This document shows positions 1 through 64,000 of a stretch of DNA of 64,000 bases, one piece after another. The position numbers and the translations under genes were made by a program. The stretch spans positions 1,686,089 to 1,750,088 of the forward strand of contig OY763415.1 in assembly GCA_963667565.1 (NCBI GenBank), read 5' to 3'. A model generated the notes under the pieces. The model was not told where the DNA came from, made no database searches, and saw only the letters and a program-made list of their open reading frames with translations. Numbering within the stretch: the first letter of the stretch is position 1; each line of letters opens with the position of its first letter. Source of the DNA: Acholeplasmataceae bacterium (GTDB lineage Bacteria; Bacillota_I; Bacilli_A; Acholeplasmatales; Acholeplasmataceae).

Positions 1-9
1 GAAAGCATT

Positions 10-41
10 AGTCTGATACAATTAGGTATCAGGCTTTTTTT
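10..41 (+). terminator. Rho-independent terminator of an upstream gene outside the window
   Basis: Stem agtctgatac/gtatcaggct (one G-U pair) followed by a T run. Confidence 0.6.
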
Positions 42-289
42 GCGCTATATAGGGGCTTTTCGGACTTTTTCAAATGTGCTTTCTACTTAAAATGCATCTA
101 AAAAAGCAGTGAAAATAGGTATGCAAAAGAACTTTCACACGATTACATTGAAAATAACACGATTATCAATATCTTATTTTGCTCGTTTGAGAAAAAATAT
201 CAAATACCATTAATTTATTTATAATATCTTATATTTTTTTATCAAAAGTGCTATAATAATGTTAATAATATGAAAAGGAGATAGATCCT

Positions 290-490
290 ATGATATATTC
301 AGAAAAAATCAAGTTGCTTAGGGAAAAGATGTTTGTTTCTCAAAAGGAACTTGCAGAGATAATTGGGGTTTCTTTTGTTTCTGTAAATCGTTGGGAAACA
401 GGGAAGTTTAATCCGACAATTAAGGCTAAGAAAAAGCTACATGAATTATTTATAAAAAACAAAATCGACCTAGAGGGGGATACAAAATGA
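290..490 (+). CDS. XRE-family HTH regulator, probable RM controller (C-protein-like)
   Basis: SQKELAEIIGVSFVSVNRWETGK HTH; SD aaggag; TG-n-TATAAT promoter at ~249-257; its 3' end overlaps the hsdM start. Confidence 0.85.
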   Translation: MIYSEKIKLLREKMFVSQKELAEIIGVSFVSVNRWETGKFNPTIKAKKKLHELFIKNKIDLEGDTK

Positions 491-1989
491 TTACAGGAGA
501 TTTAAGAAATAAGATTGATAATATTTGGGAGACGTTTTGGACAGGTGGATTAGCTAATCCACTATCAGTTATTGAACAAGTTACATATCTTCTATTTATT
601 AAGCTACTTGACGATAATCAAGTTAAGAAAGAACGTAATGCACAGGTTTTGGGAGTTGAATCTAAAAATCTAATATTTAAATCTGGTAATTATGTTGATG
701 AGAAAGAAAATATTAATGAGCCATATATTAACTTAAGATGGAGCCATTTTAAGAATTTTGAGCCACAAGAATTATTTAATACAGTTAAAGACAAAGTGTT
801 TCCTTTCATCAAACAAATTAATAACGGGAAGGATACGGCATTTTCAAGATATATGAAAGATGCTGTATTTATGGTGCCAACACCAAGAGTATTATTAAAA
901 GTAGTTGATGGATTGGATGCACTAGATCTTAATAATAAAGACATCATGGGAGATGTCTATGAATATTTACTTGCTAAAATAGCATCTAGTGGTACCAATG
1001 GTCAATTTAGAACACCGAGACACATCATTCGAATGATGGTAGAACTTATGAAGCCAACATTAAATGATGTCATAGTTGATCCAGCAATGGGTAGTGCTGG
1101 ATTTGTTGTAGAGTCAGCTAGATACATTCATGAACATTATTCAAAGGAATTATTAAAAGCTGAACACCAAGAAAAATTTACTACAACAATGTTTAGTGGT
1201 TATGATACTGATCAAACGATGCTTCGTATTGGTGCGATGAACATGATGCTTCATGGTGTTGATCAGCCAGATATTAAATATCAAGATTCGCTTTCAGAAG
1301 AAAATACAGCAGCAAATAAGTTTTCTTTAATCTTAGCCAATCCACCTTTCAAAGGTAGTTTAGATTATGAAGCTGTATCTAAAGATTTACTAGCAGTAAC
1401 AAAAACAAAGAAAACTGAATTATTATTTTTAGCTGTAATGCTAAGAATGTTAAAAGTTGGCGGAAGAGCAGCTTCCATTGTTCCAGATGGAATCCTTTTT
1501 GGCTCTAGTAATGCCCATAAAGCAATTAGAAAAGAACTTGTGGACAATCAAAAACTTGTCGCAGTTATTTCTATGCCTAGTGGTGTATTTAAACCATATG
1601 CTGGAGTTTCAACAGCTATTATTATATTTACTAAAACAAACACAGGTGGAACAGATAAAGTTTGGTTTTATAATATGGAAGCAGATGGATTTACATTAGA
1701 TGATAAGCGTAATCCTATTGAAAATAATGACATAGAAGATATTATCAATAGATTCCATCATTTAGATCAAGAAGCAACTAGAACCAGACTTGAAAAATCT
1801 TTCTTTGTAGATAAAAAAGACATAATTGATAATGATTATGACTTATCGATTAATAAGTATATAGAAACTGAATATGAAAAAGTAGAATATGACTCACCAT
1901 CAGTCATTTTGGGTAGAATAGATACTTTGGATGAAGAGATTGAAGCATTTAAAAAAGAACTCAAATCTCTTCTAAATTTAGATTTGTAG
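487..1989 (+). CDS. hsdM: Type I RM methyltransferase subunit HsdM
   Basis: GQFRTPRH, DPAMGSAGF (motif I), ANPPF (motif IV). Confidence 0.97.
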   Translation: MITGDLRNKIDNIWETFWTGGLANPLSVIEQVTYLLFIKLLDDNQVKKERNAQVLGVESKNLIFKSGNYVDEKENINEPYINLRWSHFKNFEPQELFNTVKDKVFPFIKQINNGKDTAFSRYMKDAVFMVPTPRVLLKVVDGLDALDLNNKDIMGDVYEYLLAKIASSGTNGQFRTPRHIIRMMVELMKPTLNDVIVDPAMGSAGFVVESARYIHEHYSKELLKAEHQEKFTTTMFSGYDTDQTMLRIGAMNMMLHGVDQPDIKYQDSLSEENTAANKFSLILANPPFKGSLDYEAVSKDLLAVTKTKKTELLFLAVMLRMLKVGGRAASIVPDGILFGSSNAHKAIRKELVDNQKLVAVISMPSGVFKPYAGVSTAIIIFTKTNTGGTDKVWFYNMEADGFTLDDKRNPIENNDIEDIINRFHHLDQEATRTRLEKSFFVDKKDIIDNDYDLSINKYIETEYEKVEYDSPSVILGRIDTLDEEIEAFKKELKSLLNLDL

Positions 1990-1991
1990 GG
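1974..1991 (+). repeat. hsdS repeat R1, copy a (aaatttagatttgtaggg)
   Basis: 18-bp identity with 4226-4243; core AAAT-ttag-ATTTG; contains the hsdM stop codon. Confidence 0.85.
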
Positions 1992-1998
1992 CAATCAT

Positions 1999-3198
1999 AT
2001 GATAAAAGATATGGTTAAAAACTACTCAGAACAAATAAGAGGTGTATCTTATAAGGGTAGTGATTTACACGATTCCTTAAGTGAACAGTCAGTAGTTTTG
2101 CTAAGAGCGAACAATATTTCCGAAAATGAGATTAATTTTGATAGTGTTGTTTATGTTGATAAATCTCGAGTTTCAGCGAAACAATACCTTCGTAAAGGTG
2201 ATATAGTTGTTTGCGCATCGAGCGGAAGTAAGAATTTGGTAGGTAAAGCAGCACAAGTTAATTTTGATAAGGAAGTTACTTTTGGTGCATTTTTGAAGGT
2301 TGTAAGACCACAGAATATATTGAATGAATACTTAGGGTACTATTTTCTGAGTGATTCTTATAGAAAAACCATTTCTTCAATATCTGAAGGTGCAAATATA
2401 AACAACATTAGAAATGAACATATCGATAATTTGCCTATTGAAATTGTTAATGACAAAGAGCAACAAGAAAGATCTGGTATTTTAGAAAAAGTATATCGAA
2501 TTATTAAGCATAAGAAAGAACAGCTTATAGATTATGATCAACTTATCAAATCCCGATTTGTTGAGATGTTTGGAGAGCCAATTATTAATGATAAAAACTG
2601 GAAACAAGTTAAGTTAAAAAAATTAGCACTCAAAATCATGAGTGGTAACACGCCTAAAGGTGGAAGTCAAGTTTATGTTGATGATGGGATATTGTTTTTC
2701 AGAAGCCAAAATGTTTGGAAGAATAAAATTGAGATAGATGATATTGCATATATTGATGAAGAAACACACAGAAAAATGTCTAGGAGTAGTTTAAAACATA
2801 AAGATATATTAATGACAAAAACCGGCAGAATTAATACTGAAAATAGTAGTTTGGGAAGAGCTGCAATGTACTTAGGAGCAGATGATAAAGCTAATATTAA
2901 TGGACATGTCTACTTGATTAGGCTAAATGAAATAGCAGCGAAAGAATTTGTATTATTCATCATAACTACAAATGAATATCGTGATTATATTCGAAGTGTT
3001 TGCGTCGGAGGAATAGATAAACGACAGTTAAACAAAGATCATATTGAAGATTTTCCAATAATATTACCACCAAGAAGTATGCAAGACGACTTTGTTAAAT
3101 TGATAAACCAGGTCGACAAATTGAAATTTGAAGTTCAGAAATCTTTAGATGAAACTCAGATGCTATTTGATTCCTTAATGCAAGAATATTTTGGTTAA
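1999..3198 (+). CDS. hsdS: Type I RM specificity subunit HsdS (complete: two TRDs plus C-terminal helix)
   Basis: Two TRDs separated by YDQLIKSRFVEMFG; ends with VDKLKFEVQKSLDETQMLFDSLMQEYFG. Confidence 0.95.
   Translation: MIKDMVKNYSEQIRGVSYKGSDLHDSLSEQSVVLLRANNISENEINFDSVVYVDKSRVSAKQYLRKGDIVVCASSGSKNLVGKAAQVNFDKEVTFGAFLKVVRPQNILNEYLGYYFLSDSYRKTISSISEGANINNIRNEHIDNLPIEIVNDKEQQERSGILEKVYRIIKHKKEQLIDYDQLIKSRFVEMFGEPIINDKNWKQVKLKKLALKIMSGNTPKGGSQVYVDDGILFFRSQNVWKNKIEIDDIAYIDEETHRKMSRSSLKHKDILMTKTGRINTENSSLGRAAMYLGADDKANINGHVYLIRLNEIAAKEFVLFIITTNEYRDYIRSVCVGGIDKRQLNKDHIEDFPIILPPRSMQDDFVKLINQVDKLKFEVQKSLDETQMLFDSLMQEYFG
2533..2573 (+). repeat. hsdS repeat R2, copy a
   Basis: 41 bp with 1 mismatch to 4774-4814; core CAAAT-cccg-ATTTG. 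Confidence 0.9.
3112..3133 (+). repeat. hsdS repeat R3, copy a (gtcgacaaattgaaatttgaag)
   Basis: 22-bp identity with 5311-5332; core CAAAT-tgaa-ATTTG. Confidence 0.9.
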
Positions 3199-3244
3199 TG
3201 AATTAAATGTTTGATATACTTTTCTATAAAAAGGAGTGTATCAA

Positions 3245-4213
3245 ATGCAAAATCAAATAGAAATTATCTTAAATGACATGAGTGATTGTTTAAGCATCAC
3301 TCAAATGAAACAATTACAAGAAACTTTAGTAAAAAGGCTCGAGTATGAAACTTTTGAAGAAGAAATCATGGAAAATAATGGATATCTAATTATGTTTTTA
3401 TCAGCTAAACAAGTAGAAGGGTGTTCTAAAAGAACAATCGATTATTATCAATCAACAATAGCAAAGATGCTAAATATTATAGATATTCCAATTAGGAAGA
3501 TAACAACTGAAACAATTAGAGAATATTTAAAAGAATATCAAGCTATAAATGATTGTAGTAAGTTGACAATCGATAACATTAGACGAAATCTATCAAGTTT
3601 CTTTTCGTGGTTAGAGGAAGAAAATCACATTTTAAAGAATCCAATCAAAAGGATTAAAAAAATAAAAGCAGGCATGACTGTTAAAGAAATAATATCAGAT
3701 GAAAAAATAGAGATCATGAGGGATGCATGTACGTGTAGCAGGGATCTTGCAATAATCGATATGCTATATTCAACAGGAATTAGAGTAGGTGAGCTAGTTA
3801 ATCTAGACATTAATGATATCAACTTTCATGAGAGAGAATGTGTGGTTTACGGGAAAGGCGATAAAGAGAGAAGAGTTTATTTTGATGCAAAGACAAAATT
3901 ACATTTGGAAAAGTATATAAGTGAAAGAAATGATTCTTCACAAGCTTTGTTTGTTACCTTGAACAAACCATATAATAGACTTCAAATAAGTGGAGTTGAG
4001 ATTCGAATAAGGAATCACGGAAGAAGTTTAGGCTATGAAAATATACATCCACACAAATTTAGAAGAACAATGGCAACTAGAGCTATAGATAAAGGGATGC
4101 CAATTGAACAAGTCCAACAACTGCTAGGACATCAACAAATTGATACAACGATGAAATATGCGATGGTTAACCAAAACAATGTGAAAATCTCACATAAAAA
4201 GTTTATTGGCTGA
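3245..4213 (+). CDS. Tyrosine site-specific recombinase (hsdS-associated)
   Basis: Catalytic residues in STGIRVGE (R), GKGDK (K), HPHKFRR (HxxR), LLGH (H) and TTMKY (Y); SD aaggag favours ATG 3245 over GTG 3236. Confidence 0.93.
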   Translation: MQNQIEIILNDMSDCLSITQMKQLQETLVKRLEYETFEEEIMENNGYLIMFLSAKQVEGCSKRTIDYYQSTIAKMLNIIDIPIRKITTETIREYLKEYQAINDCSKLTIDNIRRNLSSFFSWLEEENHILKNPIKRIKKIKAGMTVKEIISDEKIEIMRDACTCSRDLAIIDMLYSTGIRVGELVNLDINDINFHERECVVYGKGDKERRVYFDAKTKLHLEKYISERNDSSQALFVTLNKPYNRLQISGVEIRIRNHGRSLGYENIHPHKFRRTMATRAIDKGMPIEQVQQLLGHQQIDTTMKYAMVNQNNVKISHKKFIG

Positions 4214-4225
4214 TACGCTTCTTAC

Positions 4226-4243
4226 AAATTTAGATTTGTAGGG
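4226..4243 (+). repeat. hsdS repeat R1, copy b
   Basis: Identical to 1974-1991; lies just before the second hsdS start. Confidence 0.85.
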
Positions 4244-4251
4244 ATGAAATT

Positions 4252-5358
4252 ATGAGAGACTACACACTAGATCAACTGTTCGATTTACAAATGGGAAAGA
4301 CACCAGCCCGTGATGATAGCAGCTACTGGTCAGATGGTATAAATGACTGGATATCTATTCGAGACTTAACAAATAGTGATAAATATATCAATAGCACAAA
4401 TGAAAAAATATCAGACATTGCTTTAAAGAAAACCGGCATTAGATTAATACCCCAAAATACTGTAATAATGAGTTTTAAACTCTCTATAGGTAAGGTAGCC
4501 ATAACTTCAAAAAATATGTATTCAAATGAGGCAATCATGGCTTTTCATGATAAAAAAGTTACTGAAATCATACCTGAGTATCTATATTATCTTCTCCTAG
4601 GACATAAATGGGATGAAGGTTCAAATAAAGCAGTGATGGGTATCACTTTAAATAAAGCAACTTTATCAAAAGTTAAAATATCTATACATGACACTAATTC
4701 TCAGAACAATATCGTATCAACTTTAAGTTTATTAGATCAACTAATAATAAATAGGAAAAAACAATTAATAGAATATGATCAACTAATCAAATCCCGATTT
4801 GTTGAGATGTTTGGTGATCCAGAATCAAATACCAAGAATTATCCTATGGTGAACCTTAGTGATATTGCTAATTATTTTAATGGTCTAACATATAGTCCAG
4901 AAAATGTGAGTGATGAAGGAATAATTGTCTTAAGATCAAGCAATATTCAAAACTCTAAATTAGATTTCAAAGATATAGTTAGAGTTCAATTAAACGTAAA
5001 AGAAAATAAAATTGTTAGAAAAAATGACATTTTAATGTGCTCAAGAAATGGAAGTGCAAAACTTGTTGGAAAAGTAGCATTAATAGACAATTTACCAGAA
5101 AAAATGGCATTTGGTGCATTCATGATGATTATAAGAAGTGAATATCATTCGTACTTAATGAGCTATATGCAAATGGATGCATTTAGAAGACAAATCACAA
5201 CTGGTGCAACAACTACAATTAATCAGATAACCAGTAGAATGCTTGATAATGTTAAGTTACCTCTTCCAGATATGAGTCAAGTTAAGGATTTTGAGTTACT
5301 GGTTAAACAAGTCGACAAATTGAAATTTGAAGATAATTTCTTACAATATAAAGATTGA
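4252..5358 (+). CDS. hsdS: Second HsdS cassette (two TRDs, C-terminal conserved helix missing)
   Basis: GKTP TRD start and YDQLIKSRFVEMFG spacer; diverges right after VDKLKFE and stops 8 codons later. Confidence 0.9.
   Translation: MRDYTLDQLFDLQMGKTPARDDSSYWSDGINDWISIRDLTNSDKYINSTNEKISDIALKKTGIRLIPQNTVIMSFKLSIGKVAITSKNMYSNEAIMAFHDKKVTEIIPEYLYYLLLGHKWDEGSNKAVMGITLNKATLSKVKISIHDTNSQNNIVSTLSLLDQLIINRKKQLIEYDQLIKSRFVEMFGDPESNTKNYPMVNLSDIANYFNGLTYSPENVSDEGIIVLRSSNIQNSKLDFKDIVRVQLNVKENKIVRKNDILMCSRNGSAKLVGKVALIDNLPEKMAFGAFMMIIRSEYHSYLMSYMQMDAFRRQITTGATTTINQITSRMLDNVKLPLPDMSQVKDFELLVKQVDKLKFEDNFLQYKD
4774..4814 (+). repeat. hsdS repeat R2, copy b
   Basis: Matches 2533-2573. Confidence 0.9.
5311..5332 (+). 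repeat. hsdS repeat R3, copy b
   Basis: Matches 3112-3133. Confidence 0.9.
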
Positions 5359-5406
5359 TATTTTAGATTAATAAAATCACATTAACATAGATAAGGAAGT
5401 GGCTTT

Positions 5407-8400
5407 ATGAATTTTGACTATTTAAAAACCATAGAATCATTAAAGGACTTATATGTATTTTGCAAAGATGCAGAATCATTTGTTTTGTCACGTCCTGATC
5501 TGAGTGCCGGCCAATCAAGAAAAGCTCTAGAGTACCTAGTAAAACTAGTATATCAATTAAGAAACGATAATGTGCCACAACGAAGTTCTTTATTTGAACT
5601 AGTTTCGTCCGAAGACTTTACAAATTTTATCAATGATGCTTCTATGCTTAATGCATTGCACTATATTCGAAAAGTTGGAAACATAGCTATACACAATGAA
5701 GAAGTGAGTCAAAAAGAAGCACTTGTGTCTTTAAAACAACTTCATATTTTCGCTGGAGAATTACTCATCAAACTTGATTTAGTAAATGAATATCCTTTAT
5801 TTGATGAACAATTACTAGTAAAAACAACTTCATCATTACCAATTAATCAGGAAGTTGATATAAATACCACATTAGTTAACCAACTTAAATCTAAAGTAGA
5901 CAAACAAACAACGCTTGGCGTTGGTGTTAATATAAGTGAAGCTGAAACACGTAAGCTATACATCGATTTATATTTAAGAGAAGCTGGTTGGAAAGTTTTA
6001 GACAAAGAAAATGTGAAACTTCCAGAAAAGGCTGGGATAGAAATTAAAGTACAAGGTATGCCTAATAATCAAGGCATAGGCTTTGTTGATTATGTTTTGT
6101 ATGGAAGTGATGGCAAACCTTTAGCAGTTGTAGAAGCCAAGAAAACAAGTGTTTCACCTATCAAAGGAAGAGAACAAGCTCTACTATATGCTAAATGTTT
6201 ACAACAAGAGTATGGATATCTGCCAATTGTCTATTACACAAATGGATACCAGATTTGGATTATTGATCAATTAGGATATCCAGCTAGACAAATTTTTGGA
6301 TTCCATAATATAAAAGAACTTGAATACTTGATGAAGCTTCGTCAAAGAGGTTCTATTAGTGATTTATCAATCAATGAATCAATCAGTGATAGACCATATC
6401 AAAAAATGGCAATTACAAACGTTGCAGAAACCTTTAATCATAATCGAAGAAAAGCATTGCTTGTAATGGCTACAGGTACAGGAAAGACAAGAACAGCAAT
6501 ATCGTTAGTTGAACTACTTGCGAGAAATCGTTGGGTTAAAAATGTGCTATTTTTAGCAGATAGAACAGCTCTAGTGACTCAAGCAAAAAGAAACTTCAAC
6601 AAACTACTGCCTAACTACACCATATCTGTTTTATCTGACAAAGATAAAGAACCAGACCTAAATGCACGTTTGGTCTTTTCGACGTATCAAACGATGATTA
6701 ACTTAATCGATGGTGATGATAGAACATTTGGCATTGGACGATTTGATTTAATCATTATTGATGAAGCCCATCGTTCCATATTCAATAAATATAAAGCCAT
6801 CTTTACATACTTTGATTCTCTACTGGTGGGCTTAACTGCGACACCAAGAGATGAAATCGAAAGATCTACATATTCAACTTTTGATTTGGAAGAAGGATTA
6901 CCGACTTATCATTATGAGATGGAAGAAGCTGTAAGAGACCAATATTTAGTTGGTTATACCGTTCTAGACAGAACGACTAAGTTCTTAAAACAAGGTGTTA
7001 AGTACAGTGATTTATCAAAAGAGGAAAAAGAGGAATATGAAAAGACATTTTTAACTCCTGAAGGTGAATTGCCAACTGAACTAAGTGGAGCAGACTTTTT
7101 CAAGAAGATTTACAATAATAATACTGTGGATTTAGTTTTGCAAGCACTTATGAACGAAGGTTTAAAGGTTAATAGTGGCGATTTGATTGGCAAAACAATT
7201 ATATTCGCTTTTAACCATGTCCATGCGGAACTCATTGTTAAAAGATTTGAAAAATTATATCCTGAACTCGGACCTGAATATTGTAAACTAGTAGATAATT
7301 ATGTGACTTATGCTCAAAATATTATTGATACATTCAGTGTAAGAGATAAGTTGCCACAAATTGCAGTATCAGTAGATATGCTTGATACAGGAATTGACGT
7401 ACCAGACATTTTAAACTTGGTATTTTTTAAACGCATCTACTCTAAAATCAAATTTGTTCAAATGATTGGTAGAGGCACTCGGAAATCCGAAGATATTTTT
7501 GGCCACTTTAAACATAAGAACCAATTCTATATCTTTGACTTCTGCGATAATTTTAGTTTCTTCGAAATGAATCCTGAAGGTAGAAAAGTGAATCAGGGAT
7601 ATTCAATGACTCAAAAAGTCTTTCAAATGAAACTTGATTTGTTATTTGAACTTCAAAAGCAAGAACATCAATCAAATGAGTTCCATAAAACTTATTATTT
7701 GAACATAAGAAATGAACTCTATCAAACGGTTAGAAATTTCAATAGAGATCGTATTTTAGTAAGGGATAATATGCCATTAGTAGATAAGTATTCTGTTGAA
7801 AGTAAATGGACTTATCTATCCAAATTTGATATCCAAGAAGTAAAAAACAATCTCACATTATTAGTGGATAGTGATAAGGACATAGAATCAGCAAAAGCAT
7901 TTGACTTAAAAGTGTTTTACATTATGCTATCTCTTGTTTCAGAAGATGTTGTTGCTAAAAGAGCAATAGAACAAGTAGTTAGAATTTCACAAGCACTTCT
8001 TGAAAGACTTAGTATTCCTCAAGTAGCAGAGAAAAATGATTTGTTATTAGAAGTTTTAACTCAAACTTACTGGAACAATGTCAATATAGAAACACTGGAG
8101 CACCTAAGAAATGAAATAAGATATTTGATTCAGTACATTACAGATGAAGTTGGTATTTATTCAACTGATTTCAAGGATGAACTGATTGATCAAGGCACTA
8201 AGGATGTCAACATTATTGATTTTAAAACATATCAAGAAAAAGTGATTGATTATCTTCTAACAAATGAAATCAATGAAACAATTATCAAGATAAAAATGTT
8301 AGATAAAATAGATGCCGACGACTTAAAAGAATTAGAACGTATATTATGGCAAGAATTAGGTACCAAAGATGACTATTTCAATGTGACGAAAGAAGAAAAC

Positions 8401-8673
8401 TTGGCAGTATTTATTCGCAGTATTGTCGGTATCGAGCAAGAAGCGATTAATAAGAAGTTCTCAGAATATCTAAATACAAATATTTTGTCTGCAAAACAAC
8501 AAGAATTTGTGAAAAGCATCATTAATTATGTTCAACAAAACGGCGATATAACGAAACAAGACTTAGTTGATAAGTCGCCGTTCAGTGATTTTGATGTTGT
8601 TGGACTTTTTGATGATAAAATAGGTGTTTTAATACACATTATATCTTATTTACACAATAGTATTATTATTTGA
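5407..8673 (+). CDS. hsdR: Type I RM restriction subunit HsdR (DUF4145-like N-terminus, EcoEI-like C-terminus)
   Basis: VDYVL..VEAK nuclease motif, [26 protein letters not shown]. Confidence 0.96.
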
Positions 8674-8705
8674 ATATTTAAAAATATTTATAGAATGAAA
8701 GATAG

Positions 8706-10160
8706 GTGAATCAAGCGATGCCAGATGTCTACCAAGTGATAGTAAACACGGTTCAAGAGAGAATAGAAAAATACCAACAAGTTCTCTCTAATATTAATAT
8801 CAATGTTCAGCCACTATTTGATTTCAATATTAATTATAAGAATGAAAGATCAATTGCTTCTTTCATTACTTATGAATTATTTGAAATTTTTAATGATTTA
8901 GGTATGACTGATGTTAGTGTATTAAATGAGATGGATCTTCGTCTTAATAGCACTATAACGGATCAACAGATTAGTGAAATAGAATCTTGTGTAGACCAAG
9001 CATTAATTAATGCAAAGAAAAAGAAATTTATACCCGATACATTTGTAACTTTTTTAGATACTGATAATAATAGAATTTCTATTTTTGTAGAATATAAAGT
9101 TAATAGTAGCTTTAAATATCTACAACTAGCAAACGATTATATTAAATTTAAACACTATTCAATTAACAGTACAACAAAGCCTTATTTCGTATATGTGCTT
9201 TTGAATCCAAATGATAATGGATTACTTATCACACTTAAAAATAATACTTTAACAAATCCCAAATATCAGTTAATTGATGTGACCATTAATGAACAAGCAA
9301 TTGATTCTACTGCAAATATATTCATTTATAAAAATGAAGATACAAATTCAAATTTATCTGACGATCTATTAAATATTGTTGATGAGATTAATAAAAAAAT
9401 GGAAGATTTCAACTTATTAGCGTTAGATAATAGTTTTGATGAAATATTCAATTATGGTGAAAACGCTTATTATACCAACATGGGAAAGTTTGCAAGTAGA
9501 GTATTAACTTCACAAAGAATTCGGAAGAAGTATTCTGAAATATTAAGATTATTTAATACAATCAAACAATATGAAGGTGTTATTGAAGTACCTGAAGATT
9601 CGTTCATCACACTCGAAGATTTCAAATCAGATAGTATCAATACAGATTTCTTTATAGAAAAGCTAACACGTTATTTTAATAATCAAATAAGAAATCAAAC
9701 AAGCGAGGATGAAAATGATATAAATAATGCTGAATTTAGTTATAGTAGAAAAAGAGCTCTATGGATTCAAATGCTATTGCAAAAATTCTCTGAAGATTTT
9801 AGTGAAACATATGAACTTGTTCATTATTATGATCCAAAAGAAAGAGAGGACTCAATAGGTATTTTTGAGAGACTTCAATCTGCCTATAATGGACACTACA
9901 AGAAAAACTTCAATCAATTAGCATTAGGTTTAATATATTACATAGTTCAATTATATAAAGCGCTATTTAGTCTAAATGAGAATAAACTAGAATATAAAAA
10001 AGAATTTTTAGCTTATGAAATCAAATCATCTATATTAAAACAAATTAAAAAATATAGAAAAACAATTGGCCTTTCAAGAATTTTAATTGACTGGGATTCT
10101 AATATATTAGATCAAGGTAAAGAAATACTGGTACAAGTTTTAAGTGACTTGAAAATGTGA
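8706..10160 (+). CDS. Hypothetical protein with a PD-(D/E)xK-like nuclease motif
   Basis: IPDTFV...IFVEYK...QLANDY pattern; directly downstream of hsdR. Confidence 0.5.
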   Translation: MNQAMPDVYQVIVNTVQERIEKYQQVLSNININVQPLFDFNINYKNERSIASFITYELFEIFNDLGMTDVSVLNEMDLRLNSTITDQQISEIESCVDQALINAKKKKFIPDTFVTFLDTDNNRISIFVEYKVNSSFKYLQLANDYIKFKHYSINSTTKPYFVYVLLNPNDNGLLITLKNNTLTNPKYQLIDVTINEQAIDSTANIFIYKNEDTNSNLSDDLLNIVDEINKKMEDFNLLALDNSFDEIFNYGENAYYTNMGKFASRVLTSQRIRKKYSEILRLFNTIKQYEGVIEVPEDSFITLEDFKSDSINTDFFIEKLTRYFNNQIRNQTSEDENDINNAEFSYSRKRALWIQMLLQKFSEDFSETYELVHYYDPKEREDSIGIFERLQSAYNGHYKKNFNQLALGLIYYIVQLYKALFSLNENKLEYKKEFLAYEIKSSILKQIKKYRKTIGLSRILIDWDSNILDQGKEILVQVLSDLKM

Positions 10161-10213
10161 TATAATAATTAATAAAGTTTTAGACAAAATGATATAACAA
10201 CATAGTAAAAGCA

Positions 10214-10276
10214 AAATTGGGGAATGATTGCACTTATAAGTTGAAATATACGCGACATTTAAGTGTTGCGTTTTTT
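10214..10276 (+). promoter_or_regulatory. Conserved leader/attenuator-like element, copy A
   Basis: GGGAATGatTGCACT, then hairpin cgcgaca/tgttgcg + T6; homologous to 20161-20240 and 39879-39953. Confidence 0.6.
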
Positions 10277-10297
10277 CATTTAAAAAATGGTGGGATA

Positions 10298-13200
10298 ATG
10301 AAAAACATTATAAAAAATATAATTGAACACAATAAAAAGAATTTTTTATTTCTTTTGGATGCTCCTACGGGTTTAGGCAAAACAGAAGCATCATTGGATT
10401 TCATGAAAGAATTTCTAGAAAATAAAATTGATACTGATAAAAAACAAATAATATTTATAACTAATCTAAAGAAAAATTTGCCATATGAAAGATTTATTCA
10501 CAAATATAGTATGTATGCTAATGCAATATTAAATTTAAAACCCAATTCAGATATTGTAATTGAAAATTTCATTAAAATCAAAGAATTAATTCCATCAACA
10601 ATTAAAAAGAGTGAAGAATATAAAGAATTGGATTCAGACCTTAAGCAATTAAATTTAGAGAACGACGAATCTAAAAGATTTATAACAAGTAAAATAGAAA
10701 GAATCTCAGAACCAAATTTTAGAAAAATGATTAAGAAAACATTATTTCAGGAGCAAAAAGATAAAGAGGAGGTATATAAAAAAAACTTGTGGTTAAAAGC
10801 AATTTATCCCGCTTCAAATTTAAGTGAATTCAAAATTATTTTTTTATCAACAGATAAATTTTTATCACCAATAGATCCAATTTGGAAAAAGCCTTATTAT
10901 TTTTATGAAAAAACATTCATAAAAAATATTATATTAATTATTGATGAATACGATTCAAGTAAGAAAACATTTTTGAATCATATTATTGATGATGGGCTTT
11001 TAAGAGAAATTGATTTGATACAATTGTTTAGTCAAATCTATCTTTCGTTAAAACATAAAATGCTCCCCAATGATTTTTATAAGGCATCTAAGCAAACAAT
11101 CAATAACTCAATCCATAAAGAGAACGCCATACATTTTATTGTCGATAAAAATATTGAAGTGTTTGAAAACGTATATAATAAGTATCATCTTAAGTATGTA
11201 TTTAAAGCAAAAGACTTAACAAAAAAAGCCTTTATTTTTAATGATAAACATTCACAATTGGTAACAAATCAATATAAAAAAGGTAATTTATATGCACACT
11301 TTGATGCAGAATCCAATTCTAATATAATTATTAAGTCAAGCAATGATAATAGTGAATCTTTACCAATTATTTTGAAAGATATTAGATGGGCATTAATCCA
11401 TTTCATAAATGGTATACGAATTATTGCAAATAATTATTATGAATACCAAATAGATTTTCATGTTGACAACAAAAAAGATAAGGTAACAAAACAAGAGTCA
11501 ATTTATTCTGTATTGGATCTATTTAATCTCGATAAAAGATATAAAGAGATACTTTTCAACAAAGTATTACTAGGAAATCTAAGCGAAGGTTTTGATTTAA
11601 CAAACCCATATAGTTTTTATAAACAAGGTATTAACTTCATCGAAATAGAAGATGGTAATGATCATGATTTGCAATCTAAGTTCCACTTATTTGATTTTAA
11701 TACCACACCTGAAAAAATATTATTAGAGTTAGCAAACACATCTATGGTTATTGGCTTATCAGCGACAGCTAAAATTCCGACAATAGTTGGTAACTTTGAT
11801 AATGAATATCTTAAAAACGAATTAAAAGATCATTTCATTGAATTAAAAGATCATCATTATGAAACGATTCGTAGACAATTTAATGACTTACAATTAAATT
11901 ACATCAAACAAAAAATGCACATAGAGATTATAGATGCATATAACCAGCTGGAGCATAATGATATTATTGATAAAATAACTACAGAATGTAATTTAGATAT
12001 AAGTAAATGGAGCACAGATCCTCAAATAGAGAAATATTATTTAGAAGTTTGTTTAAAAGTAGCAAAAGCATATTTTGATTTCTCAAATAGTTCTAAAAGC
12101 GTTGCAGGTATATGCTTTTTAAATGGCTTTTTCAGTGAAGATTCAAATTATGATGTATTGATATTATCTGATTTATTAAAGCAAATTCAACATAATAATC
12201 AGGTAGATATTGAATACTTCAAATTGACCTCTCAAAACTTTGATGAAGAGTTATTAAAAATACATAATAAAATAATTAACGAGGGTAAAGGATTTGTTTT
12301 AACAACATATAATACAGTTGGATTAGGAAAAAATATTCAATTACAAAGGAACATAAATGGTGTTAAAATCGAACAAGATTTCGACTTTATTTATTTACTA
12401 GAACCTACAAATATAATCAGTGATATTTATGCTGATTCCGATAATAAATACAAAGATTTATCAAGAGTTCTATTTGAACAAGAGTATCTAAAAAGAAGCG
12501 GCTCTATTAGTAAAAACAAATTTATAAAAAATATAGAAAATGCTTTTAGGATGACACTTCGACATGATAAAAGCTATATAAATAAAATGAACAAGGACAA
12601 CTCAATACATGTTTCTCAAATTATTATTCAAGCTATTGGAAGAATTACGAGATCTAGAACTCCTAATACTCAAACAACGATATTACTAGATAATGCGGTT
12701 GTCAAACATATGCAAGCTGCAGAAAATCATTTAAATTATGACTTTCTAAATTGGTATGTAAGAAAAATATTATCATTGAAAATTGCTCAAAATGTTATGG
12801 ACAATAAGACATTTACAGATATAAATAGAAGTGCATCATTAAGAATCGAAAAATTAAGTTATAAACTTCGAACAAAAAGCAATGCAGCTAGAGAAGAATG
12901 GAGAAGATTAAAAGATTATATATTGAAAAATCCAACAACAGATTTTCCACTTTTAGAATACAAAAATTTATATATAGAAATGCCGGAAAGAGTTGATAAG
13001 TATTGGTACCAATACATTAATTCTTTTGCAGTTAAGAATCTTTCTTTGAGTGATTTTACAGATTATAGTGAAGTTTCTGATGAAAGTTGCGAATTAATTA
13101 AAATGGTTGAAAACAATCTAATAAAAGAGGAATTCGAAAATGAAAAAATTCCTACTAAATTCTATAGAGGAAAGCACATAATTCTACCATCAGTTTACCA

Positions 13201-13579
13201 ACAAACTTATTTAGGTGCATTGGGAGAAAAAATATTAGAAACCATCGTATATTTATATACAGGAGAAAAACTACAAGAAGTAAAAAATTATAAAGTATAT
13301 GAATATGCAGATTTCCAGATTGGTAATATTTATGTAGATGTAAAGCACTGGAAAAATTATCGTATTGATGACAAGGATTACAAAAATAGAATTGAGAGAA
13401 AAATATTAGAAATTAAGGAAGTTGAAAGATTTATTTTTCTTAATTTATTTAAAAGAGGAGACCACACTGTAAATGAAACTATCGATGAGAAAATTATAAC
13501 TATTCCATATATATTTGATGATAATGGGAAATTAGATGATGAAATGGTGAATAAATTCTTAAATTTGATACAAATGTAA
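10298..13579 (+). CDS. SF2 helicase fused to a C-terminal PD-(D/E)xK-like nuclease
   Basis: APTGLGKT, IIDEYD, GLSATA, QAIGRITR; C-terminal ADFQ...YVDVKHW; ATG 10298 preferred because the TTG at 10217 lies in the leader element. Confidence 0.75.
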   Translation: MKNIIKNIIEHNKKNFLFLLDAPTGLGKTEASLDFMKEFLENKIDTDKKQIIFITNLKKNLPYERFIHKYSMYANAILNLKPNSDIVIENFIKIKELIPSTIKKSEEYKELDSDLKQLNLENDESKRFITSKIERISEPNFRKMIKKTLFQEQKDKEEVYKKNLWLKAIYPASNLSEFKIIFLSTDKFLSPIDPIWKKPYYFYEKTFIKNIILIIDEYDSSKKTFLNHIIDDGLLREIDLIQLFSQIYLSLKHKMLPNDFYKASKQTINNSIHKENAIHFIVDKNIEVFENVYNKYHLKYVFKAKDLTKKAFIFNDKHSQLVTNQYKKGNLYAHFDAESNSNIIIKSSNDNSESLPIILKDIRWALIHFINGIRIIANNYYEYQIDFHVDNKKDKVTKQESIYSVLDLFNLDKRYKEILFNKVLLGNLSEGFDLTNPYSFYKQGINFIEIEDGNDHDLQSKFHLFDFNTTPEKILLELANTSMVIGLSATAKIPTIVGNFDNEYLKNELKDHFIELKDHHYETIRRQFNDLQLNYIKQKMHIEIIDAYNQLEHNDIIDKITTECNLDISKWSTDPQIEKYYLEVCLKVAKAYFDFSNSSKSVAGICFLNGFFSEDSNYDVLILSDLLKQIQHNNQVDIEYFKLTSQNFDEELLKIHNKIINEGKGFVLTTYNTVGLGKNIQLQRNINGVKIEQDFDFIYLLEPTNIISDIYADSDNKYKDLSRVLFEQEYLKRSGSISKNKFIKNIENAFRMTLRHDKSYINKMNKDNSIHVSQIIIQAIGRITRSRTPNTQTTILLDNAVVKHMQAAENHLNYDFLNWYVRKILSLKIAQNVMDNKTFTDINRSASLRIEKLSYKLRTKSNAAREEWRRLKDYILKNPTTDFPLLEYKNLYIEMPERVDKYWYQYINSFAVKNLSLSDFTDYSEVSDESCELIKMVENNLIKEEFENEKIPTKFYRGKHIILPSVYQQTYLGALGEKILETIVYLYTGEKLQEVKNYKVYEYADFQIGNIYVDVKHWKNYRIDDKDYKNRIERKILEIKEVERFIFLNLFKRGDHTVNETIDEKIITIPYIFDDNGKLDDEMVNKFLNLIQM

Positions 13580-13718
13580 TTGGTTAGGATTAGACTAAAA
13601 TATATTATTTTCAAGATTTATGTGATTTATAGATTGAGAAATGAAACTAGATAGATAATAGGGTTTAAAATTTAGTATGGAGAAGTATACTAACATCACA
13701 TTATAGATTGGGGAAAAA

Positions 13719-16700
13719 ATGAAAAATTATAAGATTTGTCCAAAATGCTATAGAATACACGATGGCGATGATATTAAATGTAAATTTAAAGATTGTGAAT
13801 ATTCTTTAGAAAATGTGCAATTTGCTACACAAAATGAATTAGTTGAGAATAAAAAGCAAAAAATAATTAATAAATATATCGAAGAAATTGATGATGTAAT
13901 AGCGGTAAGTAAGTCTTCATCTAATATTATTGATGTTTATAGAGGTAGGATTCTATTAGAATTACTCCAAAATGCCCATGATGCAGCAGTAAATCATAGA
14001 GATAAAGACTCATATGTCAAAATAACATTTTTCGATGGAGTTTTAGAGTTTTATAATAGTGGTACACCATTTCACTATGACGGGGTTAGAAGTTTGTTCA
14101 CTCCACATTTTTCGATTAGAGAATTTGAAGATGAAGATACGGATGATCATGAGAAAAAGAACGAAGACTATATTGGTCATTTTGGTCTTGGATTTAGATC
14201 TATTTTGAATTGGGGAAATGAAATAAGTATTATCAGTACATCGGGGCTTTCTATTCATTATTCGCCAAAAAATGTGCTTGATATGCAAAAACGGGTTAAA
14301 GAAAATCAAGATCAGTATAATAGGATAATTGGATTTGCAGATGGTAGCAAAAGTACACTATTTGAAAAATATCCAATACCTCTTTTGACTGCTCCATCAA
14401 TTATTGATGATAAAATTAAAGATGATAAATATGATACAATGATAAGAATTGTTTGTTTTGAAGATAAATATGATGAAATATATGAAGAATTATCAAAGTT
14501 TAGTAGTCAAGATGTTGCATTCTTAAATATATTCAAAGAAATTATTATTCAAACTGAACATATAAATAAAACCATAAATCGGAAAAAACTTAATGTCTCT
14601 GAAATCATTATTAATGATGAGAAAATTCAAAAAAGTGTTATTTCATTTCTCACGGGTAGCATTCTTGATACTTATACTAGATTTAAAATATCAGGTTATA
14701 ATAATGATTTAGGTATGATATATAATTGTGCAATTGCTTTTTCAAATCATGACTTGGAAAAAAATAATATAAGCATCTATTTTAAAACAAAACATGAAAA
14801 CAAATTCCCCTTTTTAGTACATGGGTCATTTGATCTTAGGGAAGATCGCGAATATATAAAAGAAACGCCTAATACCTTATATGTTTTTGAAAAATTATCA
14901 AAACTTATAGTTGATGTAATTCTAAACGAAAAACTAAACCTTGATCATGTAAATTATGAGGCATTAGAGATGCTTGTTTGTGATACTGATTTCTTTCCGT
15001 TTAGTCAAACCTATAGGTTTTATATGGATTATATAAAGAAACAAAAATGTTTTCCAACCGTAAATAATAAGTATAGATTGAATGATTCTTCTAATGTATT
15101 AGTCTTCCCATTTAATGAACCTAGATTATCTTTAATTTTAAAAGGCAACAAATTTGATGATTTACTAATCTTTACAGAGAACGAAAAAATAATCAGTTTT
15201 TTAAAGTTACTTGATGTTGAATTTTATACACAAAATCATTTAGCGGATTTAATTGATGAAACTATATTAAACTATACATTAGAAGATAAAACTAAACTTA
15301 TTTACTATTTTATTAAGATATTTAATAAAACTAGTGATAACTACCCGAAGCTTATTGTAGATACAAATAATCAAAGCGTTCTAGACTCTAATGGTCTATT
15401 TAATCTTCCAACCACACAGGAATTAAGAGAACTACCTGAGTTTATTCAATTAAAATTTATTAATGAAAAAATGTGGAATGATTTGCAATCAAATGAATGT
15501 TTTAATATAACTAGTGTTAATAAAGTTAGAGGTTTATTAGAAAGAATTGAACCTTTTGGCGTAGATGAATATAGTTTCACGAAGATTTTTCCTCTGATAA
15601 AAAAAGAGTTTGAAAGTCAAACTATTACTAATGATCAAAAAAAGGTCGTCATCAAGTGGTTACAAAAATATCTAATTAACAACATTGAAAATTTTTCATC
15701 TGTTTTTCCAATTTTGCAAAAAGAAATGTCTGATTCAAATTATGGGGAAGTTTTTATAAAAGAAAATCATCAATGGCTTTTTGATTTATTTTCTAATCAT
15801 CAAGAGGTTAAAGAATATCGCGAATCTAAAAATATAATTGTTTTATGTAAAGTAAAGAAGAAAATAGTATTATCAGATGCTATAAACACTTATTTTCCAG
15901 ATTATTATGATAATAAAGTGGGTTATGCCTTATTAAAATACGCTGATGTTGACTTTTTGGCTGGCACTTCATATTATGGTTTTAAAAACACTGATTTGAA
16001 TCTAATTAAAGAATATTTTATATGGTTGGGTGTTAATATATTTCCGAAAAAAATAATTATAGATATAAAAAATACAGATTTCCTTGAATATGGAAAGTAT
16101 TGCTTTGGTTCAGATTACGACACCTTATTGAAAGATAAATTTAGTATAAGCAATTTAGGAAGAGTTGAAACAATTCAAAATATTGATACTATTTTAACCA
16201 AATCGAACTTTAATGAAATTATGTATTGGTTGTTATTGATGGATGGTAAAGAAAAATCATTTTTATCAAATGAAAATGAAACTTATCCAGATTCATTTCT
16301 TAATTATTACTACGCATATAGTCAAAATTATCAAAGAAAAGATACGTTAAGAAAGACATATAAACAGCTTAAAAATTATATTAGATATAAATTCTATACC
16401 GCAAAATGGTTAGAAGTAGAAGACTCAAACATTAAAATTGCTCCCAAATCAGCCACATTTTCCACATATGGTTTGGCTCCAATGTTTTATAAACCTAAAA
16501 TTGATTATAGACATTTCAGTAAAATAAACCTTAGCTGGACAGAAGAAAAAATTAATACAATTTTGGTAGATATTGGAGTTAATTCACGGATTGGTTTATT
16601 GGATGAAAGAAGAAAGTATAAGTTGTTAAGTAATTTGGAAGAATTAGATAAAACTTGTAGGTTTACTAGATCAATTTATAATGAAGTAATTAAAGATAAC

Positions 16701-18698
16701 GAAACCAGTGTAGAAGAACTTAATAAAAGTCTTTTTAATACTGAAGAATACATAGATTTTATAAATAATGGAAAAATTGCTGTGATTAAAAATTATAGGA
16801 AACAATATGTTCCTGTAAAAGAATCATATTATGCAGATAATCGAGAACTTTGCGAAGGTATCACTAAAAATATAAACATATTGGATTTGGAATTGAGAAA
16901 AGGTGTTGATCAAGTGACAACGATACTTGGAACACAAAAACTTCAAGACTTTGATATTAAATTTGTGAATGAACCCAAATGGAGTGAGTTAAATCAAGAG
17001 TTTAAAGAGAAATATTTAGAGCTACTCCCCTTTATTATTGTAAAAAGAAATCAAAAAATTAAGAATATAAAACCCGAGATTGCGAAATTAAAAAATTGCG
17101 AAGTTAAATTAATTTTAAATGAAACAATTAGTTATAAAGTGGATAACGAAACAATTAAATACCAGTTAGAGGACTTTGAATACATCTATTTTGATAAGTT
17201 AAATAAAGGATATATTGTTGCACCAACTAGATTTAAAACGTGCGAAGATTTGTTTAATAATCGAGAGTTTGCTGATTCGTTAGCAGAACTCATTACTTTA
17301 ATTTTAGGCGTATATGATGGGAAAGAAAGTTATAGAGAATTTATAGGCTTATCAAACGAGGATAGAGAAAGAACAGTAATAAAAGACTATAATTTGAATG
17401 GAATAGAAATCCTTCAAACAATACGAATAGAATTTAATATCACTATGAGTAGAAAAACTATATTTTGGAATACAATCAAGCAGTTAATTGGAAAAAACAA
17501 ATTTGCAGGTATTTCTAAACAATATATTGATAATGATAATATTAATTATGAAGATTATTCAGATATAAATAATATTCAACTGTTTATGCAGCTGTTTCAA
17601 CAAATTAAATTGGATTTCGATCAATTTAATTCAAATTGCAAATATCAAATTAGATCTGAAAAATACTGGCAAGAGAACTATGAAATAATTAAAAATAAAT
17701 ATAAAGATAATTATAAATCTTATCTATATTTGCAAAGAATATTTAATATAAAATCAATGGAAGATGTACAAAAATTTTATAAAGATGTACAAGATTTTCA
17801 ATTTAGTAGATTTTCAACTTATAATTCTCCTTTAAAATCACCAATATCTGAGTATTTATATAATACATTTAAAGTTAACTTAAAAACATTAGAAAAGGAA
17901 GAAGTGCTTGATTTTGACACTATTATTCAAACCAATATAAATCAATATAATAATGACCATCCAGAAAAGTATCATAAAATTGTTAAGATAAAAGCTAAAG
18001 AAGAGATTATGCGTTTTGCACTATTAAATAAAATTGATTTACTAGAAATAAATGAAAATAGCAATGAAGATAAGTCAAAAAATGCAAAAGCCATATTAAT
18101 CAATTATAATGAACTTGATGATGAAGCTGATAGAGCGTCCAAAGCACACCAAATCAATGCCGATAACATTCAATCAATGATTAGTAAAGATAATAAGTCT
18201 AATAAAGATAATGAGAATCATTTACCGAAATCTAACAGTTCTGATGCAGATGATATTAACCAAAGAAAACTGGAAAATGGTTATTTGGCAGAAAGGTTTG
18301 TTTATAATCAATTAGTAAATGAAATGGAAGATTATAATGTAAAATGGATATCTAAATACTCTTATTATGGTATAGGTAATAAAGAATATAACGATAATGC
18401 TCACTATGATATAGAATACTATGACAAAAATGGTAAACATCATTATATCGAAGTTAAATCATCAAGTGATGCGAATATTAGAATTGAAATATCGAAAGAA
18501 GAGGTTGAGTTTGGACTTTCACATAAACAAGAATATGACATATATTATATTCGTATAAAAGAAAGAAAAATTCAAAGTGATCCGAGTAAATTTGAAAAGA
18601 TTTTTGTCTTTGATAAACTACAAAATTTCTTAGAAAACGATAAGTTTTCTGTTGATTACAAAACATTCATACTTAAGGGAAAGATTAAGAAAAATTAA
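13719..18698 (+). CDS. Sacsin-like GHKL ATPase with C-terminal DUF3883 (NO VEIN) nuclease-like domain
   Basis: ELLQNAHDA, YNSGTPF, IGHFGLGFRS; C-terminal GYLAE...HYDI...YIEVKSS; N-terminal CPKC..C..C. Confidence 0.8.
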   Translation: MKNYKICPKCYRIHDGDDIKCKFKDCEYSLENVQFATQNELVENKKQKIINKYIEEIDDVIAVSKSSSNIIDVYRGRILLELLQNAHDAAVNHRDKDSYVKITFFDGVLEFYNSGTPFHYDGVRSLFTPHFSIREFEDEDTDDHEKKNEDYIGHFGLGFRSILNWGNEISIISTSGLSIHYSPKNVLDMQKRVKENQDQYNRIIGFADGSKSTLFEKYPIPLLTAPSIIDDKIKDDKYDTMIRIVCFEDKYDEIYEELSKFSSQDVAFLNIFKEIIIQTEHINKTINRKKLNVSEIIINDEKIQKSVISFLTGSILDTYTRFKISGYNNDLGMIYNCAIAFSNHDLEKNNISIYFKTKHENKFPFLVHGSFDLREDREYIKETPNTLYVFEKLSKLIVDVILNEKLNLDHVNYEALEMLVCDTDFFPFSQTYRFYMDYIKKQKCFPTVNNKYRLNDSSNVLVFPFNEPRLSLILKGNKFDDLLIFTENEKIISFLKLLDVEFYTQNHLADLIDETILNYTLEDKTKLIYYFIKIFNKTSDNYPKLIVDTNNQSVLDSNGLFNLPTTQELRELPEFIQLKFINEKMWNDLQSNECFNITSVNKVRGLLERIEPFGVDEYSFTKIFPLIKKEFESQTITNDQKKVVIKWLQKYLINNIENFSSVFPILQKEMSDSNYGEVFIKENHQWLFDLFSNHQEVKEYRESKNIIVLCKVKKKIVLSDAINTYFPDYYDNKVGYALLKYADVDFLAGTSYYGFKNTDLNLIKEYFIWLGVNIFPKKIIIDIKNTDFLEYGKYCFGSDYDTLLKDKFSISNLGRVETIQNIDTILTKSNFNEIMYWLLLMDGKEKSFLSNENETYPDSFLNYYYAYSQNYQRKDTLRKTYKQLKNYIRYKFYTAKWLEVEDSNIKIAPKSATFSTYGLAPMFYKPKIDYRHFSKINLSWTEEKINTILVDIGVNSRIGLLDERRKYKLLSNLEELDKTCRFTRSIYNEVIKDNETSVEELNKSLFNTEEYIDFINNGKIAVIKNYRKQYVPVKESYYADNRELCEGITKNINILDLELRKGVDQVTTILGTQKLQDFDIKFVNEPKWSELNQEFKEKYLELLPFIIVKRNQKIKNIKPEIAKLKNCEVKLILNETISYKVDNETIKYQLEDFEYIYFDKLNKGYIVAPTRFKTCEDLFNNREFADSLAELITLILGVYDGKESYREFIGLSNEDRERTVIKDYNLNGIEILQTIRIEFNITMSRKTIFWNTIKQLIGKNKFAGISKQYIDNDNINYEDYSDINNIQLFMQLFQQIKLDFDQFNSNCKYQIRSEKYWQENYEIIKNKYKDNYKSYLYLQRIFNIKSMEDVQKFYKDVQDFQFSRFSTYNSPLKSPISEYLYNTFKVNLKTLEKEEVLDFDTIIQTNINQYNNDHPEKYHKIVKIKAKEEIMRFALLNKIDLLEINENSNEDKSKNAKAILINYNELDDEADRASKAHQINADNIQSMISKDNKSNKDNENHLPKSNSSDADDINQRKLENGYLAERFVYNQLVNEMEDYNVKWISKYSYYGIGNKEYNDNAHYDIEYYDKNGKHHYIEVKSSSDANIRIEISKEEVEFGLSHKQEYDIYYIRIKERKIQSDPSKFEKIFVFDKLQNFLENDKFSVDYKTFILKGKIKKN

Positions 18699-19128
18699 AT
18701 CAATATTTATTTTGCTTAATAAGAAATCATTATTGTCGAGGTTGAAACAAACTCGATTTCTAGAGAGTATTGACTAATAATCAATAAATGAGAATAAATT
18801 TAATAAAAGCACTATTAGTTTTTGCTATATACATATCGGGGATATAGAGCTGACTATATCAAAATTAAATGGGTATTAATTCAATGCATAATAAGCATAA
18901 TTGAAAATATACACAGATCTTTTTAACTATATGGATTATTTAGTGAATAGAAGTTGATTTTTTGATGAATCTATAATAGTAATTATAACTAAGTTTATAT
19001 CTTAATAAAATAACAAGAATAATGTTAGATTGCTTTATTATTATAAAGATCTAAACTAAAGATTAAGTCAAATAAAGACGGTTTTGTGGTAAAATAAATC
19101 AATATCAAATTAGAATATTGGTGACAAC

Positions 19129-20010
19129 ATGAAAAAGGGTTATGTATACTCTATAGGATCACATCTCGTATGGGGGATATTACCACTATACTGGGCATTG
19201 TTTAAAGAAATATCATCATTAGAATTATTATTCTTAAGAATAGTATTAACAATGCTGACATTAATTTTAATTGTTCATTTAATTAAAAAACCTATTTACT
19301 TATCATATTTAAAAAATCCAAAAGTGGTTAAACAATTATTGTTAAGCGGATTACTCATTTCTATTAACTGGTTTGTTTTTGTTTACGCCGTTGGGTCAAA
19401 TCAAGTATTACAAGCATCTTTAGGTTATTATATAGGGCCTTTGTTTACGGTCTTAATAGGTGTTCTATATTTAAAAGAAAAGCCAACTAAAGTACAATAT
19501 ACTGCATTTATATTAGTAGGGTTAGCTTTGATTTATATATTAATTAATAATGATACATCCTGGATTGCTTTTAGTGTTGCAATTAGTTTTAGTCTTTATG
19601 GATTCTTAAAGAAGAGATATCATTTAGATTCAATGAACTCATTACTTTTAGAATCCATGTTTGTCCTACCTGTGATGTCTATCATGCTTTGGTATACATC
19701 TACTCATTCAGGATCAACATTAAATCAAATCATTTCAATCCAAGGTTTATTTATTGTCTTTGCAGGTATCTTAACTATTATTCCATTAGTGCTTTTTGCT
19801 GAAGGAGCAAAACAATTACCACTATACATGGTGGGGATTATCCAATATATTACACCTACGATGTTTTTATTAGTTGGGGTTCTGGTTAATAAAGAACCAT
19901 TTACACAAGTAGAAGTCATCGCGTTTGGTCTTATATGGATTGCGTTAATCTTAAATTTTTCTACGATATACAGACAAGAACAGATAACAATAGTAACTGA
20001 TTCAATTTAA
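19129..20010 (+). CDS. rarD: RarD-type EamA transporter
   Basis: WGILPLYW, INW..FVYAV...QASLGYYIGP, QYITPT. Confidence 0.85.
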   Translation: MKKGYVYSIGSHLVWGILPLYWALFKEISSLELLFLRIVLTMLTLILIVHLIKKPIYLSYLKNPKVVKQLLLSGLLISINWFVFVYAVGSNQVLQASLGYYIGPLFTVLIGVLYLKEKPTKVQYTAFILVGLALIYILINNDTSWIAFSVAISFSLYGFLKKRYHLDSMNSLLLESMFVLPVMSIMLWYTSTHSGSTLNQIISIQGLFIVFAGILTIIPLVLFAEGAKQLPLYMVGIIQYITPTMFLLVGVLVNKEPFTQVEVIAFGLIWIALILNFSTIYRQEQITIVTDSI

Positions 20011-20108
20011 GCATTGTTTATACTACAATGATTAAGAAGTAACAGATATAAAATGCATTGCCTGTAATACAGGTCATTTATTCTTTCATTTAGTTTTTAA
20101 AATTATAA

Positions 20109-20137
20109 TTGTCAAAATTAAAATAAACAAGTATAAT
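20109..20137 (+). promoter_or_regulatory. Sigma-70/SigA promoter
   Basis: ttgtca-N17-tataat directly upstream of leader element B. Confidence 0.65.
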
Positions 20138-20160
20138 TAAGATATAAATCATATGCATCA

Positions 20161-20240
20161 AGAATTGCAATTAGGGGAATGAGTGCACTTGAAATGTAAG
20201 TTATACATGAAGACGACATTTTAGTGTCGTCTTTTCTTTT
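20161..20240 (+). promoter_or_regulatory. Conserved leader/attenuator-like element, copy B
   Basis: GGGAATGagTGCACT, then hairpin aagacgaca/tgtcgtctt + T-rich tail. Confidence 0.6.
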
Positions 20241-20281
20241 ATGAATGGCAGTTTATATCTATAAAATGAGAGGTTAAGTAC

Positions 20282-20545
20282 ATGAGAAAATTAATAATGT
20301 TTGTATTTTTTGTATTAAGTTTAGTAGCAATTATTGGAATTACAATGTCTTTAAATGATTTGCTATCTTTTTTAAACTTAGGAAATATGAGTTTAGAAGA
20401 TATTCAAAATCTATTTGAGACAAGTACTGTTGAAGAAATTATCCAAGAATTGGGGACAATCATATATACACTCATGCAAGTATATGGAATACCTATCATT
20501 ACTTTTTTAATAAGTCTAAATGGTATGGCGATTAGCAAAAGATAA
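20282..20545 (+). CDS. Small membrane protein
   Basis: SD gagg; two hydrophobic segments. Confidence 0.65.
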   Translation: MRKLIMFVFFVLSLVAIIGITMSLNDLLSFLNLGNMSLEDIQNLFETSTVEEIIQELGTIIYTLMQVYGIPIITFLISLNGMAISKR

Positions 20546-20699
20546 CATATTTAATATTCGAATCATTAGTCTTTTTATATTTCTTATAAATGATAGACTG
20601 ATCTAATATTAAGTGATATACTAACAACAAACGGTCGAATTGAAATATATATAACTATTTCAATCAAAAATCAACTTAAGGATTAGTGTGAGAAAAAAT

Positions 20700-21386
20700 A
20701 TGGACATAAAAAAAGATATCATTGGAATTGTAGGAGGTATGGGATCCTACGCTACTTTAAATATATTTAAAAGAATTTTGGATTCTTTTGAAGCAAAAAA
20801 AGAATGGGATAGACCTAGAATTATCATCGATAATAATTGCACTCTCCCTTCTCGTTCAAGAGCGTTATTATATCATGAAAAATTTGAAGAAGTTGCTCAT
20901 GGTTTAGCAAATAGTGTAAAACACTTAATTGATGCAGGGGCGAATATCATTATTCTTGGCAGCAATACAGGACATTTGTTTTTAGATGAGATTTATAAAA
21001 GAGTGCCAGAATCAAAAAAATATATCGTTAATTTCATAGAATTATTAGGTAGAGACGTTGCAGCTAATCATGTTGATGAAATATTACTCTTAGGAACTGA
21101 AGCTACAGTTGATTTTAATATATATAAACACTTTTTAAAGGATATCAATGTAGTGACGCCGTCACAAGAAAAAGTTGAAGAAATTGACTATTTTATCGAG
21201 ATTGTAAAACAAAATATCATAAAAGATAGTGATTATGATAAATTTAAAAATTTATTATTAAGTTTTGAGAATAAGAATATTGTTTTGGGTTGTACAGAAT
21301 TACCAATCATGTTTGAAAAAATAAAAGGAGAAATTGACAAAAATATTTTTGATCCAATCAATTCGTTTATAAAATATATTAAATAG
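20700..21386 (+). CDS. Aspartate/glutamate racemase family protein
   Basis: IGIVGGMGSYAT and LGCTELP; first catalytic motif reads GSNT rather than xCNT. Confidence 0.85.
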   Translation: MDIKKDIIGIVGGMGSYATLNIFKRILDSFEAKKEWDRPRIIIDNNCTLPSRSRALLYHEKFEEVAHGLANSVKHLIDAGANIIILGSNTGHLFLDEIYKRVPESKKYIVNFIELLGRDVAANHVDEILLLGTEATVDFNIYKHFLKDINVVTPSQEKVEEIDYFIEIVKQNIIKDSDYDKFKNLLLSFENKNIVLGCTELPIMFEKIKGEIDKNIFDPINSFIKYIK

Positions 21387-21399
21387 AGGGATAAAATTT

Positions 21400-21795
21400 A
21401 TGAAAAAAGTGTTAACATTTGGGGTATTTGATTATTTGCATTATGGTCATTTAAAACTTTTTGAACGTGCTTTGGCATATGGTGATTATTTAATTGTTGC
21501 AGTTCAAAAAGATGAAGAAATTCATAAGACTAAGCCTGAAGCAATCATGCTTTATGATTTAGAAAAGCGTATGGAATTTATAAGTGCTATTAAGTATGTC
21601 AACGAAACGATTCCATATACTCAAGTAGATCAAGATATTCAACAAATAGATTTTGATGTTTTAGTTTTAGGTGGCGATCAAAATCATCCTGGATTTCAAA
21701 GAGCATTTCAATGGGCAGAAAAAAACAACAAGGAAATCATCAGATTGGAGAGAACACAAGGCATTAGTTCATCACAAATTAAAGGGGGTAATTAA
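21400..21795 (+). CDS. TagD-like cytidylyltransferase
   Basis: TFGVFDYLHYGH (HxGH) and RTQGISSS. Confidence 0.88.
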   Translation: MKKVLTFGVFDYLHYGHLKLFERALAYGDYLIVAVQKDEEIHKTKPEAIMLYDLEKRMEFISAIKYVNETIPYTQVDQDIQQIDFDVLVLGGDQNHPGFQRAFQWAEKNNKEIIRLERTQGISSSQIKGGN

Positions 21796-22772
21796 TGATG
21801 TTGTTTATAAATCATTTTTTGACTGATGCTTCAGTCATAGCACTAACTTATTGGGGGGAAAAAGGTGTAGATATATTAACTGCATTAATCGCATCATTTA
21901 CTACTGCAGCATTAGTTGCATTGTTTCTAGATAAAGCCTTTAAAAGAAGTAAAAAATTAGGCGATAGCCTAGTAAAATCTGGTATTGATAAAATCGAGTA
22001 TGTGAGCGGAAAGATGAGTAGAAGAGATCGCTCTATATTATTTGGATTAAATAACAAAACTAAACCTATTGAATTAAATCTTTGTTTTTTAACAGGAGAT
22101 AATTTTTTTCTTGACTATTATGATTACTTGCAACAACTACTAGATAATGATTGCAAAATTAAACTCTTAATTGCTAATCCTTTTGATTCTAAAAGATATC
22201 AAAAATATCTAAAAAACATATCTGAAAGCTTTGATAAGAATACAAATGATTGTTGTGAAAAAGATAAAAAAGATATTGCAAATCTATATTATGAATATAG
22301 TATGTTTAAAAATGAGAAACTTAATGATCTATGTTATCTTGAGAGAACCTATTTAATGGTTTCAAGCCAAATTATTGAAAACAAATCTGAAAGCAAGTTT
22401 AAAGATTTTTATTTTAATCTTAATGAAGAAAGTAAACAAGAAGTTTGGTTAGAGCGTATCTCAAAAACTGGCGATCATATCATGCAAATTGCACTAGTGA
22501 CAACACTTGTTAATAAATTGAATAATGATTCAAAAGGGTCAAAAATTGAAATTGGTTACTATAAAGATGAGTATCGTATTCCAATAATACTTGCTAAATA
22601 CAATAACCATGATAGAGAAGAAATGTTTTTATGGACAAATATGAATGCACCTGTCAAGGAAACAACAAAATCTGTCAATGTTTTTGGAAAAGCGACCGAA
22701 AATGATGACTCAACTTATATTACAGATGTAATGAAATCATTTGACTATTTATTTGATAGATATAAAAGATAA
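21795..22772 (+). CDS. Membrane-anchored hypothetical protein, possibly DUF5919/PLD-like fold
   Basis: N-terminal TM helix; CKIKLLIANP and KIEIGYY segments; start overlaps the upstream stop codon. Confidence 0.5.
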   Translation: MMLFINHFLTDASVIALTYWGEKGVDILTALIASFTTAALVALFLDKAFKRSKKLGDSLVKSGIDKIEYVSGKMSRRDRSILFGLNNKTKPIELNLCFLTGDNFFLDYYDYLQQLLDNDCKIKLLIANPFDSKRYQKYLKNISESFDKNTNDCCEKDKKDIANLYYEYSMFKNEKLNDLCYLERTYLMVSSQIIENKSESKFKDFYFNLNEESKQEVWLERISKTGDHIMQIALVTTLVNKLNNDSKGSKIEIGYYKDEYRIPIILAKYNNHDREEMFLWTNMNAPVKETTKSVNVFGKATENDDSTYITDVMKSFDYLFDRYKR

Positions 22773-22931
22773 ATCAAAAATACGCTTTTGTTTTCTTGAT
22801 TTTTGAATTTAAGGCTAATGAATCATAAGATTTAAACTATTTGTGAAGATATATATATGCAGAAATAAAGTAGCATATATCGACATATTCTCGCGAACAA
22901 TGGATAATATATAAAATATAGGTGGGGAATC

Positions 22932-23672
22932 ATGTACAAGAAATTTTTATTATATGTATATATTATTTTTATGTTGCTAATTATAAGCGCTTGTAACAAC
23001 AGAGACCCATTTGACTCTGTTGTTTCAGGCGATTTTGTTTATATTAGATGGTCTATGTCAGAAGGTGAAGTCGCAATCATAGGTTTAAGTGATGAAGGCA
23101 TAAATAAAGAGACACTTATATTTCCATCAACACTTGATGGATATAGAGTCACTCAAATAGGTGATAAATTTGGACTTAAAGATAGTGGGACGCTATTTAT
23201 TGAAAAAGCGCTAAACATATATTTTACTTCATCAATTACTCATGTGGTAACGAGTATTGACTACAAAAATATAGATACAACTTTAGAAATATATGTGTTT
23301 GTTGGTGGATCAAGCATCGAGTCTAGACTATACGCATGGACTTATCCATATTCAAACATCAATGTATATCTATCAGCATATGAATATTCAAATGTCATAG
23401 ATGATGAAATTGTATATGGCAGATTTGTTTGCTCTAATGTTGAATATTATCTAGATAATGAACATGTGTATTTTGTTGATCATGCAGAAGGAAAAACAGT
23501 AAATACCATACCACCAATCCCAAGTAAAGCTGGATACGTTTTTGATGGCTGGTACAAAGATGAGTCACTTAATCAACCTTTGAACTTTGATGAAGATACT
23601 ATTCCAAATAAAGAGTTTGATGAACAAAATAGCGTTATAAACATAACAAAAATATACGCTAAATGGAAATAA
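22932..23672 (+). CDS. Lipoprotein with C-terminal InlB B-repeat (Flg_new)
   Basis: Lipobox IISAC; PSKAGYVFDGWYKD...IYAKWK. Confidence 0.8.
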   Translation: MYKKFLLYVYIIFMLLIISACNNRDPFDSVVSGDFVYIRWSMSEGEVAIIGLSDEGINKETLIFPSTLDGYRVTQIGDKFGLKDSGTLFIEKALNIYFTSSITHVVTSIDYKNIDTTLEIYVFVGGSSIESRLYAWTYPYSNINVYLSAYEYSNVIDDEIVYGRFVCSNVEYYLDNEHVYFVDHAEGKTVNTIPPIPSKAGYVFDGWYKDESLNQPLNFDEDTIPNKEFDEQNSVINITKIYAKWK

Positions 23673-23859
23673 ACTGCTTGTTTAAATCATAAAATCTACC
23701 ACACACAATTCATAATTAATATGCCAATATTATTGAAAAACATTAAGGATTTAGTGGAAGACAAAAATGAATAGATAATCATAAAATTAAATAAAAGTAT
23801 AAATATTCTATTTTTTTGTTTCTAATGATAATTCAAAAAAACAGTCAGAAGGTGAGAAA

Positions 23860-24858
23860 GTGAAAGATAAATATCCTATTTATAATGGTAATGTTGTAAC
23901 AACTAATTTTTTCTCTTATTTAAGAAAAAGAAAAATCACTCAAAAAAAATATGCTATCGATAACAATTTGGATCCCTCAATACTATCAAAATGGAAAAGT
24001 GGAGATTCACAATTGACAATTGAACAGGTTAGGCAAGCTGCTAAATATTTTGGAATAACTGCAAATGATTTAATGTATTCAGATATAGAAAAAATGAGAT
24101 TGGAAGTCATTGCAGATAAATCATATGACCCTATATTAGCACAGCAATCGATAGACATATTGCTTTTTAGAGACACATTCGAAAAACCAATAAAAATCAT
24201 ATTATTCTGTTTATTTGTTTTCCCACTTATTGCACTTATTATCTATCTCTTTAGAAACCAATCTGTCTATTATTCGTTACTAATGCCACTTGCAATACCA
24301 CTCTGTGTATTAGTCATAAAGAGAAATTCATATGAAAATAGAACGTTTATTATTAATTACTTGGATCAATTATTTTATAAAAGAGAAGATACAAAGAATC
24401 ATTTCTATTTCTTAAGTATAACAATAAGAATAATTTCTTTTTTATTGGTAGCTTATATCATGAACAAAGTAGCGATTAATTTTGCAACGACAGATGAATT
24501 TAACCAATCTTTACTTATTGCATTATTGATTATTTTGATGATGTCAGTTTTTAGTGTTATTTTAGAATTTTTTAGTTTACCTATAAATTTCAAACTTGAA
24601 ATTTATGATAATGAAATTGAAGGATATAATACAACTCGGTTGACACTGTTGATTCATTTTTCAGTATTTTCAGTTTTGGGTTTATTATTTTTAAGAGACT
24701 CTCAAGTATATTTGCAATTATTTTGCATTAGTTGTGCAATCTTATCGATAAATTTAATTGATTTTATCAAGATTTCAAAAGAATATTCTAAATATGAATT
24801 AGTTTATAAAGAAAACGAAAAAGAAGCAAGAAAATTATTTCCAAACATCATTGAATAA
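23860..24858 (+). CDS. XRE HTH fused to a multi-TM membrane domain
   Basis: TQKKYA...PSILSKWKSG...AKYFGIT; about 6 hydrophobic helices. Confidence 0.75.
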   Translation: MKDKYPIYNGNVVTTNFFSYLRKRKITQKKYAIDNNLDPSILSKWKSGDSQLTIEQVRQAAKYFGITANDLMYSDIEKMRLEVIADKSYDPILAQQSIDILLFRDTFEKPIKIILFCLFVFPLIALIIYLFRNQSVYYSLLMPLAIPLCVLVIKRNSYENRTFIINYLDQLFYKREDTKNHFYFLSITIRIISFLLVAYIMNKVAINFATTDEFNQSLLIALLIILMMSVFSVILEFFSLPINFKLEIYDNEIEGYNTTRLTLLIHFSVFSVLGLLFLRDSQVYLQLFCISCAILSINLIDFIKISKEYSKYELVYKENEKEARKLFPNIIE

Positions 24859-24991
24859 TCATCAATTTTGACTCAATTAATTGAAGTGTTTTCAATTGGT
24901 ATATCTTATTTATAAATAAAAGTATAAACTTTTACTGACAAGACATGTCAGATTTAGAGTTTGATATATTTTTATAGAAAGGAGATATAAA

Positions 24992-25372
24992 ATGAAAACA
25001 CTTTTTAAATTATCGCATTTACTAATTGTAGGATTATTTGTTATCACAGGGAACGATACATATGACTTGATTTTAGGTGCAGCAATTGCTGTGATAGCAT
25101 ATGTCTATGCATTCACTATTACTAGAAGATATTCAAATAGTTTGGGATATAATTCAATACTTATGAGTTTTGTACATTGGTCAGTAAGAACGATTATATC
25201 AATTATGATGATAGTTATAACAAGACCGATTTATATAATTGTGAAATCTATGGTAGGATTAACTAATGTTGATTTAACCGATTTAATTTCTGTTGTGATA
25301 TGTGCAGCAGTATGGATTTTTGTTGCTGAAACAGTGAAATCCATTACGGGATTAAGAAAAAATTATTGGTAA
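24992..25372 (+). CDS. Small multi-TM membrane protein
   Basis: SD aaggag; hydrophobic sequence. Confidence 0.7.
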   Translation: MKTLFKLSHLLIVGLFVITGNDTYDLILGAAIAVIAYVYAFTITRRYSNSLGYNSILMSFVHWSVRTIISIMMIVITRPIYIIVKSMVGLTNVDLTDLISVVICAAVWIFVAETVKSITGLRKNYW

Positions 25373-25404
25373 ATCATCAAATCAGTTAAGGAAAGGAGGA
25401 AAAT

Positions 25405-25578
25405 GTGAAAAACATATTAGTATCTGCAGTTTTAATCACCATATTAGGAATTGTAGTCACAGGGTCTATAGATGTTACAAGTTTAATTGATTTTATAGGA
25501 AATATTATACATTTATTAGGAATAATTATAAGTTTTATAATTCAAGTAATTATTAAAATTATTGAAGCTTTATTGTAA
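25405..25578 (+). CDS. 57-aa hydrophobic peptide not in the ORF track
   Basis: SD aaggagg + GTG; MKNILVSAVLITILGIVVTGSIDVTSLIDFIGNIIHLLGIIISFIIQVIIKIIEALL. Confidence 0.7.
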   Translation: MKNILVSAVLITILGIVVTGSIDVTSLIDFIGNIIHLLGIIISFIIQVIIKIIEALL

Positions 25579-25916
25579 CAATTTCAGGAGACAATTATGA
25601 GATATAAAAAGAAAAAATAGCCAGTATTTTCATGATGAGAAGCTGGTTTTTTTTATGCCATTAAATCAAAAATTAGTATTTATATTTAGGTTGAACAGTT
25701 TATTAATAAATAAAAGTTGCCATTAAAAACTGCAGCAATCTTTTGACATTGCATCGGTTATATCCCCTTACTTGATTTCACAAGATTACCAGTAACTACA
25801 CTTTCTTTTTTTACTTTTAACCATATATATTTTAAATATGTTCACTAAGAGATTCCATAAAACTACTGATTTATGAAAAAACCTTATCTCAAGAAAATAA
25901 ATGTGATACAATATAT

Positions 25917-26020
25917 TTGCGGAACGTAAATAAAATGGGTGTATACCTTCGTTCCGCAAACTATGGGTATACATCCACCTTAAAAATAAGTGAACAAAAT
26001 CTGTTTGCTTTTTTATTTTT
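25917..26020 (+). ncRNA. Predicted ~100-nt small RNA
   Basis: TG-n-TACAAT at 25904-25912; stems 25916-26/25950-60 and 25937-47/25966-76; terminator aagtgaaca/tgtttgctt + T run at 25988-26020. Confidence 0.55.
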
Positions 26021-26036
26021 TAGTGCTATAATGAAG

Positions 26037-26273
26037 TTGCGGAACGAAGGCGGTCATCGTTTTTATATAAGACCGAACACCCAAAAAGGTTATTAATTCT
26101 AGAAAGATAATCTGAGTAGGAAATATACCTATAGGCACACATTGAATCATGTGTAAGAAACGACAGTATAAGAAAATTCATTACTATGAGTATTTTTTCG
26201 TTTTTACATATTTGCCTAATTCACCAAATACTTATAATAATATTTTCTTCTGATCATCCAAAAGGAGAGAAAA
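26037..26273 (+). promoter_or_regulatory. Long structured 5' leader (or ncRNA) of the viperin operon
   Basis: Promoter ttgctt-N16-tataat with extended TG (26005-26032); stems 26051-55/26071-75, 26117-20/26128-31, 26132-37/26213-18 and 26149-63/26198-211. Confidence 0.55.
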
Positions 26274-26741
26274 ATGAAATATTATTTAGTTACATGTAAG
26301 TTTGGACACGTGGGCAGAGATAAGTATCTCCCATTAGACATTCCAATTATTGCAGATTCAATTAAAGAAGCTAGTTTTTATGCAAAAAATAAAGGTGGCG
26401 TAAAAAAAGATCATAAGGATTGGTGTTTAAGAGGACCTATAGAGGTTAGTAAAGAAATATTTGATAATGCTTTGCTTTCTTTTAAAAATGATATCTATTT
26501 TGAAAAGCATAGTAGACAACGGTTATATTTATTTGAAGATAGACTGATTGATGAAAAAAATTACACGAGAATTAACAACAGCAAAACAAACACTAAAATA
26601 TATAAGAAAAAACGAAGTAAAAGAGTTGTTGAATTTAGAAGAAGGAAACAATCAGAAATCATCAAAACATTGATGAATGAACAGGTATATGCTTTGCAAC
26701 ATTTTAGAAATTCTAATGTATTAATTGGGAGGGAAAATTGA
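26274..26741 (+). CDS. Basic hypothetical protein, possibly RNA-binding
   Basis: SD aaggag; YLVTCKFGHVG...ADSIKEA N-domain; Arg/Lys-rich tail; TGATG overlap with the viperin gene. Confidence 0.75.
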   Translation: MKYYLVTCKFGHVGRDKYLPLDIPIIADSIKEASFYAKNKGGVKKDHKDWCLRGPIEVSKEIFDNALLSFKNDIYFEKHSRQRLYLFEDRLIDEKNYTRINNSKTNTKIYKKKRSKRVVEFRRRKQSEIIKTLMNEQVYALQHFRNSNVLIGREN

Positions 26742-27589
26742 TGAATACATATCATGTGATTAATCTTCATCTAACTGAGGCTTGTAATTACAATTGTGTC
26801 CACTGCTTTGCAAAATTTAATGTTAGCAATGAGTTAGGAATCAGTGAATGGAAAGATGTGGTTGATCGTATCAAATTATATTTTGATGAACAGCATATCG
26901 TTTATGGAAGAATTAATCTTGCAGGAGGTGAGCCACTTCTTGTAACATACATTGATGAATTGATTGAATATATTAATTCACTTAACATAAAAGTATCCAT
27001 TATTACAAATGCTTCTAGATTAACTAGACAAATACTTGATAATTGGACAGGAAAAGTGGAAATGCTAGGGATTAGTATTGATTCACTTAATGATGATACT
27101 AATATTGCGATTGGAAGACATTTTAGAAATCAAACACTTAAATATGATTCACTAATTGATTTGATGAATTATGCTAAACAAAAAGGTATGCTTATTAAAG
27201 TGAATACTGTTGTATCAAAATTAAATTTGAAAGAAGATATTAAACATTTATATGAAGACGTAGCTTTCGATAGAATTAAAGTGTTACAAATGCGTATTAA
27301 TCAAAACTGTAATGAATCTGCTAAACATTTATCAATTACAAACTGTGAATTTAAAGAGTATCTTCAAAGGCTTAATATGAATAATATCATTATAGAACAT
27401 GAAAACGAGATTGATTCAGCATATATATTTATTGATCCAAAAGGGAATCTAGTATCAAATACAGATCATTTACATCAAAAAGTTGGATCTATATTTGATG
27501 AAAATTTAGGTGAACTAATTTTTAATGCGCATATTAATAATGAAAATTATAATAAAAGATATTTAAAGGGGAACATAAATGAATCTTAA
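26741..27589 (+). CDS. Prokaryotic viperin-like radical SAM enzyme (pVip)
   Basis: INLHLTEACNYNCVHCF (N.H + CxxxCxxC), INLAGGEP, SIITNAS, GISIDS, KVNTVV, RIKVLQ, YIFIDPKG. Confidence 0.85.
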   Translation: MNTYHVINLHLTEACNYNCVHCFAKFNVSNELGISEWKDVVDRIKLYFDEQHIVYGRINLAGGEPLLVTYIDELIEYINSLNIKVSIITNASRLTRQILDNWTGKVEMLGISIDSLNDDTNIAIGRHFRNQTLKYDSLIDLMNYAKQKGMLIKVNTVVSKLNLKEDIKHLYEDVAFDRIKVLQMRINQNCNESAKHLSITNCEFKEYLQRLNMNNIIIEHENEIDSAYIFIDPKGNLVSNTDHLHQKVGSIFDENLGELIFNAHINNENYNKRYLKGNINES

Positions 27590-30152
27590 ATTAAAAATAG
27601 CGTATAGCGAAAATAACGAATTTCAAAATTTGCAGGATGCTTCAAACCAATTGATGACATTAACTAATAATAATTCGATTAAATGCAAAGTCTCAACAAA
27701 AAGATTAGAGATTGAAAGAGATAGGAAAGATGAAAGAGATATAAGAAGTATTAAAAGAGTAGAAATGACGCTCAAATTACCTGATGGGTTTTTAATTTTA
27801 AGAGGGCACCTTGGATGCTCATTTAGAAGACCATTTGGTGGAGAATTCTATATGTTGGACTATAAAGTTATTCCTAATGGTGTGTTTGAAGATTTGGGTG
27901 GTGTTGAAATAGATATTCAATTTGATAACATGTTTCCGACAGAAATTACTCCCATGTTCAACGCTTTAAATGAAATTGTTAATGACAATAAATTTTTATT
28001 TAATATAGGGCAATTTGATGAATTTATGGAAGTCTTTAAATTCTATAAAAAAATATCGGATGAAATCAATAATAGTGCAACCTTTGAAATTATTGATTCA
28101 TCCCAACCATATTACTTTATATCAGTAGATACTAAAGAACTTTATGATGAGAATGGATTAGTATTAATGATATATACAGGAATTGAAAATTTTAATGATA
28201 GCGAAGATATTATCAAAGGTTATAAAGTTCCTGAATATGTATATGATAAATTTAATAATGAATTAAAAGAAAAGACTTATAAACTATGCGATATTGTCAT
28301 AAAAAACGAAGAACAAGCAATTCGTAAAATACGTAGAATGTCAGACAATTTATATGTAAGCAATATGCTTGTTGTCAATGAGCAGCAAGCAAAAAAATTA
28401 CATGAAGTTGAATTAATGAATATCCTAGTTAAAAAAGATATGATTATTCTAAGCGTTTTTGAAGATACATATATAGACGAAAGATATTTAAATCTATATG
28501 ACATGGGACAAAAAATTAAGATAGAGTCAATTGAAGACTCACTTAAGCTTATTAGTCAAGGCGATACAGGAGCAGCAATGCCAAAAATCAAGTACCTCAT
28601 AGGTGATGACGATATGCCAAGTGAATCAAAAAAAACAGAAAAGGTCCAAAAGTTTATTTCAGATGAATTAAGAAAAGCTCCAATCAAATCTGAATATACT
28701 AAAAACTTAAATGAGTCACAAACACTTGCCTTTTTAAAAGCAGTTGATGGATCACCTGTAACTTTAATTAAAGGCCCTCCAGGAACTGGAAAAACGCACG
28801 TTATTAATGCAATTACGCAATATATAACTAAAGAATTAAACGAAAAAGTTGTAATTTCATCTCAAACACATGTTGCTATTGACAACGTATTAGACAAATT
28901 GATGGAAAATCACGACTTAATTATTCCCAACAGAATTACCAACAGAAGAAATAAATATAGTATGGATGAAATTGATAAAACGTTGTATAAAACTTGGGGA
29001 ATGAAATTGACTAATCATTTAAGTCAAACAAAAAATAAGAAACTCGCATATGCCATTATTAAGGATTTGAAAAATTTCAATGGATTAAATGAAATTCAAT
29101 ACTCAAAAAACATGAAAGAAGAATTTTCAGTCATTGGGGCAACTACTACAACAGCTGCTATTGGTGGTAATAAAGGAAGAACATTGCTTAAAGATTATCA
29201 ATGGCTAATCATTGATGAAGTATCAAAATCTCCAATCACAGAAGTCTTAAGATATTTACCGTATGTAGATAAAATAATTCTAGTAGGAGATGACTATCAA
29301 TTATCTCCACTTCTTGAATTTAATAAAGAAGATGTTAAGCATCTACCTTCTTACGATGAAGAAATGTTTGATCGTTTACAAACGATATATGAGCAATCTG
29401 TTTTTTCTAAAACAATCAAAAAAGCCGAAAAAGCAGGAAGACTGATTTTACTTAATGAAAATTATAGATCTCTAAAACCAGTTCTTAATCTATATAATGT
29501 GTTTTATGATGGTGCATTACATAATATGAGAGAACAAGTTAATCCAGAAATTATACAATTTAACGATAAAGCGATTTTAAGTAATGATAGTCATGTTTTC
29601 TTTGTAGAAGCACTAGGTGGTAGTGAACAAGATGACAAGAAAACACATTCACGTTATAACATTCAGGAAGCTGTTGCAACAGCAAGAATTTTAGAAGATA
29701 TACTAGAAAATGTTATTAATCCAAAATCTGTAACAGCTGCAGCTATTTTCCCATATGCAGCTCAAATCCAATACTTTACCAAAGAGTACAAAGAATTGAT
29801 TAACAAGGCAAAAATAAACTTGAAAAGTTTTGAAATTGATACTGTAGATGCTTTTCAAGGAAGAGAGACAGATATTGTGTTAGTCAATACAGTAATTACT
29901 AGATTTGAAAAAAGGAATTTTTTAAGAGATTTTAGACGAATTAATGTATCAATGTCAAGAGCAAAAGATAAACTTATTGTTTTTGGTTCAAGAAATTTAG
30001 TGAAACTTGAAATGGATACACCAGAAGGTGGAACCAGACAATACTTCAATGAGATTATTAGTAATATAAAACAAAATGGAAAGCAAATTATAATTAATCA
30101 AAAGGGGGATGTAGTTAATAATGAAAGTAACAGTAAATTTAAATTTGCCTAA
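27579..30152 (+). CDS. SF1 (UPF1/DNA2-like, AAA_11/AAA_12) helicase with long unknown N-terminal region
   Basis: LNESQ, GPPGTGKT, HVAIDN, IIDEVS, VGDDYQL, ENYRS, TVDAFQGRE, RRINVSMSRAK. Confidence 0.9.
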   Translation: MNLKLKIAYSENNEFQNLQDASNQLMTLTNNNSIKCKVSTKRLEIERDRKDERDIRSIKRVEMTLKLPDGFLILRGHLGCSFRRPFGGEFYMLDYKVIPNGVFEDLGGVEIDIQFDNMFPTEITPMFNALNEIVNDNKFLFNIGQFDEFMEVFKFYKKISDEINNSATFEIIDSSQPYYFISVDTKELYDENGLVLMIYTGIENFNDSEDIIKGYKVPEYVYDKFNNELKEKTYKLCDIVIKNEEQAIRKIRRMSDNLYVSNMLVVNEQQAKKLHEVELMNILVKKDMIILSVFEDTYIDERYLNLYDMGQKIKIESIEDSLKLISQGDTGAAMPKIKYLIGDDDMPSESKKTEKVQKFISDELRKAPIKSEYTKNLNESQTLAFLKAVDGSPVTLIKGPPGTGKTHVINAITQYITKELNEKVVISSQTHVAIDNVLDKLMENHDLIIPNRITNRRNKYSMDEIDKTLYKTWGMKLTNHLSQTKNKKLAYAIIKDLKNFNGLNEIQYSKNMKEEFSVIGATTTTAAIGGNKGRTLLKDYQWLIIDEVSKSPITEVLRYLPYVDKIILVGDDYQLSPLLEFNKEDVKHLPSYDEEMFDRLQTIYEQSVFSKTIKKAEKAGRLILLNENYRSLKPVLNLYNVFYDGALHNMREQVNPEIIQFNDKAILSNDSHVFFVEALGGSEQDDKKTHSRYNIQEAVATARILEDILENVINPKSVTAAAIFPYAAQIQYFTKEYKELINKAKINLKSFEIDTVDAFQGRETDIVLVNTVITRFEKRNFLRDFRRINVSMSRAKDKLIVFGSRNLVKLEMDTPEGGTRQYFNEIISNIKQNGKQIIINQKGDVVNNESNSKFKFA

Positions 30153-31557
30153 AATGTTTAATTCATTTGAGGTAAGATATCACACATTTGAAAAAGTATC
30201 ATATGATAAATACTTGATAGCATCTGTTGTAAAAAACAGTGAGTCGAAAAATGAAGCATTACAATTTATTGATGATCTTACGGGGAAAGGTAGTTTAAAT
30301 AATCATTTCAAAAAAATATATGAAGAGATAACATATTTACCCGAAGAAGAATTAATGAAAGTTTTAAAATACTCAGAATATCCAGTACAAAGAATAGATA
30401 AATATAAATACATATATATTCCGTTATTAGATGTTTCTATTTTTAACCACAAAGTTATTCAAGGAAATATTGCAAATGATGAGATGTTTACTAGATTGTT
30501 AGTTAATAAAAATGGTACTTATATTGAATCAATATACCATCAATCAGACCCAGTCACAAATAAGGATATATATGAGGTTTTACTAGAAGAAGAATATATC
30601 AAAATATTAATTGAAGATGTTTATTGTGAAATAAACGATAATGATTTTCAAAGAATTGTATATAAAGAAAGTATGGACTTAAGTCTATATAATGGTGAAA
30701 CTTATACAAATCTTAAAAACAGCGGGTGGTTTCAATTAACAAATTCAACGTTAAATAATATCTTAAACGCACAAGATTATTATTATGAAAATGGAAATCA
30801 TTTTGGTATATATAATAATTATGTGAGAGAGTCTAAAATCGGATATAGTTGGGGACTTTACTGGATCAATGAAAGCACATTTTACTATGATAGCCCTAAA
30901 AATAATGAGATTTGTGAAAAAGTAGCTCATGTATTGTTAGAATCTGGTAGAATTAATGAGTTTAAGACCAAATCAATGATTAATATCATTAATAACACAA
31001 ATAGAGATTTACAACAAAGACTAATTAATTATATCCTTCAAAGAAAAAACTCTAAAGAACTAGCACTAATAGCGTTTATTTTAATTGATAAAGGATATGA
31101 GAAAGGCTGGGATTTAGAAGTTACTAACACGTTGTACCGATTTAAAGAAAGTGATAAACATTTAGTTGCTTTATACAAAGTTAATGCTTATATGAATTAC
31201 ACTATTGAAGAGATATTAAAAATTTATAAGTATAACAAAAAAATCCTAAACGATACCGATTTGAAGAAAGTTCATGAATATGAGAACAGTATACTTCAAA
31301 TACGAGACAGTATTAAAATCAAAATTGGCGATATTATGTCTTCCACCACAAGAGAAGATATTAAAAGTATGAAATTAAATGAAAATAATATTAAATTAAA
31401 AAAAATGATTAACGAAAAAATTGCACATAACAAAAAAGATATCCAAAAGATGGATTTGGAACAATTAAAGCAATATGCTGAAACAGTGGATCAAATGCAT
31501 AAATTATATCTTAAAGTAAATCATGAATTACAAAATTCAAAAGAGAATGAAAATTAA
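30121..31557 (+). CDS. Hypothetical protein coupled to the helicase gene
   Basis: 478-aa ORF overlapping the helicase 3' end; SD aggggg; coiled-coil-like C-terminus. Confidence 0.75.
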   Translation: MKVTVNLNLPKMFNSFEVRYHTFEKVSYDKYLIASVVKNSESKNEALQFIDDLTGKGSLNNHFKKIYEEITYLPEEELMKVLKYSEYPVQRIDKYKYIYIPLLDVSIFNHKVIQGNIANDEMFTRLLVNKNGTYIESIYHQSDPVTNKDIYEVLLEEEYIKILIEDVYCEINDNDFQRIVYKESMDLSLYNGETYTNLKNSGWFQLTNSTLNNILNAQDYYYENGNHFGIYNNYVRESKIGYSWGLYWINESTFYYDSPKNNEICEKVAHVLLESGRINEFKTKSMINIINNTNRDLQQRLINYILQRKNSKELALIAFILIDKGYEKGWDLEVTNTLYRFKESDKHLVALYKVNAYMNYTIEEILKIYKYNKKILNDTDLKKVHEYENSILQIRDSIKIKIGDIMSSTTREDIKSMKLNENNIKLKKMINEKIAHNKKDIQKMDLEQLKQYAETVDQMHKLYLKVNHELQNSKENEN

Positions 31558-31654
31558 TTGACTTTTTACCTTCTTTCATATAAAGTATGTAAGGTGCTAT
31601 TAATATAATATTAATAAATGGTATTAAATACATATAAAAAGAAGGTATATTTTC

Positions 31655-33274
31655 ATGATTGCAGTATCAAACTTAAGTTTAGTCTTTTCAGATAAAAAAT
31701 TATTTGAAGATGTCAATTTAAAATTTACTCAAGGTAATTGCTATGGCGTTATTGGTGCCAATGGTGCTGGTAAATCCACATTTCTAAAACTTTTATCTGG
31801 AGAAAGAGAACCATCAAGCGGTAATGTCATTATTGATAAAGGAAAAAGACTTGCAGTCTTAAACCAAAATCAAAATGCTTTTGATGATTTTACAGTTCTT
31901 CAAACAGTGATGATGGGACATAAAGAACTCTTTGAAATCTCTCAAAAGAAAGAAGTCTTATATGCTAAAGAAGACTTTAATGATGAAGATGGATTAGAAC
32001 TTGCAGAACTTGAAGGTAGATTTGCAGAACTTGATGGATGGAATGCAGAATCAGATGCTGAAAAACTTTTAAATGGGTTAAAAGTACCCCAAAAAGATTT
32101 TCATAAACTGATGGGTGATGTTTTACCTAAAAATAAAGTCAAAGCACTTCTTGCTCAAGCGTTATTTGGTAATCCTGATATTCTGCTTTTAGATGAACCA
32201 ACCAATAATTTAGATTTTGAAGCCATTGGATGGCTTGAAAACTTTTTAATGGATTATGAGAATACTGTCATCACAGTATCTCATGATCGTCATTTCTTAA
32301 ATAAAGTATGTACACACATGGTTGATATTGATTACTTCCAAGCAAAACTATACACAGGAAACTACGATTTTTGGAGAGAGTCCTCTGAACTTGTTCAAAA
32401 GCTTATGGCTGATAAAAACAAGAAGAAAGAAGAACGCATTGAAGAATTAAAAGCCTTTATCGCAAGATTTTCGGCAAATCTTTCAAAATCATCTCAAGCA
32501 ACCTCTAGAAAAAAAGCATTGGAAAAAATCGAATTAGACGAAATCATCCCATCATCAAGAAAATATCCATATATTGGATTTGAAATTGATAAGTCTTTAG
32601 GTAGAGATGTCTTAGAAGTAGAAGACCTATCTTATACACAAGATGGTAAGAAATTATTTGAACATGTCTCATTTATCATTCATAATGGCGATAAGGTTGC
32701 TTTAATGGGTGAAAATGACTTAGCAAAAACAGCATTACTAAAAATCCTAGCAGGTGAACTAAAACCAGATACTGGTAAAATCACATGGGGTCAAACAGCA
32801 ACCTATGCTTATCTTCCAAATGAAAATGAAAAATACTTTGATAAAAAGAATTTAAATCTTGTTGATTGGCTTCGCCAATTTTCAACAGATCCTGCAGAAG
32901 CATATGTACGCACCTTTTTAGGGCGTATGCTCTTCTCTGGAGATTCAGCTTTAAAAGAAGTCAAAGTCTTATCAGGTGGAGAAAAAATGCGTTTGATGTA
33001 CTCTAAGATGATGATGGCTAAAGCCAACACCCTCTTAGTGGATTCACCTACCATCCATTTAGATCTTGAATCCATTCAAGCAGTTAACAAAGGATTAGAA
33101 GAATTTAAAGGCTCATGTATCGTCGCATCTCATGATCATGACTTATTAGAGACAGTATGTAATAAAGTCATTGAAATCGGCGATTTAGGGGCTTATAGCT
33201 ATGAAGGCGACTTTGATGAATTCATTACTAATCAAGATATCAAATCAAAAATTGAAGCTTTATATAAAGCATAA
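31655..33274 (+). CDS. ABC-F ATPase (YbiT/YkpA subfamily)
   Basis: Tandem ABC domains: GANGAGKST, LLDEPTN, LSGGEK; second site degenerate; no TM segments. Confidence 0.9.
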   Translation: MIAVSNLSLVFSDKKLFEDVNLKFTQGNCYGVIGANGAGKSTFLKLLSGEREPSSGNVIIDKGKRLAVLNQNQNAFDDFTVLQTVMMGHKELFEISQKKEVLYAKEDFNDEDGLELAELEGRFAELDGWNAESDAEKLLNGLKVPQKDFHKLMGDVLPKNKVKALLAQALFGNPDILLLDEPTNNLDFEAIGWLENFLMDYENTVITVSHDRHFLNKVCTHMVDIDYFQAKLYTGNYDFWRESSELVQKLMADKNKKKEERIEELKAFIARFSANLSKSSQATSRKKALEKIELDEIIPSSRKYPYIGFEIDKSLGRDVLEVEDLSYTQDGKKLFEHVSFIIHNGDKVALMGENDLAKTALLKILAGELKPDTGKITWGQTATYAYLPNENEKYFDKKNLNLVDWLRQFSTDPAEAYVRTFLGRMLFSGDSALKEVKVLSGGEKMRLMYSKMMMAKANTLLVDSPTIHLDLESIQAVNKGLEEFKGSCIVASHDHDLLETVCNKVIEIGDLGAYSYEGDFDEFITNQDIKSKIEALYKA

Positions 33275-33291
33275 TACATAAGTATTAATAT

Positions 33292-33327
33292 AAGATGTTC
33301 ATATCCTCGTATATGAACATCTTTTTT
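33292..33327. terminator. Bidirectional terminator between the ABC-F and resolvase genes
   Basis: 13-bp perfect stem aagatgttcatat/atatgaacatctt. Confidence 0.8.
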
Positions 33328-33928
33328 ATAGAGTGAAAGAATCCGCGTTTTTATACTTATAAAATGTGCTTTTACACATTTTAAGTTTCTTTAAAGCTAA
33401 GGATAAAGATAACTCGTTGTGATCATATTTATCCAAAATCTGATTAAAATTTTCAGGCAAGATATACTTGGGTCTTCCAAGATGCTTGCCTTTTTCTTTT
33501 GCAATTCTAATACCCTCTGCTTGTCTTTGCTTTATATTTTGTCTTTCATTTTCAGCAACAAAACTTAAAACTTGTAAAACAATATCACTAATAAACCTTC
33601 CAACTAAATTTTCTGGTTGAACGCGTGTATCTAAAAGGGGCATATCAAGAACTAAAATATCAGCATTGATATGTTTAGTGATATGCCCCCATTCTTCAAT
33701 AATCATTTCGTAATTACGACCTAACCTGTCAATACTTTTAATAATTAGTAAGTCTTTAGATTTTAGTTTTGATATTAACTTTTGATAGTTTTCTCTATTA
33801 AAATCTTTTCCACTTTGTTTGTCAATATAAATATTTTTTCTTTTAATGTCAAGTTTTTCAATTTCATCTAGTTGACGATCAATAGATTGAGTCACACTTG
33901 ATACTCTAATATACGCATATGTTGTCAT
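33326..33928 (-). CDS. Serine recombinase (resolvase/invertase)
   Basis: YAYIRVSS, DKQSGK, SIDRLGR, C-terminal HTH. Confidence 0.93.
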   Translation of the reverse strand: MTTYAYIRVSSVTQSIDRQLDEIEKLDIKRKNIYIDKQSGKDFNRENYQKLISKLKSKDLLIIKSIDRLGRNYEMIIEEWGHITKHINADILVLDMPLLDTRVQPENLVGRFISDIVLQVLSFVAENERQNIKQRQAEGIRIAKEKGKHLGRPKYILPENFNQILDKYDHNELSLSLALKKLKMCKSTFYKYKNADSFTL

Positions 33929-34021
33929 ATGTTCCTCCTGCGATAGATGTATTCAAATGTGATTTTATCATATAGTTCAGAAAAGTAGAGAATATATATA
34001 TAGATATATAAATAAAAAAAT

Positions 34022-34180
34022 ACTTCAAGTTCCATAAAGGTACACTTTTAAGGAATATCGGTTTTTAAAGATAAAGACTATATTTTAGTTAAATTGTTGA
34101 TATTTATTGATCAAATCTCTTAAAAATGATACGATCTATATATAAAACTTCAAGTTGATAAAGGTGTACCTTTAAGGAAT
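34022..34180. repeat. Two related palindromic ~35-bp sites (34022-34056 and 34147-34180), probable res subsites
   Basis: acttcaagttccataaaggtacacttttaaggaat vs acttcaagttgataaaggtgtacctttaaggaat. Confidence 0.65.
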
Positions 34181-34205
34181 GTTTTTATTAACAGAAAGAG
34201 GCAAC

Positions 34206-35039
34206 ATGCTTACACCGGTTATAAAATGGGTTGGAGGGAAAAGACAATTACTTGATGAGATCAAAAAACGCATGCCTAAACAGTACAATAGATATTTTGA
34301 ACCATTTGTTGGTGGCGGAGCATTGTTTTTAGAACTTTCCCCAAAAGAAGCGCATATTAACGATATTAATCATGATTTATATGCAATTTATAAATCTTTA
34401 CAGGATGAAGAACTATTCAAAGATCTATTATTAAGATTAGATCGGCACCAAAAAAATCATTCAGAAGAATATTATTATAAAGTTAGAGAACAAGATAGAA
34501 AAGAAAAATATGAACATACATCATTAAGTGAAAAAGCAGCTAGAGCTATTTACTTAAATAAAGCAGGATATAACGGATTATATCGTGTGAATCAAAGAGG
34601 ATACTTTAATGTGCCATCAGGTCATTACACAAAAGTGAATCTATATGATGAAATAAATATAAACAGTGTTCATGAATACATGAAGCAAAATAAAATATTG
34701 ATCACAAATAACTCTTATGAAAAAACGGTTGAAAATGCACAACAAGAAGATTTCATATATTTTGATCCACCATATGATAAATTGGAAAATAAAGCTTCAT
34801 TTACAGCATATTCAAAAAATGATTTTAATAGAGATGATCAAATAAAATTATTTAATACATTTAAAGAATTGTCTGATAAAGGCATTTATGTAATGTTAAG
34901 CAATCATAACACGGAATTTATTAGAGACTTATACAAAGATTTTAATATTCATGTTGTGTCAGCAACCCGCATGGTGAACTCTAATGCCCAAAAAAGAGGC
35001 CCTATTGAAGAAGTGATTATTACTAATTATGAGAACTAA
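34206..35039 (+). CDS. dpnM: Dam/DpnM-type GATC adenine methyltransferase
   Basis: KWVGGK, EPFVGGG, NGLYRVN, FDPPY. Confidence 0.9.
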   Translation: MLTPVIKWVGGKRQLLDEIKKRMPKQYNRYFEPFVGGGALFLELSPKEAHINDINHDLYAIYKSLQDEELFKDLLLRLDRHQKNHSEEYYYKVREQDRKEKYEHTSLSEKAARAIYLNKAGYNGLYRVNQRGYFNVPSGHYTKVNLYDEININSVHEYMKQNKILITNNSYEKTVENAQQEDFIYFDPPYDKLENKASFTAYSKNDFNRDDQIKLFNTFKELSDKGIYVMLSNHNTEFIRDLYKDFNIHVVSATRMVNSNAQKRGPIEEVIITNYEN

Positions 35040-35799
35040 ATACTATCAAGATTTAGATTTTACATTGTTATTAGGTGATGTGAATGAAACTCTAAAATCT
35101 ATTAGAAAACAAAGTATTGATATGATCTTTGCTGATCCCCCATATTTTTTATCTAATGATGGTATTACATGTCAATCTGGACAAATGGTATCTGTTAATA
35201 AGGCTTCTTGGGATCAAACAAATATGACAATTCAGGATAAACTTAAATTTAATAGAAAATGGATTAAAAGTTGTAAACGTGTATTAAAAGACACAGGTAC
35301 GATATTTATATCAGGAACACTTCATAATATCTATATTGTTGGTGTCGCATTAGAACTTGAAGGATTTCAAATCATTAACAATATTACATGGCAAAAGAAA
35401 AATCCTCCACCCCATCTTGCAAGAAAAGCTTTTACACACTCAACAGAAACCATTTTATGGGCTAGAAAGAAAAGTCAAAAATACTATTTTAATTATGATT
35501 TAATGAAATCAATGAACGAAAATAAACAAATGAAAGATGTATGGCAATATGCTATTACTAAGCAAAGCGAGAAGATATGTGGAAAGCACCCAACACAAAA
35601 ACCATTAGATTTGTTAAAAAGAATAGTGCTTGCTTCAACAAAAGAAAATGATTTGGTATTAGACCCATTTAATGGTAGCGGAACGACTGGTATTGCATCA
35701 ACTCTATTAAATAGGAAATATATAGGTATAGATATTGAACAAAAATATTTAGATGTGTCAATTTGTAGATATAAAGGGATAAAGGGGGAACAAAAATGA
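35029..35799 (+). CDS. dpnA: DpnA-type beta-class adenine methyltransferase
   Basis: FADPPYFLSNDG, HPTQKP, LDPFNGSGTT. Confidence 0.9.
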   Translation: MRTKYYQDLDFTLLLGDVNETLKSIRKQSIDMIFADPPYFLSNDGITCQSGQMVSVNKASWDQTNMTIQDKLKFNRKWIKSCKRVLKDTGTIFISGTLHNIYIVGVALELEGFQIINNITWQKKNPPPHLARKAFTHSTETILWARKKSQKYYFNYDLMKSMNENKQMKDVWQYAITKQSEKICGKHPTQKPLDLLKRIVLASTKENDLVLDPFNGSGTTGIASTLLNRKYIGIDIEQKYLDVSICRYKGIKGEQK

Positions 35800-36647
35800 T
35801 TAAAAGATCTTTTGAAGAAATGTTAAGCACACTAAAATCAAGCATTACACCTTATGATTTTTTTGTTGATTTTAATAAAGTATTTAAGAATGTTAAAGAA
35901 TTAGAGATATTATTAAATAGTATGAATTATTTGTTAGGTAAAGAAGATTTTGATCAAGCTTTCAAAGATCTATTTGAACAAAATTCAAATATTTATAAAG
36001 CAATTCCTATTCTATTAGCAACAAGAGAAAACAAAATTGAAATCTTAGAAGATAAATTAGTCATTTATGATTTTATGCATGCTCAATCTGTTGATGATTA
36101 TTTAATGTTCATTAAAAATACTAATCTCATAAAATTATTTACTAAAGATGGTGTAAAAAATTTAGTGGATTATGTTATAGGCGTTGAAGTAGGGCTTGAT
36201 ACGAATTCAAGAAAAAACAGAACAGGAACACTGATGGAAAATAAGGTGGAGAAGTTTATAAAAGATTCTGTAGTGTTCAAAGATTATATAACACAAGCAA
36301 GAATCATTGATATTAAAAACAATTTAGGCATCGATCTATCATATTTATTAGATGTTGATCAAAATAAAAGATTTGATTTTGCAGTTAAATCACAAGATAA
36401 ATTGTTTTTAATAGAAACGAATTACTATCGAACAAGTGGATCAAAACTAAATGAAACCGCAAGAAGCTATACTAAATTATCTGAAGATATTAGTAAAATA
36501 GATGATGTATATTTTATTTGGATAACAGATGGGCAGGGGTGGCTATCAACAAAAAATAATTTTGAAGAAGCATATGATCATATTGATTACCTATTTAATT
36601 TATATGATTTAGAACAAGGCATTTTGAAGGAATTATTTTTTAAGTAG
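35796..36647 (+). CDS. dpnB: DpnII-type restriction endonuclease
   Basis: GVEVGLDTNSRKNRTG, KRFDF, IETNYY..SGSKLNETARSY, WITDG. Confidence 0.9.
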   Translation: MIKRSFEEMLSTLKSSITPYDFFVDFNKVFKNVKELEILLNSMNYLLGKEDFDQAFKDLFEQNSNIYKAIPILLATRENKIEILEDKLVIYDFMHAQSVDDYLMFIKNTNLIKLFTKDGVKNLVDYVIGVEVGLDTNSRKNRTGTLMENKVEKFIKDSVVFKDYITQARIIDIKNNLGIDLSYLLDVDQNKRFDFAVKSQDKLFLIETNYYRTSGSKLNETARSYTKLSEDISKIDDVYFIWITDGQGWLSTKNNFEEAYDHIDYLFNLYDLEQGILKELFFK

Positions 36648-36693
36648 AAAAAAGAAGTTCTCATATGTATAATATATATGAGGATGATCAAAG

Positions 36694-36951
36694 ATGAATA
36701 AATTTAATTTGGCACAATATACCAAAAAAGTTATGAAAGAATTAGAAGTAGAAAATTTATATCCCACACAACTCAATATTTGTTATAAAGTTATTGAATA
36801 TTATGAAAACAATTATGGACAAGTGACAGAAAACAAAGATGAATTCATTAATTATATAGTTAATAAAATATATGAGATTTATATTGATCAAGATGAATCA
36901 GAGAGTCTTGACCTACTCATAGAAAGTATAATTAAGGAAGAAATAATTTAG
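36694..36951 (+). CDS. Small acidic hypothetical protein
   Basis: SD gagg; followed by a terminator-like inverted repeat. Confidence 0.55.
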   Translation: MNKFNLAQYTKKVMKELEVENLYPTQLNICYKVIEYYENNYGQVTENKDEFINYIVNKIYEIYIDQDESESLDLLIESIIKEEII

Positions 36952-36965
36952 TAATTAGATTAAAA

Positions 36966-37010
36966 TAAAAAGCAAAAATTATGATTTATATGATAATTTT
37001 TGCTTTTTTA
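36966..37010 (+). terminator. Terminator
   Basis: aaaaagcaaaaattat/ataatttttgcttttt inverted repeat. Confidence 0.65.
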
Positions 37011-37115
37011 TTTCTAAAATGAATAAATATTTGACAGTAGATCCAAAAAATGATCTAATTAAAATAAAGGACAACAATGCTGGGGCAATAGAGATATTGA
37101 AAGGGAATGAATTAG

Positions 37116-39011
37116 ATGAATAATTATTGGGAACTCAATGAAGTTGATGTTAATTTATTGGTAAATGACATTAAAAAGAAAAAGGTAACTATACCTTCTT
37201 TTCAAAGGGGCGTCGTTTGGAATGATAAAAAAAGAGAATTGCTGATTGAATCCATGAAGAATGGTTATCCTTTTGGATCGCTTTTAATTTATGAAGATGA
37301 AGATGGTAAGAAACAATTAATAGATGGGCTTCAAAGAAGTATGACAATGTATGGATTCTTAACAAATCCCGCATTTTATTTCAATGAAAATGATATTGAC
37401 CCGAATGTAATTAGTAAAATTATTGAATTAGCAGGATATCCAGGATCAAAAGAAGAAATTAAGAAAAAATTATATTTAATTATTCAAAATGAAATTAAAA
37501 TGAAATATCAAACAATGTCAGAACTTCAAAATTTGCAAATCTATAGTTTTGCTTCAGCAATTAGTAAAGAGCATCCTATTTTAAAAGGTAAAGAAGAAAC
37601 TATTATGAAATTAATAGAGCCATTTTTGCTAAATTTTAAAGAAAAATGCGGAAAGCTGTCATTTACTAAAATACCAGCAATTATATTTCATGGAGATGCG
37701 CAAGCATTACCAATCATTTTTGAGCGAATTAATAAAGAGGGAGTTAAGCTTAATAAATATCAAATATATGCTGCATCTTGGACAAATAGCATTAGATTCA
37801 AAATAGATAATGTCAAACTAAAGAAAATATTAAATTATGTAGCAGAAAGATACGATGCTTTAGGAAAATTAGAAGGGCTTAATAGTATTATTTATGTTGA
37901 TGACTATAATTCATCTGATTTTAAAAACAAAGGAGAAGTCAACACTTTTGAATTAGGATACGGTTTTGGGAAATTGTTAATTGAAAAGTTTCCAGAATTG
38001 TTTAATAGTTCAAATACAGATAACATGATAGACAGTGTTGGTTTCAATATAATTAATGCTTGTCTTGGACAAAAAAACTCAAAAATGAGTAGATTACATT
38101 TAGAATTAAAAAAATTTGATAATCAAACTATAAATATGTTTTTGGATAAAATTATTGAATGCACTGAACAAGTGAATTCAATTTTAGAACCATTCAGTAA
38201 ATTTAAAGGAAATAAGCGAAGCTCTAAAAAATTCAATATTGCTCATACAGAATTGCAAATAGTATCAATTATTGCTTCTTTAATGTTAATCAAATATGGA
38301 AGAATAGAAAAAAATGAATTTGAAGATTTGTTTGTAATAAACTATAGTTTTGAACAATCTAATACTGAATGGAAAGAAATAAATAAGGACTTCAAGCAAA
38401 ATGTAAGAATCTACTATTTGCTTGATATCATTAATCAAAGATGGAAAGGTACGGGAGATAAAACATTAGACAGCATCATATATAATCCAAAATACTATTG
38501 TAATCATTATCCAAAGGAATCATTAGTTACTGATTTAAAATCATGGTATCAACGAGATAAATTAAACAGAAATGAACGAGATAAAATTAAAGAACCTAAA
38601 GATTTAGAAAAATTGCTTTTAAATGTGGTTTACTTAAATGAATTTAAAGCAATTGATCAACTTGATGAATCTAAATATGATATAGAACATTTGTGCCCTA
38701 AAGAATTAATGAAAAATAAATTAAAACACTATCCTCATTTATCCTTACCTCTTAGTTCCATAGGTAATTTATGTTTGTTACCAGAATATCAAAATAGAGC
38801 AAAAAAAGATAAAACAATTTATGAAGACGCTTCATATAAAAAAACAATTAACGTTAGTGAAGTGGAAAAAAAGTTTGCTTTCACTACAGAAGAAAACATG
38901 AATTTTTTATTTATGGAAATTAATGCAGAAAAATTCAAAGAAGCATATGAAAAATTTATAGATGAGAGATTTGAAATTATAATTGAAAAAATAGCAAGTG
39001 CATTGTATTGA
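37116..39011 (+). CDS. GmrSD-like (DUF262 + DUF1524) modification-dependent restriction protein
   Basis: IPSFQRGVVW, IDGLQR, IFERIN; C-terminal DIEHLCP...SIGNLCLL...N. Confidence 0.85.
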   Translation: MNNYWELNEVDVNLLVNDIKKKKVTIPSFQRGVVWNDKKRELLIESMKNGYPFGSLLIYEDEDGKKQLIDGLQRSMTMYGFLTNPAFYFNENDIDPNVISKIIELAGYPGSKEEIKKKLYLIIQNEIKMKYQTMSELQNLQIYSFASAISKEHPILKGKEETIMKLIEPFLLNFKEKCGKLSFTKIPAIIFHGDAQALPIIFERINKEGVKLNKYQIYAASWTNSIRFKIDNVKLKKILNYVAERYDALGKLEGLNSIIYVDDYNSSDFKNKGEVNTFELGYGFGKLLIEKFPELFNSSNTDNMIDSVGFNIINACLGQKNSKMSRLHLELKKFDNQTINMFLDKIIECTEQVNSILEPFSKFKGNKRSSKKFNIAHTELQIVSIIASLMLIKYGRIEKNEFEDLFVINYSFEQSNTEWKEINKDFKQNVRIYYLLDIINQRWKGTGDKTLDSIIYNPKYYCNHYPKESLVTDLKSWYQRDKLNRNERDKIKEPKDLEKLLLNVVYLNEFKAIDQLDESKYDIEHLCPKELMKNKLKHYPHLSLPLSSIGNLCLLPEYQNRAKKDKTIYEDASYKKTINVSEVEKKFAFTTEENMNFLFMEINAEKFKEAYEKFIDERFEIIIEKIASALY

Positions 39012-39027
39012 AAGAGGAGGTATAAAA

Positions 39028-39813
39028 ATGATTGAAATAATTAAGAATCCTACATACTCTTTTTTCTTTTCACAAATTGAAGCAACTAAAAAAGAGTTAA
39101 TTATAATCACACCGGATATTGATGGAGATATACTAGAACATATACTTGCACGAAAAAATGAAAATGTATTTATTTCTTTGATTACATCACAAAATGTTGC
39201 TAAATATCTATTTAAAAAAACTAATCTTAATATATTAAATACATTGATTGATAGGCATCACAAAATCTACAACTATCAAAATTTAAATGCCAACATATAC
39301 ATATTTGATCAAAAATTAGTATGGATCACGTCAAGTGATTTGACACAAGGTGGATTAGTAACTAATTTTGAATATGGTATATTATCATCAGAAGAAAATA
39401 TTTTAAAAGAAGTTATAGTCGATTACAAATATATTATTGATGATGAGTCTTGTGGAAAAATAAAAAAAGAGCATATTAAATTTATCCAACAACAAATTGA
39501 AACTTTTGATGATACAGGTGTATCAATTGATCAAACAGGCGACTATCGATTATCAATCAAAAACTATCAAAAAACATCCGATATTTTAAAAGGATGGAAC
39601 AAACTAATTTTCGATGCTTTAGAAGAACATATTAAGAAGGATTATTTCAATTTAAATGATGTATATAAACTAGAAATGATATTTGCAATTAATTATCCTG
39701 AAAATTACCACATCAAAGACAAAATAAGACAAGTATTGCAATATTTAAGAGATTATGGATATATAAAATTTATTGATGATCAAGGTAATTATAAAAAATT
39801 ATGGACTAAATAA
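39028..39813 (+). CDS. PLD-like domain fused to a DpnI-type winged helix, with degenerate HKD motif
   Basis: SD aggagg before ATG 39028; LNANIYIFD..ITSSDLT; C-terminal YPENYHIKDKIRQVLQYLRDYG. Confidence 0.75.
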   Translation: MIEIIKNPTYSFFFSQIEATKKELIIITPDIDGDILEHILARKNENVFISLITSQNVAKYLFKKTNLNILNTLIDRHHKIYNYQNLNANIYIFDQKLVWITSSDLTQGGLVTNFEYGILSSEENILKEVIVDYKYIIDDESCGKIKKEHIKFIQQQIETFDDTGVSIDQTGDYRLSIKNYQKTSDILKGWNKLIFDALEEHIKKDYFNLNDVYKLEMIFAINYPENYHIKDKIRQVLQYLRDYGYIKFIDDQGNYKKLWTK

Positions 39814-39878
39814 TTAGTTTTTAATATTTGATTTCTATTGAAAATAATGTATTATATAATTAAGTTAATAATACAACG

Positions 39879-39953
39879 AGAATTAGTAAATTAGGGAATG
39901 TTTGCACTAAATGAGTTGATAATAAAAAGCGACTTTTTATGTGTCGCTTTTTT
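39879..39953 (+). promoter_or_regulatory. Conserved leader/attenuator-like element, copy C
   Basis: GGGAATGttTGCACT, then hairpin aaaaagcgac/gtcgcttttt + T tail. Confidence 0.6.
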
Positions 39954-40005
39954 GTTTAATTAAATTATTCCAACATCATTAATCAAATATTAAAAAGGAG
40001 GATTT

Positions 40006-40851
40006 ATGAAAGTAGCTGTTTTACTTGATTTAGATAATATCAAAAATGAAAATTCATTAAGTAGAATTTTTGTTGAACTGCCAGCTTTTGGTGAAATAGT
40101 ATATAAGTATGGATTTTATTCAAATTTTAACGATAAGCATATAAAACGAATTTTGCATCAGTATGGAATAGTTCCAATCATGGTTCCATCTTTCAGCAAT
40201 AGTAAAAGTTGTGCTGATATTGCGTTAACAATTAAGGCGATGGATTTGTTATCAAATCCACAAATTGATTGTTTTGCAATTATATCAAATGATTCAGATT
40301 TTATTTTGCTTTCTTCAAGAATAAGAGAAGACAATAGAAAAACAATTATAGTCACAGATAAAGAAACAATAGACAGAAATAAGTATCGTTTTTTTGATAA
40401 CGCTATTGATATTTATAATTTATTAAACACATCTGCTATTGGTGAAAATAATTTAGTTTCAAAACAAGAATTGACTGTAATTGAAGGAGAAAGGGATGAA
40501 ATGACTGATAAAGTTGAAGAAATTATAGCGAATACAGAAAATATTGAATTGGATAAAGTTAAATATATAGATTATTCAAATGAAAACGATGATATTATTG
40601 ATCTACTTAACAGAATTAAAATTGCATGTCAAAATATTGCAATCGAAAATGATTTTGTACGTTTGAGTATGTTAGTTGAATATCTTAATAAAAATGGGAA
40701 TAAATTTAATCCCAAAGAATATGGTCATAGTAATCGTCGAGCTAAAGATTTTTTTGAAAAAAAACTAGGAAAATATTTCGAGATTAAAATAAGTAAATCA
40801 ACAGCATTTATCAAGTTTAAGGAGGATGAAAGTAATGGCACAAGTAAGTAA
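40006..40851 (+). CDS. NYN-domain (LabA/DUF88) ribonuclease with LOTUS/OST-HTH-like C-terminus
   Basis: VLLDLDN, KSCADIAL..AMD, ISNDSDF; C-terminal FNPKEYG. Confidence 0.85.
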   Translation: MKVAVLLDLDNIKNENSLSRIFVELPAFGEIVYKYGFYSNFNDKHIKRILHQYGIVPIMVPSFSNSKSCADIALTIKAMDLLSNPQIDCFAIISNDSDFILLSSRIREDNRKTIIVTDKETIDRNKYRFFDNAIDIYNLLNTSAIGENNLVSKQELTVIEGERDEMTDKVEEIIANTENIELDKVKYIDYSNENDDIIDLLNRIKIACQNIAIENDFVRLSMLVEYLNKNGNKFNPKEYGHSNRRAKDFFEKKLGKYFEIKISKSTAFIKFKEDESNGTSK

Positions 40852-41257
40852 AAAACTAGCTATGCGATTATGGAAAGATATATTTGGAACAAATTTATGG
40901 GCTACAGATTGTTTTGGAACTTGGATGTATCGAGATGATTATGGAGATGTAAATACTGTGAGAATTAGACCAAATGGCAATGGAAAATATTTTAATTATG
41001 GTTGGAATATAGATCATATTTTTCCACTGGATAGAAATGGGAAAGATGCAATGAACAACTATGAACCTATGCATCACATAAACAATAAAATCAAATCAAA
41101 CAATCTTAATTTTAAAATTGACGAAGTTCCATTTCAAGTCGTTAAGTGTGAAATTTGTGGATCTCATGGTCTCTATGGTAAAGGAATAATAAATCAACAT
41201 ACTGGACAAAGAGTGGACTGGAAAGGCGTGCAAAAAAGATATTACATTTCAAATTAG
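40835..41257 (+). CDS. HNH endonuclease-like protein
   Basis: GWNIDHIFP...G.D...N..PMH..NN..K; overlaps the NYN gene 3' end. Confidence 0.75.
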   Translation: MAQVSKKLAMRLWKDIFGTNLWATDCFGTWMYRDDYGDVNTVRIRPNGNGKYFNYGWNIDHIFPLDRNGKDAMNNYEPMHHINNKIKSNNLNFKIDEVPFQVVKCEICGSHGLYGKGIINQHTGQRVDWKGVQKRYYISN

Positions 41258-41530
41258 AATATTAATCATATAATAAGTGTTTTTATAAATCATTTAATTA
41301 AAAAATAAAGGATTATGCAATAATTTTGGTTGATGAATTTGTATAATCGTTTGAATATAATTTGGATATGAATCTATCCAGCAAGCATTTATGAAGTGTC
41401 AGTAATAGATAATGAAGTGAATTTTTTATAAATATATTAAAATGAGTCTATTTGATGATAGACTTTTTTAATGTCTATAATTCAATATATGAACTATTCT
41501 ATGTTATAATCACTTGGAAAAGGTGAGTAC

Positions 41531-42418
41531 ATGAATAACAAAACAAAAGGGATTATCGCAATCATGATCGCTGCTTTAGGGTTTGCTCTGATGAGTTTAT
41601 TTGTTAAATTTACCTCTAGCGATATTCCATCTACACAAAAAGTATTATTTCGTAATGCAATCAGTTTAATCATTTCACTTTCATTAGTGATTAAACATAA
41701 ATCTTCATTTTATGGATCTTTAAAACATCAACCACTCTTACTCTTAAGAAGTGCATTTGGTACCATAGGTATGTTGCTATTTTTTTACTCTATAGACAAA
41801 CTGCCATTAGGTGATGCGAATATGCTTAATAAGTTAAGCACATTCTTTTTAATCATCTTTAGTGCCTTATTTCTAAAAGAAAAAGTAAAACCATATCAAA
41901 TACTTATGATTATCATTGCTTTTCTTGGTACACTCTTCATCATAAAACCATCATTAGATGTTGATATATTTCCATATGCCATATCTATCTTAGCAGCTAT
42001 GGCAGCAGGTGCTGCCTATACTGTCTTAAGAGCATTAGGGAAGAAAGAAGCATATTATACGATTGTCTTATATTTTTCAACATTTAGTGTTGTAAGTATT
42101 TCACTTTTCATGTTGATCATTGATGCGCCATTATTCAACTTTGTTGCTATGGACATAAGTGATATCATTTATCTCATTCTTGCAGGTGTATTTGCCACTG
42201 TGGGCCAATTTGGGACAACCCTAGCTTATAAATATGCACCAGCAAAAGATATCTCAATCTTTAATTATACAAATGTTGTCTTTGCATCCATCTTAGGCAT
42301 TATTGTATTTAGTGAAACACCTGATGTATATAGTATCCTGGGTTATTTCATTATATTTGGTGCTGCATATTATATGTTTATTAAAGGACATCAAAAACAA
42401 GAGCATGCATCAAAATAA
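41531..42418 (+). CDS. EamA/DMT family transporter
   Basis: About 10 TM segments with duplicated EamA pattern. Confidence 0.85.
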   Translation: MNNKTKGIIAIMIAALGFALMSLFVKFTSSDIPSTQKVLFRNAISLIISLSLVIKHKSSFYGSLKHQPLLLLRSAFGTIGMLLFFYSIDKLPLGDANMLNKLSTFFLIIFSALFLKEKVKPYQILMIIIAFLGTLFIIKPSLDVDIFPYAISILAAMAAGAAYTVLRALGKKEAYYTIVLYFSTFSVVSISLFMLIIDAPLFNFVAMDISDIIYLILAGVFATVGQFGTTLAYKYAPAKDISIFNYTNVVFASILGIIVFSETPDVYSILGYFIIFGAAYYMFIKGHQKQEHASK

Positions 42419-42549
42419 GATGCAATCAATTATAAAAAAACACCTTAACTCATGTTAAGGTTTTTTAATATAGACATTTATGACACACCATATATAGATA
42501 GTAATGTTATAATTAAAATAACTTTTAAACATGAGATGAGGGAAATGTA

Positions 42550-43404
42550 GTGTATGTAGAAGTCGGCAATGTTTATTATTTCTTATATATAAGTATCGCG
42601 ATTGTATTAACAATCGTATTTACTTTATTTCTAAGAAAAAAAGATGAGCAATTCAAACATAAATTCATCTTATTTTTACTCTTTTCTGCATTTGCGCTTC
42701 ATTTTTTAAAACTAGCATTTTATCCATATAATCAAATGTATCCAACCATCATTAGAAAGATTACATTTGAAAATATCTGTGCGATATCAACATTAATATT
42801 TCCGTTTATATATCTTTCTAAGAATAAAGTATTAAAGGACTATATGCTTGTGATGGGGATTGCTGCTGGCATAGCAGCATATCTATATCCCACAGAAGCC
42901 ATATTAGATACATTTGATAGTGTCTATTTTGGAAGAAAGTCAGCATTTAGCTTTGATGTGATTCGTTTTTACTATGCACATTTTGTCATATTTGTTGTTC
43001 CATTTTTAATGGCAGCATTGAAAATTCATGTATTTTCATTTAAACGCATGATCTATTTTCCTTTAATGGTTTTAGCTGTCTTTACACTCATTTTTTTAAA
43101 TGAGTTATTATTAATTTTATTAGGATGGATTGATCCATCTACCATTTATGATATTGATATTAGAAATTCATCATTTGTATTTGGAATCCCAGAGCATTAC
43201 AAAAAAGTTGCCGTCATTTTTGATATCTTTGTTTTTGATTTCTTAAAATCATATCCAAAGGTAGGGGCTAACATTTATTACCCAGTCATATGGTTTATTG
43301 TCCCCGCTTTTATTTATGGTCCGATATTAGCAACCCTAACCATGGGACCCTTTGCTTTAGTTGATAAAATCAAATCTAGAAGACACATAAAAAACAATGC
43401 GTAA
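42550..43404 (+). CDS. YwaF/TMEM164-like integral membrane protein
   Basis: Multi-TM; FENICA, RFYYAH. Confidence 0.6.
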   Translation: MYVEVGNVYYFLYISIAIVLTIVFTLFLRKKDEQFKHKFILFLLFSAFALHFLKLAFYPYNQMYPTIIRKITFENICAISTLIFPFIYLSKNKVLKDYMLVMGIAAGIAAYLYPTEAILDTFDSVYFGRKSAFSFDVIRFYYAHFVIFVVPFLMAALKIHVFSFKRMIYFPLMVLAVFTLIFLNELLLILLGWIDPSTIYDIDIRNSSFVFGIPEHYKKVAVIFDIFVFDFLKSYPKVGANIYYPVIWFIVPAFIYGPILATLTMGPFALVDKIKSRRHIKNNA

Positions 43405-43622
43405 ATCATATCTCTAACGAGCAAGAAATATGTATTCATGATGGACTTTTTAAAGTTTATGATTAAAAAATAGCCAAAATGGTGTTTTAAAACACTAAAA
43501 TTGATCATAAAATACACATAATTAGCAAAAATTGTCACAATATCAAAAATAAAAGGTATACTATCACAGGTAAGTTATTTATTTGTAATTTACGCAAACT
43601 AAAGATTAAGGAGTAATCAAAC

Positions 43623-43820
43623 ATGACAGGAACTGTAAAATGGTTTAATTCTGACAAGGGATATGGTTTTATCTCAACTTCAGAAGGAAAAGATGTATTT
43701 GTACACTTTACTGCAATTCAATCAGATGGTTTTAAATCATTAGAAGAAGGCGATAAAGTAGAATTTAATGTAACTAAGAGCGATCGCGGCGAAACAGCTG
43801 TAAACGTTATTAAACTATAA
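43623..43820 (+). CDS. cspA: Cold-shock protein
   Basis: KWFN..KGYGFI and DVFVHF (RNP1/RNP2). Confidence 0.95.
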
Positions 43821-43942
43821 ATTTTAAAATATCAATCTAAAACAAAATTTTTTTAAAACGTGGAAAAAACACTTTACTTTTAAAGTGTTTTTTTTATGTT
43901 AATGTTATAATAAAAATAACGAATAGACATTTGGGGGTACAA

Positions 43943-44944
43943 ATGAAAATTAAACTAAGAAACACTTTAATAAATTTGATTATTTTTCTTGCAATGTTGT
44001 ATGTTATTCCAAAAATAGCATTGCAGTATCACATACAAGATGGGTATACATTTAAAGATAATGTAGCAATCATCAGCGATTATATCTATCAAAGTAGAAT
44101 TGAAAATCTAGATGAAAATATCACTTTTGATCAAGAAGTCATTATCGAAAGTGATTATATCCAAACAGATGATCAATCAGCAATCGCGATATTTAGCAAT
44201 GACTCAATATTTGACATCGGCATTATGTCTAATTATTATGGAAGCGATCCTATATATTTTTATACATTTGATTTTATTTATGGTGAAGTCTTTCAACACC
44301 CCAATGAAATTGTCATCTCTAAAAGTTTATCAGAAGCTTATTTTCAAACTTTTAATGGTGTAGGACAATCTATTGATATCAATGGATACACATATACAGT
44401 TTCTGGAGTTTTAGAAGATAATCAGGATACTTATCAATATATGTACTTTATGGATACTGAAAAAGAACATGTAACAAATCGAATAGATTCCTTTTATACG
44501 CTTAGAGTCTTTCAAGATAGTCATCTCTATCATAAGCTTTACCAAAGAGGTGGTGAAAATCTTATCATGAAAGTAAGAACTCAAACCATTCAAGCAAACT
44601 TTATTTTGATTAATGGATTGTTAATTAATGTATTTATGTTAATTTATTCCATGACACTAGTATTAGTCAACATGTTTAATAAGAAAGATAAAAAAAGAAA
44701 TGACAATAAGCAAACAGCATATCAAAAGTTTCAAATGTCTATGATATTAGTAACAATAATTGTCATTTCGTTCTCTATTGCCGTATTTCTCACTTTTTTA
44801 ACATATACTTCACTGACGACAAGCCTTTTGATGACAAGGGATATAAGTATCGATTATAGTTATTTATTAGCTATCTATTTAATTCCAATTGTGATATATT
44901 TAATAAGAATCAAACATCATAAAAAAGAAAAAGAAGAGGAATAA
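43943..44944 (+). CDS. Membrane protein with MacB-like extracellular domain
   Basis: EIVISKSLSEAYF...GQSIDING..YTVSGV; one N-terminal and three C-terminal TM segments. Confidence 0.6.
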   Translation: MKIKLRNTLINLIIFLAMLYVIPKIALQYHIQDGYTFKDNVAIISDYIYQSRIENLDENITFDQEVIIESDYIQTDDQSAIAIFSNDSIFDIGIMSNYYGSDPIYFYTFDFIYGEVFQHPNEIVISKSLSEAYFQTFNGVGQSIDINGYTYTVSGVLEDNQDTYQYMYFMDTEKEHVTNRIDSFYTLRVFQDSHLYHKLYQRGGENLIMKVRTQTIQANFILINGLLINVFMLIYSMTLVLVNMFNKKDKKRNDNKQTAYQKFQMSMILVTIIVISFSIAVFLTFLTYTSLTTSLLMTRDISIDYSYLLAIYLIPIVIYLIRIKHHKKEKEEE

Positions 44945-44945
44945 C

Positions 44946-45212
44946 ATGAGTCCATTTGAAATCGGGATGCTTATCAGTTTTGGATTTGCTTGGCCAACAG
45001 CCATTTATAAGAGTATTAAGAGTAAAAGTATTGAAGGAAAAAGTTTATTATTTTTATATATCATCTTAATAGGATATGTAATGGGAATGATGCATAAAAT
45101 CTTTTATAATATGGATTTTGTTATCATTTTATACATCATTAACTTTTTAATGGTATTTACGGATTTAATGTTATATTATAGAAATAAACAATTAAGTCAA
45201 AATAAAATTTAA
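44946..45212 (+). CDS. PQ-loop/SemiSWEET-like small membrane protein
   Basis: FGFAWP..IYKS..SKS..GKS; 3 TM segments. Confidence 0.65.
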   Translation: MSPFEIGMLISFGFAWPTAIYKSIKSKSIEGKSLLFLYIILIGYVMGMMHKIFYNMDFVIILYIINFLMVFTDLMLYYRNKQLSQNKI

Positions 45213-45219
45213 GCAATAT

Positions 45220-45243
45220 AAAAGACGCTATTTAGCGTCTTTT
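45220..45243. terminator. Bidirectional terminator
   Basis: aaaagacgcta/tagcgtctttt between convergent genes. Confidence 0.7.
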
Positions 45244-45946
45244 ATTTAACTTTATCCATAAAATTTTGTAATTCACTTGTTTTAGGATGATCAAGGATAG
45301 ATGGGGGTCCTTGTTCTAAAACCATACCATCATGCATAAATACAACATAATCAGCAAAAGCTTTCACAAATGCCATTTCGTGAGTGACAAAAACGAATTG
45401 TTTCCCTAAACTTTTTAATTCTTCAATCGCGTGCAACACCTCATGTGTCAAAATCGGATCTAATGCACTAGTGGGTTCATCTAAAAAGATGATGTTTGGA
45501 TTTACAGAAAGTGCTCTTGCGATACTTGCTCTTTGTGCTTGACCTCCAGAGACATGTTTAGGTAATTTATGCTTTTGATCTTCTAAATGAAGTAAATCTA
45601 AATAATAATCAGCAGCTTCAATCGCTTTTTCTTGACTAAAGCCTCTTGTTTTTTCAAGCACAAGTGTAATATTATTTCTTAAGGTTAAATGAGGAAATAA
45701 AGAATGTGATTGAAAAACAAAACCGATTTGTTTTTTATATTCTGGATTTGTGGTTTCAAGTCCATCCATTAAAATCGTTCCACTGGTTGGCATCTCTAAT
45801 CCACTCATCAATCGAATTAATGTCGATTTACCACTACCGCTTTGTCCAATTAATGCGATTGCACTATATGATCCAAGTGATAATGATACATCGTGAAGTA
45901 CTTCAACTTCATAAGTATGTGATAAATGATTAACTTTAATATCCAT
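45242..45946 (-). CDS. Polar amino acid ABC transporter ATP-binding protein
   Basis: GQSGSGKS, VSGGQAQR, LDEPTSALDP; start MDIKV coupled to the permease stop. Confidence 0.9.
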   Translation of the reverse strand: MDIKVNHLSHTYEVEVLHDVSLSLGSYSAIALIGQSGSGKSTLIRLMSGLEMPTSGTILMDGLETTNPEYKKQIGFVFQSHSLFPHLTLRNNITLVLEKTRGFSQEKAIEAADYYLDLLHLEDQKHKLPKHVSGGQAQRASIARALSVNPNIIFLDEPTSALDPILTHEVLHAIEELKSLGKQFVFVTHEMAFVKAFADYVVFMHDGMVLEQGPPSILDHPKTSELQNFMDKVK

Positions 45947-46686
45947 TATGACCACTTCCTTTCGACATAACGTGTTAATTGCGATAAAGGAATAGTAACA
46001 ATCAAGTATAGAATCCACATGAGTAAATAGCCTTGAACGAATGCGAATGTTTTTGATTGTGCCACCTTGATGGCATAATAAAGTTCAGTATAAGCAATGA
46101 TATGAAGTAATGCGCTCCCTTTAATGATCATTGAAAAGTTATTCATCATCGGTGGCATTAAAACACGGATGACTTGAGGGATAATGATATATCTATATTT
46201 TTGGAAAGAAGTGAATCCAAAAACTTCCATGGCCAAATATTGCTCTTCAGGAATACTTGCTATGGCTGATTTATAAACGTTTTTAATATAAGGTGTCATA
46301 TAAAACGTTAAACCAACAAGCCCAAGCAATGCACGATCATAGACATTAAATGCAGGACCAATCACAAAAGCAAACACAACAATCATGACAATAAGTGGTG
46401 TCCCATAAATAATTTCAGTAAACACATCGGTTAAAGCAATCACATATTTGATTTTTGATATGGATAATAAATATAAAACAAATCCAAAAATCAAACTAAA
46501 GATCAAAGTGATTGTAGAAACAACAATGGTACCTATAAACCCTTTAAAGATTAATGGGTAATATTCAGTTAATGCGTTGATATTTACATCAGTTTCTTGT
46601 AAAAGGACAATCATTGTCATAAATAACATAATGGTTAATATGGCAAGAAATATCCAAATGATCGAAACGTGTTCTTTCTTATTCAT
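45946..46686 (-). CDS. Polar amino acid ABC transporter permease
   Basis: GTPLIV, EAA-like loop, IIIPQ. Confidence 0.9.
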   Translation of the reverse strand: MNKKEHVSIIWIFLAILTIMLFMTMIVLLQETDVNINALTEYYPLIFKGFIGTIVVSTITLIFSLIFGFVLYLLSISKIKYVIALTDVFTEIIYGTPLIVMIVVFAFVIGPAFNVYDRALLGLVGLTFYMTPYIKNVYKSAIASIPEEQYLAMEVFGFTSFQKYRYIIIPQVIRVLMPPMMNNFSMIIKGSALLHIIAYTELYYAIKVAQSKTFAFVQGYLLMWILYLIVTIPLSQLTRYVERKWS

Positions 46687-47485
46687 AGATATAGAAATCT
46701 AAATTGACGCCACCTAATTTTTCTTCAATCACTTGATCCCATGAAGCCTTTAATTGAGCGTAAACGCCACCTTCATCAAAGAAAGTATCAATAAAATCAT
46801 TGGCTTGTTGTAGTAATTCAGCATTACCTTCTTGTACAGCCATACCAATTGGACTTGATTGAATAGGATCCCATAAAATCATCGTATCATCAGGATTTGC
46901 TTTAAATCCATCAGCAACCGGATTTGCACTCATAAATAAAACATCAGCAGTTCCTTGTGCAATTTCTTCAACTGCAGTTAATACATCAACAGCTTCAGTG
47001 ACATTTTTCCCTAAATCTTGTGGAATAGTTACTGATATTTGAGACGCAATCCCTACATATTGAGCATTTTCAACTGCAAGTAAGTCATCAATAGAAGAAT
47101 CAGATGTTAAGTTATTGTTATCTGCAAAATCTTTATTTAATAAACTAATGATTTTGAAGTAGAAATAAGCATCTGTAAAATCAACAGATTTTTCTCTTTC
47201 TTCAGTAATACTCATTGATGCAATAGCAATATCAATCTCGCCAGTTTGAAGTGCAGTAATTAATGTCCCAAACTCCGTATTGACTATCTCAACTTCTCTT
47301 CCGATATACTCACCAAACATGTAAGCAATATCTACACTTATGCCTTCTGGAACATTTTGAGTATCAACTGTCTCAAAAGGTGGGTATCTTAAATCCATAC
47401 CAACACGTAAAGGTCCTTCGGCTTGACACGAAGCTAACGATAAAACAGTTAGCGTTAATACAAATAATAAAAATATTTTTTTCAT
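46679..47485 (-). CDS. Amino acid ABC substrate-binding lipoprotein
   Basis: Lipobox LASC; YPPFE, SITEER...DF. Confidence 0.9.
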   Translation of the reverse strand: MKKIFLLFVLTLTVLSLASCQAEGPLRVGMDLRYPPFETVDTQNVPEGISVDIAYMFGEYIGREVEIVNTEFGTLITALQTGEIDIAIASMSITEEREKSVDFTDAYFYFKIISLLNKDFADNNNLTSDSSIDDLLAVENAQYVGIASQISVTIPQDLGKNVTEAVDVLTAVEEIAQGTADVLFMSANPVADGFKANPDDTMILWDPIQSSPIGMAVQEGNAELLQQANDFIDTFFDEGGVYAQLKASWDQVIEEKLGGVNLDFYIYE

Positions 47486-47616
47486 AGAAAACTCCTTTTA
47501 TTGTTTTTTATCATTATAAACAATGTTACGTGATTTCTCAAACCATATACATTGTTAAATAGAATGAAGATTGAAATAAAAATAGCAGATGACTCCATGA
47601 TTCATCTGCTATCTTT

Positions 47617-48096
47617 TTATTTTATTAGTTTTTCTATGTCCTTAATCATTTTATTAGGATTTACTTGTGGGCCAAAGCGTTTAACAACATTGCCTTTTCT
47701 ATCAATTAAGAATTTAGTAAAATTCCATTTGATATCTTTTCCAAGTAATCCTTTTTGTTCAGCTTTCAAATATGTATACAAAGGATCTTCATGCTCACCA
47801 TTAACGTCTATTTTTGCTAAGACAGGAAAGGTGATTCCAAAATTGACTTGGCAGAAGCTTTGAATCTCTTCATTGGTTCCTGGATCTTGATTTGCAAATT
47901 GGTTACATGGAAATGCCAGTATTTCAAATCCTTGATCTTTATAAGTTTCATATAAAGATTCTAAATCTTCATATTGTGGTGTAAATCCACATTTAGATGC
48001 TGTATTGACAATGACTAAAACTTTATCTTTATAATCATTTAAACTTACTTGATTGTTTTGACTATCTAATACATTAAATTCATATAACTTACTCAT
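47617..48096 (-). CDS. Glutathione peroxidase
   Basis: VNTASKCGFT, LAFPCNQF, KWNFTKFL. Confidence 0.95.
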   Translation of the reverse strand: MSKLYEFNVLDSQNNQVSLNDYKDKVLVIVNTASKCGFTPQYEDLESLYETYKDQGFEILAFPCNQFANQDPGTNEEIQSFCQVNFGITFPVLAKIDVNGEHEDPLYTYLKAEQKGLLGKDIKWNFTKFLIDRKGNVVKRFGPQVNPNKMIKDIEKLIK

Positions 48097-48257
48097 ATGT
48101 ATCCCTCATTTCTAATTTAAGTATATACGCTATGTCATTTTAAGTATAATTAAATGCTTTATGTAGTTAGAAAAGGTTTTATTGTTTCAAGTGATTATTG
48201 TATAATAATATTATAGACACATTTCGTTGGCACATAAAAAGAAAGAGGGGTATTTTT

Positions 48258-48812
48258 ATGTCTAAAAAATTCATAATATTTTTATTAGGGTTTTTGCTAG
48301 TTTTTTCGCTTACTTCATGTAAAACAGATGAAGAGAAGTTTTTAGATGATCACATGGGTATGATTATTTATGATTTATTTAGAGATCAATATGATATCAA
48401 TCGTTTTGATGACTCTCTTGAAATTAAATCATTAGAATATACGATGTGTCATATTATCAAAGTCACTCATGATGAGATATTAGGACAAATAAGCTCAGAT
48501 GTGACAGCTATTGAAATGTTTATCACTTACAAAACACAATATACGGAGTCAAATACACTTTATGCTCATATCGTCATAGGAACTCTTAATGATGAAGATA
48601 CATATAGCGCGATCGCTAGGTCAAATGATAAAGCAGATTATGATGAAGCCGTTAGTCTCATTATAGAAAAACATATAGAAACAGATGAAGAAACAAACAT
48701 TATTGAAAATATAACATCTGGTTTATTTTCATCTAATCAAATTAATTCATACATCAGTGACGCGATTAAACTACAAGAAAATTTAGATGATAAAGCACAA
48801 ATTGAATCATAG
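48258..48812 (+). CDS. Hypothetical lipoprotein
   Basis: SD gagggg; lipobox LTSC. Confidence 0.7.
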   Translation: MSKKFIIFLLGFLLVFSLTSCKTDEEKFLDDHMGMIIYDLFRDQYDINRFDDSLEIKSLEYTMCHIIKVTHDEILGQISSDVTAIEMFITYKTQYTESNTLYAHIVIGTLNDEDTYSAIARSNDKADYDEAVSLIIEKHIETDEETNIIENITSGLFSSNQINSYISDAIKLQENLDDKAQIES

Positions 48813-48821
48813 GAGGCATAT

Positions 48822-49223
48822 ATGAGATTAGATGGATTCGGCATATTTGTTAATGACATGAAAACAATGATTACATTTTATAAAGAAGTTTTAGAATTTG
48901 AGATTCAAGAAGCATTAGATACATCTCATGTCTATTTAATTAAAGATGATACATTGTTTTTAATGTATGGAAGAAATGATTTTGAAAACATGACAAACAG
49001 AAAATATGAATACATTAAAGGGTTCAACGGGCATTTTGAGATTGCACTTTATGTAGATACATTTGATGAAGTTGATCACATGTATAAAAAAGTCATGAAC
49101 ATGGGCGCTAAATCTGTGTTAGAACCAAAAACAGAACCTTGGGGACAAAGAACATGCTACATCGCTGATCCCGAAGGCAATCTTATAGAAATAGGATCAT
49201 TTAATAAACCATATAGACAATAA
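48822..49223 (+). CDS. VOC/glyoxalase family protein
   Basis: EPWGQRTCYIADPEGNLIEI. Confidence 0.9.
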   Translation: MRLDGFGIFVNDMKTMITFYKEVLEFEIQEALDTSHVYLIKDDTLFLMYGRNDFENMTNRKYEYIKGFNGHFEIALYVDTFDEVDHMYKKVMNMGAKSVLEPKTEPWGQRTCYIADPEGNLIEIGSFNKPYRQ

Positions 49224-49233
49224 GGAGAAGCAC

Positions 49234-50028
49234 ATGAATATCAATTTAGATGAACTCATCTATAAGAAAGATGGTTATGACCATACCAATGCTTTAGAAG
49301 TTGTAAATTTTGAAATTGAAGAAGAAGAAATCGCATTTAATAAAGCAGTTTTTGACATGCTTTTAGATCAAGAGATAAGATTTATATTCGATGATGCTAC
49401 CGTGGATAACTCCACGGCATTTATCGCATATAAATATAAAAATAAACTTATGCTTGAATATATTTTTGCTGAAGATGGATGGTTTGAAATTGATATTGAA
49501 GGTGTATCCTGGATATATCCAAAATACAGTTTTGTCAGTAAAGCTGATAAAGTGATTTTCTATAACAAATTAAATCAATATATAAAAGACGAAGAACTTA
49601 AACTAAACATAAACTTTATAACTTATAAAGATCCTAAAAAAGTGTTAGAACAAAGCGAAAGTGATCAAAAACAATTAAGCCTTAATGAAATAAAATCAGT
49701 GACTAATCTTGCAATGATGGCACGATATGGTGTAATCGTGATGGCACTGTTAGGCGGTTTAATGGGTATGACTTTTTCTGGATCAGCAGATGGATTTATA
49801 TGGGTTTTAGGTTCTATTTCATTGCTATATGGACTTTATGTCTTATGTGGTGTTATTTATAAATTTAGACATATATACTGCATGTTTCAAAATTTAGAGA
49901 ATGAAACAATGACACCTAATGAAGTGTATTGGAATAGCTTTAAAAAATCGTTACTTTATGGTTATCCATCAATTTTTATCATTTTAGGTTTAGGTCTGAT
50001 CACTTATCAAATCATCACACTCATTTAA
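49234..50028 (+). CDS. Hypothetical protein with C-terminal TM helices
   Basis: SD aaggag; 3 TM segments. Confidence 0.65.
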   Translation: MNINLDELIYKKDGYDHTNALEVVNFEIEEEEIAFNKAVFDMLLDQEIRFIFDDATVDNSTAFIAYKYKNKLMLEYIFAEDGWFEIDIEGVSWIYPKYSFVSKADKVIFYNKLNQYIKDEELKLNINFITYKDPKKVLEQSESDQKQLSLNEIKSVTNLAMMARYGVIVMALLGGLMGMTFSGSADGFIWVLGSISLLYGLYVLCGVIYKFRHIYCMFQNLENETMTPNEVYWNSFKKSLLYGYPSIFIILGLGLITYQIITLI

Positions 50029-50062
50029 GCAAATATCATAAAACATTAAAGGGGGTTTTAAC

Positions 50063-50608
50063 ATGAGTATAGAGAAAAAAGTAACACTAAAGGAACAAAT
50101 ATTTAAAGAGAAAGAAAAATACCTAACGATGTGTATTCCATCAAAAGCACATATCATTGCTGCTTATTTTCTAGATACACTTATCCTAGCTAGTGTTTTT
50201 ACAGTATTGGTGTTTAAATTTGATTCAAATGATATTTATAAGTATGGTGGTATGATTGGATTTTTGCTTATATACATCATCATAAAATTTAAATCCGCAG
50301 GTAAGTCTTTAGGTATGTTAATATTAGGTATTGGATATGCAAGAGAATACGATGGCACACCTTTAGATAACCAAGGATATGTGGATTTATTATTCGGTAA
50401 CATTGCTGCGGATTTAAAATATAACGACTTATATGAAACCTACTCATTTTATACAAGCTATAGAAATCAAACGATTGCGATGCAAAAAGCGAATATTGTC
50501 TATGTGAACACTGGCAAATATAAGAAATTGATGAAACAAGGGCATCTTCCTTTTTATAATGATCCAGCATCAGTGATTAAAGATGAAGCGTTTAGATTAA
50601 AATTATAA
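50063..50608 (+). CDS. RDD-like membrane protein
   Basis: IIAAYFLD, GKSLGM..LGI. Confidence 0.55.
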   Translation: MSIEKKVTLKEQIFKEKEKYLTMCIPSKAHIIAAYFLDTLILASVFTVLVFKFDSNDIYKYGGMIGFLLIYIIIKFKSAGKSLGMLILGIGYAREYDGTPLDNQGYVDLLFGNIAADLKYNDLYETYSFYTSYRNQTIAMQKANIVYVNTGKYKKLMKQGHLPFYNDPASVIKDEAFRLKL

Positions 50609-50630
50609 CAAGACTTAAGGAGAACTATCG

Positions 50631-50945
50631 ATGGCAATTAATTTCCGTGCTATGAATCATGTTTCAAGAGCAACTTCAGGGTTTTCAACCATGACTGCAC
50701 CTTTGATGTTTGTGATTCTTTATACCATTCTAATCTATCAAAAGGGTAGTGTGATAGGTGATTATCTTCAAGATTATATATTGCTCACATTAAGCGCAAT
50801 AGTGTCAGTAATATTAGTTATTACTTTTTTATTAAAAACAAGAAAAAGACTGTTTCGTCAATTTAAAGACACAGTTATCATGACGATGTGCGATTTACCA
50901 GCCATCTTGGGTTTAATTATAGTGATATCACATATGGCTAAATAA
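50631..50945 (+). CDS. Small membrane protein
   Basis: SD aaggag; 3 TM segments. Confidence 0.6.
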   Translation: MAINFRAMNHVSRATSGFSTMTAPLMFVILYTILIYQKGSVIGDYLQDYILLTLSAIVSVILVITFLLKTRKRLFRQFKDTVIMTMCDLPAILGLIIVISHMAK

Positions 50946-51056
50946 AAAAATATGAGAAAATATCGCTTATTGGTTGCAATTCAGAAAAAATAAGGTATGC
51001 TAAATAAGTGGGTATTTTAAATTCCCATATAAATTATGTAACAAGGAGTATTCGAC

Positions 51057-51254
51057 ATGACAGGAACAGTAAAATGGTTCAATGCTGAAAAGGGATATGG
51101 ATTTATCTCAACTTCAGAAGGAAAAGATGTATTTGTACACTTTACTGCTATTCAATCTGATGGTTTTAAATCATTAGAAGAAGGCGATAAAGTAGAATTT
51201 AATGTAACTAAAAGCGATCGCGGCGAAACAGCAGCAAATGTTATTAAACTATAA
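51057..51254 (+). CDS. cspA: Cold-shock protein (paralogue)
   Basis: 62/65 aa identical to 43623-43820. Confidence 0.95.
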
Positions 51255-51481
51255 ATTTTAAATAAATCTATCAAAAAAGACCGCTTTTAGTTAAGTGGTC
51301 TTTTTCTTTATATAAACATTGATATCTGTATCACGCGCTCCATCTATATACTTATAAAAACTATGCTAGTAAAAAAGCTACTTTTAATAAGACTACTTGA
51401 AAAAAAGAGATATCAAAGGTAGAATATAATTATAGAGAATATTTATAAATAACAAAAAATAAACAATTACGGGGAAAAATC

Positions 51482-52582
51482 ATGCGATGGAACAATCTTT
51501 TTTTAACAGGTGTCAATGAAGACACAAATGTGTGGCTTGCGACTAAAATTAAATTATTAAACATATCAAGCCTATTCGTGAGTATGATGTTGTTCATATT
51601 CGCACTACTTAATTTTATCTTTGAATATAATGTTGTATTGGGTATCATCAATTTAATTTCTGCAATCTTTATGTTGATTCCTTATATTTTAAACTATGCA
51701 CATCATTATTTATTATCAAGAATCACATTTGTATTGATTTCTTATATATTATTAAGTACATATTTTATTTTATATGGACCTAACCAAATATATTTTCAAT
51801 TTTATTTTTTACCAGCCGTTGGTTTACCATTCGTTTACTTTAAGAGTGAAATTGGTATATATAAATGGGTACTAAGTATTTTAGGACTCGTTTTATGGTT
51901 TGCGATAGAAATGATAGAATTAACCATTGATCCATTTTTATATATTGAAGTTGAACAATTAAAACTAACTCAAATCATCACATCTGCATTTTTATTCATG
52001 TCAATGATCATAATTTTTTCCTCGTTTTCAAATGAAAGCAAAGAACATTTTGATAGAATTAATGATATGAACGAAAAACTAAAAAAACTTTCAGAGATCG
52101 ATGACTTAACTCAAATATATAATAGAAGATATATCATGAATCAATTGAAGCATAGTTTTAGCATCAGTAAGGAAACAGGAAAACAACTCTCCATTGCTAT
52201 CTTTGATATTGATTATTTCAAACACGTCAATGATCAATTTGGCCATTATGCAGGTGATCAAGTTTTATATATGTTAAGCCAAATGGCAAAAGAACATTTT
52301 AAAGAAGAATGCATTATTGGAAGACTTGGCGGGGAAGAGTTTTGTATCATCTTCAATCATGGTGATTTAAAAGATAACAGAATGGAAGTTGAACGATTTA
52401 GAGATAAGGTTGAAAAAAATGTGTTTATTGTAGATGGTCAAAAGATTTCAATCACCATAAGCATTGGATATGCCCATTTTAGAGCCTCAATGGAAGAAAC
52501 TGAAGAATTATATAAGTTTGCAGATCAAAGACTATATATCGCCAAAAATCAAGGAAGAAATCAAGTTGTTGATCACTATTAA
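51482..52582 (+). CDS. Membrane-bound diguanylate cyclase
   Basis: Multi-TM N-terminus; DIDYFK..ND..GH..GD, RLGGEEF. Confidence 0.9.
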   Translation: MRWNNLFLTGVNEDTNVWLATKIKLLNISSLFVSMMLFIFALLNFIFEYNVVLGIINLISAIFMLIPYILNYAHHYLLSRITFVLISYILLSTYFILYGPNQIYFQFYFLPAVGLPFVYFKSEIGIYKWVLSILGLVLWFAIEMIELTIDPFLYIEVEQLKLTQIITSAFLFMSMIIIFSSFSNESKEHFDRINDMNEKLKKLSEIDDLTQIYNRRYIMNQLKHSFSISKETGKQLSIAIFDIDYFKHVNDQFGHYAGDQVLYMLSQMAKEHFKEECIIGRLGGEEFCIIFNHGDLKDNRMEVERFRDKVEKNVFIVDGQKISITISIGYAHFRASMEETEELYKFADQRLYIAKNQGRNQVVDHY

Positions 52583-52590
52583 TATAAACA

Positions 52591-52618
52591 AAAGAGCAAA
52601 GCCCACGCTTTGCTCTTT
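52591..52618. terminator. Bidirectional terminator
   Basis: aaagagcaaagc/gctttgctcttt. Confidence 0.7.
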
Positions 52619-52628
52619 ATTTATTTTC

Positions 52629-53009
52629 TTAAAGTATAACTTTTACAACTTGAAAATCATCATCTAACCATAATCCTATGACTTCAATTTCTGGATACCA
52701 TTTCTTAACTCTTTTTACAGATTCAATTAAATGAATTTTTTGTAATTCATCAGGTTCGCTAATACCAGCACAGTCAGTATGACCAACAAGAGCAACTATT
52801 TTTGATTGGTGAATTTCAACTGAAATTCTGACTCTTCGTCTTAAGTCTTTGACTAAATTAAATGGTTTTCTTCGTGCAATAACCTTAACAGGTCCAGCTA
52901 AAGTGATGGTGTCTACATAGGTAACACCATAGTTTTGTTTAATGTATTCATGGATCGCAACTTGTACTCTACCATCCATGCAATTGATTGCAGTTCCAAA
53001 TGTATTCAT
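52629..53009 (-). CDS. Beta-carbonic-anhydrase-like protein
   Basis: NCMDGR and GHTDCAG zinc ligands. Confidence 0.8.
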   Translation of the reverse strand: MNTFGTAINCMDGRVQVAIHEYIKQNYGVTYVDTITLAGPVKVIARRKPFNLVKDLRRRVRISVEIHQSKIVALVGHTDCAGISEPDELQKIHLIESVKRVKKWYPEIEVIGLWLDDDFQVVKVIL

Positions 53010-53144
53010 GAGTTTCTCCTATTTTTTAAAAGTTTATCATAAAATGAAAGGGAGTCATAATCTTTTACTTTCGTAGTAATTTTTATGATAAAATATAAAT
53101 ATAGAATCAGTAGATATTAGGATATCTATTTTAGGGGGAATTTC

Positions 53145-53552
53145 ATGTATATACTTTTAGCTCGATTTTTGTTTATTGCATTACTTATGGGTGTACCATC
53201 ATTATTTATTAAGCTTAATGCAATTAAGAACACAACTAAAGAAGATGGATTTAAATTAGAAGTTACGCTGTTTACTATTTTTATTTTTCTTATTGTTGGA
53301 TTGCAATATGTACAGATGCTTATACCTTCTGTAAAATTATTTCCAGTGATCGCAGTCGTTTGGTTAACCTTTTATGTATTTGTTGAACCGTTTATTGTTT
53401 ATAAAGTGCTCTATCAACAAACCAAAGTCTTTAACAAAAAATTCAAGGAATACTTATTTTTAACGATGCCATGGATATTTTTATTTGATGCGTTAGGGAT
53501 TGTATTAATGATGTTTGGTATTCTTTTTTTCCAAGATTTATTTCCATATTAA
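53145..53552 (+). CDS. Hypothetical membrane protein
   Basis: 4 TM segments; SD aggggg. Confidence 0.65.
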   Translation: MYILLARFLFIALLMGVPSLFIKLNAIKNTTKEDGFKLEVTLFTIFIFLIVGLQYVQMLIPSVKLFPVIAVVWLTFYVFVEPFIVYKVLYQQTKVFNKKFKEYLFLTMPWIFLFDALGIVLMMFGILFFQDLFPY

Positions 53553-53587
53553 TGATTTAGATATATGATATAGAGAGAGGTGAGCAA

Positions 53588-54148
53588 ATGAAGAAATTAT
53601 TACTTTTTTATGTATTGGTTTTAATTGTAGTTGGTTTTCCTAAACATGTGGAAGCTGAAACCATTTCATATCCATTTGATGAAATAAAAATTGTTTCAGC
53701 ATTTAAGTTTGAAATCACCATTGATCAAACCCTTAGTGAAACATCTGTTTTATATAACCAGGTGAGTGAAAACGAAGTGTTAACAATTTATGTTGGATCA
53801 CTTGAATTTATGTCAAATGGGGAAGCAGTGGAAGCATCTCCATCTATGATGATTGTTACCAATCAAAATAATGAAGATATATTAAGATGGTTGATTAATT
53901 CTGGTCTTAACGGTGATACAACGATTGATCAAAGTTATGCATCTTGGATTTTAATAGATCCACTTGTAGGTGTTGTTAAAGACTTAACTGTTTTACAAAT
54001 GGAAGTCGCATTTCATTATGATATGATTTTAGAAACATATGAATTTATTGATAATACAGGAATGAGTTTTCAAATGAATCCTAATTCATTTGTTGAAGAA
54101 AGTGATTTAGATATCATTATCTCAGCATATGTGGAGGTTACATCATGA
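53588..54148 (+). CDS. Hypothetical exported protein
   Basis: Signal-peptide-like N-terminus ending VEA; SD gaggtg. Confidence 0.65.
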   Translation: MKKLLLFYVLVLIVVGFPKHVEAETISYPFDEIKIVSAFKFEITIDQTLSETSVLYNQVSENEVLTIYVGSLEFMSNGEAVEASPSMMIVTNQNNEDILRWLINSGLNGDTTIDQSYASWILIDPLVGVVKDLTVLQMEVAFHYDMILETYEFIDNTGMSFQMNPNSFVEESDLDIIISAYVEVTS

Positions 54149-54306
54149 AAAAACTACTATATTTAGGTGCTTTCTTGGTAATGATCTTCACACTTAGTGC
54201 TTGTCAAAGTCAAAGTGATGATGATCATCAAAACTATACGCCACAAACAAATGATTCTTTAATCGATCAAATATCAAATCAAATTAAAGATGTGTTTAAA
54301 GACTAA
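54145..54306 (+). CDS. 53-aa lipoprotein not in the ORF track
   Basis: ATGA overlap; SD ggagg; MKKLLYLGAFLVMIFTLSAC lipobox; ends just before a terminator. Confidence 0.75.
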   Translation: MKKLLYLGAFLVMIFTLSACQSQSDDDHQNYTPQTNDSLIDQISNQIKDVFKD

Positions 54307-54337
54307 AAAAGGTTCATCCAATCGGATGAACCTTTTT
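54306..54337. terminator. Bidirectional terminator
   Basis: aaaaaggttcatcc/ggatgaaccttttt. Confidence 0.8.
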
Positions 54338-54943
54338 CTATTTAATACCTTTTTCAATTAAATGAACAATGTAATCAAATTTCTCAAACGTTTCTTCTTT
54401 AGTCAAACCATCTTTTTCAGTTTTTAAAAGTAAATCAGTAAGCATGACACCAAATAATTCTAGTGTGTAATAAAACTCATCTTCAGAAATATGATATAAG
54501 TCTTTTTGATATAAAGGAACTTTCGTCATTTCCATTAAGGGCGTTAATAACTTTAAGATAAAATGTTCTTTGTAAGAAAGATGTTCGACTCTTAAATACA
54601 AGATATAGTTATAAATGAGTGAATATTTACGTGTTTCTAAAAATTGATCATAGTCATATGCAAACATATCTCTAACCGTTCTAAAAATATTAAAATCATT
54701 CTTTTTAAATATATCTGGTAAATAAGCATATCTGTCTTTTTGAAGTAATGTAATTAGATAGGTTAAACACGATCCTACTGAATCAAAATAGTTATAAAAT
54801 GTCCCTCTTGAGATAGATGCATTTTTAGCAAGAGAAGATATGGTGATGTCTTGATAAAGTTTTGTTGAAAACTCTTTAAAGCAAGCATCAATCACAAAGT
54901 CTCTTTTTTCTTTGCTAATTGCAAAAAACATATCTTTAGGCAT
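54338..54943 (-). CDS. TetR/AcrR family regulator
   Basis: ITISSLAKNASISRGTFYNYF. Confidence 0.9.
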   Translation of the reverse strand: MPKDMFFAISKEKRDFVIDACFKEFSTKLYQDITISSLAKNASISRGTFYNYFDSVGSCLTYLITLLQKDRYAYLPDIFKKNDFNIFRTVRDMFAYDYDQFLETRKYSLIYNYILYLRVEHLSYKEHFILKLLTPLMEMTKVPLYQKDLYHISEDEFYYTLELFGVMLTDLLLKTEKDGLTKEETFEKFDYIVHLIEKGIK

Positions 54944-54945
54944 CT

Positions 54946-57081
54946 TTATTTCCTCTTTATTCTATAAAGTGTAGGGAGAAGTGTTAAAGTCACAAAAACA
55001 CTAACAATCATTGAAACCCACATTAATACACTGACATTAAAATGAATGGTAAGTGGACTAAACATCATGATACTTAATCCTAATGAGATTCCAAAAGCGT
55101 TAGTCATGATGGGTCTTGATGCATATTGATATGACATATCAATCGCTTCAAGATTTGACATACCTTCTTTTAAGAAATGTCTATAGGTTGAACTGTAGTG
55201 AACTGCATAGTCTATACCAACACCGATGGTGATACTAAAAATCATTACTGTTGTAATATTTAAAGGGATTTGCGTTAATCCTAAAAATCCGTATAAAGTT
55301 ATTATAGTTATAACAATAGGTAAAATACTTAATATAGCTAATTTTAAACTTCTAAGCGAAATAAGCATAAGAAGTAAAACAACACCTAAAGCAAATAAAA
55401 TACTATTTAATTGCATTTGATTAATTGAAGTGTTTAAATCCATCATTAAATATTGAACACCAGTGACTTCAACATTTGGATCATTTGAAAGAAGTGACTC
55501 AATGTTTAATAATGTTTCATTAGATAAGTCTTTTGGAAAAACCAATAATCTGACACTCATTTGATCATTGTTGATGAAATGTGTGATGATATTATCTTGA
55601 TTAGAAACAACACTTTGATAAACCATTTGAAGTTGTTGATCTGTTGAGATTTTTGCACCAGTCATTTGTTCAAACATGATGTCAAACATATGATAAGGAT
55701 TTAATATTTTAGTGGTATCATCTGAATTTGATAATGTAGATGCAATTTGATCAATATAAGTTTTGGTTTCTAATGAAATAGGTGATTGATCAAGTTTAAT
55801 ATACACATATAAAGGAATACTTCCACCGTTGACTTCACTAATCACATCCGCACTTTGTTTGACTTCTGTATAATCTTTATAAACCATTAACATATCAAAT
55901 TCATTATTGATTTTGGGCATGTAAAGAAGTGATGTGATAAGTAGTAGCAACACAATAATAACACTTGGGAATCCCCAAGCTTTTTTGAAAACATCTCTAT
56001 GTTTTGCTACTTTATGATGTTTCATTTCGATATTGATATTAGTTGATAGAATCAAAGGAAGTACAAACCAAGTTGCAACACCAGCTAAAAAGATACCAAC
56101 ACTACTATAAATGGCTAAATCAAAGACACTAGACGTATTCATTGTAAGAAGACTCAAAAAACCAGCAACAGATGTAAGTGTTGTGATAATCATAGGTACA
56201 CCAACGATCGATAGTGTCTTTACAAGTGATTCTTTTGTTGATTTTCCCTCATGCTTTAATTCCTGATAATGCGAAACAAAATGAAGACCATCCGCACTAC
56301 CAATAACGATTATAAATATTGGGACGATAGCAGTTAAAATAGAGACTTCTTTACCGATAAGTCCGATGATTCCAAGTGTCCATAAAGAACCAATACCGGC
56401 AGGTAGAACACTAAAGATGGTTGCTTTTAAATTCTTCATTTGACTTCTAAAAATCGTAAAGATTACTAAAAGTGCAAGTGGAGGAAGAATAAGCAATATT
56501 TGAATAATATAATCTGCAATTTTAATTTGTGAATAATCATCGCCTGATAAATAATAATGAGTGAAATCATAAGATGAAGCCAAATCTTCAAGACTGTGTA
56601 AATTGGTTCTATCAAAAGTGTCATTAATAAAAAGTGTATAAGATATATAGTAATGATTATTTAAAGTTGAAATAGGTGAAAATTCTTGGAAAGTGCTATA
56701 GTAAGACAAAATCACCTCAGGTGCTATATCTTGATAAGGTGTAGCCACTGTATTGATCACAAGCATCTCAGGTGCAGCACCTTCAACAAAATCAATATAA
56801 CTTGTAGTTTCAAGTGTTCGCTGTAAATCATATAATTTGTCTGTTAAACTTTGATCAAAAGTGTCACTTTCAATAAGTAGGGTGATTTGGTTTAATGCAC
56901 CAAAATCATGAGAAACATCATCAAGCGATGCTTGATATGTTGAATTGTCTGTTGAAAACAAACTAAAGTCAGTATTGAGTTTTATATGTACAATACCATA
57001 GATACTTAACATGACAGAAATTGCCATAAAAGCCATTAAGAATTTTTTAGCTTTGTAAATGAAATCTATAAATTTTTTCAT
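54946..57081 (-). CDS. MMPL/RND family transporter
   Basis: Two membrane repeats; IGSADGLH, GVGIDYAVH. Confidence 0.88.
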   Translation of the reverse strand: MKKFIDFIYKAKKFLMAFMAISVMLSIYGIVHIKLNTDFSLFSTDNSTYQASLDDVSHDFGALNQITLLIESDTFDQSLTDKLYDLQRTLETTSYIDFVEGAAPEMLVINTVATPYQDIAPEVILSYYSTFQEFSPISTLNNHYYISYTLFINDTFDRTNLHSLEDLASSYDFTHYYLSGDDYSQIKIADYIIQILLILPPLALLVIFTIFRSQMKNLKATIFSVLPAGIGSLWTLGIIGLIGKEVSILTAIVPIFIIVIGSADGLHFVSHYQELKHEGKSTKESLVKTLSIVGVPMIITTLTSVAGFLSLLTMNTSSVFDLAIYSSVGIFLAGVATWFVLPLILSTNINIEMKHHKVAKHRDVFKKAWGFPSVIIVLLLLITSLLYMPKINNEFDMLMVYKDYTEVKQSADVISEVNGGSIPLYVYIKLDQSPISLETKTYIDQIASTLSNSDDTTKILNPYHMFDIMFEQMTGAKISTDQQLQMVYQSVVSNQDNIITHFINNDQMSVRLLVFPKDLSNETLLNIESLLSNDPNVEVTGVQYLMMDLNTSINQMQLNSILFALGVVLLLMLISLRSLKLAILSILPIVITIITLYGFLGLTQIPLNITTVMIFSITIGVGIDYAVHYSSTYRHFLKEGMSNLEAIDMSYQYASRPIMTNAFGISLGLSIMMFSPLTIHFNVSVLMWVSMIVSVFVTLTLLPTLYRIKRK

Positions 57082-57108
57082 GATATCTCCTTTTTTATGT
57101 CCAAAAAT

Positions 57109-57137
57109 ATTATAATTGACACGGTGTCAATTGTCAA
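57109..57137 (-). promoter_or_regulatory. Consensus promoter of the MMPL-TetR operon with a palindromic operator in the spacer
   Basis: TTGACA-N17-TATAAT on the minus strand; palindrome aattgacac-g-gtgtcaatt at 57114-57132. Confidence 0.8.
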
Positions 57138-57166
57138 CTTAAATAAAAAGGATAGAAACTATCCTC

Positions 57167-57502
57167 TTAGTAATATCTATAAAATTTAATGATATATTTA
57201 TCTTCTAATTTTTCAAATTTGTATTCATCAATGAGTAAACCTAACGTATGAAGTGTACAAAGTGAATCATCAGATTGAAGATCCCAACCATACTCTTCTA
57301 GCTCTTTATCTCTTTCACAGTATAAGTCTTTTTTCAGTTCATCTTCTAAATCGATAGAGACATCATATAAGGTAATGATAAAAGTTGTTTTACTCTTGGT
57401 TGTTTCTAAAGAGAAGTCTAATTTTGAAAAACCTTTATTCAATACATAACTGATGATTTCTTCTGATATTTTTGCATGTTTTAGTTTTTCATGAAGCCCC
57501 AT
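57167..57502 (-). CDS. Hypothetical protein
   Basis: SD aaggag; overlaps the upstream membrane-protein gene. Confidence 0.7.
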   Translation of the reverse strand: MGLHEKLKHAKISEEIISYVLNKGFSKLDFSLETTKSKTTFIITLYDVSIDLEDELKKDLYCERDKELEEYGWDLQSDDSLCTLHTLGLLIDEYKFEKLEDKYIIKFYRYY

Positions 57503-58737
57503 GTGAAGCCCTCCTTTTTAATGGATGTTATGAGTGTTGTTATAATGACAGCGGTAAACGCTGCAGCAAATCCGTTACTATATAACAAGATGCCACCATG
57601 TAATTCTGATATGGCTTGTACAACTGGTAAATGAAGCATACCAGTAAGCACACCAACAATGATACCATATTCTCCAGAAACCGGTGCTAAACCTGTTGAA
57701 AAAATAATGGCTAAGATAACTGGAACACTTAATTCTAATTTAAACAGGTATACAACTAAGATGACACCAATCATGGGTGGAATACTATTTCTTAAATGTT
57801 TACCAAAAGCAGCAAATCCCATGATGGTAAGTAAACCACCCATGACAGGACCGCTCATCTTTACACCAATAAGTAACATAAGTGCAAGTGACGCAAGACT
57901 CGTGAGTCCAATATTAAACATCGTCATTGGTTCATTTTTTCTTCTTGTGAAGTCGGTGATAGCAATACCACTTTGTCTTAAAATGTCTTTATAACCAGTT
58001 AATTTAAAATCATTTAACCATAATCCTACAAGAATATAAATTAAAGCTAAACTTACAAATATAATAAGCAATAACGAATGAGACTCATTCGTATAGATTA
58101 AGTTTGTTTCATAATCAAGGGAGAACAACTTAAGGACACTAAAGAATACAAACGCAATAATTCCAGATGCAAAGCCAACATTATACAAATCATAACCACG
58201 ATGGAATGTAATGACTTTTTGTGATAACTCAACTAATAAAAATCCAGATAAAATACCAATAAAAAATCCAAGTGGAATCGAAATCGCATAAGATAATCCT
58301 AATCCAAAGAAGACAATACTAGAAATTGGACTTAACCCTGTTGAAAATAAAAAGATGGCAATCACACTTCTAAGATCTATGGATTTATATTTAGCATATA
58401 AATAAACACCTAAATAAATAATAGAAACATTTAAAAGATTTTTACCAAAGAAAGCAAATCCACCAATGGTTAATATACCTGCAAAGATGGAACCTGTAAC
58501 CCTTAGATCTAATTTTCTAATAATCAGATAGGTTAATAACATTAAACTCCCAGCATTAAATAAGGCAGGTCCCTCACCGCCAACAACAATATAATCTGTT
58601 AACAATATGCTTTTAGATGTTAAAATATGGATATAACCAGTGATAAACTCCCCAAACGGTTGTAAAACTAGTGAGATGATGATAAATGCAATTGAAACAT
58701 AGGGGATTAATAAATGATTCTTAATTCTCTTTTTCAT
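57481..58737 (-). CDS. DUF1576-like multi-TM membrane protein
   Basis: Internal repeat GFAFFGKN / GFAAFGKH; LYNVGF / LYSNGF. Confidence 0.7.
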   Translation of the reverse strand: MKKRIKNHLLIPYVSIAFIIISLVLQPFGEFITGYIHILTSKSILLTDYIVVGGEGPALFNAGSLMLLTYLIIRKLDLRVTGSIFAGILTIGGFAFFGKNLLNVSIIYLGVYLYAKYKSIDLRSVIAIFLFSTGLSPISSIVFFGLGLSYAISIPLGFFIGILSGFLLVELSQKVITFHRGYDLYNVGFASGIIAFVFFSVLKLFSLDYETNLIYTNESHSLLLIIFVSLALIYILVGLWLNDFKLTGYKDILRQSGIAITDFTRRKNEPMTMFNIGLTSLASLALMLLIGVKMSGPVMGGLLTIMGFAAFGKHLRNSIPPMIGVILVVYLFKLELSVPVILAIIFSTGLAPVSGEYGIIVGVLTGMLHLPVVQAISELHGGILLYSNGFAAAFTAVIITTLITSIKKEGFTWGFMKN

Positions 58738-58970
58738 TGTTCACCTCGCAAAAGATATGTTAAATTATATCATATAATATATGATAAAAAGACAACTTTA
58801 TCCATAAAACAATCATTTGAATTGAATTTAAAACAGATCTGCTTATTTTTGTCTATTTATCCAATAATCTATATGATATAGCTGTTTATGTAAACGTTCT
58901 TTTATCCTTGATTTTAATTTTTTGAGGAGTATAATCTATATGGATACTTGAAAGGAGATGACTTTATAAA

Positions 58971-59318
58971 ATGAAATTAGTCGTCTATATCATGTCTGAT
59001 ACAACTAAATTAGACAAATTTTTACACGCTTTAAAAGAAAAAAATATTAATGGTGCTACGATATTAAAAGGTACCGGTATGGCCCGCAAACTTATTGCAA
59101 ACGATGATATGGAATTTATTGGATCACTTAAAGTGTTATTCGATAATCCAAGAGTTGAATCTGATGTTGTCTTAATGGCATTAGAAGAACCTCAAGTTGA
59201 AGTAGTTTTTGAAACAATTAAAGAAGTAGTTGGTGATTTAACATGTCCAAACTGTGGTATTGCGTTTACTGTTCCGATCGATCACATCGTAGGTTTAACT
59301 AAGAAGAACAAACAGTAA
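58971..59318 (+). CDS. PII-like protein
   Basis: GATILKGTGM, GIAFTVPIDHIVG. Confidence 0.75.
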   Translation: MKLVVYIMSDTTKLDKFLHALKEKNINGATILKGTGMARKLIANDDMEFIGSLKVLFDNPRVESDVVLMALEEPQVEVVFETIKEVVGDLTCPNCGIAFTVPIDHIVGLTKKNKQ

Positions 59319-59330
59319 GGAGATAAGAAA

Positions 59331-60542
59331 TTGGATATTACAACTTTGTTATATGCCGGCATTATGATCGTGACGGGTCTTTTGTTTGGTAAACTTGCAA
59401 AAATAGTGAAACTTCCCAACGTCACTGGGTATCTTGTTGGTGGTGTTTTAATTGGACCTAGCGTTATAGGTCTTCTTGATGAATCATTTTTCGATAGTTT
59501 AAATATAGTTTCAACGGTTGCTTTAGGATTTATTGCTTTCTCAATTGGTAATGAGTTTAAGATTTCATATTTTAAACGTGTTGGACCTGGTCCAGTCATT
59601 ATCGCATTTTTCGAAGCATTATTTGGTGTATTATTTGTATTAGCAATGTTATTAGGATTCTTTGCTATAACAGACAACTTAACGATTGAAAACCTACGTT
59701 TCTCACTAGTGTTATCTGCAATTGCAGCAGCAACTGCACCAGCATCAACACTTTTAGTCGTCAGACAATATAAAGCAAAAGGACCTCTTACAGAAACTCT
59801 GATGAGTGTTGTTGCCATTGATGATTCAATCGCGATTGTTCTTTTCGGGATTTTAGTTGCGATTGCAAATGCAATTGACCCAACTGCAGTACACACATCA
59901 TTTATTCTACAAATTTTATCACCAGTGATTGAAATTATTATTTCATTAGCTGTGGGTACATTCTTTGGACTTATGGTCACATTTGGAACAAAATGGTTTA
60001 CAGGTAGAGGTAATCGTATTTCATTAACGATTGCTGCTATTTTCTTAGCAATTTTCTTTGGAGAATATTTAGGTGGTTCATCTTTACTTGCAGCGATGGT
60101 CGCTGGCGGTATATTTGCAAACCTTTCTAATAAATATGAAGAAGTTAATGGACTCATCTATTTTGTGACACCACCAATCTTTATTATGTTCTTTGTCTTA
60201 TCTGGAGCAGAACTTGATTTAGCGGTCATTACATCCATAGGTGTGATTGGATTGATTTATGCAATCTTCCGTGTTGGTGGTAAAATCTTTGGTGCATGGT
60301 TTGGTTCGAAAGTCTCAAAAGCAGAACCAATTGTTGCCAAGTATTTAGGTTGGATGCTCGTACCGCAAGAAGGTGTGTCTATCGGGTTATCGATTGCAGC
60401 TGCAACGATGTTTGCTGGAACTATGTTAGGCGAACAAATTAGAGTTGTGATTTTAGCAACTGTATTAATTTATGAACTCACAGGACCAATCATCACAAAA
60501 CTTACTTTAAAACGTGCTGGAGAAATTACAATTCAAGACTAA
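59331..60542 (+). CDS. Cation:proton antiporter (CPA family)
   Basis: LPNVTGYL..G..IGP, ATAPA, AIDD, PQEGV. Confidence 0.88.
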   Translation: MDITTLLYAGIMIVTGLLFGKLAKIVKLPNVTGYLVGGVLIGPSVIGLLDESFFDSLNIVSTVALGFIAFSIGNEFKISYFKRVGPGPVIIAFFEALFGVLFVLAMLLGFFAITDNLTIENLRFSLVLSAIAAATAPASTLLVVRQYKAKGPLTETLMSVVAIDDSIAIVLFGILVAIANAIDPTAVHTSFILQILSPVIEIIISLAVGTFFGLMVTFGTKWFTGRGNRISLTIAAIFLAIFFGEYLGGSSLLAAMVAGGIFANLSNKYEEVNGLIYFVTPPIFIMFFVLSGAELDLAVITSIGVIGLIYAIFRVGGKIFGAWFGSKVSKAEPIVAKYLGWMLVPQEGVSIGLSIAAATMFAGTMLGEQIRVVILATVLIYELTGPIITKLTLKRAGEITIQD

Positions 60543-60626
60543 ACGAAAAGCTCAATTATTTGAGCTTTTTTTATTTTATATAAATCAATGATAAAATATA
60601 AGTATCATTGATGGAGGGAAATAGAG

Positions 60627-61031
60627 ATGAAAAAATTATTTAATGATTTTGGAAAGTTTATTGCAAAAGGCAACGCTATTGATTTGGCCGTTGGTATTGT
60701 GATTGGGACTGCATTTAATGCAATTATCAAAAGTTTAGTTGCAGATATTATCATGCCACTGATTAGTTTATTAGGTGGAAAAGATATCTCAAATTGGTTT
60801 TGGGTATTAAAAGGAACTGCAACATATGATCAAACTGTAGGTTCATATATCTTCTCAGCAAACGCAGTCGTTTTATACTATGGTAATTTTATTCAATCTG
60901 TTGTAGACTTCTTAATTATTGCCTTTGCAATATTTATGGCACTTAAAGTCATTACAGCATTTCGAAATAAAATTGAAGAAGTAAAAGACCTCATTGTAAA
61001 AGATGATGATTTAGAAAAAAACGTAGACTAA
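60627..61031 (+). CDS. mscL: Large-conductance mechanosensitive channel
   Basis: FIAKGNAIDLAVGIVIG, SLVADIIMP, YGNFI. Confidence 0.93.
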   Translation: MKKLFNDFGKFIAKGNAIDLAVGIVIGTAFNAIIKSLVADIIMPLISLLGGKDISNWFWVLKGTATYDQTVGSYIFSANAVVLYYGNFIQSVVDFLIIAFAIFMALKVITAFRNKIEEVKDLIVKDDDLEKNVD

Positions 61032-61055
61032 AAAAGCTTCCTAAGAAGCTTTTTT
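61030..61055. terminator. Bidirectional terminator between mscL and mscS
   Basis: aaaaaagcttc/gaagctttttt. Confidence 0.7.
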
Positions 61056-61060
61056 CTTTA

Positions 61061-62008
61061 TTATTTTAGATTTGATTGATGAACAACAACTTGAGGAAAT
61101 GGGATATTAATGCCATTTTTATCAAATACAATTTTCATTTCTCTATTAAGAAGACGTCTAACCATCATCTTATTTTTTTCTTTACACTTGGCAATAATTC
61201 TAACCACTACACCTGAATCTGCTAAATCCTCAACACCATCATAAAATGGACCTTCAATGATTTCAGGAATCTTAGTTTTCACATCAGCTAAATGAGATTT
61301 TATAACATCTTCAATCTTTTCCAAATCAGCATTGTACTCAACTGATATTTTAGTAATTGCAATCGATAATTCTTCAGATAAATTAATGATTTCTCTAATA
61401 TCTGAATTTGCAATAATAAGTACATTACCTTCAATATCTTTGATGCGTGTATTCTTAGGACCAATTTCTAATACAACACCTCTAAAACCTTGTATTTCAA
61501 CAATATCACCAACAACAAATTGTTTTTCAAAGATGATAGACAATCCCGCAAACACATCTTCTAAAATACCTTGTGCACCAAATGAGACAGCGAGTCCTGC
61601 AATACCTGCACCAGCAAGAAGTGTTGGTGTTTGTACACCCCATGCAGATAAGATGAGTAAAAGGGCAATGATAAAACTTAAATATTTAACAATGGATGCG
61701 AATAAGACGCCGAGTGTTTCACCACGTTTTCCTTTTCTTGTAAAGAGTCTTACTAAAAACATTAATATGTAATTAACGATAAAAACAAATACTATAATAG
61801 CAACACTTTCTAAGACATTCACATAATTGTTTTTGAAAAAACCAATTAAGTCAAAAAATTTACCAATTGAATTTTCAATAATGTTATCAAATGCAGAACC
61901 TGGAAATAAGATACCCGATAAGCTACCAAGTAAAATGAATAACCCAATAATCGTTAAAATGATAATTCCTTTAATTTTAGCAAATAATTCCTTTTTATGA
62001 TCTTCCAT
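61061..62008 (-). CDS. mscS: Small-conductance mechanosensitive channel
   Basis: LAGAGIAGLAVSFGAQ, FVVGDIV, GINIPFPQ. Confidence 0.9.
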   Translation of the reverse strand: MEDHKKELFAKIKGIIILTIIGLFILLGSLSGILFPGSAFDNIIENSIGKFFDLIGFFKNNYVNVLESVAIIVFVFIVNYILMFLVRLFTRKGKRGETLGVLFASIVKYLSFIIALLLILSAWGVQTPTLLAGAGIAGLAVSFGAQGILEDVFAGLSIIFEKQFVVGDIVEIQGFRGVVLEIGPKNTRIKDIEGNVLIIANSDIREIINLSEELSIAITKISVEYNADLEKIEDVIKSHLADVKTKIPEIIEGPFYDGVEDLADSGVVVRIIAKCKEKNKMMVRRLLNREMKIVFDKNGINIPFPQVVVHQSNLK

Positions 62009-62019
62009 GTTTTTTTCTC

Positions 62020-63321
62020 CTATTCATATATATGGTCATAAATGATATCTCTTATTTCATAGTTAGATGTGCTTTGCATCATGATGGTTAATTGATAACT
62101 TTTTGACGTTGGTTTTGTCATTGTAAAACTTACTGTTTTCAAATCTTGATCCATGATGAACATGTATGTATCACTTTGGATATATGTCATATGATCACCT
62201 GATATATCATAAAGTTCTACATAAATTGAATCAAAATAATTAGAAGGATCTTCTAAAACAATATATACTTCAAAATATGTATCATATGCTGTGATAATCA
62301 GTGTTTCTACTTGGTAATAATCTAATGTTTGTAATATGTCATCATAAATCATCATGTGTTCAGCTCTTAAGGTCTGAGGGTTTACATAAGTAGCTTCACA
62401 AGTGATGTGATACATCGTTGATGGTGATAAATCACCAATATAGACACTTATATCCTGATAAGAAGTTATGGATAGATCAACCAATTCGCTTCTTAATAAA
62501 ACATCATGTTCATTATAAATATATAGTGTATAAGAGACATCTAAGTCATCCATCATCTCGTTATATAAGGATAAATATATGGCATGATCTGTAGCATAAT
62601 CAAAATACATAGAACTATAGAATGTAAATGGCGGTGTTACCCACATGTCATCAAGTACTACCAAACCATCATTTGTCATAGCCTCTATATAAAAATGTAT
62701 GGGTTCATGGGTATATATATCAGTGATTTCTATACTTGATCTTTCATCTAAAACCTGAACACTATCATATTGATATTCAGTATCATATTCACTTAAATAA
62801 CCATAATAAAGCATAATGGATTGATAGATGTTATTAGGATCGTAAACTAAAATATCAACTGTATAGGAAGTAAAGTAATCTAAATCGGTTTTATGAATGG
62901 ATAGAATGGTTGCACCTACTGAAGCACGTGTTTTAACCATTAAAGTATCCAGTCGTTCTTGACCAAAACCTTTAGAACCATAAACGCTTAATCTGTAATC
63001 AGTATCAGGTGATAAAGCATCAAAATAGCCCGAGTTTTCACCCAGGCTTATTGGTTGTTCATAATATTCCATTTGATTTTCTAATACGACAAAAAGCGAT
63101 GATTCATCAAGTGCTTGGTCTTGATCTGTTACATGAACTTGATATGTCACTTGTTCAGATAAAGTCTCAACACGTGTGATCTCAGCTTTTGGAGATGAAG
63201 GGATTAATGTGACAACAGCAACAACAGCAACCGTAGACATCGCAAAAGTAGACATTAAATTTTTAATGGCATCATATCGTCTATTAAATGCTTTGCGTTC
63301 CCTTTTTTTATCCCTTATCAT
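62020..63321 (-). CDS. Membrane-anchored extracellular protein with Fn3-like repeats
   Basis: N-terminal TM; LSPDTDY and LSPSTMY motifs. Confidence 0.55.
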   Translation of the reverse strand: MIRDKKRERKAFNRRYDAIKNLMSTFAMSTVAVVAVVTLIPSSPKAEITRVETLSEQVTYQVHVTDQDQALDESSLFVVLENQMEYYEQPISLGENSGYFDALSPDTDYRLSVYGSKGFGQERLDTLMVKTRASVGATILSIHKTDLDYFTSYTVDILVYDPNNIYQSIMLYYGYLSEYDTEYQYDSVQVLDERSSIEITDIYTHEPIHFYIEAMTNDGLVVLDDMWVTPPFTFYSSMYFDYATDHAIYLSLYNEMMDDLDVSYTLYIYNEHDVLLRSELVDLSITSYQDISVYIGDLSPSTMYHITCEATYVNPQTLRAEHMMIYDDILQTLDYYQVETLIITAYDTYFEVYIVLEDPSNYFDSIYVELYDISGDHMTYIQSDTYMFIMDQDLKTVSFTMTKPTSKSYQLTIMMQSTSNYEIRDIIYDHIYE

Positions 63322-63634
63322 ATTTTTCCCTCTAAAAAACATATAAGAATAAATCAGTGGTGTCTATAAAATGATTATACAACGAATCATGAAAAAATAA
63401 AATATTATTCATAAATTTTATAAACGTTAAAAAAACGAATTTTGAATTTTGTATTTCAAACTTCATAGAAAATTATAAAAATAATAAATAATATTATGAA
63501 CAAAGTTCATAAACAGAACACAAGTAAGTAAAATGATGTGATAAAAGCCATTTTTCTTGATTATTCTCTATTAAAAGCAGTAATATCAAGTTATAATAGG
63601 TATTGGGGAATACTTACATAGAGGAGAAACACAC

Positions 63635-64000
63635 ATGAATGACCACTTTTTAAGCGCAGAAGAGCTCATGTTTCATGAAAAAACGTATCAAATAGTTGAA
63701 ATAGATTTTTTCAATGCAATCAAAGCTTTATTGCCAAAAGAATTAAAACCCAGAGATATTTATTTAATCCAAACGATTAAAAAAGATATCAAAAAACAAG
63801 AAAATACGATGTCTAAAATTGCTGAAGATATTATGATGACACCAAGTAAGTTATCAAACAATATCGACTTTCTAGAAAAAAATGGATTTCTAAAAAGAAC
63901 AAAGAGCCCTGAAGATAAGAGACGTATCTATGTGGAATTAACTGAAAAAGGGGAAAGCAGTTATAATCACATCCAAAAATTTATTGGAGATACCATTAAA
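63635..64000 (+). CDS. MarR-family regulator (runs off the window end)
   Basis: SD gaggag; MSKIAE...LEKNGFLKR...EDKRRIYVELTEKG. Confidence 0.8.
   Translation, partial: MNDHFLSAEELMFHEKTYQIVEIDFFNAIKALLPKELKPRDIYLIQTIKKDIKKQENTMSKIAEDIMMTPSKLSNNIDFLEKNGFLKRTKSPEDKRRIYVELTEKGESSYNHIQKFIGDTIK

Follow-up and report, generated by a model that had tools for sequence, protein, structure and literature searches.

Known regulators of anti-phage systems include DNA-binding proteins linked to the system they control (CapW, BrxR, CapH/CapP) or RNAs for one toxin, and how toxic anti-phage systems are quieted and switched on is largely an open question. Protein-dependent leaders (BglG/LicT RAT, ANTAR, GlpP and CsrA-bound GGA loops) set a small metastable hairpin against a terminator, and E. 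coli ampC is a uORF attenuator. In ToxIN, AbiQ, AbiF/RCd22 and the abiD1 leader, the available text of 10.1101/2025.04.15.648962 describes a promoter, a short RNA and a terminator, with an abortive-infection gene expressed by read-through. Guanidine-IV (GGAM-1) spans several phyla according to the available part of PMC7736828. Acholeplasma is named once in the available main text of PMC8632094, for uORFC-13-1, a leader found only before aroF that codes for Phe.

We identified a promoter-anchored leader of ~85–95 nt, composed of a weak 5' hairpin (P1) and an intrinsic terminator, in the window (the whole 64,000-nt stretch of Acholeplasmataceae DNA that was analysed). Its order of promoter, short RNA, terminator and gene is that of type III toxin-antitoxin systems, AbiF/RCd22 and the abiD1 leader, and, as in protein-dependent antiterminator leaders, it pits a small metastable hairpin against a terminator. 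The guanidine-IV (PMC7736828) and HMP-PP (PMC8632094) riboswitches, ON switches embedded in terminators, as far as the available texts describe them, likewise combine a compact 5' domain with a terminator and varied downstream genes, with possible pairing between the 5' part and the terminator region, as here. We judge it somewhat probable that the leader is a portable, lineage-specific, two-state transcription attenuator common to non-homologous defence operons.

A window scan gave exact GGGAATGnnTGCACT matches at 10220, 20175 and 39894, each of them on the + strand (chance expectation 0.05 matches at <=1 mismatch; 0 of 100 shuffles gave three). The three dispersed copies (A, B and C) of the original prediction, with GGGAATGnnTGCACT exact in each, were recovered at their positions, as were TATAAT boxes at 10161, 20132 and 39855. 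The 5' starts had been placed 11–20 nt too far 3'; true starts are 10194, 20150 and 39868, and the added part, absent from the earlier description, is an interrupted hairpin pairing with TGCAC. A TATAAT-to-element gap of 35–55 nt holds when measured to the GGG core but not to the starts first assigned, and the AGTT box occurs in all three window copies but is not conserved in the alignment of relatives. Hairpins with T tracts, predicted for each copy, pass the terminator scan at 10250–10271 and 20209–20234; that of copy C fails it, yet folds at -10.5 kcal/mol, and has a 9-nt loop where the scan accepts 3–8 nt. The distance to the start codon, given earlier as 20–55 nt from the element, is 28 (A), 51 (B) and 58 nt (C) from the stem. 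In copy A, TAAAGT at 10173–10178 occupies the position equivalent to the -10 boxes of other copies. Assembled contigs matching the region confirm the sequence and a second allele of copy B; a fourth match in the genome (G000:4374) is this allele in the contig's duplicated start and was rejected as a separate locus.

Table. Window coordinates of the leader copies, their promoters and the genes that follow
Feature	Position	Strand	Details
Candidate -10 boxes, copy A	TG-extended TATAAT 10161-10166; TAAAGT 10173-10178	+	
Leader copy A	10194..10277	+	P1 ~10198-10243, GGGG loop 10219-10222, terminator stem 10250-10271, U tract; CM 83.6 bits, folding, scan
Cargo of copy A, 1093-aa DdmD-like helicase	10298..13579	+	PADLOC DdmD E=1e-18; ATG 28 nt after stem
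Tiamat TmtA, after DdmD-like helicase	13719-18698		PADLOC E=1.5e-205
Terminator of eamA gene upstream of copy B promoter	20060-20074		Separate from leader terminator
Sigma70-type promoter, copy B	20109..20137	+	TTGTCA-17-TATAAT, 11/12
Leader copy B	20150..20238	+	P1 ~20154-20198, terminator stem 20209-20234; CM 67.6 bits
Cargo of copy B, 87-aa orphan membrane protein	20282..20545	+	
Overlapping -10 boxes TATTAT / TATAAT, copy C	39850..39860	+	
Leader copy C	39868..39955	+	P1 ~39874-39918, terminator ~39924-39952; CM 69.6 bits
Cargo of copy C, NYN-domain protein	40006-40851	+	Pfam NYN E=4.8e-16
Cargo of copy C, putative HNH protein	40826-41257	+	HNH E=0.004, below cut-off

Covariance models (CM) identified 15 strong copies in nine genomes from two Acholeplasmataceae genera and none elsewhere in what was searched. 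Strong matches were found in 0 of 80 genomes from other families of the order and 0 of 136 genomes in a class sample outside the family, both with limited sensitivity. The strong set excludes weak matches (E>1e-4), which were rejected as mostly ordinary gene-end terminators; G135b (before a Pycsar-like TM gene), G007 and G064 may be divergent members and were removed ahead of the pair counts. A GTDB pattern scan returned 25 loci, six genuine (Acholeplasmataceae/Tenericutes) and 19 without a CM match, and a metagenome scan returned 26 loci with no CM match. The full pattern had no viral match in IMG/VR, where 28 core-pattern loci were judged to be chance (contexts among those listed lacked a terminator and lay in or across ORFs); blastn against plasmids and phages gave chance matches only, and a core match in G022 was discarded as antisense and inside an ORF. 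The element had been described as unrecognised, and no Rfam family matched the window at gathering score; Rfam 15 at E<=10 gave chance-level matches only, and in 12 homologous loci no family matched the element. No description of the motif was found in the literature searched. Acholeplasma is not mentioned in the available main text of PMC11109978, and the supplements of PMC8632094 and PMC11109978 list many more motifs and could hold it. Strong matches lie in two genera only, without the nucleotide conservation over distant lineages that marks a riboswitch. Guanidine-IV spans several phyla, and guanidine-IV and HMP-PP riboswitches precede metabolic or transport genes in the available texts; this leader differs in its two genera, its defence genes and its lack of an Rfam match.

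Identity among the 15 strong copies is 43–90%, and the GGG, GC and ACU positions are invariant or nearly so though identity drops to 43%. The TRCAC core is preceded by a -10-like hexamer, at a distance of 46–52 nt in 12 copies and of 39 nt in the three short-form copies. The predicted fold of P1 is an interrupted hairpin with a GCAA/UUGC core helix and a GGG-rich loop. Both the 5' helix and the terminator have support from covariation: 95.8% of cells in the P1 core and terminator are paired, with eight double-change cells and 0 of 500 shuffles as high, in counts across copies that share ancestry and are not independent. One C-G pair of P1 changes to U-G in two copies and U-A in two others. P1 is no more stable than its shuffles (z +1.0 to -2.0).

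As in an attenuator, the intrinsic terminator stands between promoter and ORF. The start codon is <=29 nt from the terminator stem in 8/15 copies, so cargo expression needs read-through; the space between terminator and ORF is too small for a second promoter in 8/15 copies, and an internal one could fit in G008, G030 and G138, which offer space or a -10 box. Four copies have a separate terminator upstream and one follows a divergent gene. The U tract has decayed in G002c, and CGACA-type stems are also ordinary gene-end terminators in Acholeplasmataceae. The reading first proposed is supported in part: the fixed -10 distance, the terminator, the short space before the ORF in 8/15 copies and the defence-type cargo in relatives favour a cis-acting, attenuator-like leader. 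The other option raised then, a stand-alone sRNA family, is not favoured.

Genes behind the leader fall into at least 10 families without homology to one another; a cyclase, a TIR protein and ATPases are among them. Anti-phage matches lie within three genes downstream in eight of the nine copies found blind by covariance model (CBASS, TIR, Mrr, phosphoesterase-STAND, DdmD-like, Mokosh-like and PADLOC candidates). The first cargo gene has a PADLOC match at E<=1e-10 in 7/15 copies compared to 12/98 operon-first genes elsewhere in G000 (Fisher p=0.0036; the copies are related). The expected position before nuclease or defence genes is seen at copies A and C and in relatives but not at copy B, which, like G002c, is followed by genes without defence evidence. 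Its 87-aa orphan membrane protein has no Pfam, PADLOC or NCBIfam match, an Atlas best score of 0.82 and only three, near-identical homologues. Viral relatives of the NYN cargo were not found. A CRISPR link was rejected, as G000 has no Cas1. Nuclease function is putative for several cargos (NYN, PIN-like, Mrr).

The promoter, the leader and its cargo seem to have been inserted together, as a single unit, at orthologous sites where relatives have no insert. At the DUF4097-DEAD junction, five genomes have nothing inserted and two have the promoter and leader with a different cargo. Copy C lies inside an 8.2-kb resolvase-bordered segment (33340–41495) missing from the other haplotype. DdmD-like homologues of the copy A cargo in other genera occur without the leader.

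A conserved GRAUGAUUGC segment can pair with the 5' arm and loop of the terminator (GCGACAUUU), with 90.4% of cells paired compared to 35–50% when slid. Covariation of this candidate antiterminator is not significant (137/500 shuffles as high), with one three-way compensatory case, G008. Ranked against 561 genome terminators, the duplex falls in the top 2.5% for 6/15 copies and within the top 34% for every copy; it is weak in four copies, G030, G004a, B and C. In nascent-RNA ensembles the antiterminator is dominant in 4/15 copies and P1 in 6/15, which places the two states close in energy. An alternative pairing of GCACU with the terminator 3' arm (90% paired, no covariation) was rejected.

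In a two-state attenuator, P1 would by default sequester GRAUGAUUGC and the terminator would form. A terminated RNA of ~90 nt would be expected to predominate; with most transcripts stopping there, toxic effectors would be kept low. Pairing of GRAUGAUUGC with GCGACAUUU would instead allow RNA polymerase to read through. A host-lineage factor, either an RNA-binding protein or a small molecule, may recognise the invariant GGG loop and P1 core and would probably tip the balance toward read-through under phage infection or stress. We infer that the trigger is a ligand, a protein or the ribosome. No candidate regulator was recovered. Neither CAT_RBD nor CsrA, the cognate RNA-binding proteins of BglG/LicT RAT and CsrA leaders, was found in G000, where positive controls were detected. 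G001, home to two leader copies, lacks GlpP, and no ANTAR protein was matched in the carrier, with none in control genomes either. T-box-like tRNA sensing was set aside, as conservation does not extend to the UGG that precedes the loop, and tRNA duplex scores had no control. We suggest only tentatively that the leader is a riboswitch or protein-gated switch that senses phage infection through a nucleotide alarmone, a change in metabolites or a phage protein and induces unrelated immune systems together. If true, these systems would form an RNA-level pan-defence regulon, which would spread as a portable promoter-leader came to stand before newly acquired defence genes.

The same promoter and terminator could act as a fixed dampener with constant low leak and no switch, as in type III toxin-antitoxin systems and AbiF/RCd22, the 5' hairpin being a short-RNA stabiliser or a relic of common descent. 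The narrow range and the confinement of covariation to the terminator and P1 core, with none in the antiterminator, are consistent with this, and the RCd22 terminator alone suppresses AbiF toxicity in cis (10.1101/2025.04.15.648962, available text). A plain terminator, however, needs none of the near-invariant GGG, GC and ACU positions, and conservation extends to those letters of the terminator loop that are complementary to the 5' core. We consider a dampener without a switch unlikely.

Control by the ribosome ranks next and is also improbable. Here GGGG would be the Shine-Dalgarno (SD) sequence of a mini-ORF beginning NUG-CAC (Met-His), ribosome occupancy would select terminator or antiterminator, and defence expression would be tied to host translation. 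GGG lies 3–6 nt before NUG in 13/15 copies, the next codon is always CAC, a stop follows within four codons in five of those 13 plus one UUA copy, and GGGG serves as SD in G000 (81–85 of 728 long ORFs). uORF attenuators (uORFC-13-1, E. coli ampC) similarly have an SD-like run and a possible start codon just before the terminator, and the uORFC-13-1 host in the available text is also of the Acholeplasmataceae. Unlike uORFC-13-1, this leader has no conserved peptide and has lost the start codon in 2/15 copies, where UUA replaces NUG with a compensatory P1 change; pairing was thus kept over the start codon. The mini-ORFs vary from 2 to 20 codons and end before or beyond the terminator, SD spacing of <=5 nt occurs in ~20% of genes and UUG starts in ~5%, and first-base variation is uninformative since any base plus UG is a start codon.

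Action of the terminated ~90-nt RNA in trans, whether as a regulatory sRNA or as an antitoxin of the type III kind, is very doubtful; in that case the ratio of RNA to protein would depend on read-through. The promoter-RNA-terminator-toxin layout matches ToxIN and RCd22-AbiF as described in the available text, and nucleases are among the putative cargos. Type III systems, however, use a repeat-array RNA that binds one cognate toxin, whereas all 15 aligned leaders are single units without tandem repeats, carry a candidate antiterminator and precede unrelated cargos with no one cognate toxin family; the DdmD-like cargo also occurs without the RNA in other genera. Least probable, and already largely refuted, is a DNA element (an attC/attI-like recombination site, mobile-element end or repressor operator). 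In its favour, the unit is inserted at otherwise empty sites with variable cargo behind it, and each window copy has GTT at the 3' foot of P1. Against it, relatives do not conserve this GTT, the G-U wobble intermediates and the U tract on one side only point to RNA, neither of the two variable segments has the elements at its ends, the junctions show no terminal repeats or target duplication by eye, and no TIGR02249 integron integrase scored over the cut-off in five carrier genomes (controls also fell below it).

With one 90-nt leader before CBASS, TIR, Mrr, STAND and helicase systems, a single reporter and termination assay could test their control. Used as a marker, the leader makes cargos of unassigned function candidate defence genes: DUF6119, a 666-aa PIN-like protein, a GHKL-like ATPase, the NYN+HNH pair, a 231-aa orphan and the 87-aa membrane protein.

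The leader is real, apparently undescribed before, and narrow in distribution: a cis-regulatory RNA linked to anti-phage operons. Three copies of its core, GGGAATGnnTGCACT, are present in the window, compared to a chance expectation of 0.05. The single further exact match in the 1.75-Mb genome (G000), at position 4374, is an allele of copy B, because that part of the contig start duplicates the contig end as a second haplotype. All TATAAT boxes and hairpins named in the original prediction are present, and its view of the element as unrecognised agrees with Rfam, which gave 0 matches at the gathering score and only chance-level matches below it. The predicted outline was correct for the core and terminator hairpin and overlooked the 5' part: folding of the window copies identified an interrupted hairpin, P1, that begins 11–20 nt further upstream and pairs with TGCAC. 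The literature searched, mostly titles and abstract openings plus passages or term counts from papers including PMC12111858 and PMC11109978, contains no description of the motif.

Three covariance models were built successively for a search of related genomes, which had been proposed alongside the original prediction. With one of these, R2, matches at E ≤ 0.02 were obtained in 18 of the 148 genomes of the family. Nine of the 18 reach E < 1e-4 and together contain 15 strong distinct copies. Carriers comprise five of 10 genomes in the same genus and four of 38 in a second. The exact core was found in four of 61 relatives, one a chance match, and the combined pattern in three of 307 genomes of the order. 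There was no match in 80 non-family genomes of the order (of 135 submitted) or in 136 non-family genomes from a class sample; only 30–56 candidates were scored in each genome of these searches, which could miss distant members. Scans of viruses, plasmids, phages, and metagenomes yielded nothing genuine. Pairwise identity among copies ranges from 43% to 90% (57%–61% among A, B, and C).

Twelve copies have a −10-like hexamer 46–52 nt upstream of the TRCAC core; in three short-form copies the distance is 39 nt. This suggests that the element lies at the 5' end of its own transcript. Four copies are preceded by a separate terminator of the upstream gene and one more follows a divergent gene; the leader is therefore not merely a gene-end terminator. 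In the P1 core (4 pairs) and terminator (7 pairs), 95.8% of cells are paired, with eight double changes; none of 500 shuffles was as high and slid controls reached 21%–54%, in a test inflated by kinship of the sequences. One P1 pair varies as C-G (11), U-G (2), and U-A (2) across copies. P1 stability is not above that of shuffles. In eight of 15 copies the start codon is ≤29 nt from the stem (with a weak SD in one), too close for a promoter to fit between them in practice; G008, G030, and G138 are exceptions.

First genes have a PADLOC match at E ≤ 1e-10 in seven of 15 copies, compared to 12 of 98 operon-first G000 genes (P = 0.0036). The latter came from 19 evenly spread 20-kb stretches, leaving out the one adjoining the island, and by our reading most of the 12 are housekeeping look-alikes. 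A defence match lies within three genes in 10 of 15 operons, as far as genes were scanned, and in eight of the nine model-found copies, chosen regardless of neighbours. No R-M operon is headed by any of the 15 copies.

Leader copies, downstream genes, and other features (G001 etc., related genomes; L, fetched loci)
Feature	Coordinates	Strand	Content or downstream genes
Copy A	window 10194–10277 (core 10220)	+	first gene, DdmD-like helicase
Copy B	window 20150–20238 (core 20175)	+	orphan membrane protein
Copy C	window 39868–39955 (core 39894)	+	NYN+HNH
G001a			DUF6119/TIGR04141
G001b			first gene, DdmD-like helicase
G002a			666-aa protein near "PIN-like" Atlas cluster
G002b			GHKL-like ATPase, Mokosh-like helicase
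G002c			LRR_5, ABC transporter
G004a			PDC-S46
G004b			HIRAN/PDC-M03B, then DdmD-like
G008			CBASS cyclase, Cap15
G030			ThsB-like TIR, PDC-M50A, RT-nitrilase
G128			two orphans, TIR-TM
G135a			Mrr nuclease
G138			phosphoesterase-STAND PDC-S60/DS8-like
G004 cluster	L127:1163–14095		HIRAN, DdmD-like helicase, two unannotated large ORFs (669, 876 aa), Druantia E-like helicase
GATGACACAA-type core elements	L135:5871–5952 (G135); L157:1501–1582 (G103)		Pycsar-like TM gene, probable methyltransferase
G007 element	L136:5359–5458		DUF2130, PDC-S46, DdmD-like genes
Type I R-M locus	window 487–8673		tyrosine recombinase between two hsdS genes
71-nt direct repeat	window 2510–2580, 4751–4821		
Three-gene operon	window 20688–22772		Asp/Glu racemase, cytidylyltransferase, unannotated 325-aa protein
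First island	window 22803–31572		
Second island	window 33340–41495		resolvase, DpnII, GmrSD, DpnI-like, NYN-HNH
Second haplotype	G000:C1:3281–31546		duplicates window 19082–64000
236-nt direct repeat	window 43608–43842, 51043–51277; weaker copy near G000:886200		intergenic
Wadjet JetA	L180:14535–15920; C1 about 834500–835900		

The G004 defence cluster is long, co-oriented, and behind a single leader. At the DUF4097-DEAD junction, G000, G004, G005, G008, and G009 have nothing inserted, and G001 and G002 carry a promoter, leader, and ORF, with unrelated cargos. After hypA, the leader is kept in both G002 and G004; the first genes differ and the same Mokosh-like helicase comes next. Homologues of the copy A cargo occur in 16 genomes, and in the 1.5-kb flanks fetched the leader was seen only in G000, G001, and G004. 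It thus follows host lineage, not cargo, which makes a dedicated antitoxin less likely and a signal of the host lineage more so.

A conserved GRAUGAUUGC can alternatively pair with the 5' arm and loop of the terminator. This candidate antiterminator is 90.4% paired (slid controls, 35%–50%), and in G008 all three segments of the competing pairings vary in concert, but its covariation overall is not above shuffles. By energy, it ranks within the top 2.5% of 561 genome terminators in six of 15 copies and is unremarkable in G030, G004a, B, and C. When nascent transcripts are cut at the terminator loop, the antiterminator dominates in four copies and P1 in six; the rest are mixed. A closely balanced two-state leader would be expected to show this picture, which does not prove one. 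The most likely of the readings weighed, and a somewhat probable one, is a regulated attenuator: P1 and the terminator would form the default OFF state, the antiterminator would give the ON state, and a putative factor would gate the choice. G000 lacks CsrA, CAT-RBD, and Cas1, and GlpP is missing from one carrier genome; an ANTAR protein search drew a blank in the control genomes as well. Membership of an infection-sensing regulon is doubtful.

That the leader is a fixed dampener is unlikely. Control by a ribosome at a mini-ORF is rather improbable: NUG-CAC follows GGG in 13 of 15 copies, but two copies lost the NUG while keeping P1 pairing. A trans-acting RNA is very unlikely. A DNA site is hardly credible, with copy C inside the second island, away from its ends.

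The leader would work like those of type III TA loci and of AbiF/RCd22, in which a terminator limits the abortive-infection gene (10.1101/2025.04.15.648962), and its arrangement resembles that of terminator-embedded ON riboswitches (PMC7736828, PMC8632094). It could be assigned to none of these, lacking repeats, a cognate toxin, and an Rfam match. Two leader-like elements, in G135 and G103, have in common a GATGACACAA-type core followed by a terminator and are possibly a sister motif. The G007 element, with a partial 5' core and a different terminator, is a possible divergent member.

The window is an accessory region rich in defence genes, including a type I R-M system whose two hsdS genes flank an integrase, a DdmD-like helicase, Tiamat TmtA, DpnII, GmrSD, a DpnI-like protein, and NYN+HNH. 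Both islands are absent from the second haplotype, which has another gene set before eamA; the defence cargo is therefore polymorphic within the population. The 71-nt repeat lies in the type I R-M locus, where specificity shuffling is likely. Wadjet JetA, elsewhere in G000, has no leader covariance-model match. The 236-nt repeat copies in the window have 92% identity. The three-gene operon also occurs in G009, at a different site; its 325-aa family is patchy (33 proteins, including a Clostridia label), and the operon is possibly a defence or surface-modification module.

Follow-up and report, generated by a model that had tools for sequence, protein, structure and literature searches.

A predicted two-RNA switch, conserved and covarying, at the head of a helicase cassette in Mollicutes-like Bacilli

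How anti-phage genes stay quiet and are then released is largely an open question, and a locus in the genome of an Acholeplasmataceae bacterium (1,750,088 bases, 31% G+C) raises it in a specific form. In the window (the whole stretch of 64,000 nucleotides analyzed here), a prokaryotic viperin gene lies in a short operon, and the initial annotation proposed that tandem promoters in front of it yield a small RNA complementary to the 5' end of the operon transcript. The questions are whether this pair of RNAs (RNA1, the small RNA, and RNA2, the leader of the mRNA; Table 1) is real, which genes it belongs to, and in which direction it would act.

Table 1. Positions of the RNA elements and cassette genes within the window
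Feature	Position	Strand	Remarks
P1, extended -10 promoter of RNA1	25904..25912	+	sequence; -10-like hexamer in homologues
RNA1, putative small RNA of ~100 nt	25919..26020	+	fold z-score; covariation of the pseudoknot
Layout of RNA1	a, 25919..25926; A-rich linker; b, 25937..25947; a', 25950..25957; b', 25966..25976; terminator-like hairpin
RNA1 segment x	25936..25942	+	pairs with leader 26077-26083
RNA1 segment y	25946..25957	+	pairs with the first 12 nt of RNA2 (26039-26050)
RNA1 segment z	25961..25971	+	pairs with leader 26124-26134; overlooked by the initial annotation
Terminator-like hairpin and T run of RNA1	25988..26020	+	overlaps the -35 region of P2; hairpins in homologues
P2, extended -10 promoter of the cassette mRNA	26024..26032	+	hexamer spacing in homologues
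RNA2, structured 5' leader of 235 nt	26039..26273	+	conserved core; folds in homologues
Hairpin c	26051..26075	+	stem kept with unrelated sequences; loop CGTT (26058-26061) complements leader 26043-26046
Near-invariant core: CC/GG closing pairs, 4x5 purine loop (26083-26086 opposite 26114-26118), hairpin d	26081..26120	+
Hairpin f, directly after the partner of z	26138..26153	+	predicted in most homologues; sequences differ
155-aa protein (P0001), passenger	26274..26741	+	no Pfam match; weak likeness to the fold of ribosomal protein LX/eL20 (best E 0.71)
Prokaryotic viperin, passenger	26738..27589	+	NF038283, 234.5 bits (cut-off 180); PADLOC pVip
SF1 helicase of 857 aa, fixed partner	27579..30152	+	AAA_11/AAA_12; MkoA-like core
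478-aa protein, fixed partner of the helicase	30121..31557	+	no family match; pLDDT 91

Two extended -10 boxes (TG-a-TACAAT in P1, TG-c-TATAAT in P2) are each followed after 4 nt by the same decamer, TTGCGGAACG (at 25917 and 26037), exactly at the positions annotated. Counting both strands of the whole 1.75-Mb genome, this decamer is present three times, always at this locus (3/3), and a perfect 12-nt inverted pair (at least 8 G+C, 40–200 nt apart) is found once in the genome, again here. A contig from an independent study covers the region; it agrees with the window from 25484 to 26465 and shows 27 differences elsewhere in 7 kb, so the element is no assembly artefact. Rfam 15 gave no match in the window at the gathering threshold, the best sub-threshold rows (E 0.16–6.8) being at chance level.

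The proposal of tandem promoters is borne out by 17 loci, in which -10-like hexamers stand at a fixed spacing. At P1, the spacing between the hexamer and the first G is 6 nt in 15/17 loci and 5 or 7 nt in two, while at P2 the best hexamer has the 6-nt spacing in all 17, three being weak matches; for 32 of the 34 starts the best hexamer ends 6 nt before the G that opens the shared sequence, a count in which the AT-rich background is uncontrolled. The bases preceding this G vary between loci and are unmatched by the complement, so the +1 positions are most likely G25919 (RNA1) and G26039 (RNA2), most likely shortening the shared start to 8 nt and the main helix to 12 bp. A consensus promoter scan, which needs a -35 match, lists neither P1 nor P2. 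The arrangement points to two back-to-back transcription units, RNA1 followed by the cassette mRNA.

RNA1 had also been assigned a terminator defining its length of about 100 nt. The part of this claim that stands is the hairpin with its T-rich run, kept between the units in homologues with unrelated sequences and energies of -6 to -22 kcal/mol (doubtful in L100, -2.9); what weakens it is that the copy in the window reaches only -8.4 kcal/mol and was not called by a consensus terminator scan. The weak hairpin here, the doubtful one in L100 and the fact that all pairings are possible inside one molecule would suit pairing in cis within one read-through transcript from P1, acting as an attenuation-like or processing switch with P2 as a secondary promoter. 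We regard this as very unlikely, given that a -10-like hexamer precedes the second copy at the exact spacing in 17/17 loci, that the complementarity of the main helix stops at the predicted +1 G, and that a hairpin and T run are kept between the units.

RNA1 folds better than expected by chance (z-score -4.4; none of 200 shuffles as good). The two interleaved 11-bp stems that had been noticed (25916-26/25950-60 and 25937-47/25966-76) are present, and the pseudoknot of a/a' and b/b' covaries: over 17 sequences 97.8% of cells are paired, both sides have changed in 6 of the 19 pairs and none of 500 shuffles reaches the score, while slid controls fall to 31–61% paired. The linker measures 9–12 nt across loci and keeps its A run. 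For these and the following structure counts, poor automatic alignments were replaced by other alignments and by anchor-based counts.

The conserved structure of the leader had gone unnoticed in the initial annotation. The leaders of homologues (180–270 nt) share one order, namely a conserved core of ~100 nt, a variable long hairpin and the Shine-Dalgarno (SD) sequence. The loop of hairpin c forms 4/4 pairs with leader bases 5-8 in 14 of the 17 loci and 3/4 in the remainder, with compensatory changes from C-G to T-A (L081) and to A-T (L099); in L099, the loop tracks the start of the leader and not that of RNA1. As the loop is too short for a classical pseudoknot in several loci, this contact may be an alternative pairing. 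The helices of the core are 98% paired, with 5/9 pairs changed on both sides and a U-A closing pair in L078, and the core loop reads AAAA opposite GAGUA in 16/17 loci and GAAA opposite AAGUA in one, a letter pattern which we take to be that of the sarcin-ricin motif. Judged by its letters, the loop would be of the sarcin-ricin (bulged-G) type: compared with a 5x4 loop having AGUA opposite GAA or AAA and closing helices, its size, letters and pairs agree in 17/17 loci, with A-A replacing the sheared A-G. The accessible part of one source describes A-A at this position as isosteric and ~6 kcal/mol less stable (PMC8450098). The loop is invariant beyond the needs of pairing. A conserved short reading frame in the leader was considered and rejected, since an ATG near hairpin f is found in the close clade, opens frames of 1–34 codons and is absent in distant loci (by eye).

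RNA1 and the leader are predicted to pair through three helices (y, x and z) and not through two, and across the 17 loci, which belong to three orders of Mollicutes-like Bacilli, the three vary in step. The two helices annotated before agree with the sequence, 25946-59 being the exact reverse complement of 26037-50 and GGGTGT (25937-42) the complement of ACACCC (26077-82). In helix y the first 11 leader positions pair in 17/17 loci (two G-U in all), through compensatory changes, several different start sequences and two matched one-base deletions; a' matches the start of RNA2 perfectly in every locus and RNA1's own start imperfectly in 5/17. Helix x is a run of 5–8 bp in 15/17 loci, with a mismatch in L102 and a score of 4 for L103 in the register used. 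Helix z, a run of 7–13 bp in 17/17 loci, changes from T-A to A-T (3 loci) or to C-G (1 locus) and from A-T to G-C (4 loci, as 3+1), and its change in L102 falls in a part of RNA1 without a partner inside RNA1. Predicted binding is better between cognate than between non-cognate partners (-23.1 vs. -16.8 kcal/mol for y, -16.2 vs. -11.7 kcal/mol for z), a preference equalled in none of 10000 permutations, a figure for loci some of which are related and hence not independent; inside a clade, a neighbour's partner often binds z equally well. Against shuffled leader pieces z is weaker in some loci (66/500 in L068, 26 in L021 and 20 in L002).

The idea that pairing could bridge a small hairpin also held, as cofolding places hairpin c between x and y in a three-way junction, 11–20 kcal/mol below the separate folds, in 6/6 loci tried; helix z crosses this junction and cannot be drawn by the cofolding program. 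The order on the leader (y', x', z') is a permutation of that on RNA1. A ligation splint was judged unlikely, with 3–5 unpaired bases between helices y and z. The bases of every intermolecular helix have other partners in the free folds, so the two states are mutually exclusive, and because both free folds covary too, both states, free and bound, appear to be under selection.

The check that had been suggested, conservation and covariation at homologous loci, thus supports a pseudoknotted small RNA of ~100 nt pairing with the 5' end of the downstream transcript, over 17 loci and for the free folds as well as the three intermolecular helices. The identical sequence at both starts and its inverted copy could also serve as DNA sites, be it operators or single-stranded DNA signals, which we hold to be extremely improbable: the repeat sequence changes freely while pairing is kept, G-U is tolerated, stems and loops covary, and no DNA-binding regulator is fixed in the cassette.

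The assignment of this element to a viperin operon did not survive comparison, since viperin stands behind the leader in only 4/17 loci and the leader sits directly on the helicase gene in 5/17; nor did a tie to the 155-aa gene, as genes of that family without the helicase lack the element. The space between leader and helicase is empty in 5 loci; it holds a 155-aa-family gene in 4, such a gene together with viperin in another 4, a ~470-aa gene in 3 and a 194-aa frame in 1. The helicase is always found behind the RNAs, while viperin and the 155-aa gene are there only in some loci, and on this gene order the helicase and the 478-aa protein can be taken as the fixed partners of the RNA pair, and the other two as passengers. 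Wherever the locus extends far enough, the 478-aa gene comes after the helicase. Loci L081, L099 and L101, from two orders, have a related gene of 461–481 aa between leader and helicase. In L100 the first gene behind the leader has a stop after three codons, and in L102 the first gene, of the 155-aa family, is apparently frameshifted; RNAs and helicase are intact in both.

Several searches bear on this linkage. A search with the 155-aa family found the element at 4 distinct loci of 21, and an RNA pattern search of metagenomes gave 5 matches, 2 of them new loci; the helicase is downstream in all loci from both searches, viperin only in some. Searches with the 478-aa protein (9/301 whole genomes) and with the helicase N-terminus (4/106, 3/158 and 6/351 genomes) led to 17 genomes with an assessable cassette, found irrespective of RNA (G080, with its 478-aa gene on a contig too short to judge, was left out). 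The RNA pair heads 14 of these 17 cassettes, or 17/20 including three loci found otherwise. The RNA1 model matched in 3/106 and 2/150 genomes, always at the cassette; these matches are in its training set and show only that no unlinked copy was found in the 256 genomes. The RNA models gave no match at loci of 155-aa-family genes lacking the helicase. In the three cassettes without RNAs (3/20) both RNAs are missing together, no leader match was found anywhere in their assemblies (G212 being 81% complete), and the helicases keep all motifs. These helicases fall in different parts of the tree (three changes are required, of which at least two are forced). Among the RNA-less loci, the helicase of L098 (4274-7015) carries ~70 extra N-terminal residues, and L097 has a second SF1-type helicase gene nearby (12269 onward). 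At 90% clustering the helicase N-terminus has 278 relatives, most of them with no surrounding DNA at hand, so the family extends beyond the 20 loci compared here. The helicases over which the base pairs covary are as distant as ~40% identity in their N-terminal part.

In viral contigs, the first RNA pattern gave 11 matches, of which one was real and, among the matches listed, 10 lay inside coding sequences of GC-rich contigs; later patterns gave 1 and 0 matches, and the helicase N-terminus search found the same single contig. In this 24-kb contig (L021) the cassette and both RNAs stand directly behind tail-like and holin-like genes (named by eye), and a prophage may carry the cassette there. 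A tRNA-like gene ~250 nt upstream of RNA1 in L081 (by eye) is a possible integration site.

The fixed genes encode a helicase of 830–913 aa and a protein of ~478 aa, while the first gene varies. In the window the helicase matches the MkoA profile with an E-value of 1.4e-71 over residues 365–835; MkoA and MkoC profiles match its core only, the N-terminal 340 aa being family-specific. The 478-aa protein has no match in Pfam, PADLOC or NCBIfam, fold searches with its model gave no clear match (BrxA, Z 6.4 over 66 residues, is within noise), and sequence searches of the atlas and the PDB gave none. We know of no toxic domain in the two fixed proteins. With 659 clusters at 50% identity the 155-aa family is large, and it has an invariant Gly-His and Lys; fold searches with its model returned weak LX/eL20 and RpoY rows, and a wide search was filled by its C-terminal helix. 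Members of the family were seen at loci L038-L040, L044, L049 and L050, and fusions to viperin (P0199), to TatD (P0137) and to a repeat-like N-terminal region of ~170 aa were observed; the domain is a candidate defence domain in its own right. Cassette proteins are on record in a culturable strain of Acholeplasma laidlawii (WP_264229683.1), and had no match among PLSDB plasmids or GenBank phages.

The MkoA-like core, the viperin and a Tiamat-like neighbour suggest a role of the cassette in defence. This neighbour, in the same defence-rich region, is a gene for 1659 aa (13719-18698, +; PADLOC TmtA profile, E 1.5e-205), and further on (33326-36647, +) lie what are presumably a resolvase-like gene, two methyltransferase-like genes and a DpnII-like nuclease gene. 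With Mokosh the cassette shares an Upf1-like (COG1112) helicase core in a defence neighbourhood; according to the accessible passages, Mokosh needs a PLD nuclease, separate or fused, and type I also a kinase domain, and these passages mention no RNA pair (10.1101/2022.05.11.491447). Neither fixed protein has a PLD or kinase profile match, and the cassette genes of the window have no reverse transcriptase profile match of the Retron/DRT kind. The literature searched holds no description of the RNA pair or the cassette, with supplementary candidate tables and subscription papers, which may list either, outside its scope; to that extent the helicase and its 478-aa partner form an undescribed cassette.

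As to the direction of control, we lean tentatively, at slightly less than an even chance, towards RNA1 repressing the cassette by unfolding an activating leader structure. The tandem promoters would make RNA1 and the cassette mRNA with the same first 8 bases. Free RNA1 would be caged in its pseudoknot, with its 5' end covering a' and b covering b', and the free leader would present the sarcin-ricin-like loop closed by CC/GG, its 5' bases being paired with loop c. The 5' end of the leader would displace RNA1's own 5' end (12 bp beating 8), the freed GGGUG would take the loop-closing CC to give the three-way junction with hairpin c, and the freed b' would capture the leader segment behind the loop, the leader thereby flipping between two exclusive folds. 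The free fold would be the active state, offering a site for a protein or a standby ribosome 150–200 nt upstream of the start codon, and RNA1 would hold the helicase cassette and its passengers low until it is lost or stripped off. Such a switch would probably set the timing with which a likely anti-virus cassette is expressed.

Repression by unfolding is preferred because only the free leader can form the invariant loop, whose closing CC are the bases that RNA1 takes; helices x and z, needless for a mere 5' cap, favour it as well, and joint loss of both RNAs beside an intact helicase is as expected of a control module. Against it stands that blocking the three leader segments, which in the window lie 140–235 nt before the start codon, shifts the predicted openness of the SD by at most 0.14 over 17 loci (with the wrong site taken in L068, and pseudoknots and standby sites unmodelled), and masking of the SD by the leader switch is not seen in these predictions. 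No U-tract terminator was seen in the leader either, and the step from refolding to expression is therefore missing. In addition, free RNA1 with its paired 5' end should be stable, a poor fit to a labile antitoxin, and because the first gene varies, control at a single start codon could affect the helicase only by way of coupling. In L003 only, the partner of z can pair with the SD region over ~11 bp, and RNA1 would be an activator there; this is not general.

Pairing from exactly +1 in 17/17 loci fits equally well with RNA1 as a general activator, either shielding the mRNA 5' end from RNase J decay or removing a leader fold bound by a repressor, a part that proteins of the cassette itself might play. 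In the genome, two RNase J genes and no Rho gene score over the cut-off, and there is one RNase III gene; stability control would cover the whole operon regardless of its first gene, and 5'-end protection is how RoxS-yflS and FasX-ska work, according to the accessible part of PMC5419742. A cap would need y only, leaving x, z and the dismantling of the loop unexplained unless a repressor is added, and with both neighbouring promoters looking constitutive, an activator would have little to signal. On balance we find this account rather unlikely.

The linkage to the helicase suggests a further role for the complex, which the helicase and its 478-aa partner would use as a substrate, sensor or cofactor. 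Binding would free a single-stranded 5' tail of RNA1 (~18 nt), and Upf1-like helicases move 5'-to-3'; the enzyme could load on this tail, strip RNA1 and thereby read or reset its own leader, its activity or its diversion by phage RNA setting the expression of the cassette and its passengers. It is in line with this that the RNAs are tied to the helicase pair and to no other gene, and that the linker length (9–12 nt), its A run and the junction geometry are all kept; linkage alone is expected of any dedicated leader, however, and the 3/20 cassettes that lack both RNAs and keep all helicase motifs indicate that the RNAs are not obligatory. We consider both this role and the stripping of RNA1 by the helicase unlikely.

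Repression by unfolding, the preferred reading, has its closest parallel in timPR, where, in the accessible parts of the sources, TimR inhibits timP by destabilizing a far-upstream pseudoknot (PMC11228461; PMC13000454). As in that system, with which tisB/IstR-1 (as far as covered by the accessible part of PMC7708055) can be grouped, a separate small RNA would bind far upstream of the start codon, in a long structured leader, and destroy a pseudoknot-type fold, and the leader conformations are exclusive. Unlike timPR, the genes of RNA1 and RNA2 are tandem, on one strand and with identical 5' ends, and RNA1, a pseudoknot in its own right, is caged by a copy of the sequence that it targets. The three helices follow a permuted order, no sequestration of the SD is predicted, and what is expressed is a helicase operon and not a small membrane toxin. 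With type I toxin-antitoxin systems the locus has RNA-mRNA base-pairing in common, as judged by covariation only, and no small toxic peptide was found, the fixed products being the two large proteins described above. RoxS-yflS and FasX-ska are, in the passages available, trans-acting and multi-target with one short helix (PMC5419742), compared with a dedicated neighbour and three helices covering the whole core here.

Type III toxin-antitoxin loci (ToxIN, CptIN and TenpIN) are likewise built of a promoter, a pseudoknot RNA, a terminator and then a defence gene, and differ from the present locus in that the latter has a second promoter and RNA-RNA pairing with the message; there is one pseudoknot unit and no tandem repeat array, and the four genes had no Pfam, PADLOC or NCBIfam match to a ribonuclease of the ToxN/CptN/TenpN families. 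The plasmid RNA ctRNA_pT181 (RF00242) is also an antisense RNA with stem-loops acting on a structured leader, but is made, unlike RNA1, from the opposite strand of the same DNA, and the Rfam match to it reached 21 bits (cut-off 56), on the other strand.

The RNA pair would thus work like an antisense-controlled leader, a known kind of system, but belongs to none of the families examined, and the comparison of loci points to a real, conserved and covarying two-RNA switch on a helicase cassette that picks up defence genes, viperin among them, as passengers. Little is known of small-RNA control in Mollicutes and related bacteria, and here natural covariation has mapped the base pairs of an RNA pair without an Rfam family. 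If it acts as predicted, it would be a natural strand-displacement switch, in which a small RNA with the same 5' start as its message is caged by a copy of its own target and, through three permuted helices, dismantles an invariant loop.

Follow-up and report, generated by a model that had tools for sequence, protein, structure and literature searches.

Viperin as an apparent passenger in the operon of a UPF1-like helicase and its partner, headed by two RNAs predicted to pair with each other

Why a prokaryotic viperin and an SF1 helicase share one operon, and what controls that operon, is the question raised by this locus. An earlier note on the window, the whole 64,000-nucleotide stretch of DNA analysed here, described four overlapping ORFs and proposed either a multi-component viperin-helicase system or separate modules under one RNA-controlled promoter. 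The gene arrangement is as described: all four ORFs lie on the forward strand with overlaps of 1 nt (TGATG), 11 nt and 32 nt, and the reading of genes 1-4 as a single operon is upheld (Table 1). Support was found for the separate modules sharing a promoter. The range given at the time, 26274..31557, misses a conserved two-RNA element located upstream of it at 25917-26273. The region was also called defence-rich, which is correct at a distance of about 10-25 kb, where Pfam and PADLOC detect type I RM, TmtA (E 1.5e-205), DdmD-like, GmrSD and DpnI-like genes, but not directly beside the operon, where the neighbours are one HTH-membrane gene, one small gene of unknown type and one for an ABC-F ATPase. 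Two of four other public runs (X4 and X9, either possibly related to the source) assemble the entire stretch in one piece, so the locus is no assembly artefact.

Table 1. Positions of the RNAs, predicted promoters and genes of the locus, with their internal parts
Feature	Position	Strand	Description
Promoter of RNA A	25884-25912	+	Predicted; TG-extended -10 TACAAT at 25907-25912, weak -35
RNA A	25917-26021	+	About 65-nt H-type pseudoknot and hairpin/U-tract terminator (25988-26021)
RNA A stems			Stem 1, 25917-25926 with 25950-25959; stem 2, 25937-25947 with 25966-25976
RNA A docking sites			a1, 25937-41; a2, 25946-59; a3, 25961-71
Promoter of RNA B and operon	26024-26032	+	Predicted; TG and TATAAT
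RNA B, operon leader	26037-26273	+	b2, 26037-50; hairpin P1; b1, 26078-82; hairpin P2, 26083-26120; b3, 26124-34; variable hairpins
Gene 1	26274-26741	+	155-aa ORF
Gene 2 (viperin)	26741-27589	+	282 aa from the ATG of TGATG; 283 from TTG 26738
Gene 3 (helicase)	27579-30152	+	857-aa ORF
Gene 3 domains (residues)			unassigned alpha/beta, 1-135; stalk helices, 142-163 and 310-342; 1B beta-barrel, 165-309; RecA domains with a short helical insertion, 466-517
Gene 4 (helicase partner)	30121-31557	+	478-aa ORF
Gene 4 regions (residues)			N-terminal winged helix (about 25-90); beta-rich middle; helical repeat; C-terminal helical bundle

Gene 2 is a true prokaryotic viperin, as had been claimed from its motifs. 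NCBIfam NF038283 (viperin_w_prok) matches it at 234.5 bits against a cut-off of 180, with the next family far lower, and the PADLOC match to pVip has an E-value of 8.7e-69. The protein features a CxxxCxxC motif in the form CNYNCVHC and a GGEP motif. In an alignment with 7n7h, Asn240 stands opposite the Cys of FLDC, the position of mouse Cys314, and an Asn at this beta-8 loop position predicts a promiscuous type of pocket by the pocket-residue rule of bioRxiv 2023.09.13.557418. That source states that 12% of bacterial viperins adjoin a kinase, and among the flanking genes scanned around gene 2 there is no nucleotide kinase, which is the usual case. Gene 2 therefore resembles other prokaryotic viperins in its full-length match above cut-off, its radical SAM motif and its Asn-type promiscuous pocket, and it stands apart from them in riding in the operon of another system.

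The relationship between viperin and helicase was followed in 33 helicase/gene-4 loci, two of which are cut inside gene 4 and some of which are near-identical relatives (L026, L043), and in 301 genomes of the order, 9 with gene 4 and 292 without it. The suggestion that the two proteins cooperate, with the helicase acting on ddhNTP-terminated transcripts, draws on a viperin that lies inside the predicted operon in 6/33 loci (7 within about 3.5 kb), at two different positions and from several viperin lineages, and on the presence of pVip in 3 of the 9 gene-4 genomes versus 13 of the other 292 (Fisher p 0.009; kin not independent). Against this, 27 of the 33 helicase loci have no viperin in the operon, and of the 16 pVips in the 301 genomes only 2 lie beside the helicase pair, the remaining 14 being elsewhere. 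The enrichment is explained by the general clustering of defence genes. In a viperin phylogeny the helicase-adjacent viperins do not form one clade (5 label changes, at least 3 of them forced), and other cargo (double-HEPN-motif, DEDDh and HNH genes) occupies the same slots. The exact four-gene order occurs in 3/33 loci (the window, L018 and L019); these three belong to one helicase clade whose fourth member, L017, is the nearest relative of the window and has no viperin. An obligate four-gene system is contradicted by the 6/33 count and by gene 1, which mostly heads other operons. Cooperation of viperin and helicase is consequently unlikely, and viperin appears, on comparison of these loci, to be an optional passenger of the helicase operon that was recruited several times. 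Viperins are here seen moving between operons as cargo.

Genes 1 and 4 had been called unknown, and neither matches a Pfam, PADLOC or NCBIfam family. Gene 1 encodes a basic protein of an unnamed family with GHxG and K44 invariant in the alignment. It is present in 40/301 genomes, where it usually leads unrelated operons, and in 11/33 helicase loci, and the first gene after RNA B is exchangeable among loci; gene 1 is therefore best described as a facultative lead gene of many operons and, in this locus, as putative cargo under promoter B. An Atlas search with gene 1 returned unnamed clusters only, with RpoY at 0.80 as merely a lead. PHROGs has nothing for genes 1 and 3, and its best match for gene 4 has an E-value of 0.065.

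The SF1 call for gene 3 was confirmed by AAA_11 and AAA_12 matches above cut-off and by motifs I-VI, which are intact and invariant in 26 homologues and include a Walker A sequence, GPPGTGKT, at 399 and DEVSK within the motif starting at 544. Gene 3 is a UPF1/Sen1-type SF1B helicase. The AlphaFold model of residues 1-381 has a pLDDT of 77. The barrel at residues 165-309 matches SETX (Z 7.2, rmsd 3.1, 84 aligned), Sen1 (Z 7.1) and EF-Tu domain II (Z 7.3); the Z range of 6.5-7.2 against SETX and Sen1 is middling, yet it agrees with the sequence family, and two long helices flank the barrel. The fold-match lists for the N-terminal part are filled by this barrel and barely probe residues 1-135, for which an SmpB-like fold was considered.

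All 31 loci that have upstream DNA carry gene 3 immediately ahead of gene 4, and comparison indicates that the two genes are obligately linked. Gene 4 belongs to a closed family of 129 representatives in which no remote homologues were seen, and its model has a pLDDT of 91. Judged by database names, homologues of genes 1 and 4 (P0061, P0023) are present in a record of Acholeplasma laidlawii. Residues 27-90 weakly match BrxA (Z 6.3, rmsd 2.5, 64 aligned); fold searches of the PDB with Foldseek, of VIA wide and of a viral library returned helical bundles and a weak winged helix, with no clear match, and the ESM Atlas gave no usable match. Neither family searches nor fold searches assign gene 4 to a nuclease. 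It has no contiguous RxxxxH, HEPN is absent from the top fold matches of the whole-protein model, and comparison with the double-HEPN-motif neighbour family (three sequences, a very shallow profile) gave a probability of 0.5%. In the C-terminal bundle R411 and H436 are invariant and N431 is conserved at 81%, which makes this region a candidate divergent RNase or RNA-binding site. Gene 4 is thus a confidently modelled protein that has no assigned effector domain.

Prediction of the gene 3-gene 4 complex gave a score of 0.70, with a best control of 0.00, at least 99% of contacts in agreement between runs and a partner pLDDT of 83. The mark applied to this score is reached by 116/157 solved pairs versus 2/215 mismatched pairs and is only a rough guide for the present alignments; the score may also reflect likeness to known helicase-partner pairs. 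The modelled interface places gene 4 residues 25-85 against gene 3 residues 466-517, so that the winged helix of gene 4 would dock on the helical insertion of the helicase, as PMC11090510 proposes for CnuE on the CnuH insertion. Like CnuH and CnuE of CoCoNuT, and the broader group of operons that combine a UPF1-like helicase with an elongated-wHTH effector, the present pair consists of a UPF1-like helicase with a stalk and beta-barrel followed by an overlapping gene, with a winged helix modelled on the insertion. It differs in having a short insertion instead of a long coiled coil and a gene 4 without a recognisable HEPN RxxxxH, PLD or Vsr effector, and neither the McrB and McrC homologues of CoCoNuT types II and III nor TerY-P was found in the window or in the recurrent neighbour families of 30 loci, in the part of the neighbours that was scanned. 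The likeness to Mokosh types I and II lies in a helicase with a partner gene and in the UPF1-like core, MkoA being the best PADLOC match of gene 3 (E 1.4e-71; helicase core only, from residue 365). In contrast to Mokosh, there is no Ser/Thr kinase domain in Pfam searches such as type I has fused to its helicase, the N-terminus being the 135-aa domain, stalk and barrel, and PLD and MkoB profiles do not match gene 3, gene 4 or 44 gene-4 homologues.

Two RNAs are predicted ahead of these genes. The -10 box of RNA A ends 6 nt before the first G in 15/18 loci and 7-8 nt before it in the other 3, with a mean match of 5.1 of 6 versus 3.4 at random nearby positions. The RNA A pseudoknot has 87.5% of cells paired and 8/20 pairs changed on both sides; 0/500 shuffles are as high in pairing and covariation, and slid controls reach 33-62%. 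A terminator-like hairpin follows in 17/18 loci, counted without shuffle control. The -10 box of RNA B ends 6 nt before the first G in 18/18 loci, often with TTGACA at -35, and in 17/18 loci no promoter-like site between B and the first ORF scores as high as this promoter. The cis helices of RNA B are 86% paired, with 8/14 pairs changed on both sides, and hairpin P2 bears an invariant internal loop, AAAA/GAGUA. RNA B also contains a hairpin with a U-tract at 26150-26210 (z -3.27), and such a hairpin after B is detected in only 9/18 loci. A standard scanner lists neither promoter in the window, nor any terminator, and Rfam has no match at E up to 1 in window positions 24800-32000, the abiF family included.

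RNAs A and B share their 5' start as a direct repeat and are complementary at three sites, with compensatory changes. The main helix, b2:a2, of 12-16 bp and the b1:a1 helix of 5-9 bp are each present in 19/19 loci, and b3:a3 has at least 9 bp with at most one G-U in 14/19; L024, L025 and L042 have lost this third helix, and in L043 and L034 it is weak. The duplex of b2 with its cognate A has -25.0 versus -16.6 kcal/mol for non-cognate A (0/20000 permutations; kin not independent), and the gain on cofolding A with B exceeds that of shuffled A in 12/14 loci, with a shuffle equal or better in L029 and L034. The b1 segment has compensatory changes in both of its states, cis in L012 and trans in the L024 group. 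The direct repeat would also suit a DNA-level inverted duplication or recombination site, but this is very improbable given that the trans helices tolerate G-U pairs, that the covarying hairpins vary in length, that promoters stand at a fixed distance from both starts with a terminator between them, and that no joined or inverted form occurs at the locus in 4 runs.

The RNA core pattern is found in 7/301 genomes, all among the 9 with gene 4, and in 0/292 without it; the positive half of this count is circular, as the pattern was drawn from those loci. A covariance model has no match in 42 loci, most of them retrieved because of viperin or gene 1, and among 44 sources it matches helicase locus L059 only. 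An RNA-only model run on 151 genomes gave one new match, in G676, which is followed by genes 1, 3 and 4; its sequence is a new variant that preserves each of the three trans helices. Public runs list no carrier of the RNA, which counts neither for nor against it. Distances between RNAs correlate modestly with those between helicases (rho 0.32, 100/10000 permutations). The helicase tree has 5 changes of RNA presence, a number that overstates the losses because L020, L026 and L060, cut by contig ends, were scored as RNA-negative; two genomes went unscored in one of the counts. Comparison thus indicates that the RNA pair is confined to helicase/gene-4 loci, covaries with itself and tracks the helicase. 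In four loci whose 5' end is visible, genes 3 and 4 are intact and the RNA is missing, and a WYL-type gene lies alongside in 3 of these 4, with no WYL match among the upstream genes scanned at RNA-bearing loci. This points to a regulatory rather than catalytic RNA.

The reading favoured here, at a probability of about one half, is a helicase-effector defence module that resembles Mokosh and CoCoNuT and is gated by an RNA switch acting in trans, with RNA A, RNA B, helicase and gene 4 as its core. The paired small RNAs ahead of the genes probably switch the operon on or off. RNA A would be made from its own promoter and its pseudoknot would hide a2 beneath the 5' end of A. Since B shares the first 9-10 nt and has a CCUU-complementary toehold, nascent B could displace the 5' end of A and then zip a2, next a1 and last a3. 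The b1 segment has two mutually exclusive options, closing the AAAA/GAGUA loop in cis and pairing in trans with a1, so that A would toggle this loop while, bound to B, it caps the 5' end of the mRNA. The loop would most likely be read by the helicase complex itself, whose proteins are the only ones always present, and feedback would act on the whole transcript through termination or stability rather than on one ribosome-binding site. Upon infection the 5'-to-3' helicase would feed RNA to the gene-4 effector, and viperin and gene 1 would be cargo driven by promoter B. A more specific and tentative proposal is that toehold strand exchange joins A and B in a two-strand RNA serving as a working subunit of the UPF1-like helicase-effector complex, and that the helicase dismantles or loads on this RNA when phage disturbs transcription, activating an undescribed nuclease site at R411/H436 of gene 4. 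If so, the module would represent an RNA-containing anti-phage machine of a new class.

RoxS, FasX and the c4 RNA of phage P1 are small RNAs that, by pairing near the 5' end of a transcript, can alter its stability or termination. Here, in contrast, the small RNA is encoded directly upstream of its target, starts like it and pairs with it at three sites in a crossing topology. The ToxI RNA of the type III toxin-antitoxin system ToxIN is a pseudoknot, and a two-piece RNA antitoxin or sensor is a possible, if rather doubtful, alternative to the switch. The intermolecular A:B pseudoknot would then be a permanent subunit of the helicase-partner complex that holds the effector off, and RNA loss caused by phage or unwinding by the helicase would free toxicity; type III toxin-antitoxin and AbiF systems offer the precedent. 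Unpaired nucleotides that are invariant across distant hosts, the restriction of the RNA to the helicase/gene-4 pair and an S1 RNA-binding domain fused to the helicase in 2 of the 4 RNA-less loci (L027 and L030), with no S1 fusion seen at the N-termini of RNA-bearing helicases, are consistent with this. The layout of promoter, ncRNA, leaky terminator and effector also resembles RCd22/AbiF, where a structured ncRNA sharing the promoter heads an effector operon (bioRxiv 2025.04.15.648962). The differences are that two separately promoted, mutually pairing RNAs are present here, with no tandem repeats, and that the proteins are a helicase and gene 4, with no ToxN, AbiQ or Abi_2 match in Pfam or PADLOC. 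An antitoxin is difficult to reconcile with the four RNA-less loci that retain both genes, a terminator after B in only half of the loci and a gene 4 in which no toxin fold was found, and the mutually exclusive b1 pairings fit a switch better than a fixed fold.

The assignment to defence rests in part on surroundings. Neighbours across the loci include type I RM, Tiamat-like, OLD+UvrD, HerA, AbiEii, GmrSD, pVip and CARF genes, and the closest profile to the helicase is that of Mokosh. The patchy spread of gene 4 (9/301 genomes), recombinases or integrases near several loci and the absence of defence genes immediately beside the operon in the window would also suit a selfish addiction module, or a machine for RNA quality control, that gathers in variable regions and has no part in phage defence. 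This is unlikely given those neighbours and that profile; in addition, the helicase N-terminus has no match in a plasmid search and the RNA core none in viral contigs. A separate phage hit is at chance level. The best reading of the comparison is a mobile defence unit of Acholeplasmatales, other Bacilli and Clostridia.

Other roles for the RNAs were considered and set aside. A simple translational riboswitch was rejected because adding A has no consistent effect, in partition-function folding, on RBS access or on the GAGUAGG segment, the crossing a3:b3 helix being outside the scope of the program and 2/18 start codons being set wrongly. A leader peptide after GAGUAGG was dismissed since its start codon is not conserved, as were segments aimed at another genomic site or copying 23S rRNA, since b2, b3 and the 3' core are unique in their own genome at one mismatch. 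The RNA is also not a promoter cassette of gene 1, being absent from helicase-free gene-1 loci and present at gene-1-free helicase loci.

The two-RNA element is previously undescribed, and in the literature covered (titles and abstract openings, few subscription papers) there is no description of a helicase/two-RNA module. The words 'ncRNA' and 'non-coding' do not occur in the main text of PMC11090510 on CoCoNuT, and the available description of Mokosh (bioRxiv 2022.05.11.491447) contains no ncRNA; to these helicase-effector systems, whose descriptions to that extent hold no RNA component, the present family adds a dedicated RNA pair. Two consecutive RNAs that begin alike, with one of them opening the other, a pseudoknot that occludes itself, would constitute a natural toehold switch of a kind absent from Rfam and from the literature searched. 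The strong covariation and the natural single-base compensatory changes make RNA control directly testable. L018 has one 1-nt deletion that is common to all three copies.

The four overlapping ORFs that the earlier note had read as a new viperin-helicase defence operon are present in the window, with overlaps of 1, 11, and 32 nt. Gene 2 is a prokaryotic viperin (pVip) that scores 234.5 bits against the curated cut-off of 180 of the prokaryotic viperin model. It can be aligned with solved viperins and features Asn240 at the position of mouse Cys314, where the available text of bioRxiv 2023.09.13.557418 links Asn to promiscuous ddhNTP synthesis; as a viperin it is unremarkable. Gene 3 is confirmed as an SF1 helicase, its core being nearest to Mokosh MkoA in profile comparison, and genes 1 and 4 matched no known family in profile searches. 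The region contains restriction-modification, Tiamat-like, DdmD-like, and GmrSD genes ~10-25 kb off, while the direct neighbours are not defence genes. The whole stretch lies in one contig in 2 of 4 other sequencing runs. An integrase lies between two hsdS genes at the type I RM locus of the window. The original observation is real, but the system differs from the one proposed.

Gene 4 was found in 33 loci, comprising the window, 29 loci from genome and metagenome scans, and L012, L060, and L110. Gene 3 lies immediately 5' of gene 4 in 31/31 loci that have upstream DNA; genes 1 and 2 are not constant. In the window, L018, and L019 the viperin follows gene 1 and precedes the helicase, and in L027, L039, and L044 it is located 3' of gene 4; in a seventh viperin locus, L021, it sits two genes upstream of an RNA pair described below. 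In a fixed set of 301 genomes from the order, gene 4 is present in 9, pVip in 16, and gene 1 in 40. On the viperin tree, adjacency to the helicase requires 5 changes, of which at least 3 are forced, and the same slots carry alternative cargo: a second small leader family, a protein bearing two RxxxxH motifs that are HEPN-like, a DEDDh exonuclease, and an HNH gene. Because the linkage is patchy, the viperin has been captured repeatedly, and other cargo occupies the same slots, genes 1 and 2 are passengers. A single four-gene system in which viperin and helicase cooperate is improbable: the viperin is within the predicted operon at 6 of the 33 loci, adjoins the helicase in only 2/301 genomes, and is absent from L017, the window's nearest relative (74% helicase identity). 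It is favoured by the presence of pVip in 3/9 genomes with gene 4 vs 13/292 without, and repeated capture leaves some room for a functional link to the helicase module.

Features of the window and of comparison loci (L handles); positions without a handle are window positions
Feature	Position	Description	Basis
RNA A (predicted)	25917..26021, + strand	starts TTGCGGAACG; potential H-type pseudoknot	alignment
RNA B (predicted)	26037..26273, + strand	starts with same bases as RNA A; runs on into operon leader	alignment
Gene 1	26274..26741	155 aa, basic	
Gene 2	26741..27589	pVip	
Gene 3	27579..30152	UPF1/Sen1-type helicase, 857 aa	
Gene 4	30121..31557	478 aa	
DdmD-like gene and the gene before it	8706-13579	484-aa gene without family (8706-10160), then 1120-aa gene with weak DdmD match (10217-13579; E 1e-18); between type I RM locus and TmtA	
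Tiamat-like TmtA	13719-18698		
Resolvase	33326-33928	alongside second defence cluster	
Second defence cluster	34179-41257	two methylase-like genes and candidate restriction-enzyme-like gene (by motif only); GmrSD, PLD/DpnI-C protein, NYN gene, weak HNH genes	
Decayed RNA B	L044:1700-1790	RNA A absent from locus	
RNase III-like genes	L019:5075-5515, L033:2467-3513	5' of RNA pair; possibly chance	
~470-aa protein	L021:5086-6504, L032:6129-7514, L045:508-1896	between RNA B and helicase	
~110-aa basic family	L024:1829-2164; also L025, L030, L039 (two copies), L042, L043	no Pfam family	
Viperin fusion	L044:5824-7485	C-terminal fusion partner of ~270 aa; immediately 3' of gene 4	
G676 gene module	L110:3157-8637	translation table 4	
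Helicase/gene 4 in TGA=Trp organism	L040:1216-3777	gene 4 intact under table 4, helicase still three pieces	
Helicases with extra N-terminal S1 repeats	L027:3042-6446, L030:2565-5363	RNA-less loci	
L060 helicase	L060:4274-7015	extra ~75-aa N-terminal domain without family; operon start beyond contig	

The main interest of the locus is the RNA pair, two conserved units that were revealed by alignment of the upstream DNA and that the earlier note lacked. In the RNA A pseudoknot 87.5% of cells are paired and 8/20 pairs are changed on both sides; 0/500 shuffles were as high for pairing and covariation. A hairpin and U-tract lie 3' of RNA A in 17/18 loci (counted without shuffle control) and 3' of RNA B in only 9/18. 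The -10 boxes have a mean match of 5.1/6 vs 3.4/6 at random positions, and the distance from box end to first G is 6 nt in 18/18 loci for B and in 15/18 for A, with 7-8 nt in the other 3. For the window, with its weak -35 boxes, a standard promoter scanner listed neither site. RNA B features two covarying hairpins and an invariant internal loop, AAAA facing GAGUA, which presumably resembles a loop-E motif. Three RNA B segments (b1, b2, b3) are complementary to docking sites in RNA A (a1, a2, a3), with 12-16 bp for b2:a2 and 5-9 bp for b1:a1 in 19/19 loci and at least 9 bp for b3:a3 in 14/19; the b3:a3 pairing is lost in one subgroup. Cognate pairs reach -25.0 vs -16.6 kcal/mol for swapped pairs (0/20000 permutations; kin not independent), G-U pairs are tolerated, and in L018 a one-base deletion is common to the A start, the A docking site, and the B start. 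That this complementarity is a DNA repeat is very improbable. A GCGCG-centred near-palindrome 3' of b3 in the leaders of L022, L032, L037, L042, and L043 could be an operator.

The distribution of the RNA pair assigns it to the helicase module. Its core pattern occurs in 7/301 genomes, each of them one of the 9 that have gene 4, and in 0/292 without gene 4, the last being the only one of these counts free of circularity. A covariance model matched only the helicase locus L059 in 44 sources (42 of them retrieved chiefly because of viperin or gene 1), and gave one new match in 151 genomes of the phylum, in genome G676, where RNA A precedes the match, genes 1, 3, and 4 follow, and all three helices have new, fully matching variants. 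The pair is present in 19 of the 33 loci, missing from L027, L030, L035, and L039, whose 5' ends are visible, and reduced to a decayed RNA B in L044; 9 loci are cut off. It is scattered across the helicase tree and tracks the helicase modestly (rho 0.32). A WYL-type gene accompanies three of the four RNA-less loci and a CARF gene the remaining one, and in two of the four the helicase carries a fused S1 domain; no WYL match was found upstream in RNA-bearing loci among genes of at least 100 aa within 4 kb, some contigs being short. Rfam gave no match to the pair, nor was it found in literature searches by title and abstract; supplements, such as those of PMC11090510 and of RNA-motif surveys, could list it.

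In the proposed mechanism, the 5' end of RNA A would cover its own docking site until the RNA B 5' end, 3-6 nt longer and acting as a toehold, pushes it off, which would free a1 and a3 to pair with b1 and b3. For the final two C's of b1 there would be two alternatives, closing the invariant loop in cis or pairing in trans with a1. Compensatory changes are found for the cis state in L012 and for the trans state in the L024 group; both states seem to be under selection, which would mark a switch. The output more probably concerns the transcript as a whole, by way of its termination or stability, because the first gene after RNA B is exchangeable between loci and in folding the ribosome-binding site of that gene was not consistently affected; the helicase complex would probably read the RNA B loop. 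It is possible, if doubtful, that the RNA pair is instead a two-piece antitoxin or a subunit of the helicase module, resembling RCd22/AbiF as given in the available text of bioRxiv 2025.04.15.648962. Gene linkage, RNA covariation, and exclusivity to the module are established by sequence comparison, and the probability of an RNA switch acting on the whole transcript, probably via the helicase complex reading the loop, is put at about 0.5.

The gene 3 N-terminus is modelled as a 135-aa domain without assigned fold, a stalk, and a beta-barrel resembling SETX and Sen1. Gene 4 forms a closed family of 129 representatives, and its model (pLDDT 91) features a weak winged-helix match at residues 27-90 in fold comparison and a C-terminal bundle with invariant R411 and H436; a nuclease fold was looked for and not found. 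The modelled complex scored 0.70 (best control 0.00, contact agreement at least 99%, partner pLDDT 83), above a mark reached by roughly 116/157 solved and 2/215 mismatched pairs. Its interface places gene 4 residues 25-85 on helicase residues 466-517, and the model supports binding between the two proteins. This result may reflect likeness to CnuE/CnuH pairs, since the available text of PMC11090510 already describes a CnuE-CnuH contact of the same kind and places such helicases generally 5' of an elongated-wHTH effector gene. Genes 3 and 4 would work like CnuH/CnuE (PMC11090510) or Mokosh (bioRxiv 2022.05.11.491447; 2025.07.10.664194), but on the available text of these sources they belong to neither, with McrBC of the former and the kinase and PLD of the latter missing here. 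The two proteins represent a predicted kind of pair in a new form, one that lacks McrBC and whose effector belongs to no known family. A non-defence role of the helicase module is unlikely.

Several accessory genes were observed in these loci. Two HEPN-like motifs, R[DT]INAH and RNCW[FL]H, are conserved in the ~470-aa inserted protein, which matches no Pfam or PADLOC family and is a candidate new double-HEPN RNase. In one helicase clade the ~110-aa basic family replaces gene 1 at the head of the operon, and RNA-bearing loci with this family have weak or lost b3:a3 pairing. A four-gene set that begins ~1 kb downstream of the G676 module has N-terminal motifs that we take to resemble cas9-cas1-cas2-csn2. 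In L089, L094, L100, L101, L103, L104, and L106 a gene-1 homologue heads an operon whose two genes look alike; those after the homologue in L035/L100 are an NrdG-like activase and NrdD. Upstream of several such gene-1 operons lies a divergent gene, either WYL-type or small, so gene 1 may regulate cassettes of this type in general.
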